DNA from: Vermamoeba vermiformis
Lineage: Eukaryota
Length of the DNA: 64,000 nucleotides
Assembly (NCBI GenBank): GCA_045837725.1
Contig: JBEWZL010000036.1
Span: 1-64,000 of the forward strand
Direction: 5' to 3'
Under the pieces are notes generated by a model. The model was given only the letters and a program-made list of their open reading frames with translations, made no database searches and was not told where the DNA came from. Numbering within the stretch: the stretch's first letter is position 1; the number at the start of each line of letters is the position of its first letter. The translations under genes were made by a program, and so were the position numbers. Below are positions 1 to 64,000 of this stretch, one piece after another.

Positions 1-1362
1 TAAAATATTGAGCAAGCGAGACAAAGACCCGCCAACACCCACATCGCAATTTGAATGTCAGATCCAACTGCTTCAAACGGAACTACAAATTTTCCGCGTT
101 AATTCCATTGGATATTTAATGATAAAACGTAAGACATGCTTACCGATAATGATCCAGTTCTCCCATTTTTCTTCGTTGTCTAAGATCCAGTTGCACGCAA
201 GTTCGAAAGCGGATGTGCCATTCAAAACCGTTGCGTCAATCATCTCCGAAATTTCATCCGTAGATAGTGAATAGGCCTGTACGAGGTATGATGCGTCTGG
301 AAGCTCTTCGTCAAAGTCTACCCACATCAATTTACCTAAGATCTGATATGGGTACAGTGCTTGCGCTAGTGCAACAAATTAGTGATGTCACACTAACAAC
401 CGCCATAATGTCACTTACCGTCCTCGGGAAGTGTTATCCTGACGAGATCATACATGCTCATCAACGGATTGGGACTCCACAAGAAGAACAACATTGGTTC
501 TTCACGCGCGTATCGTTCTGCCAACAGTGCCACGAACTCTTGGGTGCCATTCAATATTTCAGCACGAAGGTCGTAGCCATACTTGTCAATAATAACTTGC
601 TCCGGACCACTCCACGCCTGGTCACCAACAATGAAAGTGTTGTTGAAGTAGCGTGAAACATTCGGATTTGTAAAGTCAGCGGCGAGGACTGATGGAACGT
701 CCTTCAATACGTATCTAGGCACGTACCAGCCTAGTGGTATACAAATTAAATTAACTGCGCCAGATTCTCGGGTAAAACTCCGCAGCAAAATTTACTCGTC
801 TTTGTTTGGAAAAACTAAACACTAAACGCTTGATTGATTTGCTGCCTCTATTAACCACTTACCCATGGCGCCAATTACTCCGACGGGACCAGCAGGAACA
901 ATCGATTTGTCTTGGTAAAAGTACTTCTGTTCCAATGCAGAAGCAGTTGAAGGCCTTAAAATGGTATTAAGTTTATACTTCGTAGTATTGGTGGTCTAAG
1001 CTTACCAATACTCCAGCATTGCATGAATTCGTCCTGCAGCAATTTCTTCCCAAACCGAGATTGGATCGGTTACAACAAGATTGTTTTGAACGCCAACAAC
1101 CTCATCGAGCAGGATACTCACAATATACGAGTGAATGTCCGAGGTAACGTAGCCAGTGAAGGCGATGTTAGCCTGGGACCTATACTCGTAACCTATTTTT
1201 GGCAAGGTCAGCTGGCAATTTAAGTCGAGCAGTCTATAAGCGCCTACCTCCATCTCTCGGCTTGCCTAAGCAGGGCTCTCGATCTCGCGAGGCATAATAT
1301 TCTTGAGAAATCGCGCCGCATACCAACGAAGCAATGAATATGAGTAAGCAAGCTCTAAGCAT
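1..1362 (-). CDS. Secreted/receptor protein with a periplasmic-binding-protein (glycine-betaine/OpuAC-like) domain; runs off the window
   Basis: Signal peptide MLRACLLIFIASLVCGAIS at 1362. Exons VWEEIAAGRIHAMLEYW, GWYVPRYV, PMLFFLWSPNPLMSMYDLVRITLP and AFELACNWILDNEEKWENW resemble the OpuAC substrate-binding fold. GT-AG introns. Confidence 0.6.
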
Positions 1363-1905
1363 TTAAGCAAACTAACAGGGACTTGTTGCTGTTGTGTTGA
1401 TTCTGTTGGGAAAATGCGGTATAAGTGCTTTTACGTTGGAGTTCCAATTTTAAAATAATCTTGTCAGCGGTGTGTCAACTTATTTTGCATTGCACCGCGC
1501 AGTAAATTAGTCCGTCGTGACACAACATAAAATAAGTGTAAATGCAGCTTTAAAAAATTTTACATTTTGTAAACCTTGTGGTTTTTAAATCTAACGGCAA
1601 GATATATGCGTTAAGCAGCACAAATCTGCAGATACGAAGTCAGATGAACCAAAATTACCTTTTTTCTAGCTCGATAATTAATTTCTGCATGTCCATGCTT
1701 GTAAATATTTAAATATGATTTTTTCTCAATTAAACGAAAGATGCCGATCCGAGCAGCTTGATCTTGCTTCTGTTATTTTAAATAATAGCTCATGGTTGAT
1801 CGCGACTGTTCAGAGTTGCTACGATAATTTTGGTGGATTGAATCGTTTGTGGTTTCACATGTAAACAAATAAAATACTAATTTACTAGTTACGACAACGA
1901 GCTGC

Positions 1906-4068
1906 TCATTTCCTGCAGCGAGGGATCTTCCACCAAGGAATTACAAACACGCCAGCTAGACCGAACGAAATCAAGCCAAGGAAAAATTGGAGTGCTGCAC
2001 CGCCGTGTTCCTCGAGCTCTCCAACTGCGAGCACAAGTGTTAGCAAGGCACAGCACAAGCACGCACTACTTAGTACTACTTACGTATGCCCATGTTGATG
2101 AAAGCAATGACTCCCGAGGCGAATATCGGACCTACTCCGAAGATACATGAGAAGATGTAGCCCATCCAGCCCTTGTAATACAACATTGGACAGCACGTAA
2201 GTCGATCAGGATATGCCAACACTCGAAGCTTCGAGAAGCAGCACAAGCAGCAGCCGTTAAATGTGTCCTTGACTCCACCATACTCAACCTACAATCTGAG
2301 TTAATAATCGCCGTCACTCGATGCAAGAACAACTTACTTCGACGGTACAATCACACGACGTAATACTTGTTGAAGTTTTCTTGTCAATTGTTCGCCCTGT
2401 GGCCACGTCGATTGTTTTCGTCGTTGTTTTAGTGTAATGCACTTCCATCTCCCATTGTGTGACGTCGCCTAGGTAAAGCATTGGTTAAACTAAGAAGTCT
2501 TAAACACCAACGGTGCTTACCGTCATACACTTGGCCTTTTCTCATCAAATCTTGAAAACAAGGGTTGAAAAAGACGAGCGAGAAAAAAATTCCAATTGCC
2601 AGCAAAATAATGTAGATTACGAAGTGCGTTTGAGTGGGAAAGTAAGGGAAGAACGAATCGGCGCAAGGACGAGTCGTGTCCAATGTCACTTGAACGTCAC
2701 CGCCACCGCGAATGAGGAAATACTGATCGTATCCTTCAACGTTGAAGCACTGAGTCTGGCGTACAAAATGACGTTAGCAGCTGTCTTTAAATGCCCAACA
2801 AGCTACTTACCGTCGTTGGAGTATAAACAGAATCGGATTTGAGTGCTACTGAATCGGGTGACTCGTACAGAGCGTTGTAGGTGTAAGTGCCGGCAATAGT
2901 GACTGATTGCAAGCCTACCAAGCCACCGTCGTTGCGTTGAATCAGAAGAATGCTGAAGTCAGCTGCTAGCGCTGCGCTAGGGTTGGAAGGATTGACGACA
3001 ACGGGATCTGACGTTGTTCGGTTAGCAATGCCATTAACTCTGCAATTGGATAGCTTCACTTACTAAGATAAGTAATGTTGACCTTGGGGTCTGCAGTAAC
3101 ATTCAGCGCCTCAATCGTAGCGACAGCGGTGGACTCGGTAGAGGTACCTACGTTACTGAGCAGAGTCTCGAAATATCTACGATCTGAATTGGCGTAATTC
3201 ACTTCGAGGTTGGAGTTATCGCTGACAAAACGTTAATTCTGAACTCGATCAGATCCGCGATCTGGATAGTCAGCGCATACCTTGTAGTTTCAATACTATA
3301 GAGAAAGTTACTCTGAATTAGAACAAAATTCTTCGGTTGTACGGCAAGAACGAAGCTAACAGAGGTGTTTGTTAAGCCAATAATCGTTGACGAATTGATT
3401 GGGCCAGATTCGACATCTGCAGCAAAACAGTTGAACCTATTAGAAGGGATTAATGATTAATGTTCTGAGCAATAAATTCCAATTTACCAAGTTTGTCCCT
3501 CGGACGTCGCTTGATATTGGATTATTCCGGGACCAGACCACGGAATAACTACCGATCTGTCATTTCGGGAGGAGGATAGCGAGCAATCAGTGCCTAAGGA
3601 TGCATTACAACTTGCGTCACTATTGACATAAAAAGAGTGCGCTTACTTTGCCCGCAAGTGAAAAACGGACTTGTAGTTGCGAAATCCGTTTGGTTGGCCG
3701 CGATGGACAAGCTGTAGCCCGTTACCGTTGCGTTCTTCACTAATTCTAGTTGCAAGAGTCTATAATACCTCGTATTAGCCAAATTGTCTCCACAATGCGA
3801 TTACCTACCCGAAACGTATTAGCGCTGTAGAAGGATAGCCAGCAGCATCGTTGCCGCACGGAGCAATAAGCGAAGCAGTGCCGTCGTCTCCTGTATAACC
3901 CGCGGGCTCTGGAGACGTAACCCAACTGTAATATAAACAATTAGTATCAGGAATTACCGTGCTTAATTAGGCAATGTAAATTTACCTGGCAGTTTCTACC
4001 AGCGCGATTGAAGCAAGAGCTAACAAGCAGACAAAATAGAGTGATGGTAGTCGTGGTGCGCGATTCAT
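1906..4068 (-). CDS. Signal-peptide protein with a beta-rich ectodomain and several C-terminal TM segments; function unknown
   Basis: N-terminus MNRAPRLPSLYFVCLLALASIALVETA. TM segments FVIYIILLAIGIFFSLVFF, YIFSCIFGVGPIFASGVIAFI and LQFFLGLISFGLAGVFVIPWW. Multi-exon. Confidence 0.55.
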
Positions 4069-5033
4069 TGTGTTGTTGAATAAAGCGAATTAAAAGAACA
4101 ACACAATAAGAGGTTGAGCCACACGTGCGCAAATCACAAAAAAAAGAATTGGAGGTTGGAGCGGGCAATCACCGACTTGAGATTGAATTGGCGGTTGGTT
4201 TGCTTTGAATTCGTTCCGTTCGAATTATCGCGCATTATTTTAGGTACGCGTTGTAACGTAACGTCTACATGTCTCCAACTGCTGATATTATCATGCCTAA
4301 ACTTTCATTTCACCACCAGCATCCCTGTCAAAATTAATATTAACCACCGAGCCCAATCTGCCGATGACTTCGCTCCAGTAAGAGAAGAAACGAGATCTTA
4401 TATTACCAGGTTCGAAAATAAGGATAAGACAATCCGTATAAAATCTATTACGGCATATTACTATGAATAATAAAGCAGTAAAAGTAATTTCAAAATAATT
4501 AGTAATTTATGGGCAGAAATTAATTTAAATTATTTAAACCGCTCAGATAACTTTATGAACACTTCGGTAAAACGCCCAGGGCACATAACCTGCCATAAAA
4601 TGTCAAAAATACTTACAACTACTCGTAAAATACACTTTTCTCTTATCAGCCTTATAACTCACAGCTTATCAGGCTTTGTTGCATCTAGCGCCTGTGAGTT
4701 ATAAGGCTCCATTGGGTTCGTAATTTACGATTTTAATGTATGGTTTTCGCGGCTTCCTTGTTGTTGGTGTTGGGCTTGGGGTGGGTAATATTTCTAATTT
4801 TTTTTCCTTTTTGATCCCGCGAACACGCACGTCAAATTGTTGTTGGTACTCGATGGAATTGACGGACACAGAGCATATTGTATGCTGTCGCCAATTTATA
4901 AGTATGTAGGAGATTTTGCACAACCGATCCTGTTTTGCTTCTAAAAAGCGGTGAATAATTAAATTACTTAAAATAACTGTTTATGCAAAAAAGGCAAAAA
5001 ACGGCGTTATTCCGCTAACAATAAAAGAAAGCT

Positions 5034-7522
5034 CTACAAGTACATGACAAGAGCTGATAAAGCGGATAATAACACATCGACAGCATTAATCTGCAATGCG
5101 TTGCTAACCTTGCCAGGAGCTGTGCACTGAGCGGCTTCAGTGTAATTCAGACACGTTGAGTTAGCACTCAACCGCGGAATACAGCTTGTCGCAGTGGCAC
5201 ACCAGACGCAACCAGTTTGTCCGAAGCAATCGCTGCACGAAGAAGCTGAGCACGTTACAGGCTCAACAGGGCACGAGGCGTAGTTCCAATAGGCCGTTGG
5301 ACAATAACTGTCAGAGCCATAGAAGTCACCTGATGTAACATTAGAGCTGAGTGGAAGACAGCATTTACGTACCTTTTTGACAAGTACTGCTGTACGAGCA
5401 CCAGCCACAGCCTCCAACGGGAGTGCACGATGAGCACGAGTCAAACGAGCTGCAGATGTCATTATTGGCAACGGGGCTAGAAGAAGGATTTGAGCTGGGG
5501 ACAGCAGACGAGTCTGTACCACGTTAGCAAAAGAGCTATCTCAGTGGATGCTACGTACCAAAGCTAGCTGTAAGAGTGAAAGGCTTGGCGTTGCCTTTGA
5601 CCATCACGTGCCACTTGCCGACTGCGAATGATGTAAGCGGAACATTTCTAAAACAGTTCGTAAGTACTTCTGGCCAGGATTCTTAACACAGTACTTACAT
5701 TGTAGAGTAGCTGTAGTAGTCATAAGCGGAGGTCGTGGGCTCTCGATTGAATGCGAGATACACCGCCTGCGACACCTGACTCGACACGGACAAGCGAATA
5801 GCCATGGCTATGCTTCGTAAGTATTGCTTTTAAGTTTAGTAATCTTACTTACGGGTCATATTTGCAGTAACCTCGAATGAAAATCGAGTTGTTGTTGTCC
5901 AATAGTTGTCACCAGACCAGAAAGATAATGCTTGGTATGGTACGTGGCTACGTAACTCAATCGGGCATGTGACATTGCCTGCGACATAGTTAGATAACAT
6001 TTTCTGAATAGGCTATCCACATACTGGTCAGGAGCGAGAGTGCGACAGATGATTGGTCAGCGAAGGAACGAACGGCAAAATACACTGTGTTCACCGCTTG
6101 AATGTCACACGGAGATGCTGGCAACGATTTGGTACCGCTGTTGCTGTTATACAACGCATAATAACTCGATGTAGGCTGTGCGTCATATTGCATGTAAGTA
6201 GATGTGGTGCCTGTAATTGGCTGAGCTAAAAACACGACGTATTGATTTTGATTGGCGCTGACATCTGTTTTAGCAATCGGTCAGCGTATGTCACAGACAT
6301 TAGGCAATTACCATATGTGTAGTACAGCCAGTGACCAGAGTGGATTACGAGCGTTTCGGAGAATGCAGAAGTAATCGGAGTGACGCACTTGTGGGGCACA
6401 GTGTTTACGGTAAGCTGCATTTGACCACCCGAACCTCCCCAAATAGAGATGTAATATTTACCAGCAGAGACTGTGCAAGGATCCAAGCTGAGGAACTTGT
6501 TGTTCGTGTCGCCTGTGTATCGATCGAGATTATCAGATGTTGTAGGGAGGCGATCTTTCTGCACAAAGATCTCGACATAATCCGCAGTTATTTCCTTGAC
6601 GTTGATGTTCAAGAAATTATTATCAGCGACGTCTATAACATAGTGCTGCCAAGTGTGATAAAGAGGATCGTAGATTTCGGAAAAACCAGATGTAATTGGA
6701 AGAGGGCAGGAACGAAGTCCTGGTACGTCAGATTAGTTAACGTACTCGTTAGGCTTGTCACTTACTATTCTCAAAAGAACCTCCGAATTGCTTGAAAGCG
6801 TTTGACTGACCATTCAACAAGGCAATGAAATGGCGACCGACGGACAAACAACTAAGTTGAATAGTACGGTCTGAGGTCCAGGTCCAGTAATCCAAGTACA
6901 AAGACGAAGTAGGTCTAATATCTTTGTTCCAGTAGATGTAGTTGTAGTCCGTGCTTCCTTGCAGCAGTTGCGCTCTGAATCGCAAAGTATTCTGATCCGC
7001 AGTGGTGACGTCGAAGTAGTAGTAGCGATACTCTCCTGGACCCATTTGGGTGGTTGGTAGTGTGGTATTCAGTGAAAGCGGAGTAATGCAAAGTTGGTCA
7101 CCTATTGCAAAAGAATTAGATCACAAGTTGATTCACTTGCAACACAGACGAATTGTTACAGTGAACTGAGCATTGGAAACAGCAGCATCTGGTCTGAAGG
7201 CGATGTACATGGTGCCTGCAAGGTCGTTGTCGGTGATGAAGCACGAAAATACTTTCAGCCTGTTGTTGCCAGGAGAGACGTAATCCCGTTCAGAGTAAAC
7301 TGAAGTTGTGGGAAGTTGGCCAGAGCGAAAGTAAAAGTACGAGTAAACGCTAGAGATAGCAGTCGATATGTCGATTTCCTGGTTAGCAGCTACAGGGATC
7401 GAAAAGTAGGTCATTGCACCGCCGACTGAGTTGACAGTGATAGTTTGGCCAGATGTCACAGGTGTCACTGTTTGACAAGCGACCAGCTGCAAGGCTACGA
7501 GAACGAAGAAGAGCTTCAACAT
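5034..7522 (-). CDS. Secreted/GPI-type surface protein with repeated beta-sandwich (PPC-like) domains and C-terminal PSI-like Cys repeats
   Basis: Signal peptide MLKLFFVLVALQLVAC. Repeats of Y(R/L)YYxF..xxxPTxSxYD. Cys repeat SCSDCFGQTGCVWCATATSC. Hydrophobic C-terminal tail. Confidence 0.65.
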
Positions 7523-8081
7523 GTTGTGCTGTCGATCAACGGAGAGAGTAGTAAACTGACACAAAGAAACAGTTTTCTATTTCTACTGAAAAAGTTGCAT
7601 AAATTTCATAGTCGCGTGGACCAATCATTGCTTGCGAATTGAATAAAATAATGCCGTTTGTTGTGCGGTTTACATTCGTTGCACTTGCAAATCAAATTAA
7701 GTTGATCAATTTCTTTTGTAGTCCTTACAACCGTATTAGAATCTGATAAGCGCTCTTTGTACTACTAACCCCAACATTAATGATTCATTAACACACCTTC
7801 GGTAAAAATCCAGCACTCATCGGCTTTAATCGCGCTCGATCCACTTTTTCAACACTCACTAACATTATTAACCAGCAATTCAATCGCGGCGTTTTACCGC
7901 CGTGGACACATTTAATGTCAGACCAATTCGTTTTTTTGTCCACAAAAGAATCACAAGTGAACACTAGACAACTCTCAGAAACACCGATTGCAAGTTACAA
8001 GCATCAACACAAACAACATTCATGATTATAGTAAACGTATCTTGCTTTTATTCATGATTTCAACGTGCTTGACAAAAAAAA

Positions 8082-8831
8082 TTAAACTTCGGGAATTTCC
8101 TTGTTGATTGGACCTACAATGTTTCGTTAAAAGAGTCTGTCAACCAGTTACTCTATAGAAGTCATGTCAGTACCTTGCTTGGCCTTTCGAATCATTTCTG
8201 TGAGTTCGTCGGCGTTAGAGACACCGGTAATCAATTGCCAGCAGCAACAGCGTGCTTTAGGGTTGTAAATGACGATACCTGCGCGAACAAACGGGATTGA
8301 TACGATGTAAATAACTTGGAAGAATTACTGACCTTCACTACACGAATCACAACAAGTTGGGCAGCACGAGCAGTGAGTGCAAGCAGGATTGCAGCAACCA
8401 GCGCGTGAGACCTCGTTGAGAATAGTGCGGTCAAAATAGACCACATCGACGTTGTCAGGCACGCAGCAACAGCAGCACATCATCTTCGAGTGCGGGTAGT
8501 TGGTCTCAATGCGGTTCTCATGCACTTGCACATAAGTACTTTGCCAGACTCGTTTGTAAGTACCTTTGGCAGTAGTTATTACAAAGCTCATCGTCATATG
8601 AGATTAATACTTACAAAGTAGACCGCTGCACGGGTTCATAATGCCCAAACAGAACAACCATCGCTCGTAACGATCTGCAATCTTGGCTCGGTACTCGATC
8701 TAGTAGGCAAATAGATCATTAATAACCGGATTGCTGTCACTACGGCACCGCTTTACCGAAATCTTGGTCGGGTCTCGCGTATTGATCATGGATCTGGACG
8801 AGGTATTGTTGTGAGGACCTGAGCGACTCAT
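8082..8831 (-). CDS. Small cysteine-rich protein, function unknown
   Basis: Spliced ORF containing STYVQVHENRIETNYP..CCCCC..DNVDVVYFDR..GCCNPACTHCSCCPTCCDSC. Confidence 0.55.
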
Positions 8832-9056
8832 CTTGTCTTCTGTGGCTTATTTTAGGTTAGTATTTTGAGTTGAATAACAAATAAATCTATTCGTTTTTTG
8901 AAGGCGGAAAAACTGATTTGTGAGTTACACAGTACAGCGTTGCACGTGGCCACGGAGTTCACAAAAAAAAAAGAATTGAGAGCTCGCTGGGAGATCATTG
9001 ATAGTCCAGAAACACAATCAGTAATTGATGTAATTAATCAACGAATTGAGACGACC

Positions 9057-11124
9057 ATGGATGAACTGGGTACGGCATTTGCTGTCCGAAATATCACACT
9101 CCTAATGAATGCTAAATTTAGAAAGCGACATCTTTGCTATTGTTGGCATTGGCAGCGTGGATGATGTGAAGAATATTCTAGCTCGCGGCATTGACATCAA
9201 TATCGTGAATAGCTCGGGGGCATCACTTTTGCACTTCGCTGCTTTTAACAGTCGCGTTGATGTGATGGATTTACTCATCAGCAATGGTAAGATGTCTTGA
9301 ACTGACCGAATCTTATTAACGCATTTGTTAGGAATAAATCTCGGCCAAGTCACTAACGACACGGGTCAGATCGCGCTTCATTGGGCTGCTGCAGGAAATT
9401 CCGTGAGCGCAATACATAAATTGATACTACACGGGTGTAACGCAAGCATACGAGACAGTTCAGGTACCAGAACTTCCTCCAAAATATCTATGCGTAATTC
9501 TTTTTTACATGAAGGAAAAACCATCGCACACATCGCCGCCGAACATGGCGCGGTTGAAGTGCTGCATTACTTGGAGACTGAAGGACTATTGACCAGTGAT
9601 CGAGATAACAAAGGTAAAATACAGCTTTTTCCACATTCACCTGATTAATTCATGTCAGGTTATCACGCACTGCACTGGGCCGTAGTCTCCGAGAATATAA
9701 ATGCGCTAAGATATTTGACGCCGCTGTTCGACGTCAATGTCAAGAGCCACACTGGCATCACTCCGCTACATTTGGCCGCAGGACTAGGTACGTTCATCAA
9801 CTCGCTCAACGAAGCAGCTCAAATAACGGAACAATTAATTGTAGGAAAAACTGAAGCAGTACGATTTCTAGCTGAACTGAACTCGCCTTCAGTCGAAGAG
9901 CTCGATTCGAAACAACGAACTGCGATAGATGTGGCAGTGGAAAATGCACAACAAGCAACGATCGATGTGATGCGCCAAGCAGTGTTATTGAGCCAGCTAG
10001 GAGGTAGGTTGATATCCATAGTGACACTAGTGTTTAACTGGAAATTTCTCACGCGACCGCAACAGATAAATTTGGCACCAGGTCACAATACCTCGGTTGG
10101 TTCTTGTTGCCGTTGCTCGCTCCAATCATCTTGTACCTCCTAGCGACTGCTCAGTGGCTGTTGTTTGGCGCCATTTTGATCGCGCTTATCATTGCGCACT
10201 CAGTCGGAGCACTGCCGTACTGTTTCTCGCGCAACGAGTACTTCATCTGCGGCTGTGCATGCGCGCTGTGGTGCTATGTCGTACTGCCTCATAGTCTATT
10301 CTATTCGCTGGGTAATCGAGCCTTTTCGCACCTCAATGTCAAACTAACAAATTGCCGTGTAGACACGACGACCAGTGTCAGTCTCACAGCACTGCGACTT
10401 ATTATCGCCGCGTTGTATCTCCGATGTGCTTTGTCTACGCCGAAACAAATCGAAAAGGACGAGGTAGGCACTGACCTTTGATTGATTGCAAGCTCACTAA
10501 CCGCATTGCTAGCACCACTCGGTCGACAACAGAAAAGTCTGTCCCACGTGTCGAGTACGTACGACATTCTTGTCCCGCGAGTGGCAGTTACTCACTGTGT
10601 GTTTAGACTAAAATCCCATTGCGCACCAAGCACTGTCGCGTCACGAACAAATGTGTCGCGCGATTCGATCACTACTGCGTGTGGATTGCGAACTCAGTCG
10701 GCGCTCACAATCACGTGCCGTTCATGGGGTTCTTGATCGCCGTGCTGCTGAACAGCTTCATCTCCGCTACTATCAGCGTCGCAGGTAACACTCAAACCAA
10801 ACGGAATAGATCCAACTAAGTTCTTACAAATCTGTAGGATTGCTTACCTTCTATAACGCTGTGCCCTCGATCTATGATGTCCTCACTGCCTCGGAGTCGT
10901 ACGGTCATTTGATTTTGATAGGCATCAATGCAACGATGTTCGTGTGGTTGGCCATCTTGTTCAAGGCACAATTGCACGGCGTGCTGCACAACGTTACATT
11001 TAATGAGTTGATTCATTGGCGAAAATATGAGTACATGCAAGTTGCTGGCAAATTTCACAATCCCTTCAACTCAGGATCCAAATGTAAAAATATTGCAGAT
11101 TTTTTTGTTTGCTATCAATATTAA
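9057..11124 (+). CDS. AKR1: Ankyrin-repeat DHHC palmitoyltransferase (Akr1/ZDHHC13/17-like, DHYC variant)
   Basis: Ankyrin repeats ([30 protein letters not shown]), TM segments, and the Cys-rich domain [31 protein letters not shown] followed by NVTFNE. Confidence 0.88.
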
Positions 11125-12184
11125 TCGTTATAACTTGATTGTCGAAAAAGATTTTTGCGAGCAAGTCATAAATTGCTATCACTATAATTAATATTAATAA
11201 GTAGATTATAAGAATGTCGAATATAATAAACAATAAAATCCTACCTTTTTCGTTATTGCGGTGCGGAATCAGGACGCACGTAATGCTGATTAATGCTTAT
11301 ATATAGCTATTTTGTTTATGATCGATTCCTTTGTACTTTTGTGCTTGTTGCACGTAAAAAACATAATCGTTATTTTAAAAGCACCGAGTGCATCAAGTAT
11401 AACTGAATATCACTAAAAATGCAGCAACTCTACGTATAGTTATTTTAAACAAGCTAGTTTGTAAGTATCGGTGGACTCGCGAACTCCATTTAACCCGGAT
11501 TCGACATCTAACGTGGAGTCAACGTTAAAGATATTCTTATTTAATTTACAATTATATTTACGGAGACTACTATATAATAACAATCGGAAATAAATTAATT
11601 AATTAATGACGGTTTTTCAGACGCGACGAAACAATGAAAAGCCGACCATTCATTAAAGTGGTGCACAAATAAAAATCGCAACGTTGCGCTCGAGCGCTAA
11701 GTGGCCGACAGGTAAAATTAACGCGGTTTTAAAAATTTATACAAATCAGAAGTAATTCCGCCGCTCAATTCTCGTCCTCTGATTGGTCAAACTTGGAGGT
11801 TAAACTGAACGCCTAAATTTTGGTTTCGCCCCTGAAATTTGCGACTCACACCCAAATTTTTTGTTTCTTTTTTTTCTTTGTCAAACCAATCAAAATCCTG
11901 TCATGAAGACCACGATTAAACGCGCATAATATGAGCTACAAGCACTTCGCTTCGACACGCACGACGTGGTTTCGGTTGTTCTAGTAACCAGGCAGGAACT
12001 CAGCGTAGCTGTAAGTTTTTCCGCAGAATTATTAAAAGATATTTTGATGAATATAAATCTAAATATTCAAATTATTGGCCTTAAATACGCATAAAAAATT
12101 ATTCTAACGGTACATTATACTGAAATATTTTTTTAGGTTGGTTGGATCAACGATCTTGCCGTTTCTGCCGCCTGTCTCAAGTTG

Positions 12185-12533
12185 GTATGTTTTCTAACAA
12201 CATACTTGAAATCCCTTCATACTCGGTTTCGCTTCGGTCGCGAATCTACTTGTCTTTGGTGCGAGTGAGTTGATCTGCCGTTTTGGTGGATTCAACCTAC
12301 GTCACACTAGTTGCCACATTGGTGAGCTGATCCCTCACCGATCAAACCATTTTCTCTGGATCAGCAGAGAGAGGTACCGCGGCCTCCCAATGGTTTGGTC
12401 CCATGTGTGCAATTGAGTTGGAGTAAGTCTTCAGCTGTGTGACGCGTTCATGAGCACTGGGGCGTTTTCCCTGCCCCCTAAGGCAAGCATTCCGTGTATT
12501 GTAGGCTAATTTTCAATTTTCCGACACTTAAAG
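12185..12533 (+). ncRNA. Unassigned structured RNA inside an unusually long intron of an apparently non-coding spliced transcript
   Basis: Many nested stems with G-U pairs on the + strand (see findings). Flanked by a GTATGT donor at 12185 and CTAAT..AAAG acceptor at 12533. No ORF. Confidence 0.6.
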
Positions 12534-12877
12534 TCGCGAGTAGTCTACTGAGGATTTCATTTTTAAGGCACAAACGAAGCACAGCTCAAGATCGCGTAAA
12601 AGGTAACCTCTGTTTAACTGATCTGACTCAATTCTGATGCCCTTCTTCCTAAAAGGACGCTATGGACACGAGCGATACTGCGAGCAAATAAATAAAATCA
12701 TGACGAGCTGTCTTTTGCGTGTGCTTGATTTTTTTGTGAGCGAAAATTAAGAGAAACTTGAAAATTTTGAGCGTTTCACAAAAAATTTATCAAAAAAAGC
12801 GTTCACTTTAACCTCCAACTATGAAAGTAAACCAAACGGACAATCATTATTCCTAACTATTACATTACACCAACACA

Positions 12878-14137
12878 ATGGCTGACTTCTCATATCAGCT
12901 CCTCTCAAAAGAAGATCGAAACGAGTTCGTTGGACCAGATCCCGATGGTAAAGCGCACTACAACAATCCAATGAAGCGAATCATCGCCAGATTCACGCTG
13001 CCGGAAGCATCCGACGCTATTGGTCGCAAAAAAGAATTTATCGAAAAGATCCACAAACTGCTTTTGATTTGTGCCGCAGTTGCAATCATTACATCCGTGT
13101 TCTACCTCAACTACCAATCATTTCCCGAGATCAGCAGCAGCATCAACTCTGACTATTACCAGCAGAAGGGCGAGGAGAGCAAATTATTTCCGCTGCCCGT
13201 GTTTGGACTCTGTTTCTCACGCAGCGGCTTTCGAGGCTGGCATCCAGTAGTGTGGCGCATGTCACAGCGAGAGAACTTTCACGCCGAAGTCACTGCCTCG
13301 TGCGTTCATTGGAGTCCTACCGGTCAGAGAAATTTACTCCGCAATTCGACCCAGCTCCAAACTCCCGTTGAGAGCTACTCGTGCGACACGGATGACATGA
13401 CTGCGAGGTGCAAATCTGTCGTGACCTTCAATCGTGACTTGCAGTGCGTCTCGTTTGGCGATGAGCAATGTCCGATCTGGCAAGCTCTCAGAAGACTCGA
13501 GATTGTCGAGATCCAGCTGCTCGGTTTCTGGAGCCGCATCAACCAATTCCCTGCCACCACTCCCGGGGGTTGGTACGAAAGCTCCGAGGCATTTTTCAAC
13601 AATCCGAGCACGTACCACACGCAAGTCCTGCTCGGCGGCATCACACAAGCAATCCTTGAATTTCACCGCGAAGAGCACAAATTCCCCGACCCCGACAGCT
13701 CCAGCCCATTCGCGTACTTGACCAAAGTGTCTTATCCGACGAGCACTACGACCCTAAACATCATGGACAATCATCTCCAATGCGCGCCAAACACGACTTT
13801 GCTGCGACTGAATCGCATGTGTTATCCAGCAGTCACGACGAACAACATATCCGTAATGGCTATTCCTCTGCCCTTCAGCGTGTTAGAATTGCAACTCCGA
13901 TTAGCCACGACTAAAATTCCGACGACAAAAGAAGAAAATGGCTGGTACTTCATCTATCGCTCGCTCAAGGACATTGGTGGCTTCTCGACGACACTAGCCA
14001 AGATATTGTTCGTGTTCATATCGGTTGTGCTGACGAGAATTATATTTTCGAATCGCAATGCATTTTTCGATGAAGAGATTAGGCTAGCAGTAACGCACTT
14101 CATGGCCGAGCTGAAACATCAGCGACAAGCAAAGTGA
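12878..14137 (+). CDS. Intronless two-TM protein with a Cys-containing extracellular loop; DEG/ENaC/PAC-like trimeric channel topology
   Basis: 419 aa. TM1 LLLICAAVAIITSVFYLNY, post-TM1 PEISSSI..FPLPVFGLC, TM2 SLKDIGGFSTTLAKILFVFISVVL. Confidence 0.5.
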   Translation: MADFSYQLLSKEDRNEFVGPDPDGKAHYNNPMKRIIARFTLPEASDAIGRKKEFIEKIHKLLLICAAVAIITSVFYLNYQSFPEISSSINSDYYQQKGEESKLFPLPVFGLCFSRSGFRGWHPVVWRMSQRENFHAEVTASCVHWSPTGQRNLLRNSTQLQTPVESYSCDTDDMTARCKSVVTFNRDLQCVSFGDEQCPIWQALRRLEIVEIQLLGFWSRINQFPATTPGGWYESSEAFFNNPSTYHTQVLLGGITQAILEFHREEHKFPDPDSSSPFAYLTKVSYPTSTTTLNIMDNHLQCAPNTTLLRLNRMCYPAVTTNNISVMAIPLPFSVLELQLRLATTKIPTTKEENGWYFIYRSLKDIGGFSTTLAKILFVFISVVLTRIIFSNRNAFFDEEIRLAVTHFMAELKHQRQAK

Positions 14138-14277
14138 ACAGGGTAATCTTTTGGAGCTATTTTGGGGTTTGAATAAATAAATTGTTGTGATACCTGTCAT
14201 TCTAAGCGAGATTCCGATCAAACTTTTTTTGACCCTGAAAACGCTTGTATTTCCTCCACCCAAGCACACAATTGATC

Positions 14278-17200
14278 ATGGAGAAGGTACTGATACTAAT
14301 TACGAATACTTTCGAAATCACGATTAGTCAATTTCATTAAATAAAAAAATGAAAAAACACGACAGACAATTCATTAATCTACAATATGTAGTCAACCACT
14401 ATCAGCATTACAACAAGAGAATGTTTCAGGCAACTCGTAGACTTTTCGCAAAGCGTTACTACTATAGAGATAAGTTGGTGCGTGATCAGCAATGAAGAGG
14501 GAATTATACTCGCCACCGTGCTCGAACAAAGCACCAGTATACATTAGTGATGCGCAGTGAGTAAAATGTAAATCTCTTATTTTATGTTAATTCTTTTTAT
14601 TTTGGCAGATTGCACCTACAGAGACGATTCGTTTCAATTGATTTGCGAGGCCCTTGCACAAAGCTCTTCGATTAACATCCTAGATATATTTCGTATTAAA
14701 CTCACTTTTAATTAATTTATTAAATATTAATTTTCATTTATTTTTGGCAGCTGTCCATTCACTTGGACCAGAAGGAGCCTTGCATATCGCCTTGATGATC
14801 AGTAACACCAACTCATTGACTGCTCTAACAATATGGAGTAAGATCACCTTCCTTCGAAGGCAACAAAATTAATGATCTCGGAGCCAGACGGCGACATTGG
14901 ACCAGAAGGAGCGAAGCTAATTGCAGAAAGTATCTCGCACAATCACTCACTGAGGAGGCTCGGAATTAAGGGTATGAAATGGACAACGAATCGTCGCCCA
15001 CTAACAGATCTGAAGCCAACGGAATTGAGGACGAAGGGGCTAACTATCTAGCAAAGGCTCTCGCACAGAACACCTCTCTCACGCATTTAGACATCTCTGG
15101 TATGTATAATATATTTACGAAGGCATATCTCGGTGCTCACTTAGAAGTGCAGATAACAACATTGGTTCAGACGGAGCGCTGGGACTGGCTTCGATGATTG
15201 AAACCAATCAAAGCATCACCGAGCTAAACTTAAAAGGTAATTAAATGCACCATCTGCCATCGATCTAACCCTTGCAGACAACAAATTGAATGACGACGGA
15301 GTGACTGCAATTAAAAATGCGATGGAGCGCAATAGAATTTGTCACAAATGTTGGCTGGACGATGATCTGCCGCATATAAACGCGGAGATTGGCTCTGTAA
15401 TTTCATCGCTGACGAGTCAAGACAAACAATTGCGGAAGATTGAGTCCCTAATTACGTCGGATATCCAGCGGATCTGGTTCCGTCGAATTAAATCTACCGA
15501 CTTTATCGAGGATGTCTGTAGCCTGCCCACACTTCGTGCGAAGCTAAAACAAGAGATTGATTCGATCACAGAGCTCCAATGTTTGTCGAAATTGAATTCT
15601 CCCGTGACGATATTGCTCGATGGTGCGGTAAGTTATTTGCTACTGATTACTCAGCCATTACTTATTTAATTGCCACAAAGAGCTCACTGGTAGTCAATGC
15701 CCTTTGTAAGTACTAGGTACTATTAAAGCTGTAATTAACTGACAATTTAGTGTCCGACCTTGGCCGACCATTTGTTGTGATGACGAGTGTAAGTCCTAGC
15801 ACTCCGTACCAACAATCAAAGTACTGATGATGTTGGCAGTTATTTGGCTTCGAGTCCCTTCTCTCCCTGATTCAGCGTAACCATGGGGACGGCGTGATCA
15901 TTGTCGTGCAGGATGTACACGAGAATCAGAAGCAAGTCAAAGAATTCTTCGAACACTGCAAGCAAGCAAATATCGACACAAAATCTCTAACAATCCTCGG
16001 TAAGCTAGGTCCACACTCCGATGTGCCTCTAACACTACGTAGCTACGACGACAAGTGATCACGCGCACGAATTTTCGGTCGATAAAAGCCTTCCAGTCAG
16101 ACTGGGCGACACCTGTTCTATTCACGAATACCTCCTGGCCACCACACGAAATTCCAAAACCATTAAGCTAGCCAAAGAAGAGTTGCCTAAAATTGCAGAG
16201 AAGCTTGCTGGTTAGTCCAAACATGATTGCAATACCTAACGAATCCGGCTGATGCGTGTCAGGTTGCAAGAGATACTATGGGGCAAACTTTGTGTCGCGC
16301 TTTTGGCACAGCTACACGGAATATACCAACTTGTCGCCGTCCGATGTGGACTCACTGCTCATTGAATCGGCACTTTGCAAAACTGGGAGCGAAGTGACAT
16401 TGGAGGACATTGAACGTGTTCTCGATAGCTCTAGACAGTCTTTTTACGAAGGCCATGCCAAAGCCATGGAGGCCAAGATTATTTCGCCTCAAGACTGTCA
16501 AGAGATGACATTGCGCTTCAATTTCTTTCTACGCCGAAAGAGAATTCGTGTCATATGGCTGAACCAATGGTCGAGCTCTGCGTCTATAAATCTCGGCAGA
16601 CTAAATGAAGTGCAGTGGGAGGTTGTAGAGCACCTCTTATCAATCGAAGTGGCTGTTGGTCAAGTGTGGTGCTACTACCTGCGAGTGAACGACGATTTGA
16701 CTTGGCGACTTGGTCCCCCAATTCGGATCGATCTCCCCTCAGCTCACTCGACCGTAAGTCTAGTAGCATATCTCGAACATCTAACCGAAAGCACGAATAG
16801 GTACACGAGCATGCGAGCGACTTTCTCGAAACAGATAATAACATTCTGCGCGACAAATTGAGACGCCTTGAGGAGTTGAAAGTAGAGCACGAAGCAGCGC
16901 TGCGACTCATCAAACGAAACATTTCCAGTACGACCATTAAATTAGTGCGTCTACCTATATTAACAACATTGCAGACTTTCCTTATGAGGAGCTGATGTTC
17001 GAAGAGACACTTGGCGAAGGATCATTTGGCAGTGTTCGCAAAGCAACGTGGTACAACCAAAAGTTTGCGATCAAAGAACTCAAACGGACTGCTCTAAACT
17101 CGCCCGTGACAGTGCTTGCCGAAGCAAAAATCCTTTCGTAATACTCGCGATAAAGCGTTATTCGTGCTTGTACCTGACAACATTCTTAGGCAAGTGCGTC

Positions 17201-17899
17201 ACAAACACATCGTTCTATTGATGGGCACGTCAACAAATCCTGAGAACAATCAACCTGCACTGGTGCTCGAGTATATGAAGCACGGATCACTGCACGACTT
17301 GCTGGCCAAGCGCAAAGTGAAATTATCGCGGTCGGAAATCGTACAAATTGCATTGGATGTTGCAAAGGGACTCGATCACTTGCACAGCCTCACTCCGCAG
17401 ATTATCCACCGCGATCTCAAGAGTGCCAACATATTGGTAAGGATCAAGACACGTGCTAGACGCGCACTGACCATCGACAGTTGTATCAAAAGAGCAAGCG
17501 AGCCAAGTTGACAGACTTTGGTACTGCCAAATGGTTTAGCCAGGACACAATATTTACAGGCGAGACCGGCACATTAGGTTTTATGGCGCCTGAGGTGCTG
17601 GCTTGGGAGCCAATTTATTCGTACAAAGTTGATGTCTATTCGTATGTCATTACTCTGGCGTTCGTTCGGTGACTAACCTCTGCGGTTGTAGCTTTGGGGT
17701 GGTGTTGTTTCACATGCTCAGTAATGCAGGCCTACCTCCAGTAATTGACGAGACGTCACGAGAGAAACGTATCAACGAAGCTATTCGCAACGAAGATCAC
17801 TTCGATCTGAAACAGCTCGTCATTCACTGCTGCAAACAGAACCCAGCACACAGACCTGACATGAGCGAGGTCCTTGGACGATTGAAACAAATGAAGTGA
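14278..17899 (+). CDS. RNI-like LRR + central alpha/beta domain + TKL kinase; apparent frameshift near 14540
   Basis: LRRs IGPEGAKLIAESISHNHSLRRL and IEDEGANYLAKALAQNTSLTHLDIS. Kinase motifs LGEGSFGSV, AIK, IIHRDLKSANIL, DFG, GTLGFMAPE. Confidence 0.75.
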
Positions 17900-17952
17900 C
17901 ATAACGAATTTACGTAGATTGTAGATTAGGTCGTAGATTGTAATTAGGTTGG

Positions 17953-18688
17953 CTAGTGGAACAGTTTTAATATTTGGCTAATCGGCTCGTTACAAATTAT
18001 GCATTTTTTGCGAGTTTGAAAGGTTTGATCTGCGCATTCAGCACAACACACAAAGTGACCGCAAGGCACGAATGCGTGACTAGGTGGTGCACTATAGCAA
18101 ACAGCACACTCTGCTTCTTGTGGTGTTGGTTGCTGTGCTGCGGGTTGACTCGGTGCTTGCTGAGGCTTTGGTTGCGTCAGATCCAAATCGTACACGATCG
18201 GCGCCGAAGATTTTGTCAGATTTAACTCGATTACAACTGGCTTCATATCTACAAGTGAATTATTAGCTAGTAAAACTTTCTTTGTTTAATCTTACCCGCT
18301 GATAAGGGTGCCCAGTCCTCATTAGGCCACAATTTGACGGCAACAACCTTTGGTTGGTGTTTCACGGCTTTTAAAATGGTTGAAATTAATCGAGCGCGCT
18401 TCAATTCCGTGATGCCCTGTCAAAACAGTCAAAACTAACCTGCGTCACTTTGGGAAACTAACCTGCGCATTTTTCAAGCTTTTTCTGCACAAGGGACATG
18501 TAATTTCATTGCTTCGTTTAAACTCCTAATTAATTAAAAGTTAATCTATTCTTTTACAGTAAAGAATTCGAATTTACCTCCAGATCAAAAGCGGAGTTGT
18601 GACTGCAATTACATCCAATGACCGCTTTTTTAATGCGCTTATTTGTGCCTGGATGCAATAACGAAATTATGACTGGTTGATGCTCCAT
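17953..18688 (-). CDS. Degenerate SP-RING (MIZ) + SIM-like motifs + C-terminal C3HC4 RING fusion protein
   Basis: Spliced sequence MEHQPVIISLLHPGTNKRIKKAVIGCNCSHNSAFDLE|EFKRSNEITCPLC..LWPNEDW..VVIELNLT..IVYDLDLT..CAVC..PCGHFVCCAEC..CIIC. Confidence 0.8.
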
Positions 18689-18794
18689 CAGTGAAGATTA
18701 AAATTAAAAGAAAGGGAATTCGCCAGCCCAAATTTCACAAGCACAAAAACCGAATTTTTGACCGGAACATCAAAAGCAAAAGTTGCGATAAAGA

Positions 18795-19146
18795 ATGGCA
18801 CAAGGAGGAGAGAATATTAAAATATCCGTCCGTGATTGGGTACGTTCTTAAGTCTGTTGATAGCGACATTACTAAATACGCGACGAACAGATGGGCAATG
18901 GTTTGAATGTTGTAGTAAATAGTAAAAATCCTTTAACGGATGTTCAAGCAGCTTATTGCGCTAAGTTCGGCAAAGACACGAGCACTATTAAGTGGGTGTT
19001 CAATAAAAAAGAAGTCGCGATGACAGAAACGCCTGAGAAAGTAAGCAATTCTTCACGTATTCGATCAAACTAATCCATTTATTCAGTTACAAATGACGAA
19101 TGGTGCAAAGTTACATGTAATGGCCGAAACAGAAGGAGGGTTTTGA
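18795..19146 (+). CDS. Divergent SUMO-like ubiquitin-fold modifier (84 aa, C-terminal TEGG-F)
   Basis: Three exons give MAQGGENIKISVRDW|MGNGLNVVVNSKNPLTDVQAAYCAKFGKDTSTIKWVFNKKEVAMTETPEK|LQMTNGAKLHVMAETEGGF*, matching the SUMO pattern PL..L..AYC...G......F.......TP..L.M..G..I....GG. Confidence 0.85.
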
Positions 19147-19292
19147 ATTCACGATTGTGAACAGTTCAATTCTTCATTTTGTTATGTCACAAAAAATCTC
19201 GTGTCCCCAACTAAATAAATTTCAATTTGGCGAATTGAGTTATTATTTCACTTTATTAGACATACTACCAGGTATTAGACACAAACGAATAG

Positions 19293-19988
19293 ATGACCGA
19301 GCTCTCTCCTTCGGTGCGCAGCCTTATGGCAGATTTCAGAAATTTTGAACGACGAGGCATTCGGGTAGGTGCAGTACTCTGAGACGCCGAATCATATTAC
19401 TCACAATCGTTCAAAGGATCGACCTGGCAACTTCTTCGCACGTCCAATTAAAGAAGGAGGCAAGGAAAATTGGTTGCATTGGGAAGCAGGCGTTCCCGGC
19501 CCTGAAAACGTAATTAGAAATTATAGCCCTTGTATATATACGATACTTCGCTAAAACTTTTTGATCGCAGACACCATGGGAAGGAGCAACATACACATTT
19601 ACGATCCAATTCGGTAGTAATCATCCTGCCGTAGCTCCTGTTGTTTATTTCACAGCCCGGATTCTTTCACATGAACGTATTTAGCTCAGGTAGAGTGTGT
19701 TTGAGCTTATTTAATGACGATTGGCACGTGGGAGTCGGTATCTCTCAGGCAAGTGTCATTCTCTTTATTCTTTTTACTCCTAACCGAACCTTTAGATCCT
19801 TCTTGCAATGCAAGATTTGCTTGAAAATCCAAATCCCTATTCTCCTGCCAATAGAGACGCGTTAGAACTCTACACCAAGTAAGTTTTGACACTTGACACG
19901 ATAGTTTGGATCTGATCTTTGCTTCAGTAATATTACAGAATACAACGCACGCATTACGAAACAAAAGGCTCAATACCCACTCTTGTAA
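19293..19988 (+). CDS. Ubc9-like E2 conjugating enzyme; +1 frameshift at ~19655
   Basis: DRPGNFFARP..NWLHWEAGVPGPEN|TPWEG..PGFFHMNVFSSGRVCLSLF..ILLAMQDLLENPNPYSPAN. Catalytic Cys intact. One GC-AG intron at 19749. Confidence 0.85.
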
Positions 19989-20117
19989 AATTAGGAATCT
20001 CCGCCGTTGTGATTCTCAATAAAATTTCAATTTTCGTATTTATTTCAATTCTTCTTTTGTTACTGCAAGAGTCATCGCGCAGCTCAACCTTTGTTATATT
20101 AACGAAACTATTCTAAA

Positions 20118-21350
20118 ATGGGCTGCTGGGTACGTAGTCAGTCGTCTGTTACTAGTAATAACTTCCTGCAACTGCTCAGCTTTCGTTGTGCGACACCGGA
20201 GCAGATAACGAAGGTATTATTTTTTCCATTTCTCCTAAATTTGATGTTGAATTTCTGATTTTTAATTAATTTTAATTGGTGCAGTCGCCGAGATTAAGAA
20301 ACCACTCGCTAAATATGACTATTCGGCACGAGAATCGGTAGAACGACCTTTAATACCGTCATATTCAGGAAATGATCTTAATTACAACGCAAGAGCGGTA
20401 TCTCAGCGACAACAACAGTCGTACAATGGATCTTCGTGGCCAAACACGCTGAAGGACCAGAATGCGAGAGTTATTGCTTCAACTGCTTCTCTGCATGAAA
20501 ACAAGAGACATGCGCCAATCCATCAGAATAATCAAGCGGTCCAAGACACGCCACTCGAGGTCAGCGAGGATCAACCTCTCGACGACTCGATTGTCTATGA
20601 CTTGGACTTGACACAAGTGAGCACGACCGCGGTGTCAGCGCCGAGTTTGTACGTCAATATCATTGGCGGCGTGCCTGTGCGCAAGACTGACTTGCAGAGA
20701 CTTGAGGAGGGCGTCTTTCTCAACGATTCAATTGTCAACGCGTACTCAGAGTATTTGAAGCGCGAATTCCTGCACAACGGAGGAAATCCGAACACATATT
20801 ACTTCTTTCAGACGTTTTTCTACACCGGATTGGCGGACAAAGGCTACAAATTCGTCAAAGAGTGGCTCTCTGAGGTAATTGACCTGCTTCTCGCAGCACC
20901 ACAGCACTCATCGTTGTATTCAGAAAGATTACCTGCATGCGCAATATTTAATAATACCTATCAATGTGTCCAATATACACTGGAAGTTGGCTGTCGTAGA
21001 TCTCGCTTCGTTCCAAATTCAGATCTATGATTCGATGAGCGCTAACGCTCAAAAAGAGGCAAAAGTAAGATCCAAATGATCATTCCACTGACTTGTGGGA
21101 ATATTAACCGTTTCCGTTTCAGAAAATTCAAAAATGCTTCACTAAAGAATTAGGCGTCTCAGCCCAGACTCGATGGAGTATCTGCGCCATGTCAACACCG
21201 AAGCAAATGAATGGCTACGATTGCGGAGTGTTCTTATTGAAATATCTGGAATGCATTCTTTCTAATTCTCCGTTTGATTTTACGCAAGCCGATATTACCA
21301 GTTACCGTAAACACATCTCTCAAATCTTATCAACGTACCGATCCGATTAA
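20118..21350 (+). CDS. Ulp1/SENP (C48) deconjugating protease
   Basis: LNDSIVNAY, FFQTFFY, IIPINVSNIHWKLAVVD (His), IYDSM, PKQMNGYDCGVF (Gln/Cys). N-terminus MGCWLSLC. Confidence 0.88.
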
Positions 21351-21500
21351 TAAATTCAATCTTATTAACACGAAAGAATAGAACAATTCGCTTTTTCAAT
21401 CACAAACTTGAACTTCCGCGCTCCGAAGTCATTTCAGGTTGTGAAATTAATTCAATTATCTGTCAAGTTACCACAAACACTACTCTTACTAGTAACGGAA

Positions 21501-23045
21501 ATGAATATTGAGATAACAGGTATGATCGTCCATAAGCAGCAATGTAAAGAGCATTACGTTAACGAAATGTAGAGTTAATTTCGATCTACTGCCCTTTAAG
21601 CAAGGACAGACTGCAAGATCCCGTTAAAGGCCACCTATGCGAGCATATCCAATGCTTTGACAGAGAAGTGAGTGAAAAGTGAATTTCTTTCGGCATCCGA
21701 TCAATTCTTTCGGAGCTTGGATCCATTTATTCACAATTATTAACCATCTCTACGTAGTCAATAGCCATGTTCAAGTCAATTGTGGATCTGTCCGTGTGTC
21801 CAATTCCAAACTGCAATAAAGAATTGGATCATGTACGTACTATTGGTCATCTACGCTTAGCAAAGTTTTTTAATAAGAGCGCAGGATAATTTGGTGCGCG
21901 ATGCAACTCTCAAAAGAATTTTGGACACCTTATGCACAAACCCTCGAATCGATGACATTGAAAATATCGAATTCAATCCTGCCAACGGCAAGTGGAAGGC
22001 AGTGGGTCTCGACGACGAGCATGTGATTACCGTTCCCAGAATTGGGGGGCTGAGATCCTCTGTTCAATTAAATCAGCAAATGTTGACATCGGTGTCAGGT
22101 GGATTGAAGAAAACCTCCAGTCCACCGATGCACCGCGCGGCTACGAGTCCTAGCCAGACTGATTTCCGCTCTGTTCTAAAGCGGTCTCCAAACAAAGACA
22201 ATCAACCCGTACAAGTTACCCGCAGTGCCAGCCCGGTCAACGCGCCGAATAATAATTTGATTCACCCAGCCAGTCCGAGTCTAGCCAAGAATAATGTCCG
22301 ACGAAATTCTTTAGATCCCATTGTCCATCCAAACCCTGCAAAAGTGCCTCCAAAGAGCCCAGGGGTGAAAAAGATGGGTCCTGCGGGAGTAAAAAAAATG
22401 AACAACAATAACGTCACCGTGAACCCAAACAATTCAAACATTGGTAATTCAGCGATACCTTACACAAATAATGCGAACAATAGGAACAGTTTAAACAGTG
22501 CTGACAACGCGAACCTAAACAATTCAAACGTAGTCAATCCAGCAATCAATCTTAATAAGCAGGTCAATGCCTTCAACGGGCATCAATCAAACAACTCGAA
22601 CGCTAACAACATGAACAATGTCAATACTATGAATATCGCGAACAGCTCAATCCGTGCAACCAACGTAAATAATACCAATCGCAGTCCAGAGGCAACCCAG
22701 CCAACGGTCCAAGTTCAACAACGAGCTACTGACATGATTATCCTATCTGATTCCTTCTCGGATTCAGAGTCTGATTCAGAGTCTTCTTTGCACTCGGCGC
22801 AGTCAGATGTGTATTCAGACTCGGATTCACAAGTAGCCGATAATATCGTTTTCGATCTCGACCTGACAGGCGGAAGAACGATAGTACCGAGCAGTAGTAC
22901 CACCTTGGCACTCATTAAAAACGGTAAGTAATTCTATCAACACTTGTCATTCTAATAGCTCTTAGTGGTGCAATCCAACGTTCGATATTTGACGCCAGAA
23001 GACAGAAGAGCTTGCCGAGAGTTTATTACTTCATTGTTGAATTGA
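21501..23045 (+). CDS. SP-RING (PIAS/Siz/Nse2-like) E3 ligase with Asn-rich linker and SIMs
   Basis: ISIYCPLSKDRLQDPVKGHLCEHIQCFDRE..VCPIPNCNK..NLVRDATLKRIL..FNPANGKW. Later IILSDSFSDSESDSE and IVFDLDLT. Confidence 0.82.
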
Positions 23046-25981
23046 TTAATGTATCTTGGAAAGAATGATTTTGAATAAAGGCACGGCAGACGATGAATCT
23101 GCGTCGAGATCATCCACGTCCATGATCGTGTTCCAATTGACGCGACTGAACAGCAAATCTGTCGCTGAAGGGTCCAAAACCGATGCATCCCTAAAAGAAC
23201 GTCACTAATTGCCTTCTACTTCAAATACAAGCTTACGGTAGCATGATTAAAGGCTCAATTTGTCGCGTTTCTCGCACTAGTTGTACAAACTGGGCTACGG
23301 TGGTCGTTTGCTCATCAACTCCGATGCGCACTACATTGACACCACACACATCACAAGTTTTGCGCGGTAACTCAGTCTTGAGAATCATCTTCATCTCTTC
23401 GCTCGGTACTTCGATCAAGTTTAATCTGATTGTTTATACTATGGCGTGAGTATTAACGATCAGTACGATACATACGGTACTTACTTGTTCATTGTTTGAC
23501 CAGTGAGCAGTCGGATGAACTGCAATGTCATCAGTCCTGCAATCGTAGAATTGGCCGTGGCTCCCGCAGGAATGATGTTGCCTGCAATTTCTGCAAAAGC
23601 AATTATCATTGTTGCGTCCGCCAAGATTGCGACATGCGTTACTGTGGCTTACTTTTTACCTCAAAGATGGTGGTCATTGGAATACCAAAACAATGCGCTC
23701 TAATATTGGTCAATGCGGCGGTGAATGCAACCATATCAAGATCATCTTTGTCGAACAGAATGACGCCGTGTTGAGCTCTGTCATTTAACTGTTCAAATCT
23801 GCGATGGCGTCAGAGGGAGTCACGTGGCTCAGTGCACTTACGTTCTAGCAAATACAGATATGTTGTGTTCGAGACTGCCAGCACTATATTGATCGATGGC
23901 CACTCCTCCTTGTAGGTTGTAATTGTCCAGTCTGAGATGTTCGCCGAACAGCTGCAAGTCAATATTAAACCAAATCTTTTAAACCGAGTAAATACCTTGC
24001 TGAAAGTGTCCTTCATGGACAGTTTTTTCAAGTCAATGTCTTGTTTGTCGGCTTCGGTCAAATTAACTTCTGAGATCAGCTCTTCATTCCAAATTAAACT
24101 AAAATCCATCAGCAATAACGCCAAAATTAGGGAGATTGTACGTACTTAAAAGTGAATTTCGCCCAAATGACGCAATGCTGAATGGTTGATGGATTATCTC
24201 GGATTGTACAATAGGGAAACTTTTTTGGTGCTGGATGTGGATCACAAGCGTAACAAGAGATGCCCTATTTATCGATTAGGTACCGAAATACTCTAAACCA
24301 GCCTACCTTTGCATAAGTAGTGATTTGTCCGATATTTCCTTCGGTTCCTCCGTCAATTAGCGGGATCCCGAAATACTGGCTCATTTTATTGATGTAATAT
24401 CTAGCATCTGGTTGACCTTGTTATTAGCTGTGTTTTCAACGTCTATACTGCTCTGTTAATCCTATTACCTGAGTTATCGAGAGCGCCAAATAAGCACGTG
24501 AATTGATCGTAGCCTGACAGCGGCAAGGACTGCACTTTTTGAGTGATAGGACGAATATCAATATTGGGAACGAATTGCTGTATTTGTTCGGCGACTACCT
24601 AAATCAACGCGGTGAACGGTGAACACGATTTTACTTTGTGACACATGAAATTTGGCGAATTGGGCAAAAAGAATAATAAATATGATGAAAGAGAGGGATA
24701 TAATAGAAACGATAATAATAATTACCTCGGCTTTGTATTTTTTGAGCCCTTTTCCTTTGTCCTCATCAAAGCAGAATAAGAATTGACGATTTAGGTTGCT
24801 AGTGCTAATAGTGTCCATGTCCACCTACTTAATTGTCAACAACACGTTCAAAGAGTGTATTATTACCAAAAAAGTTGTATTAAATAAATTGAGAATCTTT
24901 TTATACCACGATACTTTTTTTTCTATATTTTCACGCACATAAAATAAAAGAAACCTCCACACACGCCCCGGGGCGGGAGAGGGAAGAAAGGTAGAAAGAG
25001 CGCCCCCAGTGAAGAGGGCTTTGGGGGGTAGACCGGGAAGGGGAGGAGCCGGTTTAAAGGCAAAATCCACCTCAAAACCGTTAATCGCCCTGCATATCAA
25101 CAGTGATGGGAGAATTTTCTTTGTTCAACCAGGATCAGTAACAATGGGTATAAAAACAACGACGATGAGCCTATGCACATTGAAAATTGTGGAGAGAGCA
25201 CGTGACCAACAACGGAACTACTGCACGCCCAAAGAAACAAAGACCAGCCAGTGATGACTCGGAACTGCCATCAAAAAGCACTCGATCTCGTACACGCGAG
25301 GACTCTGATAGTGAAGATGACCGCGCCCGTAAGCGTCATAAATCAGACAACAATCTGTCGAATCAGGTCTCACCACAGCTCACCGAATTGCTTGCTGATG
25401 TTGCAAGCATTGGACAGAATATCTCTGCTTTATCAGCAACCATCAGTTCACAGCATGATAAAACATCTCGTCAGCTCGTACTCTTGAACAACACAACCAA
25501 CGCAAAGCATACTGCCATCGAAGAACGATTGAAGTCTTTGTCTGACGAGATAAAGGCAGTCAATAGTTCAATCAAGACATTGGATGAAGTTGTGCAACGC
25601 ATATTGTCGCACGTGAAAGCTGACGCGAAAGAGAAGGAAAAGGTTGTTGTCGTACAAGCACCAATACCTCAGATGCGCCAAGAGCCTCACTATGTTGTGC
25701 CACCAAACTACTACTCGGGAACACCCTCATACAATGGCCCATACAATAGTCCTTCATCACGTTTTTTCTAAGACGATTTGTCATAGCAAATTTCAATAAA
25801 ACGAGAGATATCTCATTTTATCTAATTTAACTTTCAAAGTAATGCCGGTTACACCCAGCAAAGCCAAATTCTTGACCAGCTCGCATCCAATCCCACCGGC
25901 ACCAACAACCAAGACGTTTGCCTGCTTAATTAGGTCTGTAATTGACGGCAACCCGTAGAGTATTTGCACTGTCTTGTCCAT
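23046..25981 (-). CDS. UBA2/SAE2-like E1 catalytic subunit, interrupted by a TIR element after exon 1
   Basis: VLVVGAGGIGCELVKNLAL..|VDMDTISTSNLNRQFLF..ALDN..IPLIDGGTEG..CYAC..FPYCTIRDNP..HCVIWAK (catalytic Cys)..FDKDD..AGNIIPA..CDVC. Confidence 0.88.
24871..25834. mobile_element. 964-bp non-autonomous DNA-transposon-like insertion with ~28-bp imperfect TIRs and a 4-bp TSD (CAAA)
   Basis: Left end AAAGTTGTATTAAATAAATTGAGAATCT; right end reverse-complemented AAAGTTAAATTAGATAAAATGAGATATCT. CAAA at 24867-24870 and 25835-25838. Removing it restores the exon TTG|GTAATA donor and a ~42-nt intron. Confidence 0.8.
25187..25771 (+). CDS. Cargo ORF inside the TIR element (basic NLS-like segment + coiled coil); 5' end appears degraded
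   Basis: 194-codon open frame with RPKKQR..RARKRHK and heptad repeats. No in-frame ATG start, and upstream in-frame stops. Confidence 0.4.
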   Translation: MWREHVTNNGTTARPKKQRPASDDSELPSKSTRSRTREDSDSEDDRARKRHKSDNNLSNQVSPQLTELLADVASIGQNISALSATISSQHDKTSRQLVLLNNTTNAKHTAIEERLKSLSDEIKAVNSSIKTLDEVVQRILSHVKADAKEKEKVVVVQAPIPQMRQEPHYVVPPNYYSGTPSYNGPYNSPSSRFF

Positions 25982-26038
25982 GTTGATCTGCAACAAAATA
26001 AATAACTTGCGGACAAAAACTAAAACCAAATCACTTTA

Positions 26039-27177
26039 TTACATACTAGTCAAGTCGAGCTCTTCAATTATTCCTTCAACAATGGGCGCGGCATCATTAG
26101 GCAATGATACGACGAGAGTCTCGCCCGTGGCTTCTAACACCAGGCAATTGAATGTAGTTGGCTCTCGCTTGGTGATGCATTTGAGCACTTCATTTGCCGC
26201 CAAACCACCCAATATCGCCACAGTCGGTGTGAGACAGGCTAGACTGCGATGTGCCTCCAACAACAATGTCTCTTGCGCCGATAACTCGTCCTCCAGTTCC
26301 TTCGAATTCATCGCTGAACAACGATGTTACGAATGACGCCGATAATAACACTGAGAGTGGTACCTTTGAATATTCGCAACACGCTCGGCGACTGATTGTC
26401 AATGCTGGCCAATGCTGCGCTAAGCGGAGGATAAGAGAAAGTCGTAGTGTCCTCGTCGTGGGCACTTCTAATGCAAACAAGAGTAAGCCAAGCAACAGTT
26501 AGGAGTGAGACGAACCTGCCAAAGGAGTGCAATCCAAAATCAATCAGAATGTAGCCCACGAGTCCCAAGCACTGTGTCGCGAGCATGTTCACATGCCACG
26601 TACGGAAGAAATCGTTGAACTCTTCCTGCAATGAACATTAGCGAAAGGATCGATGCACGGCTGCTTAGCTTACTAACTCTCCATACTGTCTGGAAGTCGA
26701 ACATATTATTTGAATAGACCTATATGACCCATGCCACGCATTATCTCGTACTACAGACAGCAGATCTGCGTCAATTAAATGCACACGAACCAATTCGTTT
26801 AATTTGCGCAGTTTTGTTGCAGCGGCGTCGATGATCTGCATATGCGGTCACCCTACGCTCTAACAATCATTGTCTTACCTTTGCTCCCACAGAGTTTGAA
26901 CTCAAAAAGAAGTTGCTTTTGACATCCTGCTCGCTCACTCGCCGATCGTCAAAAATGTAAATATCTTGCACTCCAGCTAGGATGATATTCTTCACAATTT
27001 CTATATTTACGCCTTCCAATTTATCAATACCAATAACCGCACGCTTTAGCCTGAAACAAATTCATAAATTCAAAAAAGAATACGCGATATTGAGTATTAC
27101 CTTCGTTGTCCTTCTACACCGTGAATATAGAGCTGGCGCGAATAAAGATCGCTTTCGAAAGGAGTTAATTGGTCCAT
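26039..27177 (-). CDS. AOS1/SAE1-like E1 regulatory subunit
   Basis: MDQLTPFESDLYSRQLYIHGVEGQR..EIVKNIILAGV..D..VSEQDVKSNFFL..LRKLN..GLVGYILIDFG..LTPTVAILGGLAANEVLKCITKREP..N. Confidence 0.85.
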
Positions 27178-27674
27178 CTTGGCGTTTTGTTTGTTCTCTG
27201 GTGGTCTGATCACTTTTGCAAATGCAAAATCGAGTCAATTCGCAATTTGACTCACACAAAAGACCACCGGAGGCAAGTATAAAATAACAACGGCGAAAGA
27301 AACCTCAGAAATAATATTTCAATCTTCTTCCGTCAGATTCAAGCACAAAACATCTTCAGGCAAACAAGGACAACCAATTTTCTGCCTATACTAGGTACTT
27401 AGCCTCCAAATGCTGAATAAACTTTGCTTTTGGTGTATTACGTTCAGCAATCCACTCTATTTTGAAAAAAAATAAAGAAAATGCCGATCCAACTTCGAAG
27501 TGCAGAGAAAGAGGTTTAAGGTCGGTGAAATATGGCGCCGGCACGAGCCACCTGTCCGAGTGCACATTGTGGCCCGTACCTTTGCTGCGTTGTGAACCCA
27601 TTTGTCGCTCGGTTCCACTGCTCCGTGGCTCGTATTGGTGCATTCCAGGTTGAGTACTAGTACATTTTTATAAC

Positions 27675-30600
27675 TCAGATCAATACATGTGCTTCCCCAT
27701 AAATTAATTTTGACAGACTCTGAACTACCTCTGCAATTGCGGGTCGTCGAGTTGGATCTTGCTGCCAACACTGCACAATCAAGCTCGCCAATTTGTGGTT
27801 CATGTCTGGTGGAATGGACAATCTGCCGCCCTTGAGAACAAAGCGTTCGATCTCTGACTGCCATTGAAACTCGACGTCAGAAAATGCGTGCTCATTGGTG
27901 ATCACTTCCCAGGCTAGAATAGCGAAGCTGTAAATATCTGCTGCCTTGTCAAAGCGCGGACTCTTTCCCAGTGTTTCTGGGGCCATGTACTTGGTTGTAC
28001 CGATGTTTTGGGTCATTGTCGCGGCAGCAGAGTCCGACACAAACTTTGAGGTGCCAAAGTCAGTTAATTTGACGTGACAGGTGGCCTTGTGCTCCAATGC
28101 GAACACGAGTCACAGCGGCGATGTCGCGATGGAGATGTTTTTGAATGCAGGAAGTGATGGCACGCGCGACCTCGAGTAGAATGACCATCTTCAGCGAGAG
28201 TGGCAGCGGGGTCTCCTCGAGCACACCAGCTAAATTTCCAAGCGGGGCCAGTTCAGTCACCAAGGCCAGTTTTCCTTCTATATTCGAGGCACCAACGAAC
28301 TGCACAATGTTCGGATGATGCAAACTGCTCATCACCGCTACTTCTCGCTCGAACTCGGTTTGTGTGGATGGTCATTGCTGATTCAACAAGATTTTCACGG
28401 CCACCGACTGACCCTTGTAGGTACCTTTCTTCACCGTTCCGAATTAACGATGGATTGTATTAGACTTGGCGCCATATTACCTCTCAAAGCACTTACCCGC
28501 CCTGTCCTAACACCTGATCCGAGATCTCTACATCATCGACATCAATCCACGGCGAAGGTTTGCCCACGACACTGAAAGTGAGTGACGAATATTTCTTAGT
28601 CCTCTCCGACACTACTACGAGCTGTATATCTGCTTTGGTGGTGATCTTCAATTTGACCCACACAGTCAGCATGACCGTGCAGCCATCTCCCAGCGCGAAT
28701 GAACTGGGGTCTACATTTACTTCGAACTTGGGTGATTTGGGCGCGTAGATGTCGAACCGCTCCTCACCATCGAGCAAGCTTTGGTGAAGGAATGACAGTC
28801 GGCCGGTCTTCGCCTTCTTTTTCGAGGTCATTAAGAGAGTGCCTTGAAACCAGACGCTGATGTCCAAAGGTCCGTGCTTCTTGTCAAATCCCAGCTGCGA
28901 CGTGTCGAGCACCATGGGCAGCTGAGTGGGCGAGCAATAAGAGTAAGAGTCGTCAGGCGTCCACTCCCACGAGATCGAGCTGATAATCTTGCCGGCTCTT
29001 TTGTCGATTATGTCTCGCTTGGCGGCATTCAGCATGGATTTGAGCTCCACTTCTTGCCGCTTGACTTTGCTGAATCGCCGTCTAACCACGATCACTACGA
29101 CCACTGCAGCGATAACAAGCCCTGCCGCGATTGGTGGCAGAATGTGTTCGTACGCAGGGATGAAGACGTCGGTGCAACTCTTTGTCGAGCCTGCAGGATT
29201 GGTGGCAATGACGCACACGTTGTATGTGATAGCGCACTGAAAGCCTTGAAGTGACAGTACGGCCCCTGTAGCATTGAGCGGCTCTCCATTGCGCGTCCAA
29301 CAGAATGAGGTGTTGTCTGTACGGGCTAGATGTGCACGAACAGTTGCCATGGATATGTTGCCACAAGCTGAGGAGTCTGTTATCAGTTCGACATTGGGCT
29401 TCGACAGCACTTCCACGCTAGTCGTTACTTGTGTTGTCAATCCGCAGCGATCTCGCACGGCGAAGCGAATTTGGTATTGACCTGCTGGCCTGCTGTTCGT
29501 GTCGATGCGGAACGCGGCACTTTCACTCTGGCGGTGGTCATTGACTGCCCACGAATAGGTCAGATTTCTTCCCGCGGTGCCAGGCGTGAAGCTCGTAGAC
29601 TGCGACACAAAGATGGTGCGCGGCTCCAACCGTTCAATGGTCGGCAGTTCAATGCGCATGAGCCCGTTCAGGTACAGCAGGACAAAGTTCTTCCAAAAGA
29701 ACACCTTGGCCAGGGTCGTGCTCAAGTGCAGCGACGTGGGTGTGCTCGTGTCGTAGAAGTAGAACTCGTGCTGATTGTTGAGCTCGCCGTACATCACCAA
29801 GTAGTTGCCCACCGCGCGAATGAACGAGCCCGCCATGACTGGGACCAGCAGTCGATCGGACGTCCTGTTGCTCAAATTGAGTCGGTACACATTGCTGTTG
29901 TAGCGCAGATAGATCCACGGGTCAATGACTGTTTGGCCGAAATTGAGGCCTAGTCTCTCTGGCTGCGGCAGCGTCATGGAATTAACTCGCGTTCCGTTGC
30001 GATCAAAGACATCGATGACATCTGACAGGTGCAGATGATCGGTCCACACACCGCCGATGACGGCAATCAGAGATCCGTGCCACTTAATCGCGGGCAATGC
30101 TCGTGCTTGCGTCAAATTGAAGGTGGCACTGCTGTTCGTGTTCAACGAGTACCTGATGAGTGTGTTCAGCAGCACCTCCTGCGCGTCAATGCCCCCTGCA
30201 ATGAACAGTTCACCATCGATGAGTGCTGCGCCGTGCAAGCGACTGCCCACTGGGAGATGTAAGAGGCACCAAGTGTTCGACCTCTCGTCGTAGATGTCAA
30301 AGGCAGTCGTGACGCGTATGGTACTCAAAAATATAATGCGGTGGGAAGTGTAGAGCACCATATCTGGTATGACGTGGCTCTCGAGTTCCTGTGTGCGCCA
30401 AGTGTTGCTCGAGGCATGGTACATGTGCACAATGGGATCCGTGTCTTCCACAAAGTACACCGTGTTGCCCAGCACTCGCACCAAGGCTGCATTGTACGGC
30501 GAGGGAATAGTCGTGTAAATCCACTGCCCGCTCATCGGTGAGAGCACGTACAACTGCAGCGGTGGCACGGTGCTGTTGAGCAGTTCACCGCCGTAGAAGA

Positions 30601-31894
30601 ACACGTAGTCGCGCGCTGATAGGCCCCTGATGTTCTGGCGAGGAGCTGCGTCGATGGGTATGGTGTGATTGCGATTGGTCGCGAGGTTGTAGAGCTGCAC
30701 GCGGGGACTCGGCGCATTGAAGTTGGCAGCGATCAGATAGTCAGCGTGTTGAATCACAAAGTCTGCACTGTGCAAGGGCACAAATTCGTGGTGACTCTGC
30801 GCCATGTCATACACCAACAGTCGTCGACCCGAATTGAAGTTGGCATTCGGTCGCCAATCAGCGATGTACAACGTGTTATTCAGCGCCGTCACCGAACTGG
30901 TACGGAAGTTGTAGTTGTCATATTGCCACGAATACTGCAGATTCGATGCGACGTTGTAGAACAGTATTGAATTGACGGTGAGTCTGCTCGGGCCATGAAG
31001 CAGCACTAGCTGGTCGTTGTGCAGCACTCCTGCACTCGCGGGGCCTATTTTCGTCACCTTAGCGGTGTAGGTGCCCAGCAGCGGATTGATTTGGATCACA
31101 TCGCGAAATGTCACCACAAACACTGCCACTGCGTTGTGGATCTGGGCAGCGAACACCATGTTGATGCCAAAGCGGATGCTCGTCCGCAGTGTCGTGTTGC
31201 GCCAAGTGCCATCAGTCGTGTTGTACCTGGCAATGCTGTCGCGCGCCACAAAATAGATCAGAGTGCCGTGGGCTGCAGCCCCCTGATACGCCCTAGCAGT
31301 CTCCATGACACCCGTCTCGTTCGTGGTTGTATCGTACGTGAACATGCTGCGCGAGCGCTGGTGATAGAACAGCACCTTGTGACCTGCAGCGACTGACCGC
31401 GAACCCCGAGGCAGAGTGCCACTGAACGAGACAGTCCACGCCACATTGTGCACCAGGTCCAACACGTCCATAGTCTCGTTGACTAGAGACGCGTCGTCGT
31501 AGGAGAATCCACCCGCGACAAACAACCACTGGCCGTGTGTGGCGTACGTAGCGTCCTCGCGCGTGTCATTGCGCGACTGATAGTGCATGACGCGAGTGGT
31601 GTTGCGCGCAGGATTCAGCACGTCTACCTTCGAGGACGCACCAGCCAATAGAATCTCATCGCCAATGACGGCAATGTGGCTCGTGGGATCGGAGAAAGTG
31701 GGTGGATGGATGGGCTCGACGAAACAACCTGAGTGCGCGGGTTAATAATTCATACGCAGTCGATTGATGAGCTGCGTTACCTGTTCCGTGCGCGCACAGC
31801 AGTCCCAGCACCAGCAGCGTGACTGACCGTACAATCGTTAGCACCAGTCCTGCAACAGGCACGAACAGCACTTACACAATACGCACTTGGCCAT
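27675..31894 (-). CDS. Receptor-like TKL kinase with kelch-like propeller repeats and Ig/PKD ectodomain; catalytic loop damaged by indels (pseudogene or consensus error)
   Basis: Signal peptide, LFVAGG/LFIAGG/VFFYGG repeats, TM IAAGLVIAAVVVVIVV. Kinase motifs VLGQGG, VAVK, HPNIVQFVGA, KLTDFG, GTTKYMAPE. The HRDI region is out of frame at ~28105-28160. Confidence 0.78.
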
Positions 31895-32267
31895 GACTCG
31901 TGTGTTGATCTGTTGTTCAAATACGACAAATAATGCCAATTATTATTGGAGCGGAATAACCGTGTGACTGTCGCACTAAATTAATTAATTTCTATCTTTG
32001 GTGAACTAATATGGTAATCGGCTTATCCCGATACACCGTAGTCGCAATCTAAAGAATATCATTTGACGCCTAGGCATCGAGGGAAACTTGACTTTAGTCG
32101 CGAGGACACAGTTTGAGTACACACGTGTGTGCAGTGCAATTCACTAGCGGCAATACTCCGACGTTATGTAATGTGTGCGCAATCACTTCCTTCTGTTTAC
32201 TACTATTAGTCGATTGTCATCACTGATTGCAACACAACTGACCTACACTGCCGTGCCCTGCATTCCA

Positions 32268-33453
32268 TCACTGTTTCCAGTCCGCCAGCTGCGTGGCCAA
32301 ATAGTACCGCACGTGCTCGTCGAATCCAGGACCGAAGTGTATCTTGCCGTGGCCCAGTCCTGGCACGACATAGACCTCGCCGTCCGGGAACAGGGCCGCC
32401 AGTCTCTTGGCGCTGTCAGTGCTGACGAGTGGATCTTGCTCGCCGATCAAATAGCGCACGCGTCGATGCGTGTTGTCGTGCCGATCGATGTAGCTGATCG
32501 GATTCAGTTGACGCACGTGTTCGTTGCTGCTCGACTGCAGCTCTCGCAAGATGCGCATCAGTGGCACGAAGCCAGCCCAGTCCGGCGCTGCTTTCTTCAA
32601 TATCAACTCGCCCAACAGCCCCAGGGGACTCGCCGCCAGCCACGGCAACACTCTGCCACCGAATGTCTGCGAGAACGAGTTGATGTCTGACACGCCTGGC
32701 ACGTGCCTGTCAGTCGCCGTTCATGAATCACATCACGTGGTCCTTACCAATGCAGCCCAGCAGGCGTTGTCCAAATCCGTCGCGCAAGAAGATGAAGCTG
32801 CTGATCAGCACGCCGAGACTGATACCAAATAAGGCAATTCTGTCGCTCCTGAGGCCGTGGCGCGCAATCAATATGCGCTCGCGAATCAATCTGAAGTTGT
32901 GGCTGGTGGCATCGAACACTTTGAACAGTGTCGGCACGTCCAAGTGCAGATCGCGCGCAGACATGTGCACGAGTTCTTTCACGAGGCCCAATCGCCCGTC
33001 ATTCGTGCGCAAATAGCTGCGCTCACCACCGAGCGGCGTGTCGAACAGACAGACGGCAATGTTCATCGACAAGAGCAGTGGTACGAGGGGGTAGTTGGCT
33101 GTTAGTGGCACACCCATGCCCTGCGCGGTGTTAGTGTCCTAGTGTCGCGGCAGAGAATATAGCGCACTTGCCTGCAGTCCAAACACGAGGGCGGTGTGTT
33201 CATTGACCTGGTGCGGCAGTGCTACGATCACGGGGAACGAACTGAGTCGATCGTCCATCTCTTTGTCACCGGTAATCACCGCGGGTTGGTGGACCTGCGA
33301 GGTATTTACAATAATTATTAATTAAATTATGTTGAAACTCGAATAAAATTAATTATTATTTAACTACCCAATATCTGTATGCTTGGCAATCATAAACGGA
33401 CACTTGTGTAGGACCATGTATCCATACCCCATCGTCATAAGACTTGTCTTCAT
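32268..33453 (-). CDS. Alpha/beta hydrolase
   Basis: Nucleophile elbow IALFGISLG, acid IGEQDPLV, His PGLGHG. Confidence 0.75.
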
Positions 33454-33842
33454 AGTTAACGTTCATTATCGCTACTTAGTTGGTAGATCCGCCTTGTTGT
33501 TCACTTCCTTAATGTGTCAACTGATATTTAAGGCATGTTATTGTTCTGCTTTTCAAATAATAACGATTCGGAAAATGGTAGGAATGACGTGGTTGTCAGC
33601 TACAGCAACAAATTTGACACGTATCAAAGAAAGGATCGTGAATTCACTACCGCAGTCTTTGTTGAGTAAAGTAGCGATTAGAGCGTTTGAATATACACAT
33701 CAATGCTAGTTCGAATTGAGTTTTAATTATGCACAATATTTACAACAATAAATTAACATTATGTACATCCGGATCTGAGTATTATTACATCCGTTCTTAT
33801 TAAGTATTCACATTGATATTCACATCTATGTCCTATTCACAT

Positions 33843-35051
33843 CTACGCGTGTTGCTGATCGACGACGCTGTGATAGTGCTGCATCAACAGCGCGTGATAG
33901 TCCTTGAACCCTGGTTGATGTATCACGCGCAGCAGATTGTCCATCAACACGCGCACGGTCTGTTGATCCACTGCACTCATCGACGCAAATCTGCTGCTCA
34001 ACGAGCGATCGTCGCTCTGAGACTGCTCTTGATCGAACAGCGAGCCCAAAAAGGAATAAATCTCCGCCCAATGAGGCACACTGCGCGTGTGGTGCTCGTG
34101 TCCCGCGTGTTCTGCACCACTCTCGCCACTCGCAGGACCCCCAGCCTGCTTGACAGCTAGCTCAATGAACTGCTTGGCCTCGCTGCGCTGTCGTTCAATC
34201 TCCGCTGCGAGCACTGGATCGCGTGGTCGATCGGCGGTCACGTGACTGTTCAAGTCGTGCAGCTCACTCTCCGCGACGCCGTTGAGGGCGAGCAGCTTGT
34301 CGTGCGCATCAGTCGCGTGGCTGTCAGTGTGGGGCACGCGGTCGAGGAGTGCGTGGGACTGTTCGGCGGTCAAGAGATTGTTGTCCATCATCCACTGCGC
34401 AAAGGCGTGCGGATTGAGCAAGTAACTCTGGTGCTTGAGCGCGTCCACGGTGGTGGTGAGGGGTGCTGCGTCGCGCGGACTGCGCTGCTTGTTGTTGGCA
34501 GTGCTAGTAGTGTTCGTGTTGCTCATCACTTCGTCCTCGTGCTCAGATGTGCTCGACACATCGCGCTTGGGCGGTGAAGTCTCCGTGCTGGTGCGGCCAG
34601 TGTTGGCCTTGCGCTTAGGCCGTGGTGGTGGTATGACAATGTCTTCGGCTTTGTTTTTCTTCACTTTTTCGAAATATTTCTGCGCGTGACTTCTGATCTA
34701 AGCGACAAATGCACTGGTTAATAATTATCCGCGATAATATCGTACATATCCAACATACCTGAATGACAGTTTTTGTTCCGACGTGTGCCTCTATTCGTTT
34801 CCAATCACGGCCAAATCTAGAACAAAATATTAATTTTTCAATCTCGATTATGAACGGTGCAAAAAATCAATAAATATCAAATTAGACGTTGAAAAATTAT
34901 TAATATAGCATATATGAATTTTTACATACAATCTGAGCGCTTCTAAAAACTTTTCGTGTTCCTCATCGGTCCACACTTCGCGCTGCTTTTTGATCGTGTA
35001 AGGCTTGCGCTGTTTGGTCTTGCCCGAGTCCAGGCCAGAATGGTCCTCCAT
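33843..35051 (-). CDS. SHAQKYF single-MYB transcription factor (CCA1/LHY/REVEILLE-like) with C-terminal LCL-like domain
   Basis: RKPYTIKKQREVWTDEEHEKFLEALRL|FGRDWKRIEAHVGTKTVIQ|IRSHAQKYF..IPPPRPKRK. C-terminal PHWAEIYSFLGSLFD..MSAVDQQTVRVLMDNL. Confidence 0.88.
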
Positions 35052-35628
35052 GGCAGTAGTTAATAATATATGCAGGTGTGGTGTTGCGTTTTGGCTGTTT
35101 AGTTCAAATGCAGAATTCTCCGTTCCGATCGGTTTTAACCTTCTAGGCACGTGGTTCAGTCTAGAACCTTCCTTCCGTTATGAGAACCACCTACGATATG
35201 GAATAACAACCGGAATATTATAATATGATCTTAATCGGGATACAGTTCATCATGAGAGCGCTAGATTTGTCTGAACGGAAGCTCGGATATTTTAAAAACA
35301 ATTACTTCATAATTATTCACTAAAAAAGCTAGGAATAATTCAAGTAATTATTGGAAATAATCTCGATGCTAAAACCGATTTTATAATAAAGACCGTTCTG
35401 GATGTTGAAAGATCAAGAAACACGCAATGCACTTCGCTGTTAATCATACCTAGTTAGGTACAATATGATAGAGCTCTCAATATATATAAAATGTTGCTTG
35501 AGGTCCGCTGACAAGACTAGCACTGTTACCAGCCTTGAAATCAGAACTCAAACTCAGTAATTTTTTAGTTCGCCAAATCATCAACACCAGGCATAATACT
35601 AGCACTATATATATAGCACTCCTACACT

Positions 35629-38051
35629 ATGAGCACTGGTCTGCACATCAACAACATCCTCGGTGTAGGCACTGCCAGACACGTGCACTCGTTGTTGCAG
35701 TCACCGCACGATCTCGATACAGTGGGTGCGTGGTACTCCGTCCATATTAAATAGGACATTGAATATTAATATCAGCGCTATGCAGCTCGAATAAATCAAC
35801 TTAAATTCTGCGCTGCAAGACTTTAACTGCCGTTCAATTTCGATTTAAATTCAAATATTCAGCCAATTAAATTCTGCTGTACCCTGCACTAATACAGTCA
35901 TATTTAGATATGCCCATGGGACCTTGCGTGCTTCGTTGGTAAGATCTCAGATCACACAATTTCCTATTTTGGCAATGGTCACTGACTCCCTCTCATAGGC
36001 ATTTCAGTGAACAGCGACGCGTGTTCATGAAACAACTGCACGCAGATGGCATCACCAATCTCTTGCGCGCACCGCACCGCCAAGATGTGATCTGCACCAC
36101 CTCGTACGTCACGTGCCCTAATATAGACCTGCCTTATAACTGCAGCTAATCACGTGCTCAGGTACGGCGGTGAATTCAGATTTTGGCGCGCAGACGAGTA
36201 CACGCCGCTGACCCCCGCAGTGCACGTGTCAGTGGCCAATCACGTGACGCGCAGCACGCCCATCATGCACGCGAGTTGGAGCAGCGACGGACGCTACTTG
36301 GCGCTGAGTTCATTTCACCACGGCGTCGAGCCTGGCGCTGATTTGTTGCTCGAGCGGAATTATTCGTTCATCTCCGTGTACGAGCTCAGTCAGGGACTCG
36401 GTACGTGCTGCTGTTTGACACTTTTGACATCTGACACGTGACTGCAGATCAGCCCAAATTAGTCGCGCAACAGTGCGGAATATTTGATGGCCTGTGCGAG
36501 TGGCACGCGACTGACACGTGTCAAGTGCTGATCATCGCGGAGAACAGACCTGTCACTCAGTGGCACGAGCAGGTCACCACCAAAGACGATGAAATTCCGC
36601 TGCTGCACGTACTGCGCAGTGACACGTGGCAGCTGTCATCGACCAGGGCAGCAGCGCGACCCATATCGGGCATGATCTACGACAAGTCACGTGGTCAGGT
36701 GATTGTCGCGCACATTGACCGCACACTCTCCACGTGGACTGTCAGCGCGCAGCTCACCGTCAGTCACGTGCGCACGAGTGGCACACTGCCAGGCTCAGGA
36801 CGCATCTTGTGTCCCGCGGTGCTGTCAGACAGTCACGTGATTGTCGCGCCGAGTGAACAGGGCCACTATTATTCCGTGCCCATCGAGCACGTGACTGCAG
36901 CTGTCAACCCCGCCAAGACACATGTCACTCCGGGGCTCGTGTACACCTTGGTCCAGTCCATTGTTGACACGTGTCATTTGTGGATTTGCAATGATTCAGG
37001 CGTGCACCGCGCTAAATTTAGCATTACGCACAACGAGGGCGCACCGCAGCTAAAAATAGAACAGTTGCAATCCATCACGTGCTTTGAACTCGCCTGTTGT
37101 GGCCTGGACATCTGTCGCGCCACTGGCAATCACGTGGCCGTCGGAGATTTGACTGGTCGCGTGGTCGTGTGGGACATTTCCCAGCCCACGCCAAAAAAGG
37201 TAATCAACACCGAGGCCATGATCCGCTCGCTGACGTGGTGGCACGAGCACGACATTCAGTACGGCACGCTCAGCGGTGAAATCTACACGTGGTCTGTCAA
37301 CAGCGCACTCGCACCGAGTCTCGTGACAAGTGTGACAGGTGGTGTCACGTGTCTCGCGTGGGATCCGATCAGCCAATCAGTGCTCGCGGCTTCCACCACG
37401 GAAGGTCAGGTGTTCATTCTGTCACGCGCGCATGATGGCACGTGGCACCAGATCGGACTGATCGAAGCACGTGATCAGCAGCCCTACGTCAGCTCGCGCG
37501 AGATTTGGTCCGTGGCGTGGAGTCCTTGCGGAAATTTCTTGGCAACAGGCGGTGAAGATCGCATGACACACCTTCACCGAGTGCAGCGAGTGACAGGTGT
37601 CAAAGTAGAGCCCAAGCCAGAGCACGTGTTGCACGAGAAGAGTGCGGCAGTGACGTGTTTGGACTGGCAAATTGACAGCACGAACAGCGCGGTGTTGGCA
37701 GTGAGTTCAGACGACTGCACCGTGCACTGCTGGCAAGTGATTCATGAACGAGATCACGTGCCCGTCATTCGCGGAGTACTGCGCACCGACAGACGACAGC
37801 TGATGATCACGTACTGCGCCCTCGAACAGCGCGGCACTCGTCTGTTCTGCGGCACCATGGGTGGCTCGGTGTGGCACTGTCACGTGACTGATTGCGACAG
37901 CACGACAGCACACGTCAGACCGCACTTTGGCAGTGTGGAGGGACTGCGGGCCATGTCTTTGCCTGATTTGGGCATCACTCGTGTCGTCACGTGCGCCTCT
38001 GATCTCACTGTGCAGATCACTGATTATCCGATCGATCGAAGGAACTTGTAA
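35629..38051 (+). CDS. WD40-repeat protein
   Basis: WD repeats VAVGDLTGRVVVWD, VTCLAWD, IWSVAWSPCGNFLATGGED, VTCLDW..SSDDCTVHCW. Confidence 0.8.
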
Positions 38052-38293
38052 TATGTACATACAAAGTAAAGGCGGTTGACCAGTAAAACGCGCGTAAATA
38101 GATTCAATAAGCAGCCCTCAGAGATTGGACAGTGTCGACTGCTGAAGGGTGAGTGGCTGTGGCTTGACATTGTTCTTCATTGAATACTTGCAGTACAACT
38201 TGGCTCGAGCTGCAAAGATGCAAATATTGTAGAATTTCGCTTGACTGGCTCATAGAACAATAATGCATAAAAGTGAGCAATTTATTTCCTCAT

Positions 38294-40119
38294 TTAGTAA
38301 ACATAAGGCACAATGCGGTAGGGCACAGCGCGACAGTACTTGTCCCAGTCCTCTTTGCCGTACTTGAGGATGCACCACTCGTTGTCGCGTCGCTCGCGCT
38401 GGATCAACAAGATGGTCAAGAAGATCGCGTTCGTGAACGGCGCAATGTTCAGTGCCATGCAGGGCAAGCCCAGTGCCCAGGCCACGATCAGATCGCCAAA
38501 GTAGTTGGGTTTGCGCGAGTAGGCCCAGAGTCCCGACACGAGCAGATCTCGGCCCTTGCTCGTGCGCACCACGCGCGGCGCTTGACCAGCGATGAGTGCC
38601 GTGGGATCTGCGCGGAACTTGCGGCGCTGTTCATTGGCCACACCGAAGATGTAGTAGCCGAGGAAGAACACCGCGAGCATGGCAGCGATGGTGAGGGGCG
38701 TGAGGGTGCGCGGTGCAGCGAGGGCAGTCCACTCGGGCATGGTGTAGCCGAAGGGCAGCAGCACGGTGTTGCCCCAAGTCAAGCCCCAGCCCATGTGCTC
38801 CACGGTGAAGTCAATCATGCCTGGCTGGTGGTCAGTGCGGGCTATATGGATTGGGCAGTGTACTTACCGAGCACATAGGTCTCGTTGAAGAAGTAGTGGA
38901 AGATGTAGATCTGGTGGAACAGCACGACCAGCACCATCGAGGCCGTCACTGCACCGCTCTGCAGGTACTGTTGATAGGCCAGCAATAGTGCCACCACTCC
39001 CCAGCCACTCAGCGCACGACCTTCGAGGTACCACTTGAGATCTGACACCACCACGTTGAAGAAGCGCGGATTTGGTTCGTAACCGTGGAAGAAGTCGACG
39101 AACAAGTTGCCGTGCGGCAGTCCTTGCTTGAACAGCGCACCCTTCGCATAGAGCAATATGGCAATAGAATAGGCGAACAACTGCGCGACACTGAGCACGG
39201 CACCGAACTCGCGCATGAAGATCTGCATCTTGCTGCTGTCCAACACGCCTGAGTAGACGCAGCCAGCGAATACAGCGAGTGTGAGTACATAGGAGCTGAG
39301 ACCATTCACCTTGTACACGTAGCGTTGTCCGACGGGTGCGGTGGGCCAGCCAGTGAAGTACTGCGCGGATGTGGTCAGTAGCGTGCAGGAGAGCAATACT
39401 GGAGCGTAGGTGCGTGATATATGCTCACTACTATTGTATATAGTGCTGTCTTACCTGACCTGGCAAGAGGATGTGCAGTGCGTACTGGCTAATGAACCAG
39501 CCGAAGAAGATCAGAGCCTGTGCAGCAGAGATTAGTGCGAGGAGACAAGTGCCGCGTTACAAGATAGCACGTCTGTATTAGTGTTGTATTTAGATGGCGT
39601 TGATTCGAACAAATAGTCCATAACAAAGTAACGATGGACCGCCAACTGTCACGCGATCCATTGCAAAAAACTTTTGTAACAAAATGGCTAGACTACAACC
39701 GTATTTAATAGGCATTGTTATTATTAATTTACTATTATTATTAGATATTCGTACCATTACGCAAGATATTTTTCATCGCAGTAATAAAAAAATTACGCCA
39801 CAGATATTATTCACACGGCCAATATTATACTAGACTACGATATATTACTTACGCCCATATAAGTCGGGGCAGGGAACAACAATTTGAGTGCATCCACGAG
39901 AGGAAGAGCGCGCAGGGCATTGAAACCATCGATCTCAGAGCACTGATGCTGGGAGCAGCTGAAGTATAAGAAGTTGACAAAGGTGCTCAGACCTAACATA
40001 ATAGCAATGCAGCCAATAGGACCCGCCATCAGGGCGACGTCGGGGAACGGATCCGAACTCGCTGCTTTGGCTGCAACGGCTTGGTCCGCTTGCTTAGCGG
40101 GAGACTTGTTGCTCTTCAT
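38294..40119 (-). CDS. Sterol reductase (ERG4/ERG24/LBR/DHCR7 family)
   Basis: YKVNGL, DFFHGYEPNPR, LLVSGLWAYSRKPNYFGD, RERRDNEWCILKYGKEDWDKYC..VPYRIVPYVY. Confidence 0.9.
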
Positions 40120-40261
40120 AGTGCTATGTACTGTATACTCGTTGTTAATAACAGCCCGACAACAAATAGCCGGTTTTCGGGCTAACAATTGCTCCGTGAT
40201 CAGCTGAAATCAAATTAGCACGCGTTACGCCTACAGAACACAACAGCACTCAGAGTCAATA

Positions 40262-40959
40262 TGGAGCTACTTACTAAGGACAAGGTGCAAGAGCTGTTCA
40301 ACTTCAAAGAACTGAGCTTCACAGACAACGCACTGGTCAACAAGAAGATTGACAGCGCCAAGATGTAAGTGACGCACTGTAACAGCTGCCCTGCTCACTG
40401 CAGTGTATTTTAGACCGATAGTTGTGGGCTATGGAGTCGATTGGTTTATTCCTGCCAGAAAAACGTGAGTTTGTTTAATTATAATAATTCAAATTGATTT
40501 AATGTGATAAATCTGACTTTGTGACAATGACACAGATTAGAGGCACTAGCAGAGGTGTCGCAAGCAGGAGTTGAGATATATTTAGTAGATCAAGAGCAGT
40601 CTCCTAGCGTTTGTCGCGAGAACAACGTACAACGTAAGACAGCCACATCCACCCTCATAATATAAATATTCAATGGAATCAGACAACACTCCTTCTGTTC
40701 ATATATATATAATACCCACGTATACTCATCACTGCTCACAGTAGGCACGCCATTCGTCAAGGTCTATCACCAGGGCAAAGCAATGCCGTTCAAATTCAAC
40801 GCGTACTCCGATGTGTCGCAGAGTCACGTGATCGATGCCAAAAAAGGCGATGAGCGATTGATGATTGGTGCACTCACGCGCCGTCACGCCACGACACTGG
40901 TCTCTGCGGCAGTGAAGGCGATTAACAGACACGAGAAGTCAATTGAAATCATTTGGTAA
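40262..40959 (+). CDS. Small thioredoxin-fold-like protein lacking CxxC
   Basis: Spliced PIVVGYGVDWFIPARKT|LEALAE..IYLVDQEQSPSVCRENNVQ|PVGTPFVKVYHQGK. Confidence 0.5.
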
Positions 40960-41467
40960 CGGCACACTAGGCGCAGTGTTATTATGACGGGGCTAGAGAG
41001 AGGGAGGGAGATAGATAGAGCGGTGAGATAGAGAGGGGCAGATAAGAGTAGAAAGCGTTATTTATTTGTGTAGTGCTGCACTGCCCCTACTCGTACCTGC
41101 ACCTCATACCAGTACTCATCACTGGAACATGCCTGCTGCACTGTATTCGTCATACTATAGCACTGTATTCATCACTCCATAGCACTATCACCACTACCAC
41201 TATATTCATGACTGCACTATTCTCCAATACAGCGCAATACCATTCATGCACCTGTGAAATGTCAGTGTACGGCAAGAGTCAGCTGACGTAATAAACATTT
41301 GCATCGGTACCCTCACCCATTCTATTATTATATCCTCTATCTATTATCAACTGCAATTCTCAGCGGAATTCGATCCAGCTGGAATAATTCCGAGGGTTGT
41401 TTTTTTGCGTCAAAACAATGAAATTAGTTAAATCAACGCGATCACAACCAGCAGCACAGTAGTTGAT

Positions 41468-42559
41468 ATGACTAGGCCTATATTCTTCGTCGTAGCAGTG
41501 CTGCTGTGTTGTTTAAGCAGATTCACCTCTGCACAGCTCGACTGCACCTTTACTAATTTGAACGAGACACAATCGAGCATTGTCATCGATGGAACGTTAC
41601 AAGGTGCTTATTGCTATCAAATATTGTACGTAATTTTGCATTATTAATGTCGGTGGTTTATTTAATCCAAATTTAAAAACGTTAATTAAAATTCAAGTCT
41701 AATCTTTTCTTACAATAAATATTATTGTGCTATATAATATAAATTTCTAATGATAAATGCATAGTATAATGATATTGAAATTTTTAAACTTTACCCGAAC
41801 CAAATCCACCCGCAAACTCCGTTATTAATCCATAACTATTCAGTCCTACCATCGGAATTGGTAGTGAGGTTCAGTACATCAACTTAACCATCTCCAACTA
41901 CACGCTGGGTGACGCTATCATGGCGTTCTATGATCTGGCGCCGATCAATCAAAAGCTGCTTGGCTCGCTCACTGGCGCGTACAGCGGTGAGGTGCAGGTC
42001 TCGAGCACGACTGGCACGCTGTGGATCATCATGCAGACCAAGGACAAACTCGCGGCACCTGTCACCGTCAATCTGCGCTGGCAGTCCAGTCTCAGCATTG
42101 TAAGTGCTGTTCACTGAACCACTGATTCATGAACCACTCTGACACTGCACCAGGGCAACATCCCCTCCTTCGCGCTGTTCGTGGGCTTGATACTGATGCT
42201 CATCGTGCCGTTCTTGGTGCTGCTCATTGTCACGCTCACCATTCGTCGCCGTGAAGCGCGTCGCGTGCAGCAACTGATGCGCGATGCGGAACAGGGCACG
42301 GACAATCCGATTGGTGCGTGGTCACGTGATTTGAAGTGCTTTTGGTACGCGCGAACTGACACTTTCCTAAATAGGCAAAAAGCACCGCGCAGCCCTGCCG
42401 AAGAGCAAAGTGGTGGGCAATCAACTGATCACCGTGAAGCCACCGCCAACCAAAGCCGAGCACGTGATCATGTGGCTGTCGATTGGCGTCACGATCTTGT
42501 TCTTCGTGCTGCTGTTCACGGGGGCATTCTCGTTCTCATTCCACGACATTGGATTGTAA
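41468..42559 (+). CDS. Signal-peptide membrane protein with a CUB-like ectodomain and two TM segments
   Basis: Signal peptide MTRPIFFVVAVLLCCLS. Ectodomain YCYQI..INLTISNYTL..SSTTGTLWIIM. TMs FALFVGLILMLIVPFLVLLIV and IMWLSIGVTILFFVLLF. Confidence 0.55.
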
Positions 42560-42743
42560 GCGCGATTTGCAAGGACCGCGCAACTGTAATATATTGATGA
42601 TAAAGAATGTGTTCATATGCTCTGCGTCCTCGTGTGCTTGATAGTGCTGTGTTTGATGTAGTTCACTCGTCCTCGTAGTGTAACTCGTGCCATTCACTGC
42701 GCAATTATTTTTGTTAGCATTGATCTGACAGCGAACACTGGTC

Positions 42744-44441
42744 ATGTTTTCAGCGCGACTGGTTCAACGTATGTATTTAATATTATTGGCGTACTATCTC
42801 TCTTATGGAATTCAAAGCAATGTTACTAGCGACAAGATCTGGATCTGACAAAGAATAATTAAAATAATTTTAAAAAATAGGGCTTAACCAGCGAGTGGTC
42901 GGAAGAACAACGTACACAAATAATACAACCACTAATATTAAAAACAATCGATTTTCAACTTCAAAACAACGACGCAATGCAGATGAGAACAAACAATTGC
43001 AAAACAACGCTGAATCAGGCCCTAAGCATGTAAATAAACAGACTGCGAGTCAGACACCGGCGACGCATCAAGTACGCATGCCTGGTGAGGGCGCAAGCAC
43101 GCGCTTCAAAGTCGGCTTGTTGGCTGGATCTGTTGCCCTTGCACTGTTCGGTGAGTTCACTCAGCCAGTACTCGCATTCATTGCATGTGTATATCGCACA
43201 CGAGTATATATGTGCACTTATAAGGACTGCAACTATTTTGGATGGAGATAAGCAGCCAGATCTGCAGATCCGCTTCCTTTCTTTGCACTGCACAGTACTC
43301 TTCACCACATACATTACAGCGATATATATATATGCAACCAATACTCACACGCTACGCACTACAGGAGGCTATTTGCTGGGTCGTCAAGCCACACAACGAG
43401 GTCCGCGCCAAACACTGAGTGCGCGCATTGCTCAGCTGATCGATCAGATTGACAGCGAGATCTGTACGTCCTAGTGATATTAATATATATATATACACGC
43501 CTGCTGCGACTAACACTGCACCAGCCACGCGTCTGCACCGCTACGTGTTTGGTCCCGTGCAGACGATGAGTCTCTCGTACTTGAGTGCTGCGCGCATCAC
43601 ACACAAGCTCGCAGAACGACTCAGCGCGGGCACACTGACACTCGACGACGAGGGACGACACCGCGCACGACTGCCCCCGCCCCTGCCACACCCTTTCGTG
43701 CGACCACTGACGGTGCTCATCTCGCTCGAAGCAGCCATGTACTACAGCGATCGATCGCAAGCTGATGCACTGCTGTTGAAGGACTTGTTGACGGACGAGA
43801 ATCGCGTGGCCAAGGCCCTGGCAGCGAGTGAGGACGAGATCATTGCAGACCCACAGCTGCGCACCATTCGTCAACTCGCGCGTGCTGGTGCGGCGGACAG
43901 CGAGATCAAGCCGCGCAAGCGACCAGGTCTGGACAACTTCCTCGCACACCTCGCGCCACAAGTGGAGCTGATTGTGTACACCGATCAGCCCATCTACAAC
44001 GCCGAGCCCATCATTGAGCGCATGGACCAGGACGAGCTGCTCGATTACACCCTGACGCGCGAGAACGGTCTGGTGGCGTACGACATGCCGCTGAAAGATC
44101 TGACGCGCATTGGTCGTGATCTGCGCAGCTGTGTGGTGATTGACTGCAAGCCCGCCACGCTGCAGACTGACAACTTGCTGCTCGTGTCGGACTGGGACGG
44201 CAACAGACAGGACTCGGATCTGTTGGACATTGTGCCCTTCCTCGAGTGTACGTAGTGCTGCTCACTAGTGGTGACCGCTAACTGACCTCATTCAGATCTG
44301 TCGCGCCACGCCAAGCAAGGTGGAGATGTGCGCGACATCTTGCGCCAGTACAAGGGCAAGAACATCCCTGCACTCTATCGCCAGCGCCGTGCTGGGCCTG
44401 GACAGGGTCAACAAGCTGCGAAGAAGTCTGGCTGGTTCTAG
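42744..44441 (+). CDS. TIM50: Mitochondrial import translocase Tim50-like (NIF/FCP1 domain)
   Basis: Presequence-like N-terminus and a TM segment, then LPPPLPHP..LTVLISLE..KRPGLDNFL..ELIVYT..KDLTRIGRDL..VVID..WDG..DSDLLDIVPFLE. Confidence 0.8.
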
Positions 44442-44762
44442 TGCGCACGTGCATTCACTCGTGTAGTGCGCTGAACACACTGTTGTAAATAAATACTAAT
44501 AAAAAGAAGCGCGATCATATCCAGTTGTTGGTGTGAATGAGCAGCGTACGAACACGCGAGTGATTATGAGAGGATGATTATATTGGATTGGCGGCGTTGA
44601 TACATTCGTCCTCCGCGTTACATTAGCATTGATCATGGATGGAGCACGCATTCACTTGAATGATTCTGTTTATTCGCAACAGCTGCACATATATATATCA
44701 CAAGTTCGCTATTGTTCCTTAGCCCCCTTATTATCAACCCCCACTTCAATCCCTCTGTGTTG

Positions 44763-45582
44763 TTACTTCTTCTTCTTGTCGTCCTTCTTACTATCGCTCT
44801 TCTTAGCATCGCTCTTCTTAGTGTCGCCCTTCGCTGCACTCTTCGCTGCTTGACGACGCTTCTCGGGCAGACCTTGCTTCTCGATCTCCGCGTCTTTGGC
44901 TGCTGCTTTCTTCAGCGGGGCCTCGAAGTACTTGAGCACGCCGCTCAGACTCATGCCTTCACGTGCTCGCCACGCCTTCTCTTCCTCTGTCATCTCCGCA
45001 CTCAAATGTACGGGTTCTTTCACGCGCTTTTCGTCAATATTGCGCCACGGGTGACCTGGGGGATCCGATCAGCAATCGTGAAATCAATAGCCAAGTTTGT
45101 TAGATTAAAAAATGCTAGTGTGCAGTACCAATTATTGTTGATAATTTTAATGTGCACAAGAATTGCATACGGCCGGGATTAAACAAAAATAGCGAATATA
45201 AAAAATAATTCAAAAAAAATTATAATAAATCACCCAAAAATTATATAAGCATTACTAGTATTAACTTACGTTCTTTGACGTGTGATACAAGTGCGTAGAA
45301 TGAATAGGGCTCTGTAACAGCTAATTCAGCCAACATCTTGCGGTTCAAAGCAACATCCTCCTTGACGAGCGATGATATGAACTGCGAATAGACCATGCCG
45401 TGCTGACGAGTGGCAGCGTTGATTTGAGTCACCCACAGCTCGTGCATGCTTCGCTTTTTGGCCTTGCGATCCCGATACGAGTATTGCAATCCCTTGTGCA
45501 CCTTCTGACGTGCAACAGTCCACACATTCTTATTGCGGCCAAAATAGCCCTTAGCTAATTTGAATACTGCTGCTTTCTTCAT
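44763..45582 (-). CDS. MRPL20: Mitochondrial ribosomal protein bL20m
   Basis: FKLAKGYFGR..GLQYSYRDRKAKKR..LWVTQINAATRQHG..YSQF..LNRKMLAELAVTEP. Second exon gives a Lys-rich tail. Confidence 0.88.
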
Positions 45583-45788
45583 GGTGCTGTGGTTGATCCA
45601 GCAGTGTCGTTACAAAAAATGATATTAATAACGAGTCTGATGAATAAAATGACACGGGGGTAGGATTCAATCACAATTTAAATAAGGGGTTGATATTCAC
45701 AAGTGAGTACAGAGTTCTTTTACTTTCAGAGCTGTCCCGCGTCACTGCGAGGTCAGATCTGCCTGGACCGGTGCTCGGATGCAGCTGA

Positions 45789-48018
45789 TCACTTCCGCTT
45801 CAGGCTCTTCTGTCGCTGCAACACAGTGTCGACAGAGCTCGAGTAGCCAAACAGCTTGTTGTCGTTGACTTCGAGCAGTTTGAGGGCCTGTTGCAGCTTG
45901 GAGCCAGTGACGAGGTGCTTGAAGCTGAGCTTCTTGCCCTTCTGAAAGTGCGCGATCAGATCCGGCAGCGTGCTGTACTCCTGACCGTCGAACACGAAGC
46001 AGTCCTTGCGCTTCTGCACTCTGAAGTGCATGTACTCGCTCTGCTTGGTCTTGGCACTCACCGCGTAGTCGCCAGGCGTGGCGGACAAGCGCACCAAGAA
46101 CGAGCCAGGCTTCTCATCGACCAAGCGCCGCTCTGCGTCCTCGCGACTCATCTCGCCGAAGAAGCCGCTGTGTCAAGTGGTGAGTACTGGACAGACACAG
46201 CCTACTAGTGGTAGGTGGTACTTACTTGTGCGAGACAATGCCGTACACCTGCGTGATGAAGTTCTGACTTTTCATGAACGGACCGTACCACGCCAGAGCA
46301 CTGCCGAATTGTTCCACCGACACTTTGCCAGTCTCACCAAAGGCTGCTTTGAGACACACAAACTTGGGGTCAGTTTGATAGTCGCGCGGCACGACAATGT
46401 TGAGATAGGTGGCGAGCGAGACGAGGAACTTGCTCCAGGGCACATCGAACTCGGTCAGGAAGTACTTCTCCCAGAACAGCTTGCCTTCGTCGTCCTTGAT
46501 CGCCTCGTCCATGACAATGCGGTAGAAGATGTTCGACTCGGCAATCTGTTCGAAGCTCGGTCGTTGTGGCGGCTCTTGCATCGAACACCGCACGATCAAG
46601 TCGCGCAGTTGACGCGGACAGTCTTTCGGAATTTCGGGCCTGCGACCTTCCCGTCCTACCACGCGAATGAAATCTGCAAATGACACGTGTCAATCAGAGG
46701 TCCACACCGTACAGTAGCGCCACAGAAACTATTTCCAGACCGACTCACCTTCGACAGTGCGCAGCTGATCTTGCCAGGGATAGCGCTCTGTGACGAGTTC
46801 CCAGAGAATCATGCCGAACGAGTACACATCTGTTGACACGTGTCAGCGCTAATTATAGAAACGTGTCAAAATCACTTGCCTGTTTTGTCATCGAGCTTCT
46901 CAGGAGGTACACCTAAAAACACTTCAGGGGCCTGTGGTCCGAGGTCAGTGAACTGCACGCGAGTATACACAACGTATGTGCACTTGCCATGTAATTCGGA
47001 GTGCCACCAATCGAGTTCACTTTGCCCTTGAACTGCGAGATACCAAAGTCCGCGACCTTCACGACCCAGTTGTCATTCACGAGCAGATTGGCGGGCTTGA
47101 GGTCCAAGTGATAGATGCCCTGTTTGTGCAGCCAGTACATGCCCAGTGCCGTGTCGCGTGCAATCATCATCTTCTTGCGCATCGACAGCTTCTCTTTGCG
47201 CAGCAGCGTGTACACACTGCCCTTCGGCATCAGCTCCGTCACGATCTTCAGCTTGCCGCCCTCGGTGCACAGGCCCATGAACAGCAGCAAGTTCTCGTGG
47301 CGCAGACGCGTCAATATAGCCACTTCGTTCTTGAAGTCTTGCAGCACCGTCTCGTCCACATTGTCGTTCAAGATCTTCACCGCCACGTCTTTGCCGCGAC
47401 ATCGGCCCTTGTACACGGCTGCAAAGGCCCCTGAACCGAGACTGCTCTTGTAGTCTATCTTAATCTCGTTGTCTTTGATCTCCCACTGCGCCACTTCTCG
47501 ATCTGCCGAGTCACTCGGATTGTAGTCCTCTTGCTTGGCAGTGTTGAGCTTGGATATGGGGCCTATCAGGGGTATCTTGGTGCTCAGCAGTGTTGATTTA
47601 TCTGCGCATGTAACGGCAATTAATTTCAAAGTACAAGCGCAGATCAAGCGAATATTTTAATCGATAATTTAAGTTTAATGTAGATGTGATTGTATTAATT
47701 TAATAACTGGTTTAAATAATATTCTCATTAAACCAAGGAGATATATATATTTGGCGTATTGTCACTATAATTACCTCGTTTGTTTTTGAGTTCCAAGCGA
47801 CGCACTTCTTGTTTGAGTGCTAATAGCGATGCTTTTTTCATCTGATATGCATCTAATATTTTCTTTTCATCTTCTTCAAATAATTTGAGCTGCTCTGGGT
47901 CCTTTTGATTAATACCCAAAAAAGTTGCATCCAAGACTTCCATCTCAGACTCCAGCTTTTCTAGATCCTCGACAACGAGCTGCAGCTCTTCTAACTTTTC
48001 AGCTAACTCATCGTCCAT
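45789..48018 (-). CDS. TKL kinase with C-terminal SH2 domain (Dictyostelium SHK-like), N-terminal coiled coil
   Basis: LGSGAFAAVYKGRCRGKDVAVK, HLDLKPANLL, ADFG, APE, GKLFWEKYF, SH2 GFFGEMSREDAE..PGSFLVRLS. Confidence 0.88.
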
Positions 48019-48166
48019 GGTGCTCGAGTATACTGCTACGCTATGAATGCAATTCAGAGTTGTGCGCGTGACTTAATCGTGCCAGTTAAGTCCAGGCCAC
48101 TGACGTCACTTGTGGGCAAGGTGCGAGGTATTAGTATGAATAGTAGCAGCACTACCATGAGGCAAG

Positions 48167-50334
48167 ATGTGGAACAAATTTAACACGCTCACCAATCAGT
48201 TTTCAAAGATTACTGAAATTACTAAAGATCTGCTCAAAGACGATCGTGAAGGAGAGGACGATGAAAATGACGAGGAGTATGATGAATATATTAATGATGT
48301 AGACCATTCACATGATCCAAACAACTCTCAGCTGCGACGTACCAGTGGCGATGGATCAGCTGAAAATATTAATAATAACCCCAAACAAAATAAGACTCTA
48401 TTCCTCACGCAGTTAGTGCAAACTCAAAAGGAACAGGCAAGTAATAAATTTATTAGCTTACTCTAATTATATTCAAACCTCATTTCCCAGCTTTCGAGTT
48501 TGAAATCTGAATCCAGCAAGCTGCGCAGACAACTGCAAGACAAAGACCGACAACTCGAACACGTCATTCAAGAGCTCAGCGAACTGCGTGCCATGCGAGA
48601 GGTAAGACTGCATTGGACTCATTGGACGTACGACTGACTGTTTTGCAAGCACGCTGTGAATGGCAGCACCATAAATGGCAATGTGCCACCACGGGACACT
48701 TCCGACAGCGAGTTGATCAACACCGCCCTGATCGATGAGATGTACCGCACTTACTGCGACAGCAACGACACTGTCAAAGATGTCAATCTAAAAATAGCTG
48801 CTGTTGCGCGACAGTTGGCCTCGGCGGTCAAACTTAGTCAAAAAGCTGCAAACAAAGAAAAAGACGAGCGACAGTGGCGCGAGATGACACGTGACCTGAA
48901 CGAGCAGTTGACAGCGAGCAGACACGAGTGTCAAAGTGTCAAATCTCAGCTCGAGATATTGCAGCGTCAGTTGGAGCAGTACGATCACGTGATCAAATCT
49001 CCCGTGTCAATTTCAGGTACGGAGCACTGATGACCTTGGTGGCACTGACTGACAGCTGTCAAAAATAGATCTGCAGCAACAAGTTGACACGTTGACGCGC
49101 ACCAATGCAGCCCTGGTGAGTGATCTCGACAAACAGACGCAAACACTTGCTGTCACGCGCCGCGAACTCACTCAGCTCAACGAGTAAGTGCTAAAAATAG
49201 CTTCTCAGAGCGTGCCACTCATCATCTCGCGTGCAGGGAGATTGAAATGCTTCATGAACAGCGCGCACGTGACAAGAGCAATCACCAGCTCGAGATTGAA
49301 TCTTTGCAGCACGAGCTCGACAAGGCAGTGAGTCAGCACCAGAGCGTGAAACAATTCGCGCTGGACCAGGCACGTGACTCGGAGGAGGAGATTGAACGCC
49401 TCGCTGCCCTGGTGGAGGATTTGCAGCAAGAGAATGCAAAGATCACGCGACAGCTCAGTGATCGCGTGCACCTCGAGGTAAGTCAGCGGTTGACACGTGT
49501 CATCCGAAGTGTCACCTACTGACACGTGTCAAACAGGAGCACATGCAGCAGCGCGAAGAGGAGACAGCACGTGTGCGCGAAGAATTGACCAATCTGCGTC
49601 ACGTGCTCGATGCTATAAATAGCGAATTCGCCGTGGATCTCGAGGCCAAGACAGCTTTGCTTAAAAAGGAAAATGCGCAGCTCTTGCAACAGCGCGATGA
49701 CGCTCTCAAAGCCCTGGAAGAAGTCAACACCAAATTAAGTAATGTCACGCATGACAGCGGCAAGAGTCTATATTTAGAACAGCAGCTAGAAGCCAAGGAC
49801 AAAGAGATTGAAAAGTTGCGCGCTGAGAGTACGTTTGACAGGTGTCACTCGACGGGTGCCGCGATAATCTAACTTTCCTTTTTTGGTCGTAGTTGGTCCA
49901 TTGCGACGCATTCTCGAAGAGGCTATTACGCGGCTGAAAATGAGCGAGCAAGAGAAGAACAAAGACGCGTTCATTGACAAGTAGGCTAAATATAGAGCAG
50001 TGTGCTAATAATAGACACTAACGCCCTCACTCACAGACAAGTAGTCACGCGCCTCATTGTGACGTACATCAGCGACAAGTCCAAGCGGCGTGATGTACTC
50101 GAATTGATGGCCAAGATCTTGCACTTCACTGACGAGGACAAGAAGCACGTGGGACTCATTCAGACACGCTCGTGGTCTATTTTTAGTCCTTTCAGCTCCC
50201 CCTCAAAGAATGCCAATCCCAGTGCACCACTGCCACTGCCTGAGGGCAAGTCACTAACGGACCTGTGGGTTGACTTCTTGTTGGCTGAAGCTGCAGCTGA
50301 GAAGAAGAGTGACGTCACTGCGCCACCCCAGTAG
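48167..50334 (+). CDS. Coiled-coil golgin with C-terminal GRAB/GA1 region (GMAP-210/Rud3-like)
   Basis: Long heptad exons. C-terminus VVTRLIVTY..KRRDVLELMAKILHFTDEDKKHVGL..SLTDLWVDFLLAE. Confidence 0.75.
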
Positions 50335-50539
50335 CTTGTACAATCGTTGGATTTGTTGTCAATAGTCGTGTAAATTTGTAAATTATTGTTGGCTTGAATT
50401 TGGCAAATCATGCCATATAAAATACCCCTGCACTATTAGAATTTTTTTTTGAAGTGCACAGTTTTCGGCTACGAATGCCAACGTGGTGGCATCCACTCGG
50501 CTAATTGAGGCTGAGTACATTTCAAACAAAATTTATGAA

Positions 50540-51850
50540 GCATATGGGCGGACATCTTGTCCGCCAAAAATTTTTCGTGGCATCCAGGGTCACTGCATCC
50601 ACTGATGTTAGTAATTGACCAACTTATACCAAACTTTGCCATTAGCACCAGCAGACCCAAGAAGGACTACTATTGGCATCAGGAGGCTTTGGGCTAGCCG
50701 CTGGAGGCTGAAAATGTCATTGTTCTGCAAAGAACTTAAGTACCAGAACTATGTTCTATAAGCAGCAAAACCATTTAAACTTTGGAAATACACAGAACTA
50801 TCACTATATAACAAGAAGATATGAGTAATCGTCAAAGATATTGTAATGACAGCAAATTGTGATTGCTAGGTGTCAATGCATTGTAGCCAAAAATTTTTGC
50901 ATCATCCATACTTTTTTATGTTGTAACTTTGTCCAGCTAGTGGCAAACCTAATGGGACGTCCACCATGCTTCATCTGGTGAAACCAAGCTCGCCATTAGC
51001 GTCAGTGGACCCAAGACTACCATTGGCTCAGGTGGCTTTGGGAGGACGTCCTGCCCAAATTAGACAGGGTGTCCGTCCATAGACAGGGTGTCTGTCCAGG
51101 GACATGGCGTCCGTCCGTGGACAGGGTGTCCGTCCAGGGACAAGGCGTCCGGATCCGGACGGGGCGTCCGCTGAAGATAGTAATTAACGAAATTCAATTC
51201 TGTTTGCTGCAGTAGGTAGAGCATATATAGGATACTACTAGGTATGAACTTTCCATCCACATCAGCTTCCAGCCACTGGAGATAGAGAAAGAATTGTAAT
51301 CACCATACATTGGAAAGATGGATATTTTGGCTAATGGATGTAATTTCAGCGTCTTTATCAAGAAAATAACGTATTTTTGCAACCAGGACATGTTTGGGGC
51401 ACAAAGAACAGTTTTACATCCTATCCAAAAATTGTGTGCTATTTGAGCTATCATCCTATAGATATGTAGTTCTGCATAGAACTGTGCCAGATATGGATTG
51501 TTGTGAATGAGAAGTTTCTCCTAACAAAGTGCTGTTGAATCTTTCTGTTGAACTCTGACATGCCCACTATGTTGCAAACGACTCTGTATGTCATGCCAAA
51601 CCGTAGTTATCAAAATCTTTGTTACTTGAGCCATTTGGAGCTTGATTTCAAAAAAAGAGGAACTTTCTCCAGCTCAATCCCTAGAGCTTGGCCAGCAAGG
51701 AAACCATCAAACTCATCCAAAATATAGGTATCCACGACAATTAGGTGCTATTGGCCTTTTATTCCATGAGAACCTAGTGATGGCGGACGCCCCGTCCGGG
51801 TCCGGACGCCCTGTCCAAATCCGGACGTCCTGCTCAAATTGAGCAAGACG
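50540..51850. repeat. Degenerate repetitive/transposon-derived intergenic block with direct, tandem and inverted repeats
   Basis: Direct repeats ~50630-50693 vs ~50984-51042. Tandem GGACAGGGTGTCCGTCC-like units 51063-51150. Inverted pair 51138-51171 / 51783-51816 (32/34 match). Confidence 0.65.
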
Positions 51851-52078
51851 ACCTCCTGTATGATAGTCTCTCTGGATGTGGATTGTGTAGGTTATCCTAT
51901 CGGTCCTCTCGACTTTAAAGCTCTTCCATTATTCTGTTTCATTGTTTCCAATCCCACAAAGCATTCAGTGCAGGGTGTGGCAAGGCCTTGCCACTTGTAG
52001 TCCTACATCAACAACAGCAGATGGTCGTTCCCTGCACCAAGGACCTATGAAATAGTTGCCTCCAAACACTGCACTATT

Positions 52079-53225
52079 TTACACAGTTTTATTTTCTGTC
52101 TCGCTCGACTTCTTGGGGAACCATGGAAAGAAAGCATTTGTAGTCAGCTGGTACTCTTTGTAATCTTTGCGTGATTTGACTGCCTGGGCCTCCGTAGGTG
52201 GAATGCCAGTGACACGTGTCACAGCCACGTACATGAGTGCTGGCGACGCGACCCCAGCGAGCAGTGTCCACGGTGTGTGTGCACAGAGTGGTACGTATGA
52301 CAGCCAATAGATCCACTCGAAGAAGTAGTTCGGATGGCGCGTGTAGTGCCACAGTCCCTCGCGACACGTGCGCGCAGCATTCTCCGCACGTGATCGGAAC
52401 TCGCGCAGTTGTCGGTCAGCAGTGCTCTCGCCCACCACTGCCACGGCCCACAGCGAGGTCGCGAGTGCCACACTGCGCGGTGCTGGCATTGATCTCCGCG
52501 CGGAGATTGCGAGCAGTGGCAGCGAGAGAATGGAACTCAGCAGCGCTTGTGCTTGAAAGAATAGGAACATGTTCTTGTCAGTTTGATTGCCCCATTGCGC
52601 GCGCAGTTGTTGGTAGCGCTTGTCTTCGGGGGCTTCAGATCCGATGCGCGATGTTAAATGCGAGACGAGTCGTGCGCTCCATGTGCTGCATATCAATGGG
52701 TCAGTATTCTGCGCTGGTGCAATAGAAAGCAATAGCTCGCTAATTAGGGATAATATCAACACGAGGACTGCGTATTGAGCCTCACCTGACCATCACTGCT
52801 TGTACCGCGCGATTGAAGACGAGACCTGTTGCATAACGCCTATCATACTCCATCCATCAATATATATATATCAGCTAGTCTCACCTCGTCCCTTCGCAGC
52901 ATAGAACAAGGACAGCGCACCGAGCCCTGCAGTCCAGCCTACATCTACAATGTTCGCATTGCGCGTGTGTTGCTGATACACCCACAGCCCTGTCATAATA
53001 CAACATCAACTACTATGCTATACACAAGTGCCTATTGTGCTCACCGCCCTGCATGACTGACATGCCGGCTAATCCGCCCACAAATAACTTGACTGAACCA
53101 AGCGATTAATTAGCTATGCGCAGTGGAAATATTATCATGGCGATACATATAGATAATTGTAGTATATTTCGCTGTATTATTTAACAAATGAAGTCAACTA
53201 AGATCCACGTACTTGAATGCAACAT
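52079..53225 (-). CDS. DUF1295 / steroid-5-alpha-reductase-like membrane protein
   Basis: EDKRYQQLR..W, FQAQA, ESTADRQL..F, CREGLWHYTRHPNYFFEW, GIPPTE, YKEYQLTTNAFFPWFP. Confidence 0.85.
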
Positions 53226-53433
53226 GTCACTGAAGAGCAGGTGTACTGTAACACATATATATATATGCACGCTTAATATCACCCACTAAGGTGTTATTAA
53301 TAGTATCACGTGCTTGTGGTTGTGGTGCTGACGTCGGTTAGTTATTTGAACAAAATTTCACAGCAGATCCAAACTGAACAGCACTCAGCCACCACACACC
53401 ATCATACACCAGCAATAATACTAATAGCACACT

Positions 53434-54466
53434 ATGGCGAGTCTAGGGTTCAGAGATCGTACCTCCGAGTTCACATCCATCGCGGAGTCCATTCGCAAGC
53501 GCAATGAGATCGTCGTCAAGCCGCGCACAGCACAGAGCTTGATCAAGCAGAAAATTGGCGTGCATAAAGTGGCAGCGGAGATATCGCGTCAGACATATGA
53601 GACCACTCTCAAACTCGGTGAATTGACCAAATGTAAGGCCGAGGCACAATTATTATTAATTATTTGTATTTTTATTATAATTTTCGTATTTTTCCGTTTA
53701 CTATCACGACGTTAAAACACGATCAAACAATGAAATTCAGAACACAACGCGCTATATCTAACGCTGCTCTATACCAGTGGCCAAATCAACCTCGTTGTTC
53801 AATGATCCGACAGAGAAGATCCAAGAATTAGTCTACATCATCAAGCAAGACATACAGTACCTCGACAAGAAGATTATAGAGCTCGATCAGCTGGTCAAAT
53901 CACAGCGCGCAGGCACCGATCAAGCGCACTCGCACTCAGACACAATTGTTGACGCGCTCAAATCCAATCTGCGCAACACGACGCAGAACTTCACTAAAGT
54001 ACTCGAGATGCGCAGCGAGACTATGAAAGCACAGCAAGAGAAGCGCGAGAAGTTCACTGGCTCGCGACTGAGTGTTGCCGCGCAGACCTCTCAAGCGCAG
54101 TACAGCTCGGGTGGATTTGGCGGTGGATTTGACCAGCCCGACGAGAACGAGCACGAAGTCGCGCTGCCAATGGTCACGATGCAGAGCTCCGTCATCGAAC
54201 AGCGCTCCAGTGCAGTGCGCGCCATTGAACAGACCATTCACGACTTGCAGCGCATCTTCCAGCACTTGGCGCAGCTGGCGCACGAACAAGACGCGCAGAT
54301 CCAGCGCATTGACGACAATGTGAATGCGACGGTGCTGAATGTGGAGGGCGCGCACAAACAACTCGTCACCTACCTGGCCAAGGTCAGCAACGATCGGTGG
54401 CTCATCCTCAAAGTGTTTGGCATTCTGCTGCTCTTCATATTCATATTTGTCGTATTCTTCGCATAA
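53434..54466 (+). CDS. STX5: Syntaxin-5 / Sed5 Qa-SNARE
   Basis: N-peptide FRDRTSEF, LAKSTSLFND..EI.EL..IIKQDI, SNARE motif IEQTIHDL..F.HLA....Q...IQRIDDN, C-terminal TM. Confidence 0.92.
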
Positions 54467-54708
54467 GAATGCAAGGAATAGGACCTCATTGTATTATATA
54501 CGTACTAGTAAACCCCTCCAAATATGTTTTGACCACATCCGCTAGTGAAGAGCCGTTGTATTTGGTGAATGTCTTTATTGTTATTCAACTAATGATCCAC
54601 GTGAGCTGTTAGTCCACTAGTACATTATTAATAAGCAGTTGCGTGCTTAATTAACTGATAGATATCTTGTTGATGAATTTACAAGGCTGAAATGAGTAGA
54701 TGTATCTT

Positions 54709-55065
54709 TTATGCGTCAGCAACTTCGGTGGGCTTCATTTGTTCTATTTGTAATTTATTAGTACATTTTGTATATATATTTGTGGCGTAAAAGCGGTGGT
54801 AACAAAAATTGATCAAATGCAGAAAATAATAATTAAAATAAACCTCAAAAATGGGTTAATAATTGTTTAAAATTAATATTATGCATCCCCACGCACCTAA
54901 TTTGCCCTTATTGCCCTTGGACCATTGTCTGAACTTCATATTTTCGAGTTCGCGAGAAGCAGCTTGTTTCTTAGCGTTGTCCTTCATGCACGAGCGCAGT
55001 ACTCGCGAGCAGATGTTGACGTAGCGGACGTAAGTGAGGCCAGCAGCTCTCCAGAATTGCACCAT
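54709..55065 (-). CDS. ATP15: Mitochondrial ATP synthase F1 epsilon subunit
   Basis: FWRAAGLTYVRYVNICSRVLRSCMK..KFRQWSKG. Confidence 0.85.
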
Positions 55066-55328
55066 GGTGTTGTGTTAGTGTTGGTGTTTTGGTTGCAGAT
55101 GGAATGAACAGCCATGCAGCGCTGCAAGGACTTGTCGCACGTGATCGTTGCACTAAGACAGCTGATGTACGAATGCACTCGAAGTTAGCTCAAAGGTGGT
55201 TGAAGAGGATAGTATTTAATGGAGTCAGTCGTTTGTACACAGAGTGAGATCTGGGACAAGATGCGCACAAGAATTGAAGTTAATTATATTACATAGGCAT
55301 GTAACGCATCGCATGCACTCTCCACGGC

Positions 55329-56341
55329 TTAATCGCGCTCAGCAATAGCAACCAAGTGCTCGTCAATCTCAGCAGGAGTCAGCAGTCTGAATCCAGATTC
55401 ATTCGCCGCTACAATGCCGACTTCAATCTCAGTGGCCTTGAAGTCCGTGTTGAGCACTGATTGCAGCGCATTGATTGCGAGTCTGATGGTCTCCTCGCGG
55501 CTCAATGCAGGGTTGTGTCGCAGTTTCTTTTCCAAGAAGTTGTTCGCCTCGATCTCCTTGGCACCGGCACTCGTAGCCTTGTAGCCGACAAAGTAGCCTG
55601 CAGGGTCGCACTTGTAGAGCTGCGGACCAGTCTCCTCGTCCATGCCAATCAAGATCATTGTGGAGCCCAGAGGACGCATGTACGCGTGCTGCGTGTGCAC
55701 CTGCGCAATGTCTGCCACGCGATTGGCGAGGGCGTGCGGGGGGATGTCGTAGCCGTACTTGTACTTGAACTCGGAGGCCTCGTGACGCGTGCGTTGAATT
55801 TGTGACTTGCCGTCTGCGATAATGCCTGTCACCACGCAGCCAATCTTGGGCGTCAGATTGGCCATCGAGCTGACGGTGGAGGGGTCCAACAAACGATCCT
55901 GCGCAATGGTGTTATTACGCGTGTTATTGCGGTGTATATGGCACCAATAGGCCTCTTGTAGTGTTCACTTACAGGTACTTTCTTCTGCGTTACAATGCAG
56001 CACGAATCTTTGCCGCGCACACCAATGGAGGTCATATCGCTGTTCTTAATGGCCTTGAAGGCATATTCTGCAATGCGATGTTAATATCAACTAATAACGC
56101 AGCACTAGCAAGTAGCTCTAAGGTGGTGATGAAATATTTGATCGCAAAAAAAAATTGAAAAAAATTTGAAAAATAATTTTAAATAGTCACCAATGCCACA
56201 ATAATTCATAATACAATAAAATCTGGTTGAATAGGGCCACAAACAGCACCAATAAAACATACCAACTTGATAGAGTCGTCCTTCAGGAGAGAAGATGGTG
56301 ATGTGAGTATCATAACCTGCACTTGAAGCCCCGCGACTCAT
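55329..56341 (-). CDS. PSMA6: 20S proteasome subunit alpha-1
   Basis: [67 protein letters not shown]. Confidence 0.95.
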
Positions 56342-56543
56342 TGTGTTCTAATGTGTATGTAATACTAATACTAGTGTTATAATAAGAGCTAATGATAGCG
56401 CGTTGAGGCTCGTTGTAATCAACACAAAATGAAATAAAATTGAAAGTTTTTCCTCCACGCAACATTACCAACTTTTATGTGTCAATTTTGCTATCGACCA
56501 CGACCACTAACGAGCACTCTGTATTGTATATAATAACACCCCA

Positions 56544-57842
56544 ATGTTGTTGAGAGATATATGTGTACGAGCCAGCAATTTGTCCAAGCGTTCCAATGTA
56601 CGTTAATCTGGATCCGGATCAGCGTGAATTCAATTTCGTGTTAGCTGCGTAGACAATACGAACAAAACATTATTAACAATATTATAGTATTAATACTTCC
56701 TGTCCAGATATTACAACGCCGTTACTCGACAGATCCCACATCTGCCAAAGCAGCACTGCTTGAAAAAAGAGTACGCCCTCAATAGCCCGTCAATATCACC
56801 GCTAATATTATGCGCACTACAGAGACTACGCGATCACATATTACGTGCCTCCACTCCCGACGCCATCCTGGTGGCAGTGAATGCGACGCACATGACCAAG
56901 ACTGCGCGCCACAAACATCATCTGAGCACCACTACCACACAACTACTCGGTCTGTAACTATATGCTGCACCCTCGAGGCACATCTGACACCTTTCTCTCT
57001 GTGCAGGACGCGCCCTGTCCGCAGCAGCAGCCATGTCCTCGTTCATGAAAGGCGATGAGCGCGTGTCACTCACGTGGCGCGGTCGCGGTGACTTGAAGAC
57101 CATGTACGCTGAGGCTAGTCGCAACGGTGAAGTGCGCGGCTACGTCACGCCAGCAGATCTGCATCTGCCCAGCAGCACGCCCCTCGGCTACGCACTGCGC
57201 ACAGGCGTGCTGAGTGTGAGTCAGGTGCTGTACAATCACGCCAAGCCCTATCAGTCGATGGTGGAGCTCGCAGAGGGCGATGTGAACAGCGATGTGGAGC
57301 AGTACTATCGCCTCTCCGAACAGATACCCACACTGCTCGCCATGGAGACGGTGCTCGATGGTGCGGGCGAGGTGTTGTTCAGGTACGTGCTGCGGGTATA
57401 TATATAGACATATGTACATATATAGTACTCACTGGTGTGCAGCGGAGGAGTGCTGATCCAAACAGTGCCGCAGACCGATGCGCCGAGTGCCAGCACGCAG
57501 CACGTGATCGATCGATATCGCGAGCGACTGCGCACACTGAGTCCCGCGAGTGTGCTGTTCTTGGACGAGACGAAGAGCCTCGAACAGCTGCTGCACGTGA
57601 TCGAGCCCAATGTGCGCGCAGAGAGCTTTCAGAAGCTGCTGTGTGACTTCTACTGTCGCTGCTCCAAACAACGATTCCGCGACAGTCTGATCACCCTCGG
57701 CGCGCAGCAGCTGAGCAGTGTGTTGCACGACATGGAGCACGAGACGACGTGCACGTGTCAGTACTGCAACAACCGCTACGTGTTCTCCAGACCTGAAGTC
57801 GAACAGCTGCTCGAACACGTCACGAGCAACACTGTAAAGTGA
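56544..57842 (+). CDS. hslO: Hsp33 (HslO) redox-regulated chaperone, probably mitochondrial
   Basis: LLG|RALSAAAAMSSFMK..G.G.L..MYAEA..GEVRGY, YQSMVEL..G.V..D..QYY..SEQIPT, GGVLIQ.VP, Zn sites CRCS and CQYCNNRY. Confidence 0.85.
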
Positions 57843-57984
57843 GCTGCAAATAAAGACATTAAAATTATGACGGTAGTGTACTGTCACGTGGTTTGAAATT
57901 TCGTGTCACGTGGTGTTTTGGCGCCAAATCCGCCCAATTTATTTAAAAATTGAATTACACGAGTCGCACTGCAGACAATGCACG

Positions 57985-60900
57985 ATGAGTGGCATAACTA
58001 TACTGGGTCAATATAAGCCACTCACCTTGCGCGAAGATACGGCGAGCAAAAATTATTTCTTTTTTCGACCCGATGACAAGCTGGTAGATCATGAAGAAGA
58101 GATATCTATTCAAGACAATATAGTAATATGGACGGCTGGTCAAGTCGTGAAGCGCAAAATCACATTGGAGCACCGAGTAATACAAGTCGTCTGGGCTAAT
58201 TTTTCAGCTGATCCAAACAAAAACACCAAGACGGACTTGTGTATTCTCCATCAGGGTATGGATCACCGGTAATATTCAACTATTATTAATGCAATAAATT
58301 CAGAGGGTCTGTACGTGCTCGTAGATCAAGGCGGCAGTTCGTATTGGGATGTACACGTTTCATTGCCGTGCAAGGTCACAGCTTTATGGTGAGTCGATAG
58401 ATGCATTATTACAGCCGCCATACTAACCACTACTAGGGCTGTTCATCGCGGCGTCATTCTGCAACGACGCACGACCAGCAGCACATCCGAGCCAGGCCTC
58501 GAGTCCTTGCCCGTGTACTTCTCGCTGCTGCATCCCCTCGAAGAGATCAAGCCCCTCGCATTCATGCCGCACACACACGGCGCTGAATTCACGCAAGAAC
58601 TGACGCTGGTTGCCTGTTCAGATGTGTTGCCGCACGTGGTGTTCTTTCATGAACGGCGCATGCAGCACAGTGTGTGGCTGCTACGACGCCGCGCGAACAT
58701 GCACCGCGAACTGACCTATGCCCTGGCCAAGCAACAGGACGCGATGGAGAGTGACGGCGAGCAGATCCAGTCCGAACTGTTCCTCGAATTGATTTACCTC
58801 GCGACTGATGTGCCGTCACGTGCCACACAATTAGTGCTGTTCCAGGACCGCGAGCTGGTACGTGCTGGCACAGTGCCACTTGTCACAGAATGACAGCTGT
58901 TGTTGACACTTGACAGGGACTGCATTACGCGGTTTATTATCCCGCCATTCATGAACTGCGCACGTGGCGCATCGATCACGTGACACAACTCAGCCCTGGT
59001 CGATTGACGCGACAGCACGTGCACGCAGTACAGCCGCTGCACGGTGTGCCGCACAATGTGGTGCTGATCGGCGATCGATCGGTGCACGTGGCGAGTCACG
59101 TGATGTTGGTGGTGCAGGACAGCGCGCAGTCACGTGATTGGCTGTTGGTGGTGCAGGCCGTGCAGCATCAGATCTGTGCCTGGCCAGTCGCGGAGTATTT
59201 AAATATTCCGCACTCGATTGTTCCGCGACGCAGTGCCACGCCCCTCGCACTCACTCCGACACGCACGCCGCGCAAAGGTGAGAGTTTGACACGTGTCATG
59301 CAGCCAGTGGTGCCAGAGCTCGATCACGTGACCATTGAAGACAGCATCGACACGCGCTTCAACGTCGTGGTGCAGTTCCGTGCGATGGATCCGCTCATCT
59401 ATCGCGCGACACTCTCCCTCACCCCGCGCTCAGTGCTCACACGTCACGTGCTCAGTGCGCTGCGTGGCGTAGTGCCACCACAGCTGTACGATCACACCGT
59501 GCGCGTGCTGCTGCTCGAAGCTGATCTCAGTGGCGGAGATGAGTGGCAAGTGTTCGCCTCGTTCATGAAACAGTTGTTCCGCACGCATCTCTTGCAGTCT
59601 GCTGGCACTGCAGCTAATAATAGCACACAGGACGCGTGGTCTGCGCTGTTGTCGAGCAGTCACCATCGACATCACGTGGAGGGAAATTTCCTCTCGAAAT
59701 TTCGCAAGCCACTGCCGAATTTGGTCAATGTCGCAGCGGACAGTCACGTGGCCCTGGACACGTCACACGTGCAGGCCTTCAAGCCGTATTTGGCGCAGAT
59801 ATACCACGCACTGCACTTGGTGTACGAGGACTACAAGCTCGATCAGCTAAAAATAGCGCAACTGTCCGCACTCGCAACGCTGCTGATCGAATTGAGTGTG
59901 GTGGCACAGTGCCACGCCTACACGGATCATTATCTCCGCGATGTTCCGCAGCTCTACGATCACGTGCGCGCAGTGCAGCACGCATTGACACCTGTCAAAC
60001 GTGTCGCCGAGTTCATTCCCGAAATGGCAACACCTCCCTCGATCTATTTTTGGCTCATGACTGCACTGCGTTACCCAGACAATATTCCGCCCTATCCGCT
60101 GTTGACAGGTGTCACTGACTCGCCCTTCGAAGTGACACGTGCGCTGTGTCGTGTCTATCACGTGATTTTAACGTCACGTGATCACCCGCACTACTGTCCT
60201 GCAGTGCCACCACGCCTCCACGTGACAGATTCGTTCGATGGCCCGATGCCACCGTTCATGAATGCCCCTGCTCCTGTGCAGAACAGCGCCGAAGTCGTTC
60301 ATGAATGGACGCACGTGCTGGTACAAGAATCGAATCTCCTCGAAATTTCATTGCCTTTTGGTGTCGCGCAGTTGATCCGCGAGGCCCTGGCCAGTGTACG
60401 CCACATGCCACCACGTGACAGTCCAGCGCGACTGTTGACAGCACTCGATCGACTCGATCTGCTGGCACTCTATTATCCCGAGTACGTCACGTGATCCATG
60501 TTTGTGCTCCTACTAATTGCCTAATTTAGTATGTTGCCACCCAAAAAAGTACTCGCCTCCGCATTTGATCCGAGTCAATCTCCCGAAGATCTCCCCGAGT
60601 CACGTGATCGCATTGACGGCACTGAATTGGTACGTACAGCGTGTTTCGTGCAGACGCGTGTCTGACAGGTGTCACCACAGAGCAACGAAGTGTCATTCAT
60701 GCGCTTCGCCAAAGACACGCGTCTCAAAGAAGTGCGGCGATTGTTCCGCTCCTCGCACGTGTTCACCGTGCACTACGGACACGAGGACGGCGAAGATGTC
60801 GCGCAGGGCCAACAAGTGCGGCTGTTGCTGCACGCCAACAAGTATCTCGCGCGCACGGTGGCACGTGGCATGTTCACGCTGGGCACGGACACGCAGCTCA

Positions 60901-63708
60901 AGCCACTGTTCTCGGAGAGCATTCCGATCCCGGAACTGAGCACCACGGCTAAATTTAGACCGCAGGGCACGACTGTCACTCTCGATCTGACACCGTATCC
61001 CGATTTGGTAATGATTGCTGCTCTGCATTAGCTGTCCCTCACTGACACTAAAAATAGCTGCACTGGCCCGAGTTCCACAACGGAGTGGCCGCTGCACTGC
61101 GCGTGCCCCCCGAGCTGAGCGCGCAGATCACGAGCACGTGGATCATCTATCAGAAGAACACGGCGGAACTGACCAATGGCCACGCAGGGCTGTTGCTGGC
61201 CCTCGGACTGCAGGGTCACTTGCGCGCCCTGTCGCTGACCAAAGTGTACGAGTACTTGAGTGTCAGTCACGAGTTGACAGGCATTGCGCTGCTGCTCGGC
61301 ATGGCAGCCTCCAAGCTGGGCACGCAAGACACAGCGATCAGTCGCTTGTTGTCCGTGCACGTGACTGCACTGCACCCGCCCCTCAGTCAAGAGCTCGATG
61401 TGCCCTTCAGACTGCAGACCGCGGCACTGCTCGCACTCGGCATGCTGTACCGTGGCACCTGTCACCGTCGCATTACCGAAGTGCTGCTGACCGAGATTGG
61501 TCGCAAGCCCGTGGAAGAGAAGCAACAAGCGCGACCATTCGAGCGCGAGAGTCACTCGCTCACTGCTGGTCTGGCCCTCGGACTCGTGGTGCTGGGCCGC
61601 GCGGACTCGGCGACTGGTCTGCACGACTTGGACATTCAGCAGCGCCTGTTACGGTACATCACCGGAGGTCCCTCCGATCAGCGCAGTGACACGCGCACCA
61701 GTCTGCTGTCACAACGCGCGAGTGATCGGGCCCGATCGAGCACAGTGCTGGAGGGCACCTCGATCAATGTCGACATCACTGCCCCTGGCGCCGTGCTCGC
61801 CCTCGCCCTGCTCTATCTCAAGTCACGTGATCGCAGTGTGGCAGCGCGCATTGACATCCCCGACACGTGCTTTGCATTCCAGTACATCCGCCCTGATCTC
61901 GTGCTGCTGCGCGTGCTCGCCAAGAATTTGATTCTCTGGGACGACATCCAGCCCACCGCGGAGTGGATCGAGGGTCACGTGCCATCGGTGATGACAGGTG
62001 TCAAAGCGCAGCTCGGGCGCGAGATTGAGAGCGGAGATGCGCAACAGACACTGCGCCAGGGCTACTTCAATGTGCTCACGGGGGCCTGTCTCGCGCTGGG
62101 CTTCAGATTTGCAGGCACCGCGCACAGTGCCGCCAAGCTAGTGTTGACGCAATATTTGCAGTATTTCATCAAGCTGCAAAGAAGCAAATTTGACCGCGCA
62201 GACAAGAACATGCTGGAGTACTGCATGAACAGCGTGGCCCTGGCACTGAGCATGGTGATGAGTGGCACTGGACACCTCGGCACATTTAAGTACGGCCCCT
62301 CATTGCCTTATTTGGTAATTGCTGACTTCTATTTTTAGAATTCTCCGCACACTGCGCAAGCGAGTCTCAGTGGATGTGACGTACGGCAATCACATGGCAC
62401 TAAATATGGCAATCGGATTTCTATTTTTGGGTGGTGGTCGCTACACGCTGGACACCTCCGCGCAGTCCATCGCTTTCCTTTTGTGTGCTGTTTATCCGCG
62501 CTTCCCGCAGAACTGTCGCGACAATCGCTATCACCTGCAAGCTTTGCGGCACTTGTACGCACTGGCTGCTGTGCCACGGTACGTCAATGCCTAAATTAGG
62601 AATACGCATCTAACGGAGTCTATTTTTAGCTGCATTGAAGTGCGCGATGTTGACACGCAACGACCGGTCTACGTGCCACTGAACATTCACTTCAGACCTG
62701 ACTTTGACACTTCGGAGCATGTCATTCAGTACGTATCTCACTTTGACACGTGTCATCAGTTCACTGAACCTCTCGCTTGACAGATTGACAGCGCCGTGTC
62801 TGTTGCCACCAGTGCAGTGGATTACAAAAATAGAACTCGCCACGCCACGTTACTGGTCACTGACACTGTCACGTGATCGTCACGCTGCAACACACCCTTT
62901 GACACTTGTCTGCAGTGACACCTGTCAGCGCAGTCCCGTGCTGCACGTCAAGCGCAAGTCAGCGTATCTCGATTACGATCTCGATCCCGACGGCGTCAAG
63001 TCCCTCAGTGCACGGCCCTACTCGCAGACACTGCGACTTGACAACTTGACAGCTGTCAGCACCGTGCTCGATGCTAAAAATAGACGCGAGTTGTTGCTGG
63101 CATTCTCCGCTGACCCGCACGTGCTCGCATTCGCCACGCACTTCGCATCGGGCAATGACACGCGTCAAGTAGCATTCTGCACGGCAGTGTTGCTGGAGTG
63201 CCTGTCAGCGGAAAAATTGACGATGATTGACACGTACTTGACACTTGACCGTGTCGTGCAGTGTTTGACACGTGACACCGCGCCGAGTGCGTCCGAGCTG
63301 TGGAATGTCAAACTGATCTGTCAACTGTACACCCGCACTGACTGGCCCTGGTTGACATCTGACACGTCACCGCTGCTGCAACTAGACTACTTGACATCTG
63401 TCAAACTGAAGCTCGAGAGCTACTTCGAAGATTTGACTCGCCGCGCTGGTCTGTCGCGTGATGATTGGCTGGAACTTGCCAAAAAAGGCTATCTTTCTTC
63501 GCGCGAGAAACAGCGCCACGTGATGCAGCTGCAGCACTACTACGAAGTGCCACCACCTGTCATTCTGAAACACGTGCTGGACCTGCCGCGCCCTGATTCA
63601 GCCGCGCATTGGACACTATTTTTAGCACCACTCGCTCAATTCAGTGAACTGCGCCAGCACGACGCGAGCACAGTGCTATTTTTAGCTCGTGTGCTGAGCA
63701 GCTTGTAA
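57985..63708 (+). CDS. APC1: Anaphase-promoting complex subunit 1
   Basis: FSLLHPLEEIKP, LHLVYEDYKLD, RFAKDTRLKEVRRL, WPEFHNGVAAAL, HAGLLLALGLQGHL, INVDITAPGA.LALAL.YLKS, YGNHMA, DNRYHLQALRHLYALA. Confidence 0.95.
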
Positions 63709-64000
63709 ATACACTTCCTTATTTGTAAAATTACCCCCGATCACCACTAGGTGTCAGATGATTGGTCCGTTGACTACTATAGCAGCGACGTTGACAGCAC
63801 TGTCAATCACGTGACTGTCACTCGATCACGTGCGCAACAAGTAGCGAGCATCATTTTAAATTTCACTTGCAGCAGAGCACAGCGCCCATGCCACGATGCT
63901 CAAGCTGAATATCGGAGGCGTGAAGATCAATACCGCGCAACAAGTCGTGCTGCGTACTGGCCAGAATTACTTCACTAAGCTGCTCGCTGGTCAGATCCCT

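Follow-up and report, generated by a model that had tools for sequence, protein, structure and literature searches.

A stably folded RNA of about 334 nt that accumulates from an intron of a non-coding gene and matches no known class

The window analysed here, a whole stretch of 64 kb (64,000 nucleotides), contains a small spliced gene whose second intron holds an unusually stable fold. Its upstream neighbour is an ankyrin-DHHC palmitoyltransferase gene; on the downstream side follows a 419-codon ORF without a known family, homologues of which occur in public data at 82-42% identity. We derived the gene model from assembled contigs of two public RNA runs, referred to here as X7 and X4, over 11821-12780, and the final intron limits are the contig joints after allowing for the reported shifts. 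The wider region (11850-12750) is present, in whole or in part, in 20 of 24 listed public runs (8 of these 20 recorded as RNA; 10 studies). The features of the locus are as follows.

11793-11812 (+) and 12799-12818 (-): 20-nt inverted repeat, TTGGAGGTTAAA(C/G)TGAACGC, which brackets the whole host gene as a 1026-bp unit.
11910-12010 (+): host exon 1; the spliced X7 and X4 contigs begin at 11910, which is the start of RNA contigs only and not an established 5′ end of the host; donor GT at 12011-12.
12011-12136 (+): host intron 1, 126 nt, GT..AG; joints 12009/12136 (X4) and 12012/12143 (X7); depth inside 0.
12137-12184 (+): host exon 2, from contig pieces and joints.
12185-12567 (+): host intron 2, 383 nt, GT..AG, GUAUGU...UUUUUAAG; joint 12183/12567.
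12185-12205 (+): 5′ hairpin GUAUGUU/AACAUAC, containing the 5′ splice site of intron 2; -3.9 kcal/mol; outside the 334-nt contig described below.
12205-12538 (+, a strand suggested by the host orientation and the fold asymmetry): accumulating structured RNA, about 334 nt.
12568-12602 (+): host exon 3, from RNA contigs.
12603-12655 (+): host intron 3, 53 nt, GT..AG; joints 12596/12650 (X7, cut +6) and 12598/12652 (X4, cut +4).
12656-12742 (+): host exon 4, with AATAAA at 12687; contig ends at 12707 (X7) and 12742 (X4).

The contigs of both runs give a host transcript of four exons with three GT..AG joints. The spliced contig of X7 (234 nt, depth 5.6) covers 11910-12012, 12143-12183, 12567-12596 and 12650-12707, and that of X4 (271 nt, depth 2.1) follows the same pattern, with joints at 12009/12136, 12183/12567 and 12598/12652. 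Intron 2 is spliced out in both runs, its joint (12183/12567, skipping 383 nt, cut +1) being found in one contig of each, and it is longer than its neighbours of 126 nt and 53 nt. Its branch region is likely CUACUGAG at 12545-52. Exon 4 carries the poly(A) signal. An earlier note, written from the DNA letters alone, had placed a structured RNA in a long intron here. Such an intron does house the RNA, but the end given for it (12533) is 34 nt short of the one that the RNA contigs define (12567). The note's intron 3 (12603-12655) coincides with these contigs, and its intron 1 (12011-12138) starts correctly but should end at 12136. It had also seen no sustained ORF in the flanking exons, and this holds, since all three frames of the spliced 271-nt transcript are interrupted by stops. 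What is found is thus a multi-exon spliced transcript without an ORF, as in non-coding snoRNA host genes. The hairpin that the note had drawn over the 5′ splice site does exist at 12185-12205, but is weak; its loop, UUCUAAC, is the branch-site-like heptamer of intron 1 (12102-08).

Part of intron 2 accumulates as RNA. A contig of X7 covers exactly 12205-12538 (334 nt, 0 differences) at a word depth of 20.5, versus 5.6 for the spliced exons, word depth being a rough level measure and a poor proxy for expression. In the same run, introns 1 and 3 as well as the two flanks are at depth 0; genomic DNA carry-over is therefore not the source of the intron 2 signal. Coverage of intron 2 in X4 extends over 12210-12402 (depth 3.5) and 12422-12572 (depth 2.3), and the latter stretch is one contig, which passes 12538 without a break and reaches into exon 3. 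Assembled contigs carry no strand, and their limits approximate the RNA rather than mark its ends. With that reservation, the X7 contig leaves out 20 nt of the intron on the side of the 5′ splice site and 29 nt on that of the 3′ splice site. This indicates a trimmed product, and we rejected a full-length excised intron (FLEXI or lariat). In terms of the fold described below, the contig limits lie 1 base outside the terminal helix P1 and 2 bases past a small 3′ hairpin, as would be expected if exonucleases had trimmed the intron back to a protected core. Two raw-read RNA runs that bear the species label of the best DNA holder (X21 and X23) yielded 0 and 1 reads of the gene, which would bear on its expression only if that organism is present in them. 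Small shares of the stretch also occur in metatranscriptomes and metagenomes X8, X13 and X17-X20; these were not counted as evidence.

The fold is far more stable than its composition predicts. As a check, the earlier note had proposed a comparison with dinucleotide shuffles. For 12185-12533 on the + strand, the minimum free energy (MFE) of -125.8 kcal/mol lies outside the shuffled range (mean -94.2, sd 5.2; z -6.08; 0 of 100 shuffles equal it), whereas the reverse complement reaches -100 kcal/mol (z -1.97; 1 of 100 shuffles equally stable). The RNA itself (12205-12538, +) has an MFE of -123.9 kcal/mol, which none of 400 shuffles attains (mean -94.9, sd 5.5). Its fold has 117 bp, 12 of them G-U, and pairs 234 of the 334 bases (about 70%). 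The gap in stability between the strands arises from these G-U pairs (12 of 117), and such an asymmetry is expected where selection acts on structure in the + strand RNA. As a background, each strand of 574 windows of 334 nt was folded, which gave 1148 folds across the window, with correction for G+C content. The RNA ranks first of these 1148 window-strands in normalised stability (z -3.05); the margin to the next (-2.94) is small, and that runner-up scores merely z -2.73 against its own shuffles.

All nine stems of the earlier note recur in the MFE fold, at most 1 bp off, with mean pair probabilities of 0.88-0.99. Helices P1, P2 and P3 and the hairpins at 12228-44 and 12522-36 were absent from it. 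The predicted elements are listed here from the outside inwards, with the nine stems, in their MFE form, in brackets.

12206-26/12492-516 (+): terminal helix P1, 17 bp with small internal loops, joining the RNA's two ends; pair probabilities 0.60-0.94.
12249-56/12480-87 (+): helix P2, core-closing; probabilities in the P2/P3 region 0.81-0.99.
12258-68/12448-58 (+): helix P3, core-closing together with P2.
12228-44, 12269-96 [12269-79/12285-96] and 12459-77 [12459-64/12472-77] (+): side hairpins of the 12249-12487 region; in the second, GAUC is paired to GA(U)UC.
12300-19 with 12403-15 and 12437-44 [12300-07/12437-44 and 12308-19/12403-15] (+): long helix P4, with a hairpin at 12416-36 inserted [12416-23/12429-36]; probabilities 0.94-0.99.
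12321-12339 [12321-26/12334-39] (+): hairpin Hc, 6 bp, loop CUGAUCC; first kissing partner.
12340-12400 [12340-51/12389-400] (+): helix P5, 12 bp, GAUCAAACCAUU/AAUGGUUUGGUC; carries hairpins Hd and He.
12353-70 [12353-58/12365-70] (+): hairpin Hd on P5, loop GAUCAG; second kissing partner.
12371-86 [12371-75/12382-86] (+): hairpin He on P5, loop ACCGCG.
12522-12536 (+): small 3′ hairpin, CGAC-ACUUAAA-GUCG; it lies shortly before the contig's 3′ limit and follows AAUUUUC AAUUUUC (12508-21).

Two hairpin loops in the core of this fold are predicted to pair with each other. The earlier note had called them perfectly complementary, and indeed GCUGAUCC (12326-33) and GGAUCAGC (12358-65) are exact complements over 8 nt. 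Six complementary nucleotides lie strictly inside the loops, a number reached in 2 of 400 shuffles; with the closing pairs included there are eight, reached in 0 of 400 (seven is reached in 2). The predicted kissing contact thus exceeds chance by the shuffles, although forming all eight pairs requires the closing pairs to open. We considered that the two segments might instead form a nested helix, as in a switch. Forcing this helix raises the energy from -123.9 to -113.3 kcal/mol, a penalty of 10.6 kcal/mol, and the isolated 8-bp loop-loop duplex is worth -12.7 kcal/mol. On these energies a tertiary contact is the better reading, and the switch was rejected. The helix lengths fit a contact as well: Hc has 6 bp, and the 12 bp of P5 minus the 6 bp of the folded-back Hd would bring both loops to equal height. 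The Hc-Hd contact thus probably locks the core of the RNA. GAUC forms the centre of both kissing loops and occurs four times within 97 nt of the RNA, as against 5.6 times per kb in the window.

The intron 2 RNA does not vary between the runs, whereas the host exons do. Relative to the window, it shows 0 differences over 334 nt in X7 and 0 over 344 nt in X4. The exons of X7 show about seven differences over 234 nt, comprising five other letters and two one-base gaps (among the differences are T>G at 11982, a missing base at 11986 and another missing where exon 2 begins, in GTTGGTTGG), and those of X4 about three over 271 nt. By these differences, X7 comes from an organism other than the strain of the window. 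The one-sided Fisher p value for the intron RNA versus the exons is 0.0019 in X7, 0.085 in X4 and 0.00019 for both runs; it is 0.07 in X7 when limited to the three differences listed outright, and some exon differences come from contigs of depth 2-6 or adjoin joints. By the rough contig measure, then, the intron product exceeds the exons both in depth (20.5 vs 5.6) and in conservation. An unchanging intron product between drifting exons is the mark of a host gene that serves its intron RNA.

The best reading of the locus is accordingly a small, dedicated non-coding gene of the snoRNA-host type, whose valued product is the intron 2 RNA. We propose, with a probability of roughly 55%, that this product is a processed, structure-protected non-coding RNA of about 334 nt that matches no known class. 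In the proposed pathway, the 383-nt intron would be spliced out and debranched, and exonuclease trimming would then be halted by the base of P1 on the 5′ side (near 12205) and by the small 3′ hairpin on the 3′ side (near 12538). The product would be a compact RNA of about 334 nt, about 70% paired, in which long helices (P1 to P5) are stacked and bear seven side or terminal hairpins. Such an RNA would act in trans, as the RNA of an RNP. Since almost only hairpin loops are exposed, a protein-binding scaffold is the most likely role, and the RNA probably acts as one; a role as a long-antisense guide or template is unlikely.

UHG/GAS5-type genes are non-coding hosts that carry intron-encoded snoRNAs. 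Like them, the gene described here is spliced, has several introns and a poly(A) signal, and lacks an ORF; its stable intron RNA surpasses the host in abundance and the exons in conservation, and a terminal helix joins the ends of that RNA. A further likeness is a possible C/D snoRNA in the neighbouring intron. Intron 1 contains UGAUGA (12045-50) and CUGA (12120-23), which are 75 nt apart, the spacing of snoRNAs, and are enclosed by what may be a terminal A/U stem of 10 bp (12034-43/12124-33). The + strand of intron 1 gave no match in Rfam, its folding is unstructured (z +0.51 vs shuffles) and RNA-contig depth within it is 0. Judged by its motifs, a C/D snoRNA in intron 1 is plausible.

The intron 2 RNA is made like an intron-encoded snoRNA, yet it fails the tests for snoRNA and RNase P families. 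The whole 64-kb window contains no gathering-level match to Rfam 15, and at E<=10, 11500-13200 and 12195-12545 (351 nt) yielded unrelated weak matches only, the two within the RNA being on the - strand. This bears out the earlier note's failure to match the RNA to known families. Covariance models of RNase P, RNase MRP, SRP, 7SK and the U snRNAs did not match the 334-nt RNA. It is not a box C/D snoRNA, since intron 2 contains no UGAUGA and its only CUGA sequences are at 12327, in a hairpin loop, and at 12548, outside the RNA. Nor is it a box H/ACA RNA or scaRNA: the sole 3′ ACA (12524) is part of the small 3′ hairpin and stands 12 nt short of the approximate contig end, and the RNA forms one closed multi-junction domain rather than a hairpin-hinge-hairpin-ACA arrangement. 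At 334 nt and with a multi-junction core, it is also far larger and more folded than guide snoRNAs, unlike which it has neither C/D boxes nor their hairpin-hinge-hairpin-ACA layout. Five T4 runs inside 12205-12538 argue against a polymerase III gene. Resemblances spotted by eye to snR30 m2 (AAACCAU), U6 (GAUCAGCAG), U2 stem-loop I (GCCGUUUUGG) and MRP CR elements (GAAAUCCC / GGCUAA) had no support from models and were set aside. The translation of a 68-codon open frame at 12210-12413, used as a proxy for the RNA in the search for homologues, had two matches among 1.84 billion proteins, both multi-repeat ankyrin-like proteins with 13/28 identity per repeat, which we read as chance, and no Pfam family at E<=10.

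The 1026-bp unit bounded by inverted repeats leaves room for a mobile-element origin. The RNA could be a structured piece of a MITE- or introner-like element bracketed by terminal inverted repeats, a functionless RNA that persists through its stable fold and whose depth sums several copies. Fungi have long, structured 'introner-like' introns, and the locus shares with such elements and with MITEs an unusually long intron (383 nt beside neighbours of 53 and 126 nt), a very stable fold and nearby inverted repeats. The repeat pattern, perfect with one degenerate position, occurs twice in the window, a count that none of 100 shuffles shows; it may represent a two-sided regulatory element or the ends of a mobile cassette. 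The limits of the intron 2 contig could in principle be graph branch points. However, the X4 contig that passes 12538 unbroken argues that this position is not a repeat boundary. Blastn found no second copy of the RNA within the 64-kb window, only self-matches and chance matches of 12-15 nt, and no target-site duplication is evident beside the repeats. Unlike in introner-like elements and MITEs, the conserved unit excludes the splice sites, and the fold is strand-asymmetric, being far better on the one strand with 12 G-U pairs. The invariance of the RNA beside varying exons also counts against a mobile element, which we consider unlikely.

Searches in other genomes bear on the same question. 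The earlier note had suggested looking for homologues in related genomes; scans of metagenomes, viral contigs and prokaryote genome contigs with loop-based patterns returned none. A metagenome scan with a pattern of the two loops plus GATC gave 96 loci, none of which was homologous by blastn with 11900-12760; as this pattern demands unchanged loops, it cannot show that relatives lack the RNA. The loop pattern had one match in viral contigs, which differed in length (44 vs 40 nt) and was taken as chance, and two patterns had 0 matches in prokaryote genome contigs. The absence of a homologue among the 96 metagenome loci, the viral contigs and the genome contigs is a further point against a dispersed element. 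It also weighs against the preferred reading given above.

It is also possible that the structure acts in cis and that the RNA is a by-product. P1 would then loop out about 310 nt of the intron, and the splice-site hairpin might tune splicing. Intron-shortening structures are known in yeast, and here, with P1 (12206 to 12516) formed, the splice sites would be about 21 + 51 nt apart, which is close to the 53 nt of intron 3; furthermore, the 5′ splice site lies within a hairpin. That hairpin is weak (-3.9 kcal/mol), however, and a zipper needs one helix, not 117 multi-junction pairs with complementary loops. The host has no ORF to regulate, and the excised part exceeds the spliced product in abundance and the exons in conservation. 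We regard a purely cis-acting structure as rather improbable. Stable excised introns are known as FLEXI RNAs and sisRNAs, and the RNA resembles them as a structured intron RNA that persists after splicing; it differs from them in that it is a trimmed product and its host appears to exist for it.

The processed RNA could conceivably be a very divergent housekeeping RNP RNA (RNase P, RNase MRP, SRP or 7SK-like) that has moved into an intron. Its size of about 330 nt, the terminal helix that joins its ends and the long-range loop-loop pairing recall such RNAs. The four GAUC sequences within 97 nt, one of them paired as GAUC/GA(U)UC, resemble the 5′ hairpin of 7SK, in which GAUC is paired with GAUC-like partners beside a bulged U; 7SK likewise has a length of about 330 nt, pairing of 5′ and 3′ regions and a 3′ hairpin. 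Proteins of 7SK depend on its 5′ triphosphate and 3′ U-tail, which an intron-derived RNA does not have. Unlike 7SK, the RNA has no Rfam match, derives from an intron and contains internal T4 runs. 7SK is not known outside animals, and the source organism is probably not an animal. More generally, no Rfam model matched the 351-nt stretch at E<=10, and no single-stranded segments resembling conserved regions lie between the helices. There is precedent for such a move in Drosophila, whose RNase P RNA is embedded in the intron of a gene transcribed by pol II (PMC4287351). Our RNA is likewise large, structured, without polymerase III signals of its own and derived from a pol II intron, but it has no match to RNase P or MRP covariance models. 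A divergent member of these families is very unlikely.

The telomerase-type RNA suggested in the earlier note, riding in an intron as in Caenorhabditis, fares no better, and we consider it highly improbable. Telomerase RNAs are typically missed by Rfam, so escaping it is what such an RNA would be expected to do, and an exact two-unit direct repeat, AAUUUUC twice (12508-21), lies near the 3′ end. However, the RNA contains no string that would match a unit extended by 3 nt, for any of 13 known telomere repeat units. The fourteenth string tested was the RNA's own AAUUUUC repeat, its only periodic string; half of it is buried in P1, and the telomere that it would encode, (GAAAATT)n, is not of a known type. 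With about 70% of the bases paired, there would be no free template, and there is no H/ACA end. Nothing relevant emerged from a broad search of the literature for telomerase RNAs of fungi and amoebae. The Caenorhabditis telomerase RNA lies in an intron of nmy-2 and has 327 nt, a stem between its 5′ end and 3′ region that encloses it, the template UAAGCCUAAG and an H/ACA end (PMC12921731). The two share the habit of a large RNP-type RNA riding in an intron; ours differs in having neither a telomere-template string nor an H/ACA end, and in having a non-coding host rather than a germline protein gene. Of the earlier note's interpretation, a non-coding RNA of no known family in a long intron therefore stands, on the Rfam results, the accumulation and the invariance, and the telomerase-type RNA is not supported. 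The ribozyme or splicing riboswitch also suggested there would have to fit a weak 5′ splice-site hairpin and an intron that is spliced in both runs. As remote as a telomerase RNA is a small-RNA precursor whose long hairpins are diced, for although the helices are near-perfect over 12-20 bp, the high depth of the 334-nt contig points to accumulation of the full-length form.

The processed, structure-protected RNA from a dedicated host gene thus remains our preferred reading. A more far-reaching version of it, which we hold only tentatively and with considerable doubt, is that the RNA founds a new class in a microbial eukaryote: a large RNP RNA with tertiary structure, produced solely by intron processing from a non-coding host gene of its own and secured by an 8-bp loop-loop contact. 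It could replace a housekeeping RNA of the lineage that is as yet unfound, or be a ribozyme or regulatory scaffold without counterpart. Large eukaryotic RNAs of complex fold and no known family are rare. The few such large RNAs that are known (RNase P/MRP, telomerase, SRP and 7SK RNA) are all cores of important machines. Among computational candidates, it is rare to have evidence of excision and retention, a seemingly dedicated host gene and invariance amid exon drift. If relatives keep the fold, the RNA would define a new family, and would be a further intron-riding RNP RNA after insect RNase P RNA and nematode telomerase RNA. If it is instead a repeat or an inert stable intron, it would be a caution for scans based on folding energy alone.

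The remainder of the window gives some indication of the source. Other genes in it encode an LRR-kinase, Kelch/PKD and SHAQKYF-type Myb domains, APC1 and proteasome alpha-6. The proteasome alpha-6 ORF scores about 240 bits against its top entries, which include mammalian alpha-6, and 166 bits against yeast-named entries; its best match is 7qve, which we take to be a plant proteasome. The introns of the window are short, with CTRAY-like branch sites. Together, this gene content and these introns appear to point to a non-animal microbial eukaryote.

The whole host gene, the four-exon non-coding gene whose second intron houses the structured intron RNA (12205-12538, + strand), is enclosed by an inverted repeat, and two further features lie in the same region:

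11793-11812 (+ strand) and 12799-12818 (- strand): 20-nt inverted repeat, TTGGAGGTTAAA(C/G)TGAACGC, from pattern matches and shuffles
11810-11860 (+ strand): three copies of a motif in which a C-rich run is followed by AAATTT (CGCCTAAATTTT, CCCCTGAAATTT and CACCCAAATTTT), from a motif count
12034-12133 (+ strand): candidate C/D snoRNA in host intron 1, from sequence motifs

The repeat pattern matches twice in the window, and none of 100 shuffles contained two matches. The whole unit measures 1026 bp, and we saw no target-site duplication at the repeat. From the right copy to the ATG of the next gene downstream is about 60 nt. The repeat could represent the ends of a mobile element or a regulatory element common to both sides. 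The C-rich-then-AAATTT copies are spaced about 20 nt apart, 50-100 nt upstream of where the host contigs begin, and the motif has 7 matches in the window versus 2.65 expected; this triplet could be a promoter element. One assembled contig of public RNA run X4 extends 126 letters upstream of 11827, and the final 30 of these letters nearly match window positions 11797-11826, so X4 seems to carry a small indel near 11827 relative to the window. In X4, upstream transcription or read-through extends into the host gene.

Within host intron 1, a UGAUGA (12045) is followed at a spacing of 75 nt by a CUGA (12120), with a possible flanking A/U stem of 10 bp, and these elements thus make the segment a possible C/D snoRNA. 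Neither an Rfam match nor coverage by RNA contigs was found over 12034-12133. The same intron contains a branch-site-like heptamer, UUCUAAC (12102-12108, + strand). In intron 2 an identical heptamer forms the loop of the hairpin at the 5′ splice site (12192-12198, + strand), although there it is only 7 nt past the donor. The intron RNA is in addition 92% complementary over 12 nt (12428-12439, TCTTCAGCTGTG) to host exon 3 (12580-12591), a pairing labelled I11 that may be due to chance.

An open frame of 68 codons (12210-12413, + strand) overlaps the intron RNA, and its conceptual translation resembles one ankyrin repeat (13 of 28 positions identical per repeat), its matches being two long repeat proteins. 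An ankyrin-repeat gene lies directly upstream of the host gene. No Pfam model matched the frame, and we attribute the resemblance to chance.

Once stability is corrected for G+C, 35299-35632 (- strand) ranks second among the 334-nt windows, but its z-score against its own shuffles is only -2.73. One UGAUGA and two CUGA motifs occur in it within a span of about 45 nt.

Three runs, X21, X23 and X24, share their species label with the DNA run that best covers the host-gene region (11850-12750). Matching reads numbered 0 in X21 and 1 in X23, and the fraction of the region's words present in X24 was 0.00. As the region is nearly absent from these runs, their species label may span divergent strains. 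RNA runs X7 and X4 are labelled as other organisms, yet they match the window's intron RNA letter for letter.

Follow-up and report, generated by a model that had tools for sequence, protein, structure and literature searches.

A peptide resembling SUMO-interacting motifs is shared by four enzymes of a clustered SUMO-like pathway in Vermamoeba vermiformis

Why should one eight-residue peptide recur, in nearly the same form, in enzymes that are otherwise unrelated? The question is raised by a group of genes in Vermamoeba vermiformis, located on the 64 kb stretch of DNA analysed here (contig JBEWZL010000036.1, positions 1 to 64,000; referred to below as the window). A first-pass annotation had pointed to a recurrent LDLT-type peptide in these genes, and had proposed that it is an extended docking motif for a divergent modifier resembling SUMO.

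Seven adjacent genes were modelled with introns, and all of them fall within 9.3 kb. Most of the introns are borne out by spliced contigs of a relative that is 95-99% identical, which indicates that the cluster genes covered by these contigs are expressed in that relative. The Pfam, PDB and folding queries used single-exon translations rather than spliced proteins. At one end of the cluster, on the minus strand, lies a gene for a 196 aa protein (17953..18688; exons 18688-18578, 18525-18463, 18416-18296 and 18248-17953, with 3/3 introns in spliced contigs), which combines an SP-RING-like part, a tandem pair of the motif and a C3HC4 RING. Pfam recognises the RING clearly (zf-C3HC4_3, 9.4e-14) and the N-terminal zf-MIZ weakly (0.0031). 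The next gene, on the plus strand, encodes a SUMO-like modifier of 84 aa ending in Gly-Gly-Phe (18795..19146; exons 18795-18839, 18891-19040 and 19087-19146, with 2/2 introns in spliced contigs). It is followed by a UBC9-like E2, also on the plus strand (19293..19988; five exons, one GC-AG intron). The window has one extra base in this gene, near 19653/19654; the DNA-type and spliced contig sets both lack one base there, which restores the frame, and an E2 pseudogene was thus ruled out.

The remaining four genes encode a protease, an E3 ligase and the two subunits of an E1. The Ulp/C48 protease (334 aa; 20118..21350, plus strand) has exons 20118-20129 (unconfirmed), 20180-20213, 20285-20874, 20924-21064 and 21123-21350, and matches Peptidase_C48 at 5.1e-10 and 3e-8. 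The PIAS-like SP-RING E3 (435 aa; 21501..23045, plus strand; exons 21501-21519, 21573-21667, 21758-21832, 21885-22923 and 22966-23045) matches zf-MIZ at 2e-11. UBA2 (468 aa, 11 exons; 23046..25981, minus strand) has an SAE2-like exon match at 5.3e-9, and its last exon (23190-23046) was located by a spliced-contig joint; its intron 1 carries a 968-nt high-copy insert. AOS1 (299 aa; 26039..27177, minus strand; exons 27177-27101, 27050-26879, 26835-26674, 26625-26516, 26467-26364 and 26313-26039) shows a weak ThiF/SAE1-like similarity. The names previously given to the proteins that carry the peptide agree with these Pfam and PDB matches (RING/zf-MIZ, Peptidase_C48, SAE2-like and weak ThiF/SAE1-like).

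When all six frames of the window were scanned with the pattern [IV][IV]x[DE]L[DN]LT, five matches were found, all within 18175-26071, and their coordinates are exactly those given in the first-pass annotation. Two lie in the SP-RING+RING E3 on the minus strand, between the SP-RING-like part and the C-terminal RING: VVIELNLT (18214-18237) is the first copy in the protein and starts 13 residues ahead of the second, IVYDLDLT (18175-18198). The same IVYDLDLT is present in the Ulp/C48 protease (20590-20613, plus strand), preceded by the acidic run EDQPLDDS, with the Pfam C48 match starting about 34 residues downstream. In the PIAS-like SP-RING E3, IVFDLDLT (22845-22868, plus strand) is found near the C-terminus, immediately behind a Ser/Asp-rich run. 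AOS1 carries IIEELDLT in its C-terminal tail (26048-26071, minus strand), 2 residues before the stop and about 23 beyond the last SAE1-aligned residue. Loosening the pattern added a single site in the whole window, LISEVNLT in UBA2, which falls in the exon after the catalytic-Cys exon and is of uncertain significance; its position is 24056-24079 on the minus strand, 3 nt away from the earlier placement at 24059-24082. All 5/5 strict octapeptides and the looser UBA2 site lie within exons of the gene models, and the motif overlaps none of the catalytic or zinc-finger matches that were recognised: in AOS1 it follows the SAE1-aligned part, and the remaining strict copies are between or before Pfam domains. 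The UBC9-like E2 has no copy of the motif. Separately, about 30 residues upstream of IVFDLDLT the PIAS-like E3 has the residues MIIL followed by a 14-residue Ser/Asp/Glu run (22734..22787, plus strand), which from its sequence is a second, canonical-looking SIM candidate.

Such a recurrence could be without function, reflecting coincidental similarity or what is left of a DNA segment copied not long ago. The pattern was indeed drawn up post hoc, from matches already known, and a pattern-free test of shared peptides was added for that reason. From composition, six cluster proteins with 1769 aa in total should contain 0.00024 pattern matches, compared with the 5 observed, and the entire six-frame translation 0.0045; at least one match was seen in 1/5000 shuffles. 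These figures measure enrichment against the 64 kb window. In the pattern-free test the RING E3 and the Ulp protease have the 9-mer IVYDLDLTQ in common, the longest peptide found in any pair of cluster proteins, whereas in 300 shuffles the longest shared peptide was a 7-mer, seen once. The two IVYDLDLT copies in these proteins differ at 7/8 codons, all synonymously, and their flanks cannot be aligned, which argues that the peptide is under selection and has not been copied as DNA. These synonymous differences rule out a DNA repeat or gene conversion as the origin of the motif. A functionless recurrence is thus very improbable, and is effectively refuted by the codon, composition and shuffle tests taken together. 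The previous suggestion that recurrence in non-homologous proteins is evidence for a cluster acting as one system is upheld by sharing so far beyond chance, and it is from this sharing that we argue for joint function.

The closest likeness of the peptide is to known SUMO-interacting motifs (SIMs). In the cited parts of the respective sources, (I/V)DLT, as VIDLT, is the core SIM of PIAS1 (PMC4907222) and VDLT is SIM2 and SIM3 of RNF4 (PMC3901395), and the earlier identification of (V/I)DLT as a PIAS-type SIM is accordingly documented (PMC4907222). A review describes the SIM core as four residues, at least three of them hydrophobic, especially Val, Leu or Ile, and names PIAS E3s, RANBP2 and the E1 subunit SAE2 among the proteins that bear SIMs (PMC12751080). 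On sequence grounds, the octapeptide looks like these type-b SIMs of PIAS and RNF4. It ends in DLT in 4/5 copies and NLT in 1/5, with the D-L-T ending as in VIDLT and VDLT, and PIAS1 VEVIDLT (translated from a primer in the part of PMC4907222 cited) is alike to AOS1 IEELDLT at 6/7 positions. The likeness is less clear at the hydrophobic core. The invariant residues are an acid, L, D/N, L and T, and an Asp or Glu stands in 5/5 copies where the PIAS VIDLT core starts with Val. Three Val/Leu/Ile in a four-residue window are found in 1/5 copies (VVIE); if Tyr and Phe are counted as hydrophobic, 4/5 copies qualify (IVYD twice, IVFD and VVIE), and IIEE of AOS1 has two. An acidic/Ser run ahead of the motif is clear in the Ulp protease (EDQPLDDS) and the SP-RING E3 (the Ser/Asp run); around the AOS1 copy and the pair in the RING E3 there are just Ser-Ser or isolated acidic residues. 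The notion of an extended docking motif therefore holds in part: the DLT/NLT ending, the placement in protein classes that bear SIMs (PIAS-type E3, SIM+RING ligase, E1 subunit) and the non-chance sharing speak for it, but what is invariant, L-x-L-T, differs from the canonical hydrophobic core.

If the peptide docks to a modifier, the 84-aa protein of the cluster would be the most likely receptor, since it is the one molecule that all four enzyme classes must recognise. SUMO2/3 chains are the top PDB matches of its middle exon (50 aa), making up 29/34 of the matches listed, at E 0.24-0.53 for single-copy SUMO chains. No Pfam SUMO-family match was found for this exon, and a word-based search with it among proteins of 27-88 aa gave no candidates. 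A SUMO cluster is among its protein-atlas neighbours (0.87), and we take this as no more than a lead. The spliced model, with both introns confirmed, ends Gly-Gly-Phe-stop, and Ulp-type cleavage is predicted to expose the Gly-Gly. In the PDB alignment the groove positions stay hydrophobic (Val/Val/Val/Tyr), and the SUMO2 lysines flanking R-H-T-P-L-S become Asn and Asp. In the cited part of PMC12751080, SUMO1 K39 and K46 are the lysine prongs for acidic SIM residues. Both of these conserved prongs of the positive sub-site are absent from the cluster modifier, and with Asn and Asp in their place an acidic SIM is no obvious fit to it. Complex prediction for the modifier with a 33-mer of the RING E3 containing both motifs scored 0.08 and 0.17, the mark being 0.34, with the modifier split into three exon chains, two of them of fewer than 30 residues, which is unlike the calibration of the tool. 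For the last exon of the RING E3, an AlphaFold2 single-sequence model reached a mean pLDDT of 50.3 and left the RING itself unfolded.

The explanation that we prefer, giving it about an even chance from the sequence features above, is that the octapeptide would dock, as a strand of the SIM type, to the modifier encoded in the cluster itself. It would act as a short linear motif, a flexible stretch that becomes a beta-strand on binding the groove of a SUMO-family modifier, and a private SUMO-like pathway with clustered genes would carry it, in near-identical form, on its protease, its two E3 ligases and the AOS1 subunit of its E1. The AOS1 tail could capture free modifier for activation, while the copies in the E3s could hold modifier that is bound to the E2 or attached to substrates. 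The two motifs ahead of the RING may allow modified or multiply modified proteins to be read, as in RNF4, and the protease copy may recruit conjugates.

The peptide may instead be a SIM for the organism's canonical SUMO, recruiting the cluster enzymes to SUMOylated proteins and so coupling a second modifier to SUMO, as SUMO-targeted ubiquitin ligases (STUbLs) couple ubiquitin. Canonical type-b SIMs (VIDLT, VDLT) are, after all, what the motif resembles most; its kept acidic residues suit the lysine prongs of a true SUMO, while Asn and Asp occupy those positions in the cluster modifier; and the RING E3 shows the SIM+RING layout of a STUbL. However, it is not obvious why an E1 subunit or a processing protease should have to bind another modifier, and the exchange of the core Val for Asp or Glu in 5/5 copies suggests a receptor unlike canonical SUMO. 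We consider this reading unlikely. Somewhat less unlikely, though still short of probable, is that the peptide leaves the modifier untouched and docks another shared partner, serves as a sorting signal of a partial leucine-rich export type, or is a self-pairing beta-strand that joins the enzymes of the pathway. The alternating hydrophobic/acidic pattern would give a strand with one greasy face; such a strand could pair with a variety of surfaces or self-associate. The spacing hydrophobic-x-x-L-x-L forms the last part of leucine-rich export signals, and the motif fits this end of the pattern. The sequence upstream of the Ulp copy, however, does not complete it, and a full export signal was ruled out since the upstream residues are unfit. 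On any of these accounts, both the DLT-type SIM likeness and the occurrence in exactly the SIM-bearing enzyme classes would be coincidence. An N-glycosylation sequon (N-L-T) was also rejected, as it is present at 2 sites only and a cytosolic or nuclear location is expected for these proteins.

No orthologues of the queried cluster exons were found in protein, metagenome and viral searches. The protein search with the Ulp exon returned 71 candidates, with 0 at E 0.001 or better, and the last AOS1 exon returned 334 among longer proteins, with 0 at E 0.01 or better; neither the metagenome contigs (236 pattern matches) nor the viral contigs (36 pattern matches) held a relative of the Ulp exon. HMMER with this exon gave 70 matches among 1.84 billion representative proteins (best 8.6e-7), a close orthologue not being found in that set. 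Nearly all of the matches cover the C48 part alone, the top match being to the N-terminal region, and 0/70 of these distant C48 homologues have the motif in strict or loose form. A degenerate DNA pattern for IVYDLDLT hit at least 120 metagenome loci and 15 viral loci; the 62 translated matches among those listed lie in unrelated, apparently mostly prokaryotic contexts, and we read these occurrences as chance. Two of the motif peptides gave 0 matches in phmmer against the PDB, and among the matches listed a literature search returned nothing relevant on a clustered eukaryotic SUMO-like pathway.

SIMs are usually loose and hard to recognise, and here a sharply defined SIM-like form of eight residues is found in four enzymes encoded in a single compact cluster. 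Because it can be mutated, the motif offers a convenient way of probing what holds the enzymes of a modifier pathway to their tag. Should it bind the cluster modifier only, modifier and motif would form a naturally insulated pair, and the motif would be usable to find readers and substrates of the pathway in the proteome. It would also argue, independently and from sequence, that these seven adjacent eukaryotic genes work as a single unit. To our knowledge, such units of neighbouring genes are unusual outside prokaryotes. It is possible, and we suggest it tentatively, that the cluster encodes a SUMO-like pathway, orthogonal and restricted to its lineage, with a docking code peculiar to it, in which a modifier groove devoid of prongs and the same re-registered eight-residue SIM variant on an E1 subunit, two E3s and a protease would insulate it from canonical SUMO and its readers. 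More speculatively, a private code might allow a protist to retain SUMO-like signalling that is illegible to viral mimics of SIMs.

The cluster resembles the canonical SUMO pathway (SUMO, SAE1/SAE2, UBC9, PIAS, Ulp/SENP) in that it holds all of the component classes, with SUMO-specific counterparts as best matches. It differs in having the seven genes side by side, and in a modifier exon that lacks a Pfam SUMO-family match and is only weakly similar to PDB chains. As in the type-b SIM of PIAS1-4 (VIDLT), the motif ends in D-L-T with hydrophobic residues upstream, and it is placed C-terminal to the SP-RING, beside a Ser/Asp/Glu-rich run. Its hydrophobic pair, in contrast, lies further upstream within an eight-residue alternating pattern, and the acidic/Ser run comes before the motif, whereas in the cited part of PMC3901395 the flanking region of PIAS1 is C-terminal. 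Like an RNF4-type STUbL, the RING protein has two close DLT/NLT-type motifs upstream of a C-terminal C3HC4 RING, but it has two motifs rather than the four of RNF4, and adds the weak SP-RING-like zinc finger (E 0.0031) at its N-terminus. We know of no other protein that combines an SP-RING-like finger, tandem SIM-like motifs and a RING. The E1 may offer a parallel to the SIM of SAE2, as described in the cited part of PMC12751080, in that it appears to have a short peptide of modifier-binding type outside the fold. Unlike in SAE2, the clear copy is on AOS1, the SAE1-like subunit, at the extreme C-terminus, with a loose, within-domain match in UBA2. Among other E1s, Atg7 and UBA5 have C-terminal tails that capture their modifiers.

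This is a eukaryotic locus whose introns are short and of the GT-AG type; seven adjacent gene models were assembled from coordinates. They encode a protein with an SP-RING-like finger and a RING (17953-18688, minus strand, 196 aa; zf-C3HC4_3, E 9.4e-14, and zf-MIZ, 0.0031), a SUMO-like modifier (18795-19146, plus, 84 aa, C-terminus Gly-Gly-Phe), a UBC9-like E2 (19293-19988, plus, 161 aa; UBC9 in 6/7 PDB matches to exon 2, best E 0.0035), a Ulp/C48 protease (20118-21350, plus, 334 aa; Peptidase_C48, 5.1e-10 and 3e-8), a PIAS-like SP-RING E3 (21501-23045, plus, 435 aa; zf-MIZ, 2e-11), UBA2 (23046-25981, minus, 468 aa; catalytic-Cys exon to SAE2, 5.3e-9) and AOS1 (26039-27177, minus, 299 aa; matching ThiF and SAE1 weakly). 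Spliced contigs from a close relative (95-99% identical) confirm these models and show expression and splicing of the cluster genes there. The relative's contigs skip the predicted introns at the model boundaries, within alignment ambiguity (14 of 29 joints listed), including one GC-AG intron; one additional intron and the last exon of UBA2 are uncovered.

The cluster is compact. The divergent start codons of the RING protein and the modifier are separated by 106 nt, which suggests a shared promoter, and UBA2 starts 57 nt past the AOS1 stop. SP-RING E3 and UBA2 converge, with stop codons (23043-23045, plus, and 23046-23048, minus) that are immediately adjacent, so the 3' ends of the two genes must overlap. 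E2 exon 3 (19640-19680) has one surplus base near 19653/19654 in the window, which breaks the UBC9-like frame. DNA-type contigs of the same organism and the relative's spliced contigs have one base fewer there, with two or three substitutions nearby (19642, 19658, 19676); a pseudogene was therefore rejected in favour of what appears to be either a misassembly or a variant allele. Intron 1 of UBA2 contains a 968-nt stretch (24867-25834) with a contig depth of ~4000-7000 against 190-300 around it. One of the organism's own DNA contigs skips this stretch, which contains, on the strand opposite UBA2, a 195-aa coiled-coil-like ORF (25184-25771, plus). It is probably an inserted mobile or repeated element of high copy number, in an intron that would otherwise measure 39 nt. 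Protein-kinase genes flank the cluster on both sides (17116-17899, plus; 27675-31648, minus), one of them large, its kinase exons preceded by a 1051-aa exon that encodes repeats and a membrane-spanning segment; none contains a copy of the octapeptide.

The strict octapeptide pattern [IV][IV]x[DE]L[DN]LT has exactly five matches in a six-frame scan of the 64 kb window: IVYDLDLT (18175-18198, minus) and VVIELNLT (18214-18237, minus) in the RING protein, IVYDLDLT (20590-20613, plus) in the protease, IVFDLDLT (22845-22868, plus) in the PIAS-like E3 and IIEELDLT (26048-26071, minus) in AOS1. All five positions reproduce those of the first-pass annotation. A looser pattern adds solely LISEVNLT in UBA2, a peptide that the annotation had seen correctly but placed 3 nt from its true position (24056-24079, minus).

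Recurrence of the octapeptide is real and far above chance. Given the amino-acid composition, 0.00024 strict matches would be expected across the cluster proteins and 0.0045 across all six translated frames, and 1/5000 shuffles gave at least one; the scan that the annotation proposed for the proteome covered this window. Because the pattern was defined after the matches had been seen, a pattern-free test was added, in which the longest peptide common to any two cluster proteins was the 9-mer IVYDLDLTQ (RING protein and protease); shuffled cluster proteins reached 7, once in 300 shuffles. The two IVYDLDLT copies differ in 7/8 codons, every change being synonymous, and their DNA flanks are not alignable, so this is a conserved peptide and no repeated piece of DNA. 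Chance or a copied DNA segment is effectively excluded by the codon differences, the expected count and the shuffled 9-mer test, and retains a negligible probability. In the protease exon, 13/13 differences in the relative's contigs fall outside the motif, a comparison without power as ~0.5 would be expected inside.

All strict copies fall outside the recognised matches to catalytic and zinc-finger domains. The two copies of the RING protein start 13 residues apart and stand between its SP-RING-like finger and its C3HC4 RING. In the protease an acidic run precedes the motif, and the Pfam C48 match starts ~34 residues downstream; in the PIAS-like E3 the motif is near the C-terminus, preceded by a long Asn-rich stretch and a Ser/Asp run. 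The AOS1 copy belongs to a tail: it lies ~23 residues past the end of the alignment to human SAE1 and finishes two residues short of the stop. Unlike these, the loose UBA2 match is part of the enzyme body and is encoded by the exon that follows the one with the catalytic Cys.

Other features of these proteins also drew attention. About 30 residues upstream of its octapeptide, the PIAS-like E3 has MIIL followed by 14 Ser/Asp/Glu-rich residues (22734-22787, plus), a candidate SIM of canonical appearance, and with both peptides this E3 might read two different modifiers. The RING of the RING protein is of the IAP/MUL1 type, and the first zinc ligand of its weakly matched SP-RING-like finger is apparently His; this protein may be a ligase bridging the SUMO-like and ubiquitin pathways. 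The best match of the protease exon against 1.84 billion proteins, P0002 (311 aa, E 8.6e-7), lies outside the protease domain, at exon residues 10-33 (20312-20383) of the Ulp N-terminal region (55% identity), and P0002 repeats the matched unit four times. This stretch could represent another short conserved peptide.

The presumed receptor is the cluster's modifier, which was searched with its 50-aa middle exon only. SUMO2/3 chains head its PDB matches and make up 29/34 of those listed, but with weak scores: single-copy chains reach E 0.24-0.53 and a two-copy chain 9.5e-5; the exon has no Pfam SUMO-family match. A SUMO cluster is among its language-model neighbours (0.87), as a lead only. The whole spliced modifier also appears to align to SUMO2 without gaps, an alignment that is not counted as evidence. 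In the PDB alignment the hydrophobic groove positions are retained, with Asn and Asp at two lysine-prong positions. In SUMO, two lysines serve as prongs for acidic SIM residues (PMC12751080).

No molecule other than the modifier has to be recognised by an E1 subunit, two E3s and a protease alike. The simplest reading, to which we give an even chance, is therefore that these enzymes share the octapeptide as a handle for the modifier; the peptide would bind by strand addition, as SIMs do. The altered groove would fit a private motif, and co-evolution with the divergent modifier, as the annotation proposed, is a plausible hypothesis. On the other hand, it is not obvious how an acidic peptide would fit a groove without lysine prongs. 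A docking, sorting or self-pairing peptide with no tie to modifiers is a possible but lesser candidate, and a SIM for canonical SUMO, coupling the cluster pathway to the SUMO pathway, is rather unlikely.

No orthologues of the modifier, protease or AOS1 exons were found in the protein or contig collections searched, and no close relatives of the complete clustered pathway; a motif-level DNA scan of the contig collections gave only chance matches among those listed. Among the papers listed by the literature search, none describes a cluster of this kind.

SIMs in pathway enzymes are known as a concept: according to a 2025 review (PMC12751080) they are carried by PIAS E3s, RANBP2 and the E1 subunit SAE2, and a SIM consists of a hydrophobic core of four residues, a stretch that is acidic or can be phosphorylated and, optionally, a strand extension. 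The annotation's (V/I)DLT is documented for PIAS1, whose SIM is VIDLT with an (I/V)DLT core (PMC4907222); SIM2 and SIM3 of RNF4 are VDLT, and in STUbLs the SIMs are accompanied by a RING (PMC3901395). The octapeptide shares with these the D/N-L-T ending and upstream hydrophobic residues, and AOS1 IEELDLT is alike at 6/7 positions to PIAS1 VEVIDLT (our translation of a primer printed in PMC4907222). In contrast to PIAS1, the first core residue is Asp or Glu rather than Val in 5/5 copies, and the hydrophobic pair is placed further upstream, in an alternating greasy/acidic eight-residue strand pattern. Three Val/Leu/Ile within four residues occur in only 1/5 copies (4/5 when Tyr/Phe are counted), so we class the octapeptide as a SIM-like variant rather than a canonical SIM. 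That reading is reasonable and agrees with the SIMs of known SUMO enzymes; the novelty lies in a uniform eight-residue form, shifted in register, that recurs across a complete and clustered SUMO-like pathway.

Follow-up and report, generated by a model that had tools for sequence, protein, structure and literature searches.

Within the window, a 64,000-nucleotide (64 kb) stretch of Vermamoeba vermiformis DNA, the enrichment of CACGTG is gene-specific, and it is neither evenly spread nor confined to a single motif: at least five families of palindromic words, together with TGACA half-sites, co-localise in the same transcription units, where they exceed codon-based expectations, occur symmetrically with respect to the strands and keep fixed dimer spacings and preferred composite spacings. 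With a probability somewhat below one half (about 0.45), we read these words as locus-specific arrays of putative binding sites for dimeric DNA-binding proteins, that is, as a gene-body DNA signal that would be under selection.

CACGTG exceeds codon and dinucleotide expectations

The window contains 108 copies of CACGTG, a number reached by none of 100 dinucleotide shuffles (23.2 +/- 5.1 expected). An earlier note on this DNA had reported about 23 copies at 36.1-38.0 kb and only about a dozen in the first 28 kb, and both statements hold, with 23 copies counted between positions 36110 and 37993 and 11 copies in 1-28 kb vs 97 in 28-64 kb. The excess, which that note had staked on codon- or dinucleotide-preserving nulls, also persisted when codons were shuffled. 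The ORF of a WD40-repeat protein has 19 copies vs 7.2 +/- 2.0 in 1000 synonymous-codon shuffles (maximum 15) and 1.9 under codon-order shuffling; the ORF at 58914-60494, which belongs to the gene for subunit 1 of the anaphase-promoting complex (APC1), has 20 copies vs 7.2 and 2.3, respectively. This amounts to a 2.7-fold excess over the protein-keeping null and a 9-10-fold excess over the codon-order null. The observation is confirmed and had been understated. As had been claimed, copies fall into all three reading frames (26, 11 and 13 in four ORFs) and into introns (three in two introns of the WD40 gene, two in introns of a protein-kinase gene and one in the intron of a third gene, at 41.4-42.6 kb). 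Promoter-like intergenic DNA contains single copies at 35148, 35680, 40825, 53307 and 63808/63827; intergenic densities are 0-2.3/kb, except for a 187-bp stretch after APC1, AT-rich intergenic DNA is poor in CACGTG, and long AT-rich introns are poor in palindromic words. No periodicity of the words was detected within the window.

Rich and poor genes lie side by side

CACGTG is strongly enriched in three genes, encoding the WD40-repeat protein, a golgin-like coiled-coil protein and APC1, and weakly in two more, which gives a sample of three to five rich genes from one 64-kb window. Rich genes contain 74 copies vs 9.6 expected and poor genes 8 vs 7.3, and the poor neighbours match the rich genes in GC, GC3, CpG observed/expected ratio (o/e, about 1 throughout) and codon usage (CAC 0.83 in rich vs 0.85 in poor ORFs, GTG 0.60 vs 0.60). 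Where synonymous codons permit the word, it is realised in rich genes at 53 of 71 positions, codon usage predicting 18.8, and in poor genes at 4 of 27 (Fisher p = 1e-7). The deamination neighbours CATGTG/CACATG are depleted alike in both (0.29x rich, 0.27x poor). The earlier note had spoken of "housekeeping" gene bodies, but this character does not determine richness: genes for a proteasome alpha subunit, ERG24 and a SNARE have no copy, and among the genes of the window neither function nor strand nor housekeeping status accounts for the split. Contig depth, a poor proxy, has no simple link to word richness either.

The densest array is found in the WD40 gene (36024-38051, + strand), which has Pfam WD40 matches and spliced RNA contigs from three runs. 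Its model (exons 36027-36103, 36162-36400 and 36448-38051) encodes 639 amino acids, 88% identical to relative P0006. The gene carries 23 CACGTG (11.3/kb), 25 TGACA/TGTCA, two CTAWWWWTAG, two TTCATGAA and one GAAATTTC, and words, at one site per 38 bp, make up 14.3% of its bases. The predicted intron 1 (36104-36161, 58 nt, GT..AG), whose boundaries restore the frame and agree with P0006, contains CACGTG at 36110 and 36151; intron 2 (36401-36447, 47 nt, GT..AG), with an RNA contig piece beginning at 36447, contains two TGACA, and TGACACGTGAC adjoins a branch-point-like CTGAC. Two CACGTG occupy corresponding V-T-C positions in WD repeats.

The golgin-like gene (48161-50334, + strand; weak GRAB match, E = 1.4e-4, below the Pfam cut-off) has 9 CACGTG (4.1/kb), 22 TGACA/TGTCA (10.1/kb) and seven CTAWWWWTAG. 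APC1 (57042-63708, + strand; Pfam Apc1_MidN 4.7e-18, APC1_C 2.5e-20) has 42 CACGTG (6.3/kb), 62 TGACA/TGTCA, nine CTAWWWWTAG, six TTCATGAA and four GAAATTTC, and 10.6% of its bases belong to words. The high density previously noted for these two genes is real, although it reaches only about half that of the WD40 gene. A scarcity near 5' ends, likewise proposed, applies to the first 500 nt of the golgin-like gene (no CACGTG), partly to those of APC1 (two) and not to those of the WD40 gene (six). The 187 bp from the APC1 stop to the next ATG (63709-63895, + strand), which may be APC1 3' UTR or the next promoter, hold two CACGTG and four TGACA/TGTCA.

The enrichment had been placed at 36100-63850; it is present there and extends beyond, with five CACGTG at 32.1-32.7 kb. 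Moderately rich are an abhydrolase-like gene (32100-32976, - strand; weak Pfam matches) with five CACGTG (5.7/kb) and one TTCATGAA-N6-CACGTG composite, and a DUF1295 gene (52079-52792, - strand; Pfam DUF1295 7.3e-52) with three, one of them being TGACACGTGTCA at 52210. In the protein-kinase gene (two short introns and the intervening exon at 46674-46879, - strand; RNA joints 46673/46749 and 46829/46880), both CACGTG are TGACACGTGTCA words inside the short introns, and CTAATTATAG adjoins one of them. By contrast, a single-exon Kelch/PKD ORF of 1082 amino acids (28493-31741, - strand) has no CACGTG vs 1.1-1.6 expected, with the same GC (0.55), GC3 (0.68) and CpG o/e (1.06) as rich ORFs. Contig depth is lowest at this ORF. 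A second contrast is the 43% GC block at 1-28000 with ankyrin, kinase, RING and Ulp1-like ORFs, which lacks the word vocabulary (11 CACGTG, 0.4/kb; one CTAWWWWTAG, no TTCATGAA, no TGACASSTGTCA).

The words form a vocabulary with fixed or preferred spacings

The 12-bp word TGACASSTGTCA (TGACA-SS-TGTCA) occurs 18 times vs 0.05 expected, strictly with one spacing: the inverted repeat TGACA..TGTCA is found 19 times at spacer 2 (18 of the 19 spacers being S-S) and zero to two times at each other spacer from 0 to 12, and everted and direct arrangements are rare. CTAWWWWTAG, in both A-rich and T-rich versions, occurs 20 times vs 0.68 expected, 19 of them within 36-64 kb, and TTCATGAA 12 times vs 2.04; GAAATTTC is also loaded in the CACGTG-rich genes. 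Counts per kb of CACGTG and of independent TGACA correlate (Spearman 0.49). Exons and introns alike contain words, in either orientation (59 TGACA vs 52 TGTCA in the sense strand of genes encoded on +), and the words have preferred mutual spacings: CACGTG comes 5-7 nt after TTCATGAA in 5 of its 12 occurrences, and a symmetric composite CACGTG-N4-GAAATTTC-N4-CACGTG lies inside APC1 (57885-57912).

CACGTG has the CANNTG core and the symmetric flank preference (R-K) of an E-box/G-box. Flanks of the type TGA...TCA are common to CACGTG (9), CAGGTG/CACCTG (7) and CAGCTG (2); beyond the CACGTG core only this 3-bp extension is enriched (10 vs 1.3), and arms never exceed 4 bp. CTAWWWWTAG matches the MEF2/Rlm1-type MADS consensus, CTA(A/T)4TAG, and would be a putative site of this type. 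The likeness of TTCATGAA and GAAATTTC to HSF sites appears partial. A heat-shock element proper, with at least three contiguous inverted nGAAn units, was rejected: only two-unit words with fixed AT centres are enriched, and the inspected contexts of both words showed no contiguous three-unit array. Other palindromes are strongly avoided, CCGG occurring at 0.27-0.29 of expectation and CCWGG-containing words 0 times vs 5-8.

Word arrays reshape proteins and turn over between relatives

The arrays shift amino-acid adjacency (His-Val, Thr-Cys/Trp) and thereby reshape the encoded proteins. The inflation of His-Val (HV) described earlier is evident: rich ORFs have 31 such dipeptides per 2174 residues, 27 of them encoded by CACGTG where about 50% would be expected, and poor ORFs have 2 per 2763. 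The APC1 peptides QHVHAV (59013) and SHVALDTSHVQ (59742), quoted as examples, are present. Relatives show the HV excess as well (P0006 14 vs 3.6, P0013 8 vs 2.1, P0003 4 vs 1.1), whereas distant APC1 orthologues lack it. An APC1 relative, P0158 (80% identical), has 14 HV vs 13 here, 10 being shared, three specific to the window and four to the relative, and in these comparisons related species keep word density while individual sites turn over. At the protein level, residues and codons under words are not significantly better conserved than background in the WD40 protein (83-91% vs 86-87%) or in APC1 (87% vs 79%), and this comparison gives no signal of site-level purifying selection. Turnover at constant density is also compatible with a neutral equilibrium. 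When relatives at 80-88% identity are aligned, no indels fall at word positions. Outside the clade, the closest proteins are at most 37% (APC1) and 29% (WD40) identical.

What the arrays may be

The earlier note had offered two readings, a mutation/repair- or methylation-driven motif sink and a gene-body signal. As a general force the sink is disfavoured: neighbours of matched composition stay at expectation (8 vs 7.3), poor genes leave synonymous CACGTG sites unused (4/27 vs 53/71), CpG o/e is about 1 and AT-rich intergenic DNA is poor in the word. A sink resembling very-short-patch repair is likewise disfavoured, as the depletion of CATGTG/CACATG is not confined to rich genes and a CpG deficit is lacking. 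A gene-body signal fits better once it is widened: CACGTG belongs to a set of at least five palindromic families that co-occur, with strict dimer geometry and preferred spacings. We take the words to resemble, judged against familiar consensus sequences, bHLH/bZIP E-box, MEF2/Rlm1-type MADS, HSF-like and TALE-like sites. Selected transcription units carry dense arrays of palindromic words in their exons and introns and probably also in UTRs; on this reading the words would be duplex-DNA sites for several dimeric sequence-specific proteins, and locus-specific selection on the DNA would keep array density high, overriding codon choice and shifting amino-acid adjacency. The arrays may serve to mark or open these long units of modest transcription; they could act in chromatin opening, in anti-silencing "licensing" or in nuclear positioning, or could provide intragenic enhancers for a compact genome. 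To our knowledge, no regulatory need comes close to demanding one site per 40-55 bp of coding DNA, which counts against the binding-site reading, and we found no description of comparable gene-body palindrome saturation in the literature.

The likeliest of the alternatives, though itself unlikely, is a non-adaptive drive, dependent on the chromatin, recombination or transcription context of the locus, in which bound proteins, repair or gene-conversion bias favour word-bearing alleles and the arrays are functionless by-products. Constant density with turnover (three lost and four gained of 13-14 HV sites), background conservation of residues at words, the weak conservation of the proteins encoded by the richest genes (APC1 at most 37%, WD40 29%) and the location of the words of the conserved kinase in introns all suit it. 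However, such a drive must affect five unrelated palindromes simultaneously, with their dimer geometry fixed, and must skip neighbouring genes only kilobases away; unconstrained intergenic DNA and long AT-rich introns are word-poor, and the words are missing both from the Kelch/PKD ORF, itself weakly conserved, and from the 28-kb block. We regard as improbable a methylation or restriction-modification-like system whose palindromes are protected or restored by repair, comparable to very-short-patch repair or HIP1-linked methyltransferases. All words are palindromic like the sites of such enzymes, and the avoidance of CCGG and CCWGG words hints at sequence-specific DNA chemistry; yet CpG o/e is about 1, CATGTG/CACATG depletion is equal in rich and poor genes, CACGTG stays at expectation in poor genes, three word families lack CpG, and the TGA...TCA flanks common to CACGTG, CAGGTG and CAGCTG are more in keeping with a family of proteins than with a single enzyme site.

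Marginally less probable still are short mobile or templated patches, either tiny palindromic elements or copied stretches of 15-25 nt, inserted in frame into tolerant genes. The 21-nt CGTGCTCGATGCTAWAAATAG is common to the golgin-like gene (49602) and APC1 (63063) at 20/21 positions, a 19-nt patch to 42051 and 61451 at 18/19, and there are further families of 18-24 nt, but long arms are missing (extension at most 4 bp, with only the TGA/TCA triplet enriched), relatives at 80-88% identity lack indels at word positions, and 6-12 bp is all that most sites have in common. A miniature palindromic mobile element (double-hairpin or MITE-like) was rejected on these arm lengths and the missing indels. 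We give little credence to a signal at the RNA level, with words acting in pre-mRNA on splicing, stability or structure: confinement to transcribed units including introns and the similarity of TGACA to branch-point-like CTGAC near intron 3' ends would agree with it, whereas non-palindromic forms are about as frequent in one orientation as in the other along the sense strand, inverted repeats are a geometry typical of the recognition of duplex DNA, and words continue in the 187 bp past the APC1 stop. That the excess is an artefact, arising from codon usage, from amino-acid composition or from WD-repeat structure, can be regarded as already refuted. His, Val, Cys and Arg are somewhat commoner in rich ORFs and two CACGTG share equivalent WD-repeat positions; nevertheless, rich and poor ORFs use codons alike, the excess withstands both codon nulls, introns carry CACGTG, and non-repeat proteins (APC1, golgin-like) show the excess as well.

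Relation to known systems

Yeast general regulatory factors (Cbf1 at CACGTG, Mcm1 and others; PMC5880240) are abundant and organise chromatin via short sites. They offer the same core, CACGTG; their sites are sparse and mostly located in promoters, and dense intragenic arrays are not known as a feature of them. An Arabidopsis intron-mediated-enhancement motif, TTNGATYTG, acts from transcribed sequence independently of splicing (PMC6760150); it resembles the words here as a multi-copy DNA word inside the transcription unit, in introns or exons, but it is non-palindromic and restricted to about 1 kb from the transcription start, whereas the palindromic words here span whole genes of up to 6.7 kb. 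The highly iterated palindrome of cyanobacteria, HIP1 (GCGATCGC), is over-represented, lies inside ORFs and is argued to be maintained by selection rather than repair bias and to have no known function at the gene level (Xu, Lawrence and Durand 2018, PMC5861425). The analogy to HIP1, drawn in the earlier note, is apt for a short palindrome within ORFs far beyond composition and codon nulls and for its effect on proteins; it fails for distribution, because HIP1 is genome-wide and the words here are gene-specific, occupying few transcription units within the window (0.4/kb in the first 28 kb). HIP1 is a single prokaryotic word with a periodicity of 10-90 kb; the window has at least five words, confined to particular transcription units of a eukaryote, with no periodicity detected and with site conservation not significantly above background at the protein level.

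Bacterial uptake sequences (DUS/USS) mark "own" DNA and serve competence without being gene-specific, and the PATC of C. elegans are gene-body, intronic, periodic A/T clusters that license particular genes. What both have in common with the arrays here is over-representation, coupled to a role in marking own DNA or in licensing genes that the arrays may have as well; PATC are intronic periodic A/T runs, whereas the words here are palindromic and resemble protein sites. A DNA uptake sequence was rejected as a candidate, the host being a eukaryote with spliced genes and the words being orientation-symmetric. "Duons" are sites for transcription factors that lie within coding exons and influence which codons are used. 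Plant examples include those of PMC6790085 and 10.1101/085795. The putative sites described here are similar in that words like recognition sites overlie codons and bias their choice (27/31 His-Val encoded by CACGTG; 53/71 vs 18.8), and they differ in that several families, at one word per 38-56 bp, extend over whole genes and visibly alter dipeptide composition.

CACGTG accumulates in the bodies of a subset of genes

The accumulation of CACGTG in gene bodies pointed out in the earlier note is confirmed and extended by our analysis, which covers a single window with three to five rich genes. No hexamer is more over-represented in the window than CACGTG, with 108 occurrences compared with 23.2 ± 5.1 in dinucleotide-preserving shuffles (0 of 100 shuffles reach 108); 97 copies lie in 28–64 kb and 11 in the first 28 kb. 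Around 23 copies had been estimated for 36.1–38.0 kb, and exactly 23 were counted, from position 36110 to 37993. The open reading frame (ORF) of the WD40 gene (1617 nt) carries 19 copies, as opposed to 7.2 ± 2.0 (maximum 15, n = 1000) when synonymous codons are shuffled while the protein is kept and 1.9 when codon order is shuffled. For the APC1 ORF at 58914–60494, 20 copies compare with 7.2 and 2.3, respectively. By the earlier note's own standard, the finding would have fallen had the enrichment vanished with codons or dinucleotides preserved; the excess persists under both nulls. As it exceeds synonymous as well as codon-order nulls, codon choice and amino acid adjacency are both bent towards CACGTG.

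The region from 28 to 64 kb is a compact eukaryotic gene array, comprising genes for a Kelch/PKD ORF, an abhydrolase-like protein, a REVEILLE-like Myb protein, WD40, ERG24, a NIF phosphatase, a protein kinase, a coiled-coil golgin-like protein (with a weak GRAB match), DUF1295, a SNARE, proteasome alpha and APC1. Per kb, CACGTG is found 11.3 times in WD40 (36024–38051, +), 6.3 times in APC1 (57042–63708, +), 5.7 times in the abhydrolase-like gene (32100–32976, −), 4.2 times in DUF1295 (52079–52792, −) and 4.1 times in the golgin-like gene (48161–50334, +), compared with 0.7 in the kinase gene, 0.4 in the first 28 kb and zero in Kelch/PKD (3249 nt), ERG24, NIF, SNARE and proteasome alpha. When pooled and compared with dinucleotide shuffles, the rich genes contain 74 copies versus 9.6, and the poor genes 8 versus 7.3. 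GC, GC3 and CpG observed/expected ratio (o/e) are alike in the two sets, and so is codon usage (CAC makes up 0.83 versus 0.85 of His codons, GTG 0.60 in both of Val codons). The sharpest test is a tally of all places where the protein permits CACGTG through synonymous choice. The word is present at 53 of 71 such places in rich ORFs (18.8 expected from codon usage) and at 4 of 27 in poor ORFs (2.4 expected; rich versus poor, Fisher p = 1e-7).

The rich genes are long, their proteins are weakly conserved, and the depth of the WD40 contigs is modest. The Kelch/PKD ORF is equally long, weakly conserved and barely covered, yet it lacks the words, as does the whole first 28 kb. This ORF (28493–31741, −) encodes 1082 residues in a single exon with the GC3 and codon usage of the host, contains none of the words described below, and has the lowest RNA-contig depth in the stretch covered. 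A search for a foreign source yielded no close prokaryote relative, and none of the three ORFs tested matched NCBIfam. Positions 1–28000 are compositionally distinct, with a uniform GC content of 43%, short ORFs only and an almost complete absence of the palindromic vocabulary; they contain ankyrin repeats (9301–10143), kinase fragments (17110–17511 and 27675–28109), a RING finger (17953–18285) and a weak match to Ulp1 protease (20266–21030).

Further palindromic words occur in the same genes

Contrasting rich with poor genes, combined with codon nulls, revealed further words. TGACA/TGTCA occurs 9–12 times per kb in rich genes, compared with 0–5.6 times in other genes and longer intergenic stretches. 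The 12-bp pattern TGACA-SS-TGTCA is present 18 times (0.05 expected), nine times as TGACACGTGTCA; CTAWWWWTAG 20 times (0.68 expected), 19 of these within 36–64 kb; TTCATGAA 12 times (2.04 expected); and GAAATTTC five times in rich genes (0.2 expected). Counts per kb of CACGTG and of non-overlapping TGACA words are correlated across 28–64 kb (Spearman 0.49, p = 0.002). Taken together, the words cover 14.3% of the bases in WD40 and 10.6% each in the golgin-like gene and APC1, equivalent to one site per 38–56 bp, as opposed to 0–2.8% in positions 1–28000 and in the remaining genes tested. In the two richest genes, WD40 (ATG at 36027) and APC1 (ATG at 57045), the putative start codon is part of a TTCATGAA word, with CGTTCATGAAA as the surrounding sequence (36024–36031 and 57042–57049).

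Every word family has a palindromic pattern. The inverted repeat TGACA..TGTCA occurs 19 times with a spacer of 2 bp (CG 9, GG 5, CC 2, GC 2, TC 1) and 0–2 times with each other spacer from 0 to 12, and everted or direct arrangements are rare. TGA...TCA flanks are common to CACGTG, CAGGTG/CACCTG and CAGCTG. On the sense strand of the plus-strand rich genes, TGACA (59) and TGTCA (52) are similarly frequent, and CTAWWWWTAG is present in A-rich and T-rich forms. Preferred distances exist as well: CACGTG comes 5–7 nt after TTCATGAA at 5 of the 12 sites of the latter, and a symmetric composite, CACGTG-N4-GAAATTTC-N4-CACGTG, is located at 57885. As already noticed for CACGTG, the words fall into all three codon frames and into introns, with three CACGTG in the 105 nt of two WD40 introns. 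In the conserved kinase gene, both CACGTG reside in short introns, as TGACACGTGTCA, with a CTAATTATAG adjoining one of them, and promoter-like intergenic DNA contains single copies of words. This anatomy points to a predicted recognition of duplex DNA by dimers. In their consensus, the words resemble E-box/G-box, MEF2/Rlm1-type MADS, HSF-like and TALE-like sites. No periodicity was found in CACGTG spacings, and for the spacings of all words a spectral peak at 171 bp in APC1 lies within chance for the approximately 3300 frequencies tested. Inspection for long hairpins or extended palindromes around CACGTG revealed enrichment of the TGA/TCA extension only.

Effects on the encoded proteins and occurrence in relatives

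The reported inflation of His-Val (HV) dipeptides is borne out by 31 HV in 2174 residues of rich ORFs, 27 of them encoded by CACGTG, compared with 2 in 2763 residues of poor ORFs. HV exceeds composition-shuffled expectation in WD40 (11 versus 3.0) and the APC1 ORF (13 versus 3.7) and likewise in proteins of related species, namely the WD40 relative P0006 (14 versus 3.6), P0013 (8 versus 2.1) and P0003 (4 versus 1.1). Five distant APC1 orthologues show no HV excess. Residues under words and remaining residues do not differ significantly in conservation (WD40, 83–91% versus 86–87%; APC1, 87% versus 79%); HV sites had been expected to be non-conserved in orthologues, and within the clade they are instead conserved like all other residues. 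When APC1 is compared with a relative that is 80% identical, 10 of 13 HV sites are shared, three are specific to the window and four to the relative, giving totals of 13 and 14. Judging from these alignments, word density is old and stable, and individual sites turn over.

Contigs from three probable-RNA runs (three studies) match the window at 95–100% and contain GT..AG joints, which shows that both the sequence and its splicing are real. Exons 36027–36103, 36162–36400 and 36448–38051 make up the model of the WD40 gene, whose 639-residue product is 88% identical to the protein of a relative. Contig depth, which is a poor measure of expression, amounts to about 6–11 for WD40, 6–101 for ERG24, 12–154 for the Myb gene and 0–3.6 for Kelch, and bears no simple relation to word richness in these four genes. 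The close relatives of the WD40 protein are 69–99% identical and the next one 29%; APC1 has one relative at 80% and the rest at 37% at most; proteasome alpha shares 59–66% identity with named amoebozoan, chytrid, other early-diverging fungal, plant and animal proteins. By the measure of these matches, the lineage is poorly sampled.

No relative was found in metagenome contigs by a protein-pattern scan, and a WD40 alignment scan of viral and prokaryote genome contigs gave no match. A metagenome DNA scan for three clustered CACGTG returned at least 117 stretches, and none of the 117 listed matches the window in blastn (E 1e-5) or tblastx (E 1e-8) comparisons. Tandem arrays with regular spacings account for most of the 23 densest loci among those listed. 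Such loci (L016, L020, L030, L097, L102, L106 and others) lie on unrelated metagenome contigs, consist of tandem units of 12–49 bp each containing CACGTG, and share no BLAST match with the window.

Possible role of the word arrays

The best-supported reading, to which we assign a probability of about 0.45, is that the words form arrays of sites for several dimeric DNA-binding proteins, kept per transcription unit and acting as a DNA signal in the gene body; binding by proteins and a function of the arrays are steps that we infer. The earlier note had offered a gene-body signal alongside a general mutational or methylation sink. The former is favoured and the latter disfavoured: poor genes stand at expectation and, since their permissive sites stay unfilled, a universal mutational pressure held back only by protein constraint does not suffice. 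Arrays of this kind might keep chromatin open, license genes against silencing, serve nuclear positioning, or act as intragenic enhancers, the spacers between genes being very short in this genome. More tentatively, dimer-site arrays across exons and introns could constitute a gene-class-specific 'gene-body code' that selection would have kept from species to species at a cost to the protein sequence. Such a code would mark the selected transcription units, perhaps as a licence against silencing, to maintain open chromatin or for nuclear positioning.

A locus-dependent, non-adaptive drive would fit the turnover of sites and the lack of extra conservation, but it would have to account for five unrelated words with fixed geometry as well as for spared adjacent genes and intergenic DNA, and we regard it as unlikely. 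The strong avoidance of CCGG (0.27–0.29 of expectation) and also of CCWGG words lends some support to a methylation or restriction-like process; such a process is nevertheless improbable, as CpG o/e is about 1, the deamination neighbour is equally depleted in rich and poor genes, and some of the words are free of CpG. Insertion of short patches, suggested by a near-identity of 21 nt between the golgin-like gene and APC1, is about as improbable, given that long arms are absent and there are no indels relative to related sequences. We attach very little weight to a role at the RNA level, which is contradicted by the orientation symmetry, and practically none to a codon or composition artefact, which was excluded by the excess over synonymous and codon-order nulls and by the similar codon usage of rich and poor genes.

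Comparison with known systems

In the open-access literature searched, we found no account of a gene-body accumulation of CACGTG or of this combination of words in any eukaryote. The closest phenomenon is HIP1 of cyanobacteria, a hyper-abundant palindrome inside ORFs that is argued to be kept by selection (PMC5861425). HIP1 is one word, genome-wide, periodic and prokaryotic, whereas the enrichment in the window involves several words, is gene-specific and stems from a eukaryote. A DNA word active from transcribed sequence, in exons or introns, has a precedent in the Arabidopsis IME motif, which is promoter-proximal and non-palindromic (PMC6760150), unlike the palindromic words of the window. 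'Duons' are similar in principle to the proposed arrays in that factor sites are written over codons; they come nowhere near the word density or dipeptide effect of the window.

If the arrays are functional, they would reveal to what extent protein coding in a eukaryote can yield to a signal in the DNA: in some genes, about 10–14% of bases belong to five palindromic words, and His-Val is about 20 times commoner in the rich proteins than in those of their neighbours. They would also be a natural test case for the contested view that the binding of factors within exons shapes codon and amino acid choice, with a short and clean word list and control genes next door. If a non-adaptive drive is at work instead, the HIP1 problem would have its counterpart in a eukaryote, with locus specificity as an additional puzzle. 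Under either reading, this lineage would mislead gene finders, models of codon usage and scans for selection.

Further sequence features

In the coding regions of 28000–64000, CCGG occurs five times in about 11 kb in both gene sets, and CCCGGG is absent. CCWGG-containing words are avoided as well, with ACCTGG (0 versus 5.9) and CCTGGA (0 versus 6–8) as examples, and the avoidance goes beyond codon nulls. It is less pronounced in positions 1–28000 (0.58) and may be a pointer to sequence-specific DNA modification or restriction-like pressure. CpG o/e falls to 0.35–0.59 in 50500–52000, the sole CpG-poor part of the window, and an intergenic 19-bp tandem repeat with five overlapping, GACAGGGTGTCCGTCCA-like copies is located at 51044–51170. 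The patches at 49602–49622 (golgin-like gene) and 63063–63083 (APC1) are identical at 20 of 21 positions and are read in the same frame, such that two unrelated proteins have the peptide VLDA(I/K)N in common; a second pair (42051–42069 and 61451–61469) agrees at 18 of 19 positions.

According to RNA joints in 34697–47775, most short introns (47–75 nt) are GC-rich and have a CTGAC-like branch site near the 3′ end, and long ones (113–335 nt) are AT-rich and form a second class. The 5′ splice sites are GTAAGT, GTACGT or GTGAGT; the joints 46829/46880 and 46929/46986 were reported with non-GT..AG ends, their boundaries being imprecise. The WD40 genes of the relatives P0002, P0009, P0012, P0014 and P0015 have an apparent extra intron after LAVSS that is read through by their gene models. 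The window's WD40 gene is uninterrupted at this point (37700–37720), and close relatives thus appear to differ in the presence or absence of an intron.

Follow-up and report, generated by a model that had tools for sequence, protein, structure and literature searches.

Optimal binding sites for several unrelated families of transcription factors are graded over about ±40 kb around short repeat islands in the genome of Vermamoeba vermiformis. On balance, we lean towards the view that an ~80-kb domain round short, methylated centromeres has been rewritten, amino acids included, with optimal sites for much of the factor repertoire, either as a coat against silencing or by factor-biased conversion drive. 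The window analyzed is a 64,000-nucleotide stretch (contig JBEWZL010000036.1, positions 1 to 64,000) in which a first-pass annotation had noticed MEF2-type CTA(A/T)4TAG sites and CArG boxes, CC(A/T)6GG. That observation is real and part of a larger pattern; the organizing feature, absent from the annotation, is a repeat island (50380-52080), with the density of sites falling off to either side of it. The genes and sites of the window are as follows.

1..27000: region used for contrast, poor in motifs, with 42-47% GC
32001..64000: domain of motif-rich genes that surrounds the island, GC 0.43-0.58 per 2 kb, extending to ~G000:C36:88 kb
36435..38051, plus strand: exon of a WD40 gene, with MEF2 sites at 37012 (A-K-F-S) and 37050 (L-K-I-E) and a CArG box at 37191
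46849..46858: MEF2 site in intron 46830-46879 of a minus-strand kinase gene, adjoining TGACACGTGTCA
48150..50335 (ends approximate), plus strand: coiled-coil gene, presumably golgin-like, directly left of the island; CArG boxes at 48669 and 49877
56820..57842, plus strand: gene that we take to be Hsp33-like, its 5' part outside the model; used in the conservation test
57985..63708, plus strand: APC1 gene, 10 exons, 1754 aa
60660..60680, plus strand: intronic TGACAGGTGTCA, the longest shared word of an otherwise diverged intron
61048..61057, plus strand: intronic MEF2 site, terminal on the acceptor AG, kept in the diverged lineage
62306..62338, plus strand: intron with a CArG box at 62306 (retained by the diverged lineage) and a MEF2 site at 62329 at the acceptor
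62620..62629, plus strand: MEF2 site at the acceptor end of an intron, retained by the diverged lineage
62740..62760, plus strand: intronic TGACACGTGTCA, the longest shared word of an otherwise diverged intron
46849, 49191, 49986, 50005, 61048, 62329 and 62620: intronic MEF2 sites, the last three terminating on the 3' splice AG

All 19 MEF2 and all 7 CArG sites of the first-pass annotation were recovered at exactly its coordinates, and further sites were found at 9112 (MEF2) and at 48669 and 49877 (CArG). Against 200 dinucleotide shuffles made tile by tile (500-nt tiles), positions 32001-64000 held 19 MEF2 sites (shuffle mean, 0.34; maximum, 3), 9 CArG boxes (0.96; maximum, 4), 97 CACGTG words (18.9), and 18 copies of the TALE site TGACASSTGTCA (0.02), while at 1-32000 no motif was enriched in the same shuffles (MEF2, 1 versus 0.46; CArG, 0 versus 1.4). 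A Markov null, named by the annotation as a refutation together with chance confinement to the window, fails to explain these counts, and the pattern extends beyond the window as a genome-wide excess. By sequence reading, the APC1 gene model, and one RNA joint, 12 of the 19 MEF2 sites fall in exons and 7 in introns, and the description of the sites as embedded in coding DNA holds for the former; CTA and/or ATA codons, which the motif was said to force, occur at 7 of the 12 coding sites and are absent from the other 5 (e.g., GCT-AAA-AAT-AGA). The co-occurrence of optimal sites of several unrelated factor families within the same gene bodies was borne out.

Genes in the window differ in their load. 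The WD40 exon carries many E-box and TALE sites (~18 motifs per kb), and the exons of the kinase gene are motif-poor. The coiled-coil gene, whose introns were placed by GT..AG ends and reading frame, has coding MEF2 sites at 48788, 49613, 49768, and 50177 and intronic ones at 49191, 49986, and 50005; in APC1, coding sites lie at 59614, 59847, 60949, 63074, 63616, and 63676. Strong motifs touch 151 APC1 residues, mostly where distant homologues show little conservation (identity, 0.215 versus 0.417), and motifs favor poorly conserved residues. Codons 1-200 of APC1 are motif-poor (5 residues, versus 15-33 in each of the four following bins of 200), which is unlike a promoter-guarding element, and the conserved repeat region has 7-8 motif residues per 200. 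At 1..27000, one of six open reading frames (ORFs) scanned had a Pfam match (ankyrin).

Across the genome, CTAWWWWTAG occurs 4865 times versus 1515 for the reversed pattern, GCTAAAAATAGC 260 versus 6, and TTGACAGGTGTCAM 348 versus 1. Spacers are exact: in a separate count, CTA-W4-TAG was scored 127 times (W3, 55; W5, 15), CArG with W6 199 times (W5, 49; W7, 36), and TGACA-N2-TGTCA 122 times (at most 6 for any other spacer). The MEF2 consensus is CTA(A/T)4TAG with (G/T) and (A/C) flanks, and the flanks found here agree with it (G/T, 78%; A/C, 78%); CArG boxes have TT/AA flanks (T at -3/-2, ~70%). The genome encodes a MEF2-type MADS protein (E 5e-31 to MEF2A), an SRF-type protein, and PKNOX/TGIF/MEIS (TALE) and MITF/USF-type (bHLH-ZIP) proteins, the last two classes matching TGACA-N2-TGTCA and RTCACGTGAY, consensi of the TALE dimer site and the bHLH-ZIP E-box. 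Judged from their letters, the MEF2, TALE, and bHLH sites are putative binding sites that may well be occupied. They sit in several reading frames and bias dipeptides, and His-Val is doubled near islands (105 versus 53 expected; far from islands, 54 versus 45.5).

The island lies between two genes, and RNA depth, from transcription data for this window only, is 0 at 50671-52004. Its parts are as follows.

50380..52080: repeat island, CpG-depleted, untranscribed; candidate centromere
50547..50860, plus strand: core repeat module, recurring in as many as 20 of 21 further islands examined
51044..51170, plus strand: 19-bp-period tandem array, with an inverted partner arm at 51783-51832

Islands of this family (1.5-3.5 kb) are present on at least 68 contigs, 7 of them scraps of 2-5 kb, and occupy a single place on 67 of the 68 and two on C235, with the best 40 candidates scored in each search; ~22 same-contig pairs were expected by chance. 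Their modules are up to 97% identical between contigs, and CpG observed/expected in 22 islands is mostly 0.1-0.8 versus ~1 in the flanks. The loci are gene-free: 15 of 16 ORFs had no Pfam match, and the single match looks like a flanking gene. Rfam gave no match in the window or at locus L015, nor did viral contigs contain an exact match to a 26-mer taken from the island. Only the inverted 19-bp arrays suggest a possible transposon origin. We infer that the island is probably a centromere, one per chromosome; telomere repeats occur at 1 of 20 contig ends examined, so a contig need not be a whole chromosome. The genome encodes DNMT1-like and chromodomain-bearing methyltransferases, and the CpG depletion may reflect cytosine methylation of the island. 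GC skew shows no consistent change at islands, and the AT-skew difference is weak (p 0.02) and confined to DNA far from them; the island as sole replication origin was rejected, as no skew switch was found. Centromere positions in Acanthamoeba are stated as unknown in the available part of PMC9528979; the open-licence literature yielded no account of accumulated motifs or of centromeres for Vermamoeba, and the main text of the V. vermiformis genome paper, as far as available (PMC11702301), lacks the strings "centromer," "motif," and "telomer."

DNA no more than 40 kb from an island makes up 17% of the total and holds 47 of 59 optimal MEF2 sites (p ~1e-25) and 47 of 67 TALE sites (p ~2e-21); with contig C36 left out, the counts are 43 of 55 and 41 of 61. 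Densities per 100 kb are 7.2 (MEF2) and 6.1 (TALE) at <10 kb versus 0.2 and 0.4 at >80 kb. Compared with synonymous shuffles, coding MEF2 sites number 18 versus 0.6 at <20 kb and 4 versus 1.2 at >100 kb, and coding TALE12 sites 18 versus 0.4; a baseline excess of 2-4-fold remains far from islands. MEF2, TALE, RTCACGTGAY, and TGCCACCA are graded, and CArG and CAGATCC are flat (CArG per 100 kb with rising distance: 29, 22, 26, and 33), which speaks against the annotation's grouping of CArG with the other motifs. Because only some motifs are graded, factor-specific function fits better than generic drive. GC also rises toward the island (GC4, 0.66 versus 0.47), and CpG loss at four-fold sites outside motifs is graded (odds ratio, 0.50/0.42 at <20 kb and 0.85/0.88 at >100 kb). 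Motif density is inversely related to RNA depth in nine genes with depths hand-read from bins (rho -0.84 and -0.82); a codon-adaptation proxy, uninformative or weakly opposite, gave no sign that motif-rich genes are less expressed (rho +0.25, n=67). Well-expressed genes adjoining the island (SMC1, a proteasome subunit, and syntaxin) are without sites.

Conservation was followed in APC1 and the Hsp33-like gene between one pair of lineages, the other being metagenomic, with proteins 85% identical. Synonymous motif bases were lost 24 times in 320 versus 109.5 expected (×0.22; control words, ×0.73-1.24), and retention was base-precise (0.90 inside motifs versus 0.66-0.72 in all flank bins). The annotation's proposal that protein-bound sites are protected is partly supported: motif bases evolve at a lower rate than silent sites matched to them, the binding itself being predicted. 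A/T motif bases were kept (MEF2, 15/16 and 12/12; TTCAnTGAA, 15/15 and 14/14), and many E-box losses were CpG transitions. Gains of motif state (24 versus 12.6 expected, ×1.9) were not clearly above control words (×1.0-1.95), so positive selection for gains is without support. A motif or near-motif was the longest word shared by the two lineages in 7 of the 9 introns of APC1. Amino acids inside motifs gave a mixed picture (94/106 conserved versus 0.856, p 0.47; 74/78 versus 0.853, p 0.02). Four distant APC1 loci (L029, L030, L035, and L036; 38-45% GC) had no MEF2 or E-box sites.

The explanation that we favor, tentatively and at rather less than even confidence, is that weak selection for factor occupancy holds low-expressed pericentromeric genes open against spreading methylation. 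Each chromosome would have one short, methylated, silent repeat island, its putative centromere, from which silencing and cytosine methylation would leak outward, weakening over ~40 kb, as the loss of silent-site CpG suggests. Weakly transcribed genes near the island could not stay open by transcription alone, and base changes that create sites would therefore gain a tiny advantage: a new high-affinity site would raise occupancy by MEF2-type MADS, PKNOX/TGIF-type TALE, USF/MITF-type bHLH-ZIP, or other factors and hold chromatin open. Population-scaled selection of ~2-3.5 per site would be enough in a large amoeba population, and sites would accumulate where the code tolerates them, at silent positions, in short introns, at splice-acceptor ends, and in weakly constrained protein segments. 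This explanation leaves the GC peak at the island unexplained.

That peak is accommodated by conversion drive, which we nevertheless consider unlikely. Conversion would be frequent near the island; in a heterozygous or polyploid cell, the bound allele would be cut less or win heteroduplex repair, and motifs would spread without benefit, akin to uptake sequences, with GC-biased conversion yielding a parallel GC peak. Spo11 cuts may be occluded by bound factors; the open-licence literature yielded no passage on this. GC and motif density do follow one gradient, the near-identity of island modules between contigs and the baseline excess far from islands fit, and placement (several frames, His-Val doubling, and poorly conserved residues) mirrors that of uptake sequences in the available part of PMC2817400. 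However, CArG and CAGATCC show no amplification close to islands despite an SRF-type factor, and breaks, which track high GC in yeast, are usually suppressed at centromeres, in yeast among others (PMC7968521, available part). Mutational shielding, the annotation's own idea, is distinctly unlikely: bound bases would mutate less and sites would be sinks, with the effect amplified near the island by methylation or damage raising the unshielded rate or by old, unmoved genes. It agrees with the reduced loss, the gains no clearer than in controls, the base-precise protection, the loss of silent CpG near islands, and the CpG transitions among E-box losses, but retention is as good for A/T motif bases as for CpG, which rules out shielding from CpG deamination only; long motifs would require a ~10- to 30-fold shield, and the 30- to 45-fold coding excess of MEF2 and TALE12 demands a very large one. 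Shields known for protein-bound DNA are far weaker, and binding often raises mutation.

It is very unlikely that the sites serve the island or nucleus, as a factor reservoir under selection or as a structural coat (for centromere clustering, cohesion, or early replication) resembling the yeast Cbf1 E-box (CDEI) extended over a domain. Density decays outward from the island, and 44 of 45 TCACGTGA near islands are RTCACGTGAY, a Cbf1/USF-type consensus; yet the sites are located in flanking genes, SMC1, the proteasome subunit, and syntaxin next to the island lack them, and with no strand-skew switch a sole origin is unsupported. Ordinary regulation with gene sorting, in which co-regulated low-expressed genes with gene-body enhancers (duons) cluster at centromeres by chance, is highly improbable. 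Intergenic gaps are tiny (~140-190 bp flanking APC1), gene-to-gene differences are strong (chi2/df 6.5; 120 of 226 ORFs motif-free versus 63 expected), and CArG boxes with SRF/Mcm1-like flanks behave as ordinary elements, but the motif-rich genes are functionally mixed (APC1, USP, RCC1, WD40, Ric8, RhoGAP, Nup107, and BRCT), similar classes occur among motif-free ORFs, and ~20 sites per kb of several families is far above a normal enhancer. A compositional, splice-signal, or repeat artifact is barely credible, although the motifs are palindromic and three MEF2 sites terminate on acceptor AGs: the excess survives dinucleotide shuffles and codon-preserving ones; it is spacer-specific; and an independent metagenomic lineage has the motifs too, in conserved form.

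What is new is the arrangement, and its parts have precedents in periodic A/T clusters (PATCs), uptake sequences, duons, and barrier factors. TF sites within exons, or duons, defined by footprints, reportedly limit codon choice, and the coding motifs do limit synonymous choice; the amoeba differs in extreme density, amino-acid shift, and a gradient centered on the putative centromere, and its sites are predicted from sequence. Barrier or nucleosome-displacing sites include those of USF1 at chicken HS4, of yeast Reb1, Rap1, Abf1, and Cbf1, and Cbf1-bound CDEI at budding-yeast centromeres. The likeness is an RTCACGTGAY E-box for a bHLH-ZIP factor close to chromatin that is silent or centromeric, but there a few sites stand at a boundary or within a point centromere, and here hundreds per chromosome lie in flanking genes over ~80 kb. 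Short regional centromeres of protists and fungi carry repeat relics, and the island, like them, is short, silent, free of genes, and rich in repeats, and is probably the only one on its chromosome; unlike them, it sits on a GC peak rather than a trough. Cyanobacterial HIP1, like uptake sequences, is a short motif accumulated in coding DNA, each species having a single motif that is linked to competence or to a methylase. Uptake sequences in bacterial coding DNA roughly double matching peptides and favor poorly conserved genes and residues (PMC2817400, available part), a likeness in short coding motifs, peptide distortion, and placement; identity was ruled out by the eukaryotic host and at least four unrelated motifs, which match the host's own factors in a chromosome-scale gradient. 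As far as the available part of PMC4947018 goes, PATCs of Caenorhabditis elegans accumulate in genes of repressive chromatin and were proposed to license expression, with selection weighed against mutational bias. They share with the amoeba a dispersed sequence feature enriched in genes within repressive domains, but are non-coding A/T clusters with a 10-bp period, found in the long introns of genes on chromosome arms; identity was rejected, as the amoeba has discrete sites for several factor families that lie largely within exons and introns of 50 nt, with probably one center per chromosome.

If the view given at the outset is true, the sites would form a response to the centromere that is encoded in sequence and graded with distance, of which we found no description in any eukaryote, and would be a eukaryotic case of chromosome position driving protein-coding evolution through factor binding. 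The islands would be the first concrete centromere candidates found for this amoeba group, and centromeres could be mapped by motif density alone. Motif clusters at C11:129-173 kb, C53, C75, and C83 gave no island-family matches among the best 40 candidates per search (three-mismatch matches on C53 and C89 were at chance level; control, 6) and could be fossils of lost centromeres. Separating selection, shielding, and drive at exonic binding sites is a long-standing question, for which thousands of natural sites, a distance gradient, and diverged lineages can be used. The in-genome motifs would also reveal the binding preferences of amoebozoan MEF2, SRF, TALE, and bHLH factors; the commonest MEF2 form is CTAAAAATAG (44 of 127).

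The motifs are genuine, occur across the genome, and show base-by-base conservation. Every coordinate reported by the first-pass annotation for MEF2-type sites (CTA(W)4TAG, 19 sites) and CArG boxes (CC(W)6GG, 7 sites) was exact, and one further MEF2 site and two further CArG boxes were found. At 32 to 64 kb of the window (assembly, 43.3 Mb; 309 contigs), 19 MEF2 sites were observed versus 0.34 in local dinucleotide shuffles and 9 CArG boxes versus 0.96; at 1 to 32 kb, neither exceeded such shuffles. The boxes had been described as embedded in coding DNA and forcing little-used CTA/ATA codons, which is true of part of them, because 12 of the 19 MEF2 sites are coding and 7 are intronic (3 ending on the acceptor AG), and CTA or ATA is used in 7 of the 12 coding sites. 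In the ORFs of six blocks sampled at or near the repeat islands described below, CTA accounts for 3.4% of the Leu codons and ATA for 10.5% of those specifying Ile. Genes at 1 to 27 kb are motif-poor, and a Pfam match was absent in five of six ORFs scanned there; conserved genes at 28 to 64 kb encode WD40, ERG24, NIF phosphatase, kinase, syntaxin, proteasome subunit, and APC1 proteins. Hsp33-like, golgin-like, and L20 are names that we assigned presumptively from the sequence. The proteasome alpha subunit shares 97% identity with a protein in whose 90% cluster one member carries the label Vermamoeba vermiformis, and water and aquifer metagenome runs each contained DNA near-identical to the window; on these grounds, we assign the window to the V. 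vermiformis group. Its features referred to here are as follows.

28493 to 31741, minus strand: long single-exon gene for a Kelch/PKD-repeat membrane protein, GC-rich but without motifs, 21 kb from the island; a kinase-like 3′ part comes next, at ~27.5 to 28.4 kb
50380 to 52080: gene-free repeat island
56820 to 57842, plus strand: Hsp33-like gene
57384 to 57442: Hsp33-like gene intron, missing in a diverged lineage
57985 to 63708, plus strand: APC1 gene
61654: position lacking a 50-nt APC1 intron of the diverged lineage (L027:5441-5490)

The genome sample comprised 730 kb (30 blocks, 20 contigs) and was nonrandom (C3:400-450 kb was picked for its motif cluster and C36:64-114 kb for adjacency to the window). 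Outside C36, the window's contig, 10-mers exceeded a local order-2 model (ACACGTGTCA, 107 versus 1.6; GACACCTGTC, 28 versus 0.8; CTAAAAATAG, 28 versus 1.9; CCAAATAAGG, 20 versus 1.6), so the motifs neither follow a Markov null nor are confined to the window. In 172 kb of long ORFs used as coding proxies, several motifs exceeded synonymous shuffles (MEF2, 21 versus 2.0; CArG, 27 versus 9.9; CACGTG, 172 versus 74; TGACACGTGTCA, 7 versus 0.2), and reversed-control motifs did not (2 versus 2.4 and 3 versus 6.7). The excess was larger against codon-order shuffles, which indicates that amino acid order is affected. Coding sites occur in two or three reading frames, and spacers are exact; flanks agree with what we take to be the factors' preferences (MEF2, G/T..A/C; SRF/Mcm1, TT..AA). 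Judged by homology, the genome encodes factors matching the motifs: four MADS genes (one matching MEF2, E value 5e-31, and one Mcm1/SRF), ten TALE matches (the best resembling PKNOX1/TGIF/MEIS), and five bHLH matches (the best resembling MITF/USF). Among them are a MEF2 factor on C87, a TALE factor on C84, and a bHLH factor on C236. Further enriched words in the sample (in the window, e.g., at 57041, 58948, and 60255) were TTCATGAA and TTCA(C/G)TGAA (silent sites kept, 15/15), TGCCACCA, which is graded toward islands, and CAGATCC, which is ungraded (31 versus 8.7 in coding DNA far from islands).

Conservation was assessed against a second lineage (L027 and L028, two metagenome loci with no difference across 1,667 nt) covering APC1 and the Hsp33-like gene, with 85 to 86% protein identity to the window. 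Substitution inside and outside motifs differed: synonymous third positions in strong motifs were kept in 104/115 cases with the motif defined in one lineage and in 91/95 with it defined in the other (codon-matched expectations, 0.68 and 0.65), and flanks were conserved at 0.66 to 0.72 in each bin, starting 1 to 2 bases out. In these two genes, seven control words were not conserved above expectation, and coding CArG boxes were not conserved (2/3 and 3/6). At silent sites that can switch motif state, that state was lost in 24/320 cases (109.5 expected) and gained in 24/82 (12.6 expected); control words showed losses of 0.73 to 1.24 times and gains of 1.0 to 1.95 times expectation, so the loss effect alone is firm. 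Of nine orthologous APC1 introns, seven have a TALE, MEF2, or CArG site or near-site as their longest shared word (7 to 15 nt); in nonorthologous pairs, the longest word averages 5.3 nt (maximum, 8). Motifs touch 102/933 APC1 residues in segments without alignment to distant homologues versus 49/821 in aligned segments, and aligned residues so touched are less conserved in those homologues (0.215 versus 0.417).

The first-pass annotation had named no organizing feature; the motifs are arranged round a candidate centromere. The proposal made there that unrelated factor families co-accumulate held. MEF2 and TALE (TGACA-N2-TGTCA) sites share about one 40- to 60-kb cluster per contig (among the first 100 places of two long motifs, of 348 and 260 in all). 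The window's cluster centers around the island, which has low CpG, 19-bp tandem arrays in inverted orientation, high metagenome depth, and no RNA depth. Island and module searches gave matches on at least 68 contigs, seven of them 2- to 5-kb scraps; the DNA searches scored 40 candidates each, out of 87 and 52, and further island places may exist beyond these. Among the matches listed, those on a given contig share a single location (within 3.8 kb for 70 matches on 54 contigs and within ~10 kb on C239; same-contig pairs expected by chance, ~22), except on C235, where a minor module lies 193 kb from the main one (places at 183 and 376 kb). The 22 islands examined were 1.5- to 3.5-kb patchworks of shared modules (CpG observed/expected mostly 0.1 to 0.8) and had no Pfam match. 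On C44, C98, and C78, the motif cluster was noticed first and an island then turned up inside it (at 363, 231, and 104 kb). No island was found for clusters at C11:129-173 kb, C53:80-107 kb, C75:98-122 kb, and C83:151-192 kb, or for the clusters or scattered groups at C77:303-346 and 492-540 kb; such groups may be islands that were missed, misjoins, or, on the two longest contigs examined, remnants of inactivated centromeres. About 100 nt of the C3 island (L015:6990-7095, minus strand; ~447 kb on C3) is presumably the 5′ end of 18S rRNA and scores below the Rfam gathering threshold.

Within 40 kb of an island (17% of bases) lie 47 of 59 MEF2 and 47 of 67 TALE sites, among listed sites on contigs of known island and length (41 and 33 listed sites elsewhere were left out). 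Away from islands, GC drops from 0.50 to 0.39 (four-fold sites, 0.66 to 0.47). Motif density per 100 kb drops as well, for TCACGTGA from 45 to 3 and for TGACAGGTGTCA from 20 to 1.4, with near-island bins leaning on C36 and C3; near islands, 44 of 45 TCACGTGA sites are RTCACGTGAY. CArG and CAGATCC were flat with island distance, and several motifs in coding DNA far from islands still showed a 2- to 4-fold baseline excess. Silent-site CpG loss outside motifs peaks near islands (odds ratios, 0.50/0.42 at <20 kb versus 0.85/0.88 at >100 kb), as if methylation had reached the genes there, with gene class a possible confounder. Cytosine methyltransferases are encoded (DNMT1-like, chromodomain-bearing, and others). 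The gene at L112 (G000:C11:560347-563613) has a chromodomain directly upstream of the matched catalytic part, a chromomethylase-like layout in an amoebozoan; a DNMT1-like gene (weak BAH match) lies on C124 and another methyltransferase on C236, and we take that on C232 to be DNMT2-like.

The island is probably a short regional centromere, because the repeat locus is silent, CpG-depleted, and single on each contig, contigs break at it (C89 and C202), and unplaced island scraps exist. Against this, GC peaks rather than dips at the island, and (CCCTAA)n was found at 1 of 20 contig ends; the island may instead be a transposon nest at another once-per-chromosome site. Strand skews gave no support for a sole replication origin there. 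Acanthamoeba centromere positions are stated as not known in PMC9528979. The telomere repeat (CCCTAA)n occupies L138 (G000:C8:1-400), and subtelomere-like tandem repeats occur at the starts of C12, C66, C30, and C48.

Motif load within the domain is gene specific (rich, APC1, golgin-like, USP, RCC1, WD40, and Ric8; bare, SMC1, proteasome, and syntaxin). Across nine window genes, motif density drops as RNA depth rises (rho, ~−0.8), a result that is suggestive only, because bins were read by hand, the RNA strain was diverged, and a contig run was used; a codon proxy for expression did not confirm it. Our best reading, held tentatively, is that weak selection for predicted factor occupancy would hold weakly expressed pericentromeric genes open; by our arithmetic, scaled selection would be ~2.5 for the loss factor of 0.22 and ~3.4 for a 30-fold excess. 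Conversion drive would account better than such selection for the parallel GC peak and worse for motif selectivity, and we consider it unlikely. The mutational shielding first proposed for these sites agrees with the gain/loss result, but as the whole explanation it would need an implausibly strong shield and is less likely again. A structural or reservoir role is a slimmer prospect still, and ordinary intragenic enhancers are very improbable.

USF/Cbf1 have barrier and CDEI roles, and HIP1, Spo11 occlusion, and the factor consensus motifs are further background. The motifs, known here from sequence alone, agree, as far as sequence goes, with the duon idea, which reportedly arose from a study of exonic factor binding. 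Caenorhabditis elegans PATCs are alike in logic and bacterial uptake sequences in their mark on the proteome, but the defining features of either, as described in PMC4947018 and PMC2817400, were not found here. A relation between break sites and GC in yeast is described in PMC7968521. Centromeres and motifs are unmentioned in the main-text portion concerned of the V. vermiformis genome paper (PMC11702301), and no account of such a pattern was found in the literature searched (mainly open papers).

At 57985 to 58600 in the window and in the MADS genes of loci L021 to L024, first introns and 5′ exons have a higher AT content and fewer motifs than distal gene bodies, and possibly form a separate promoter-proximal chromatin zone.
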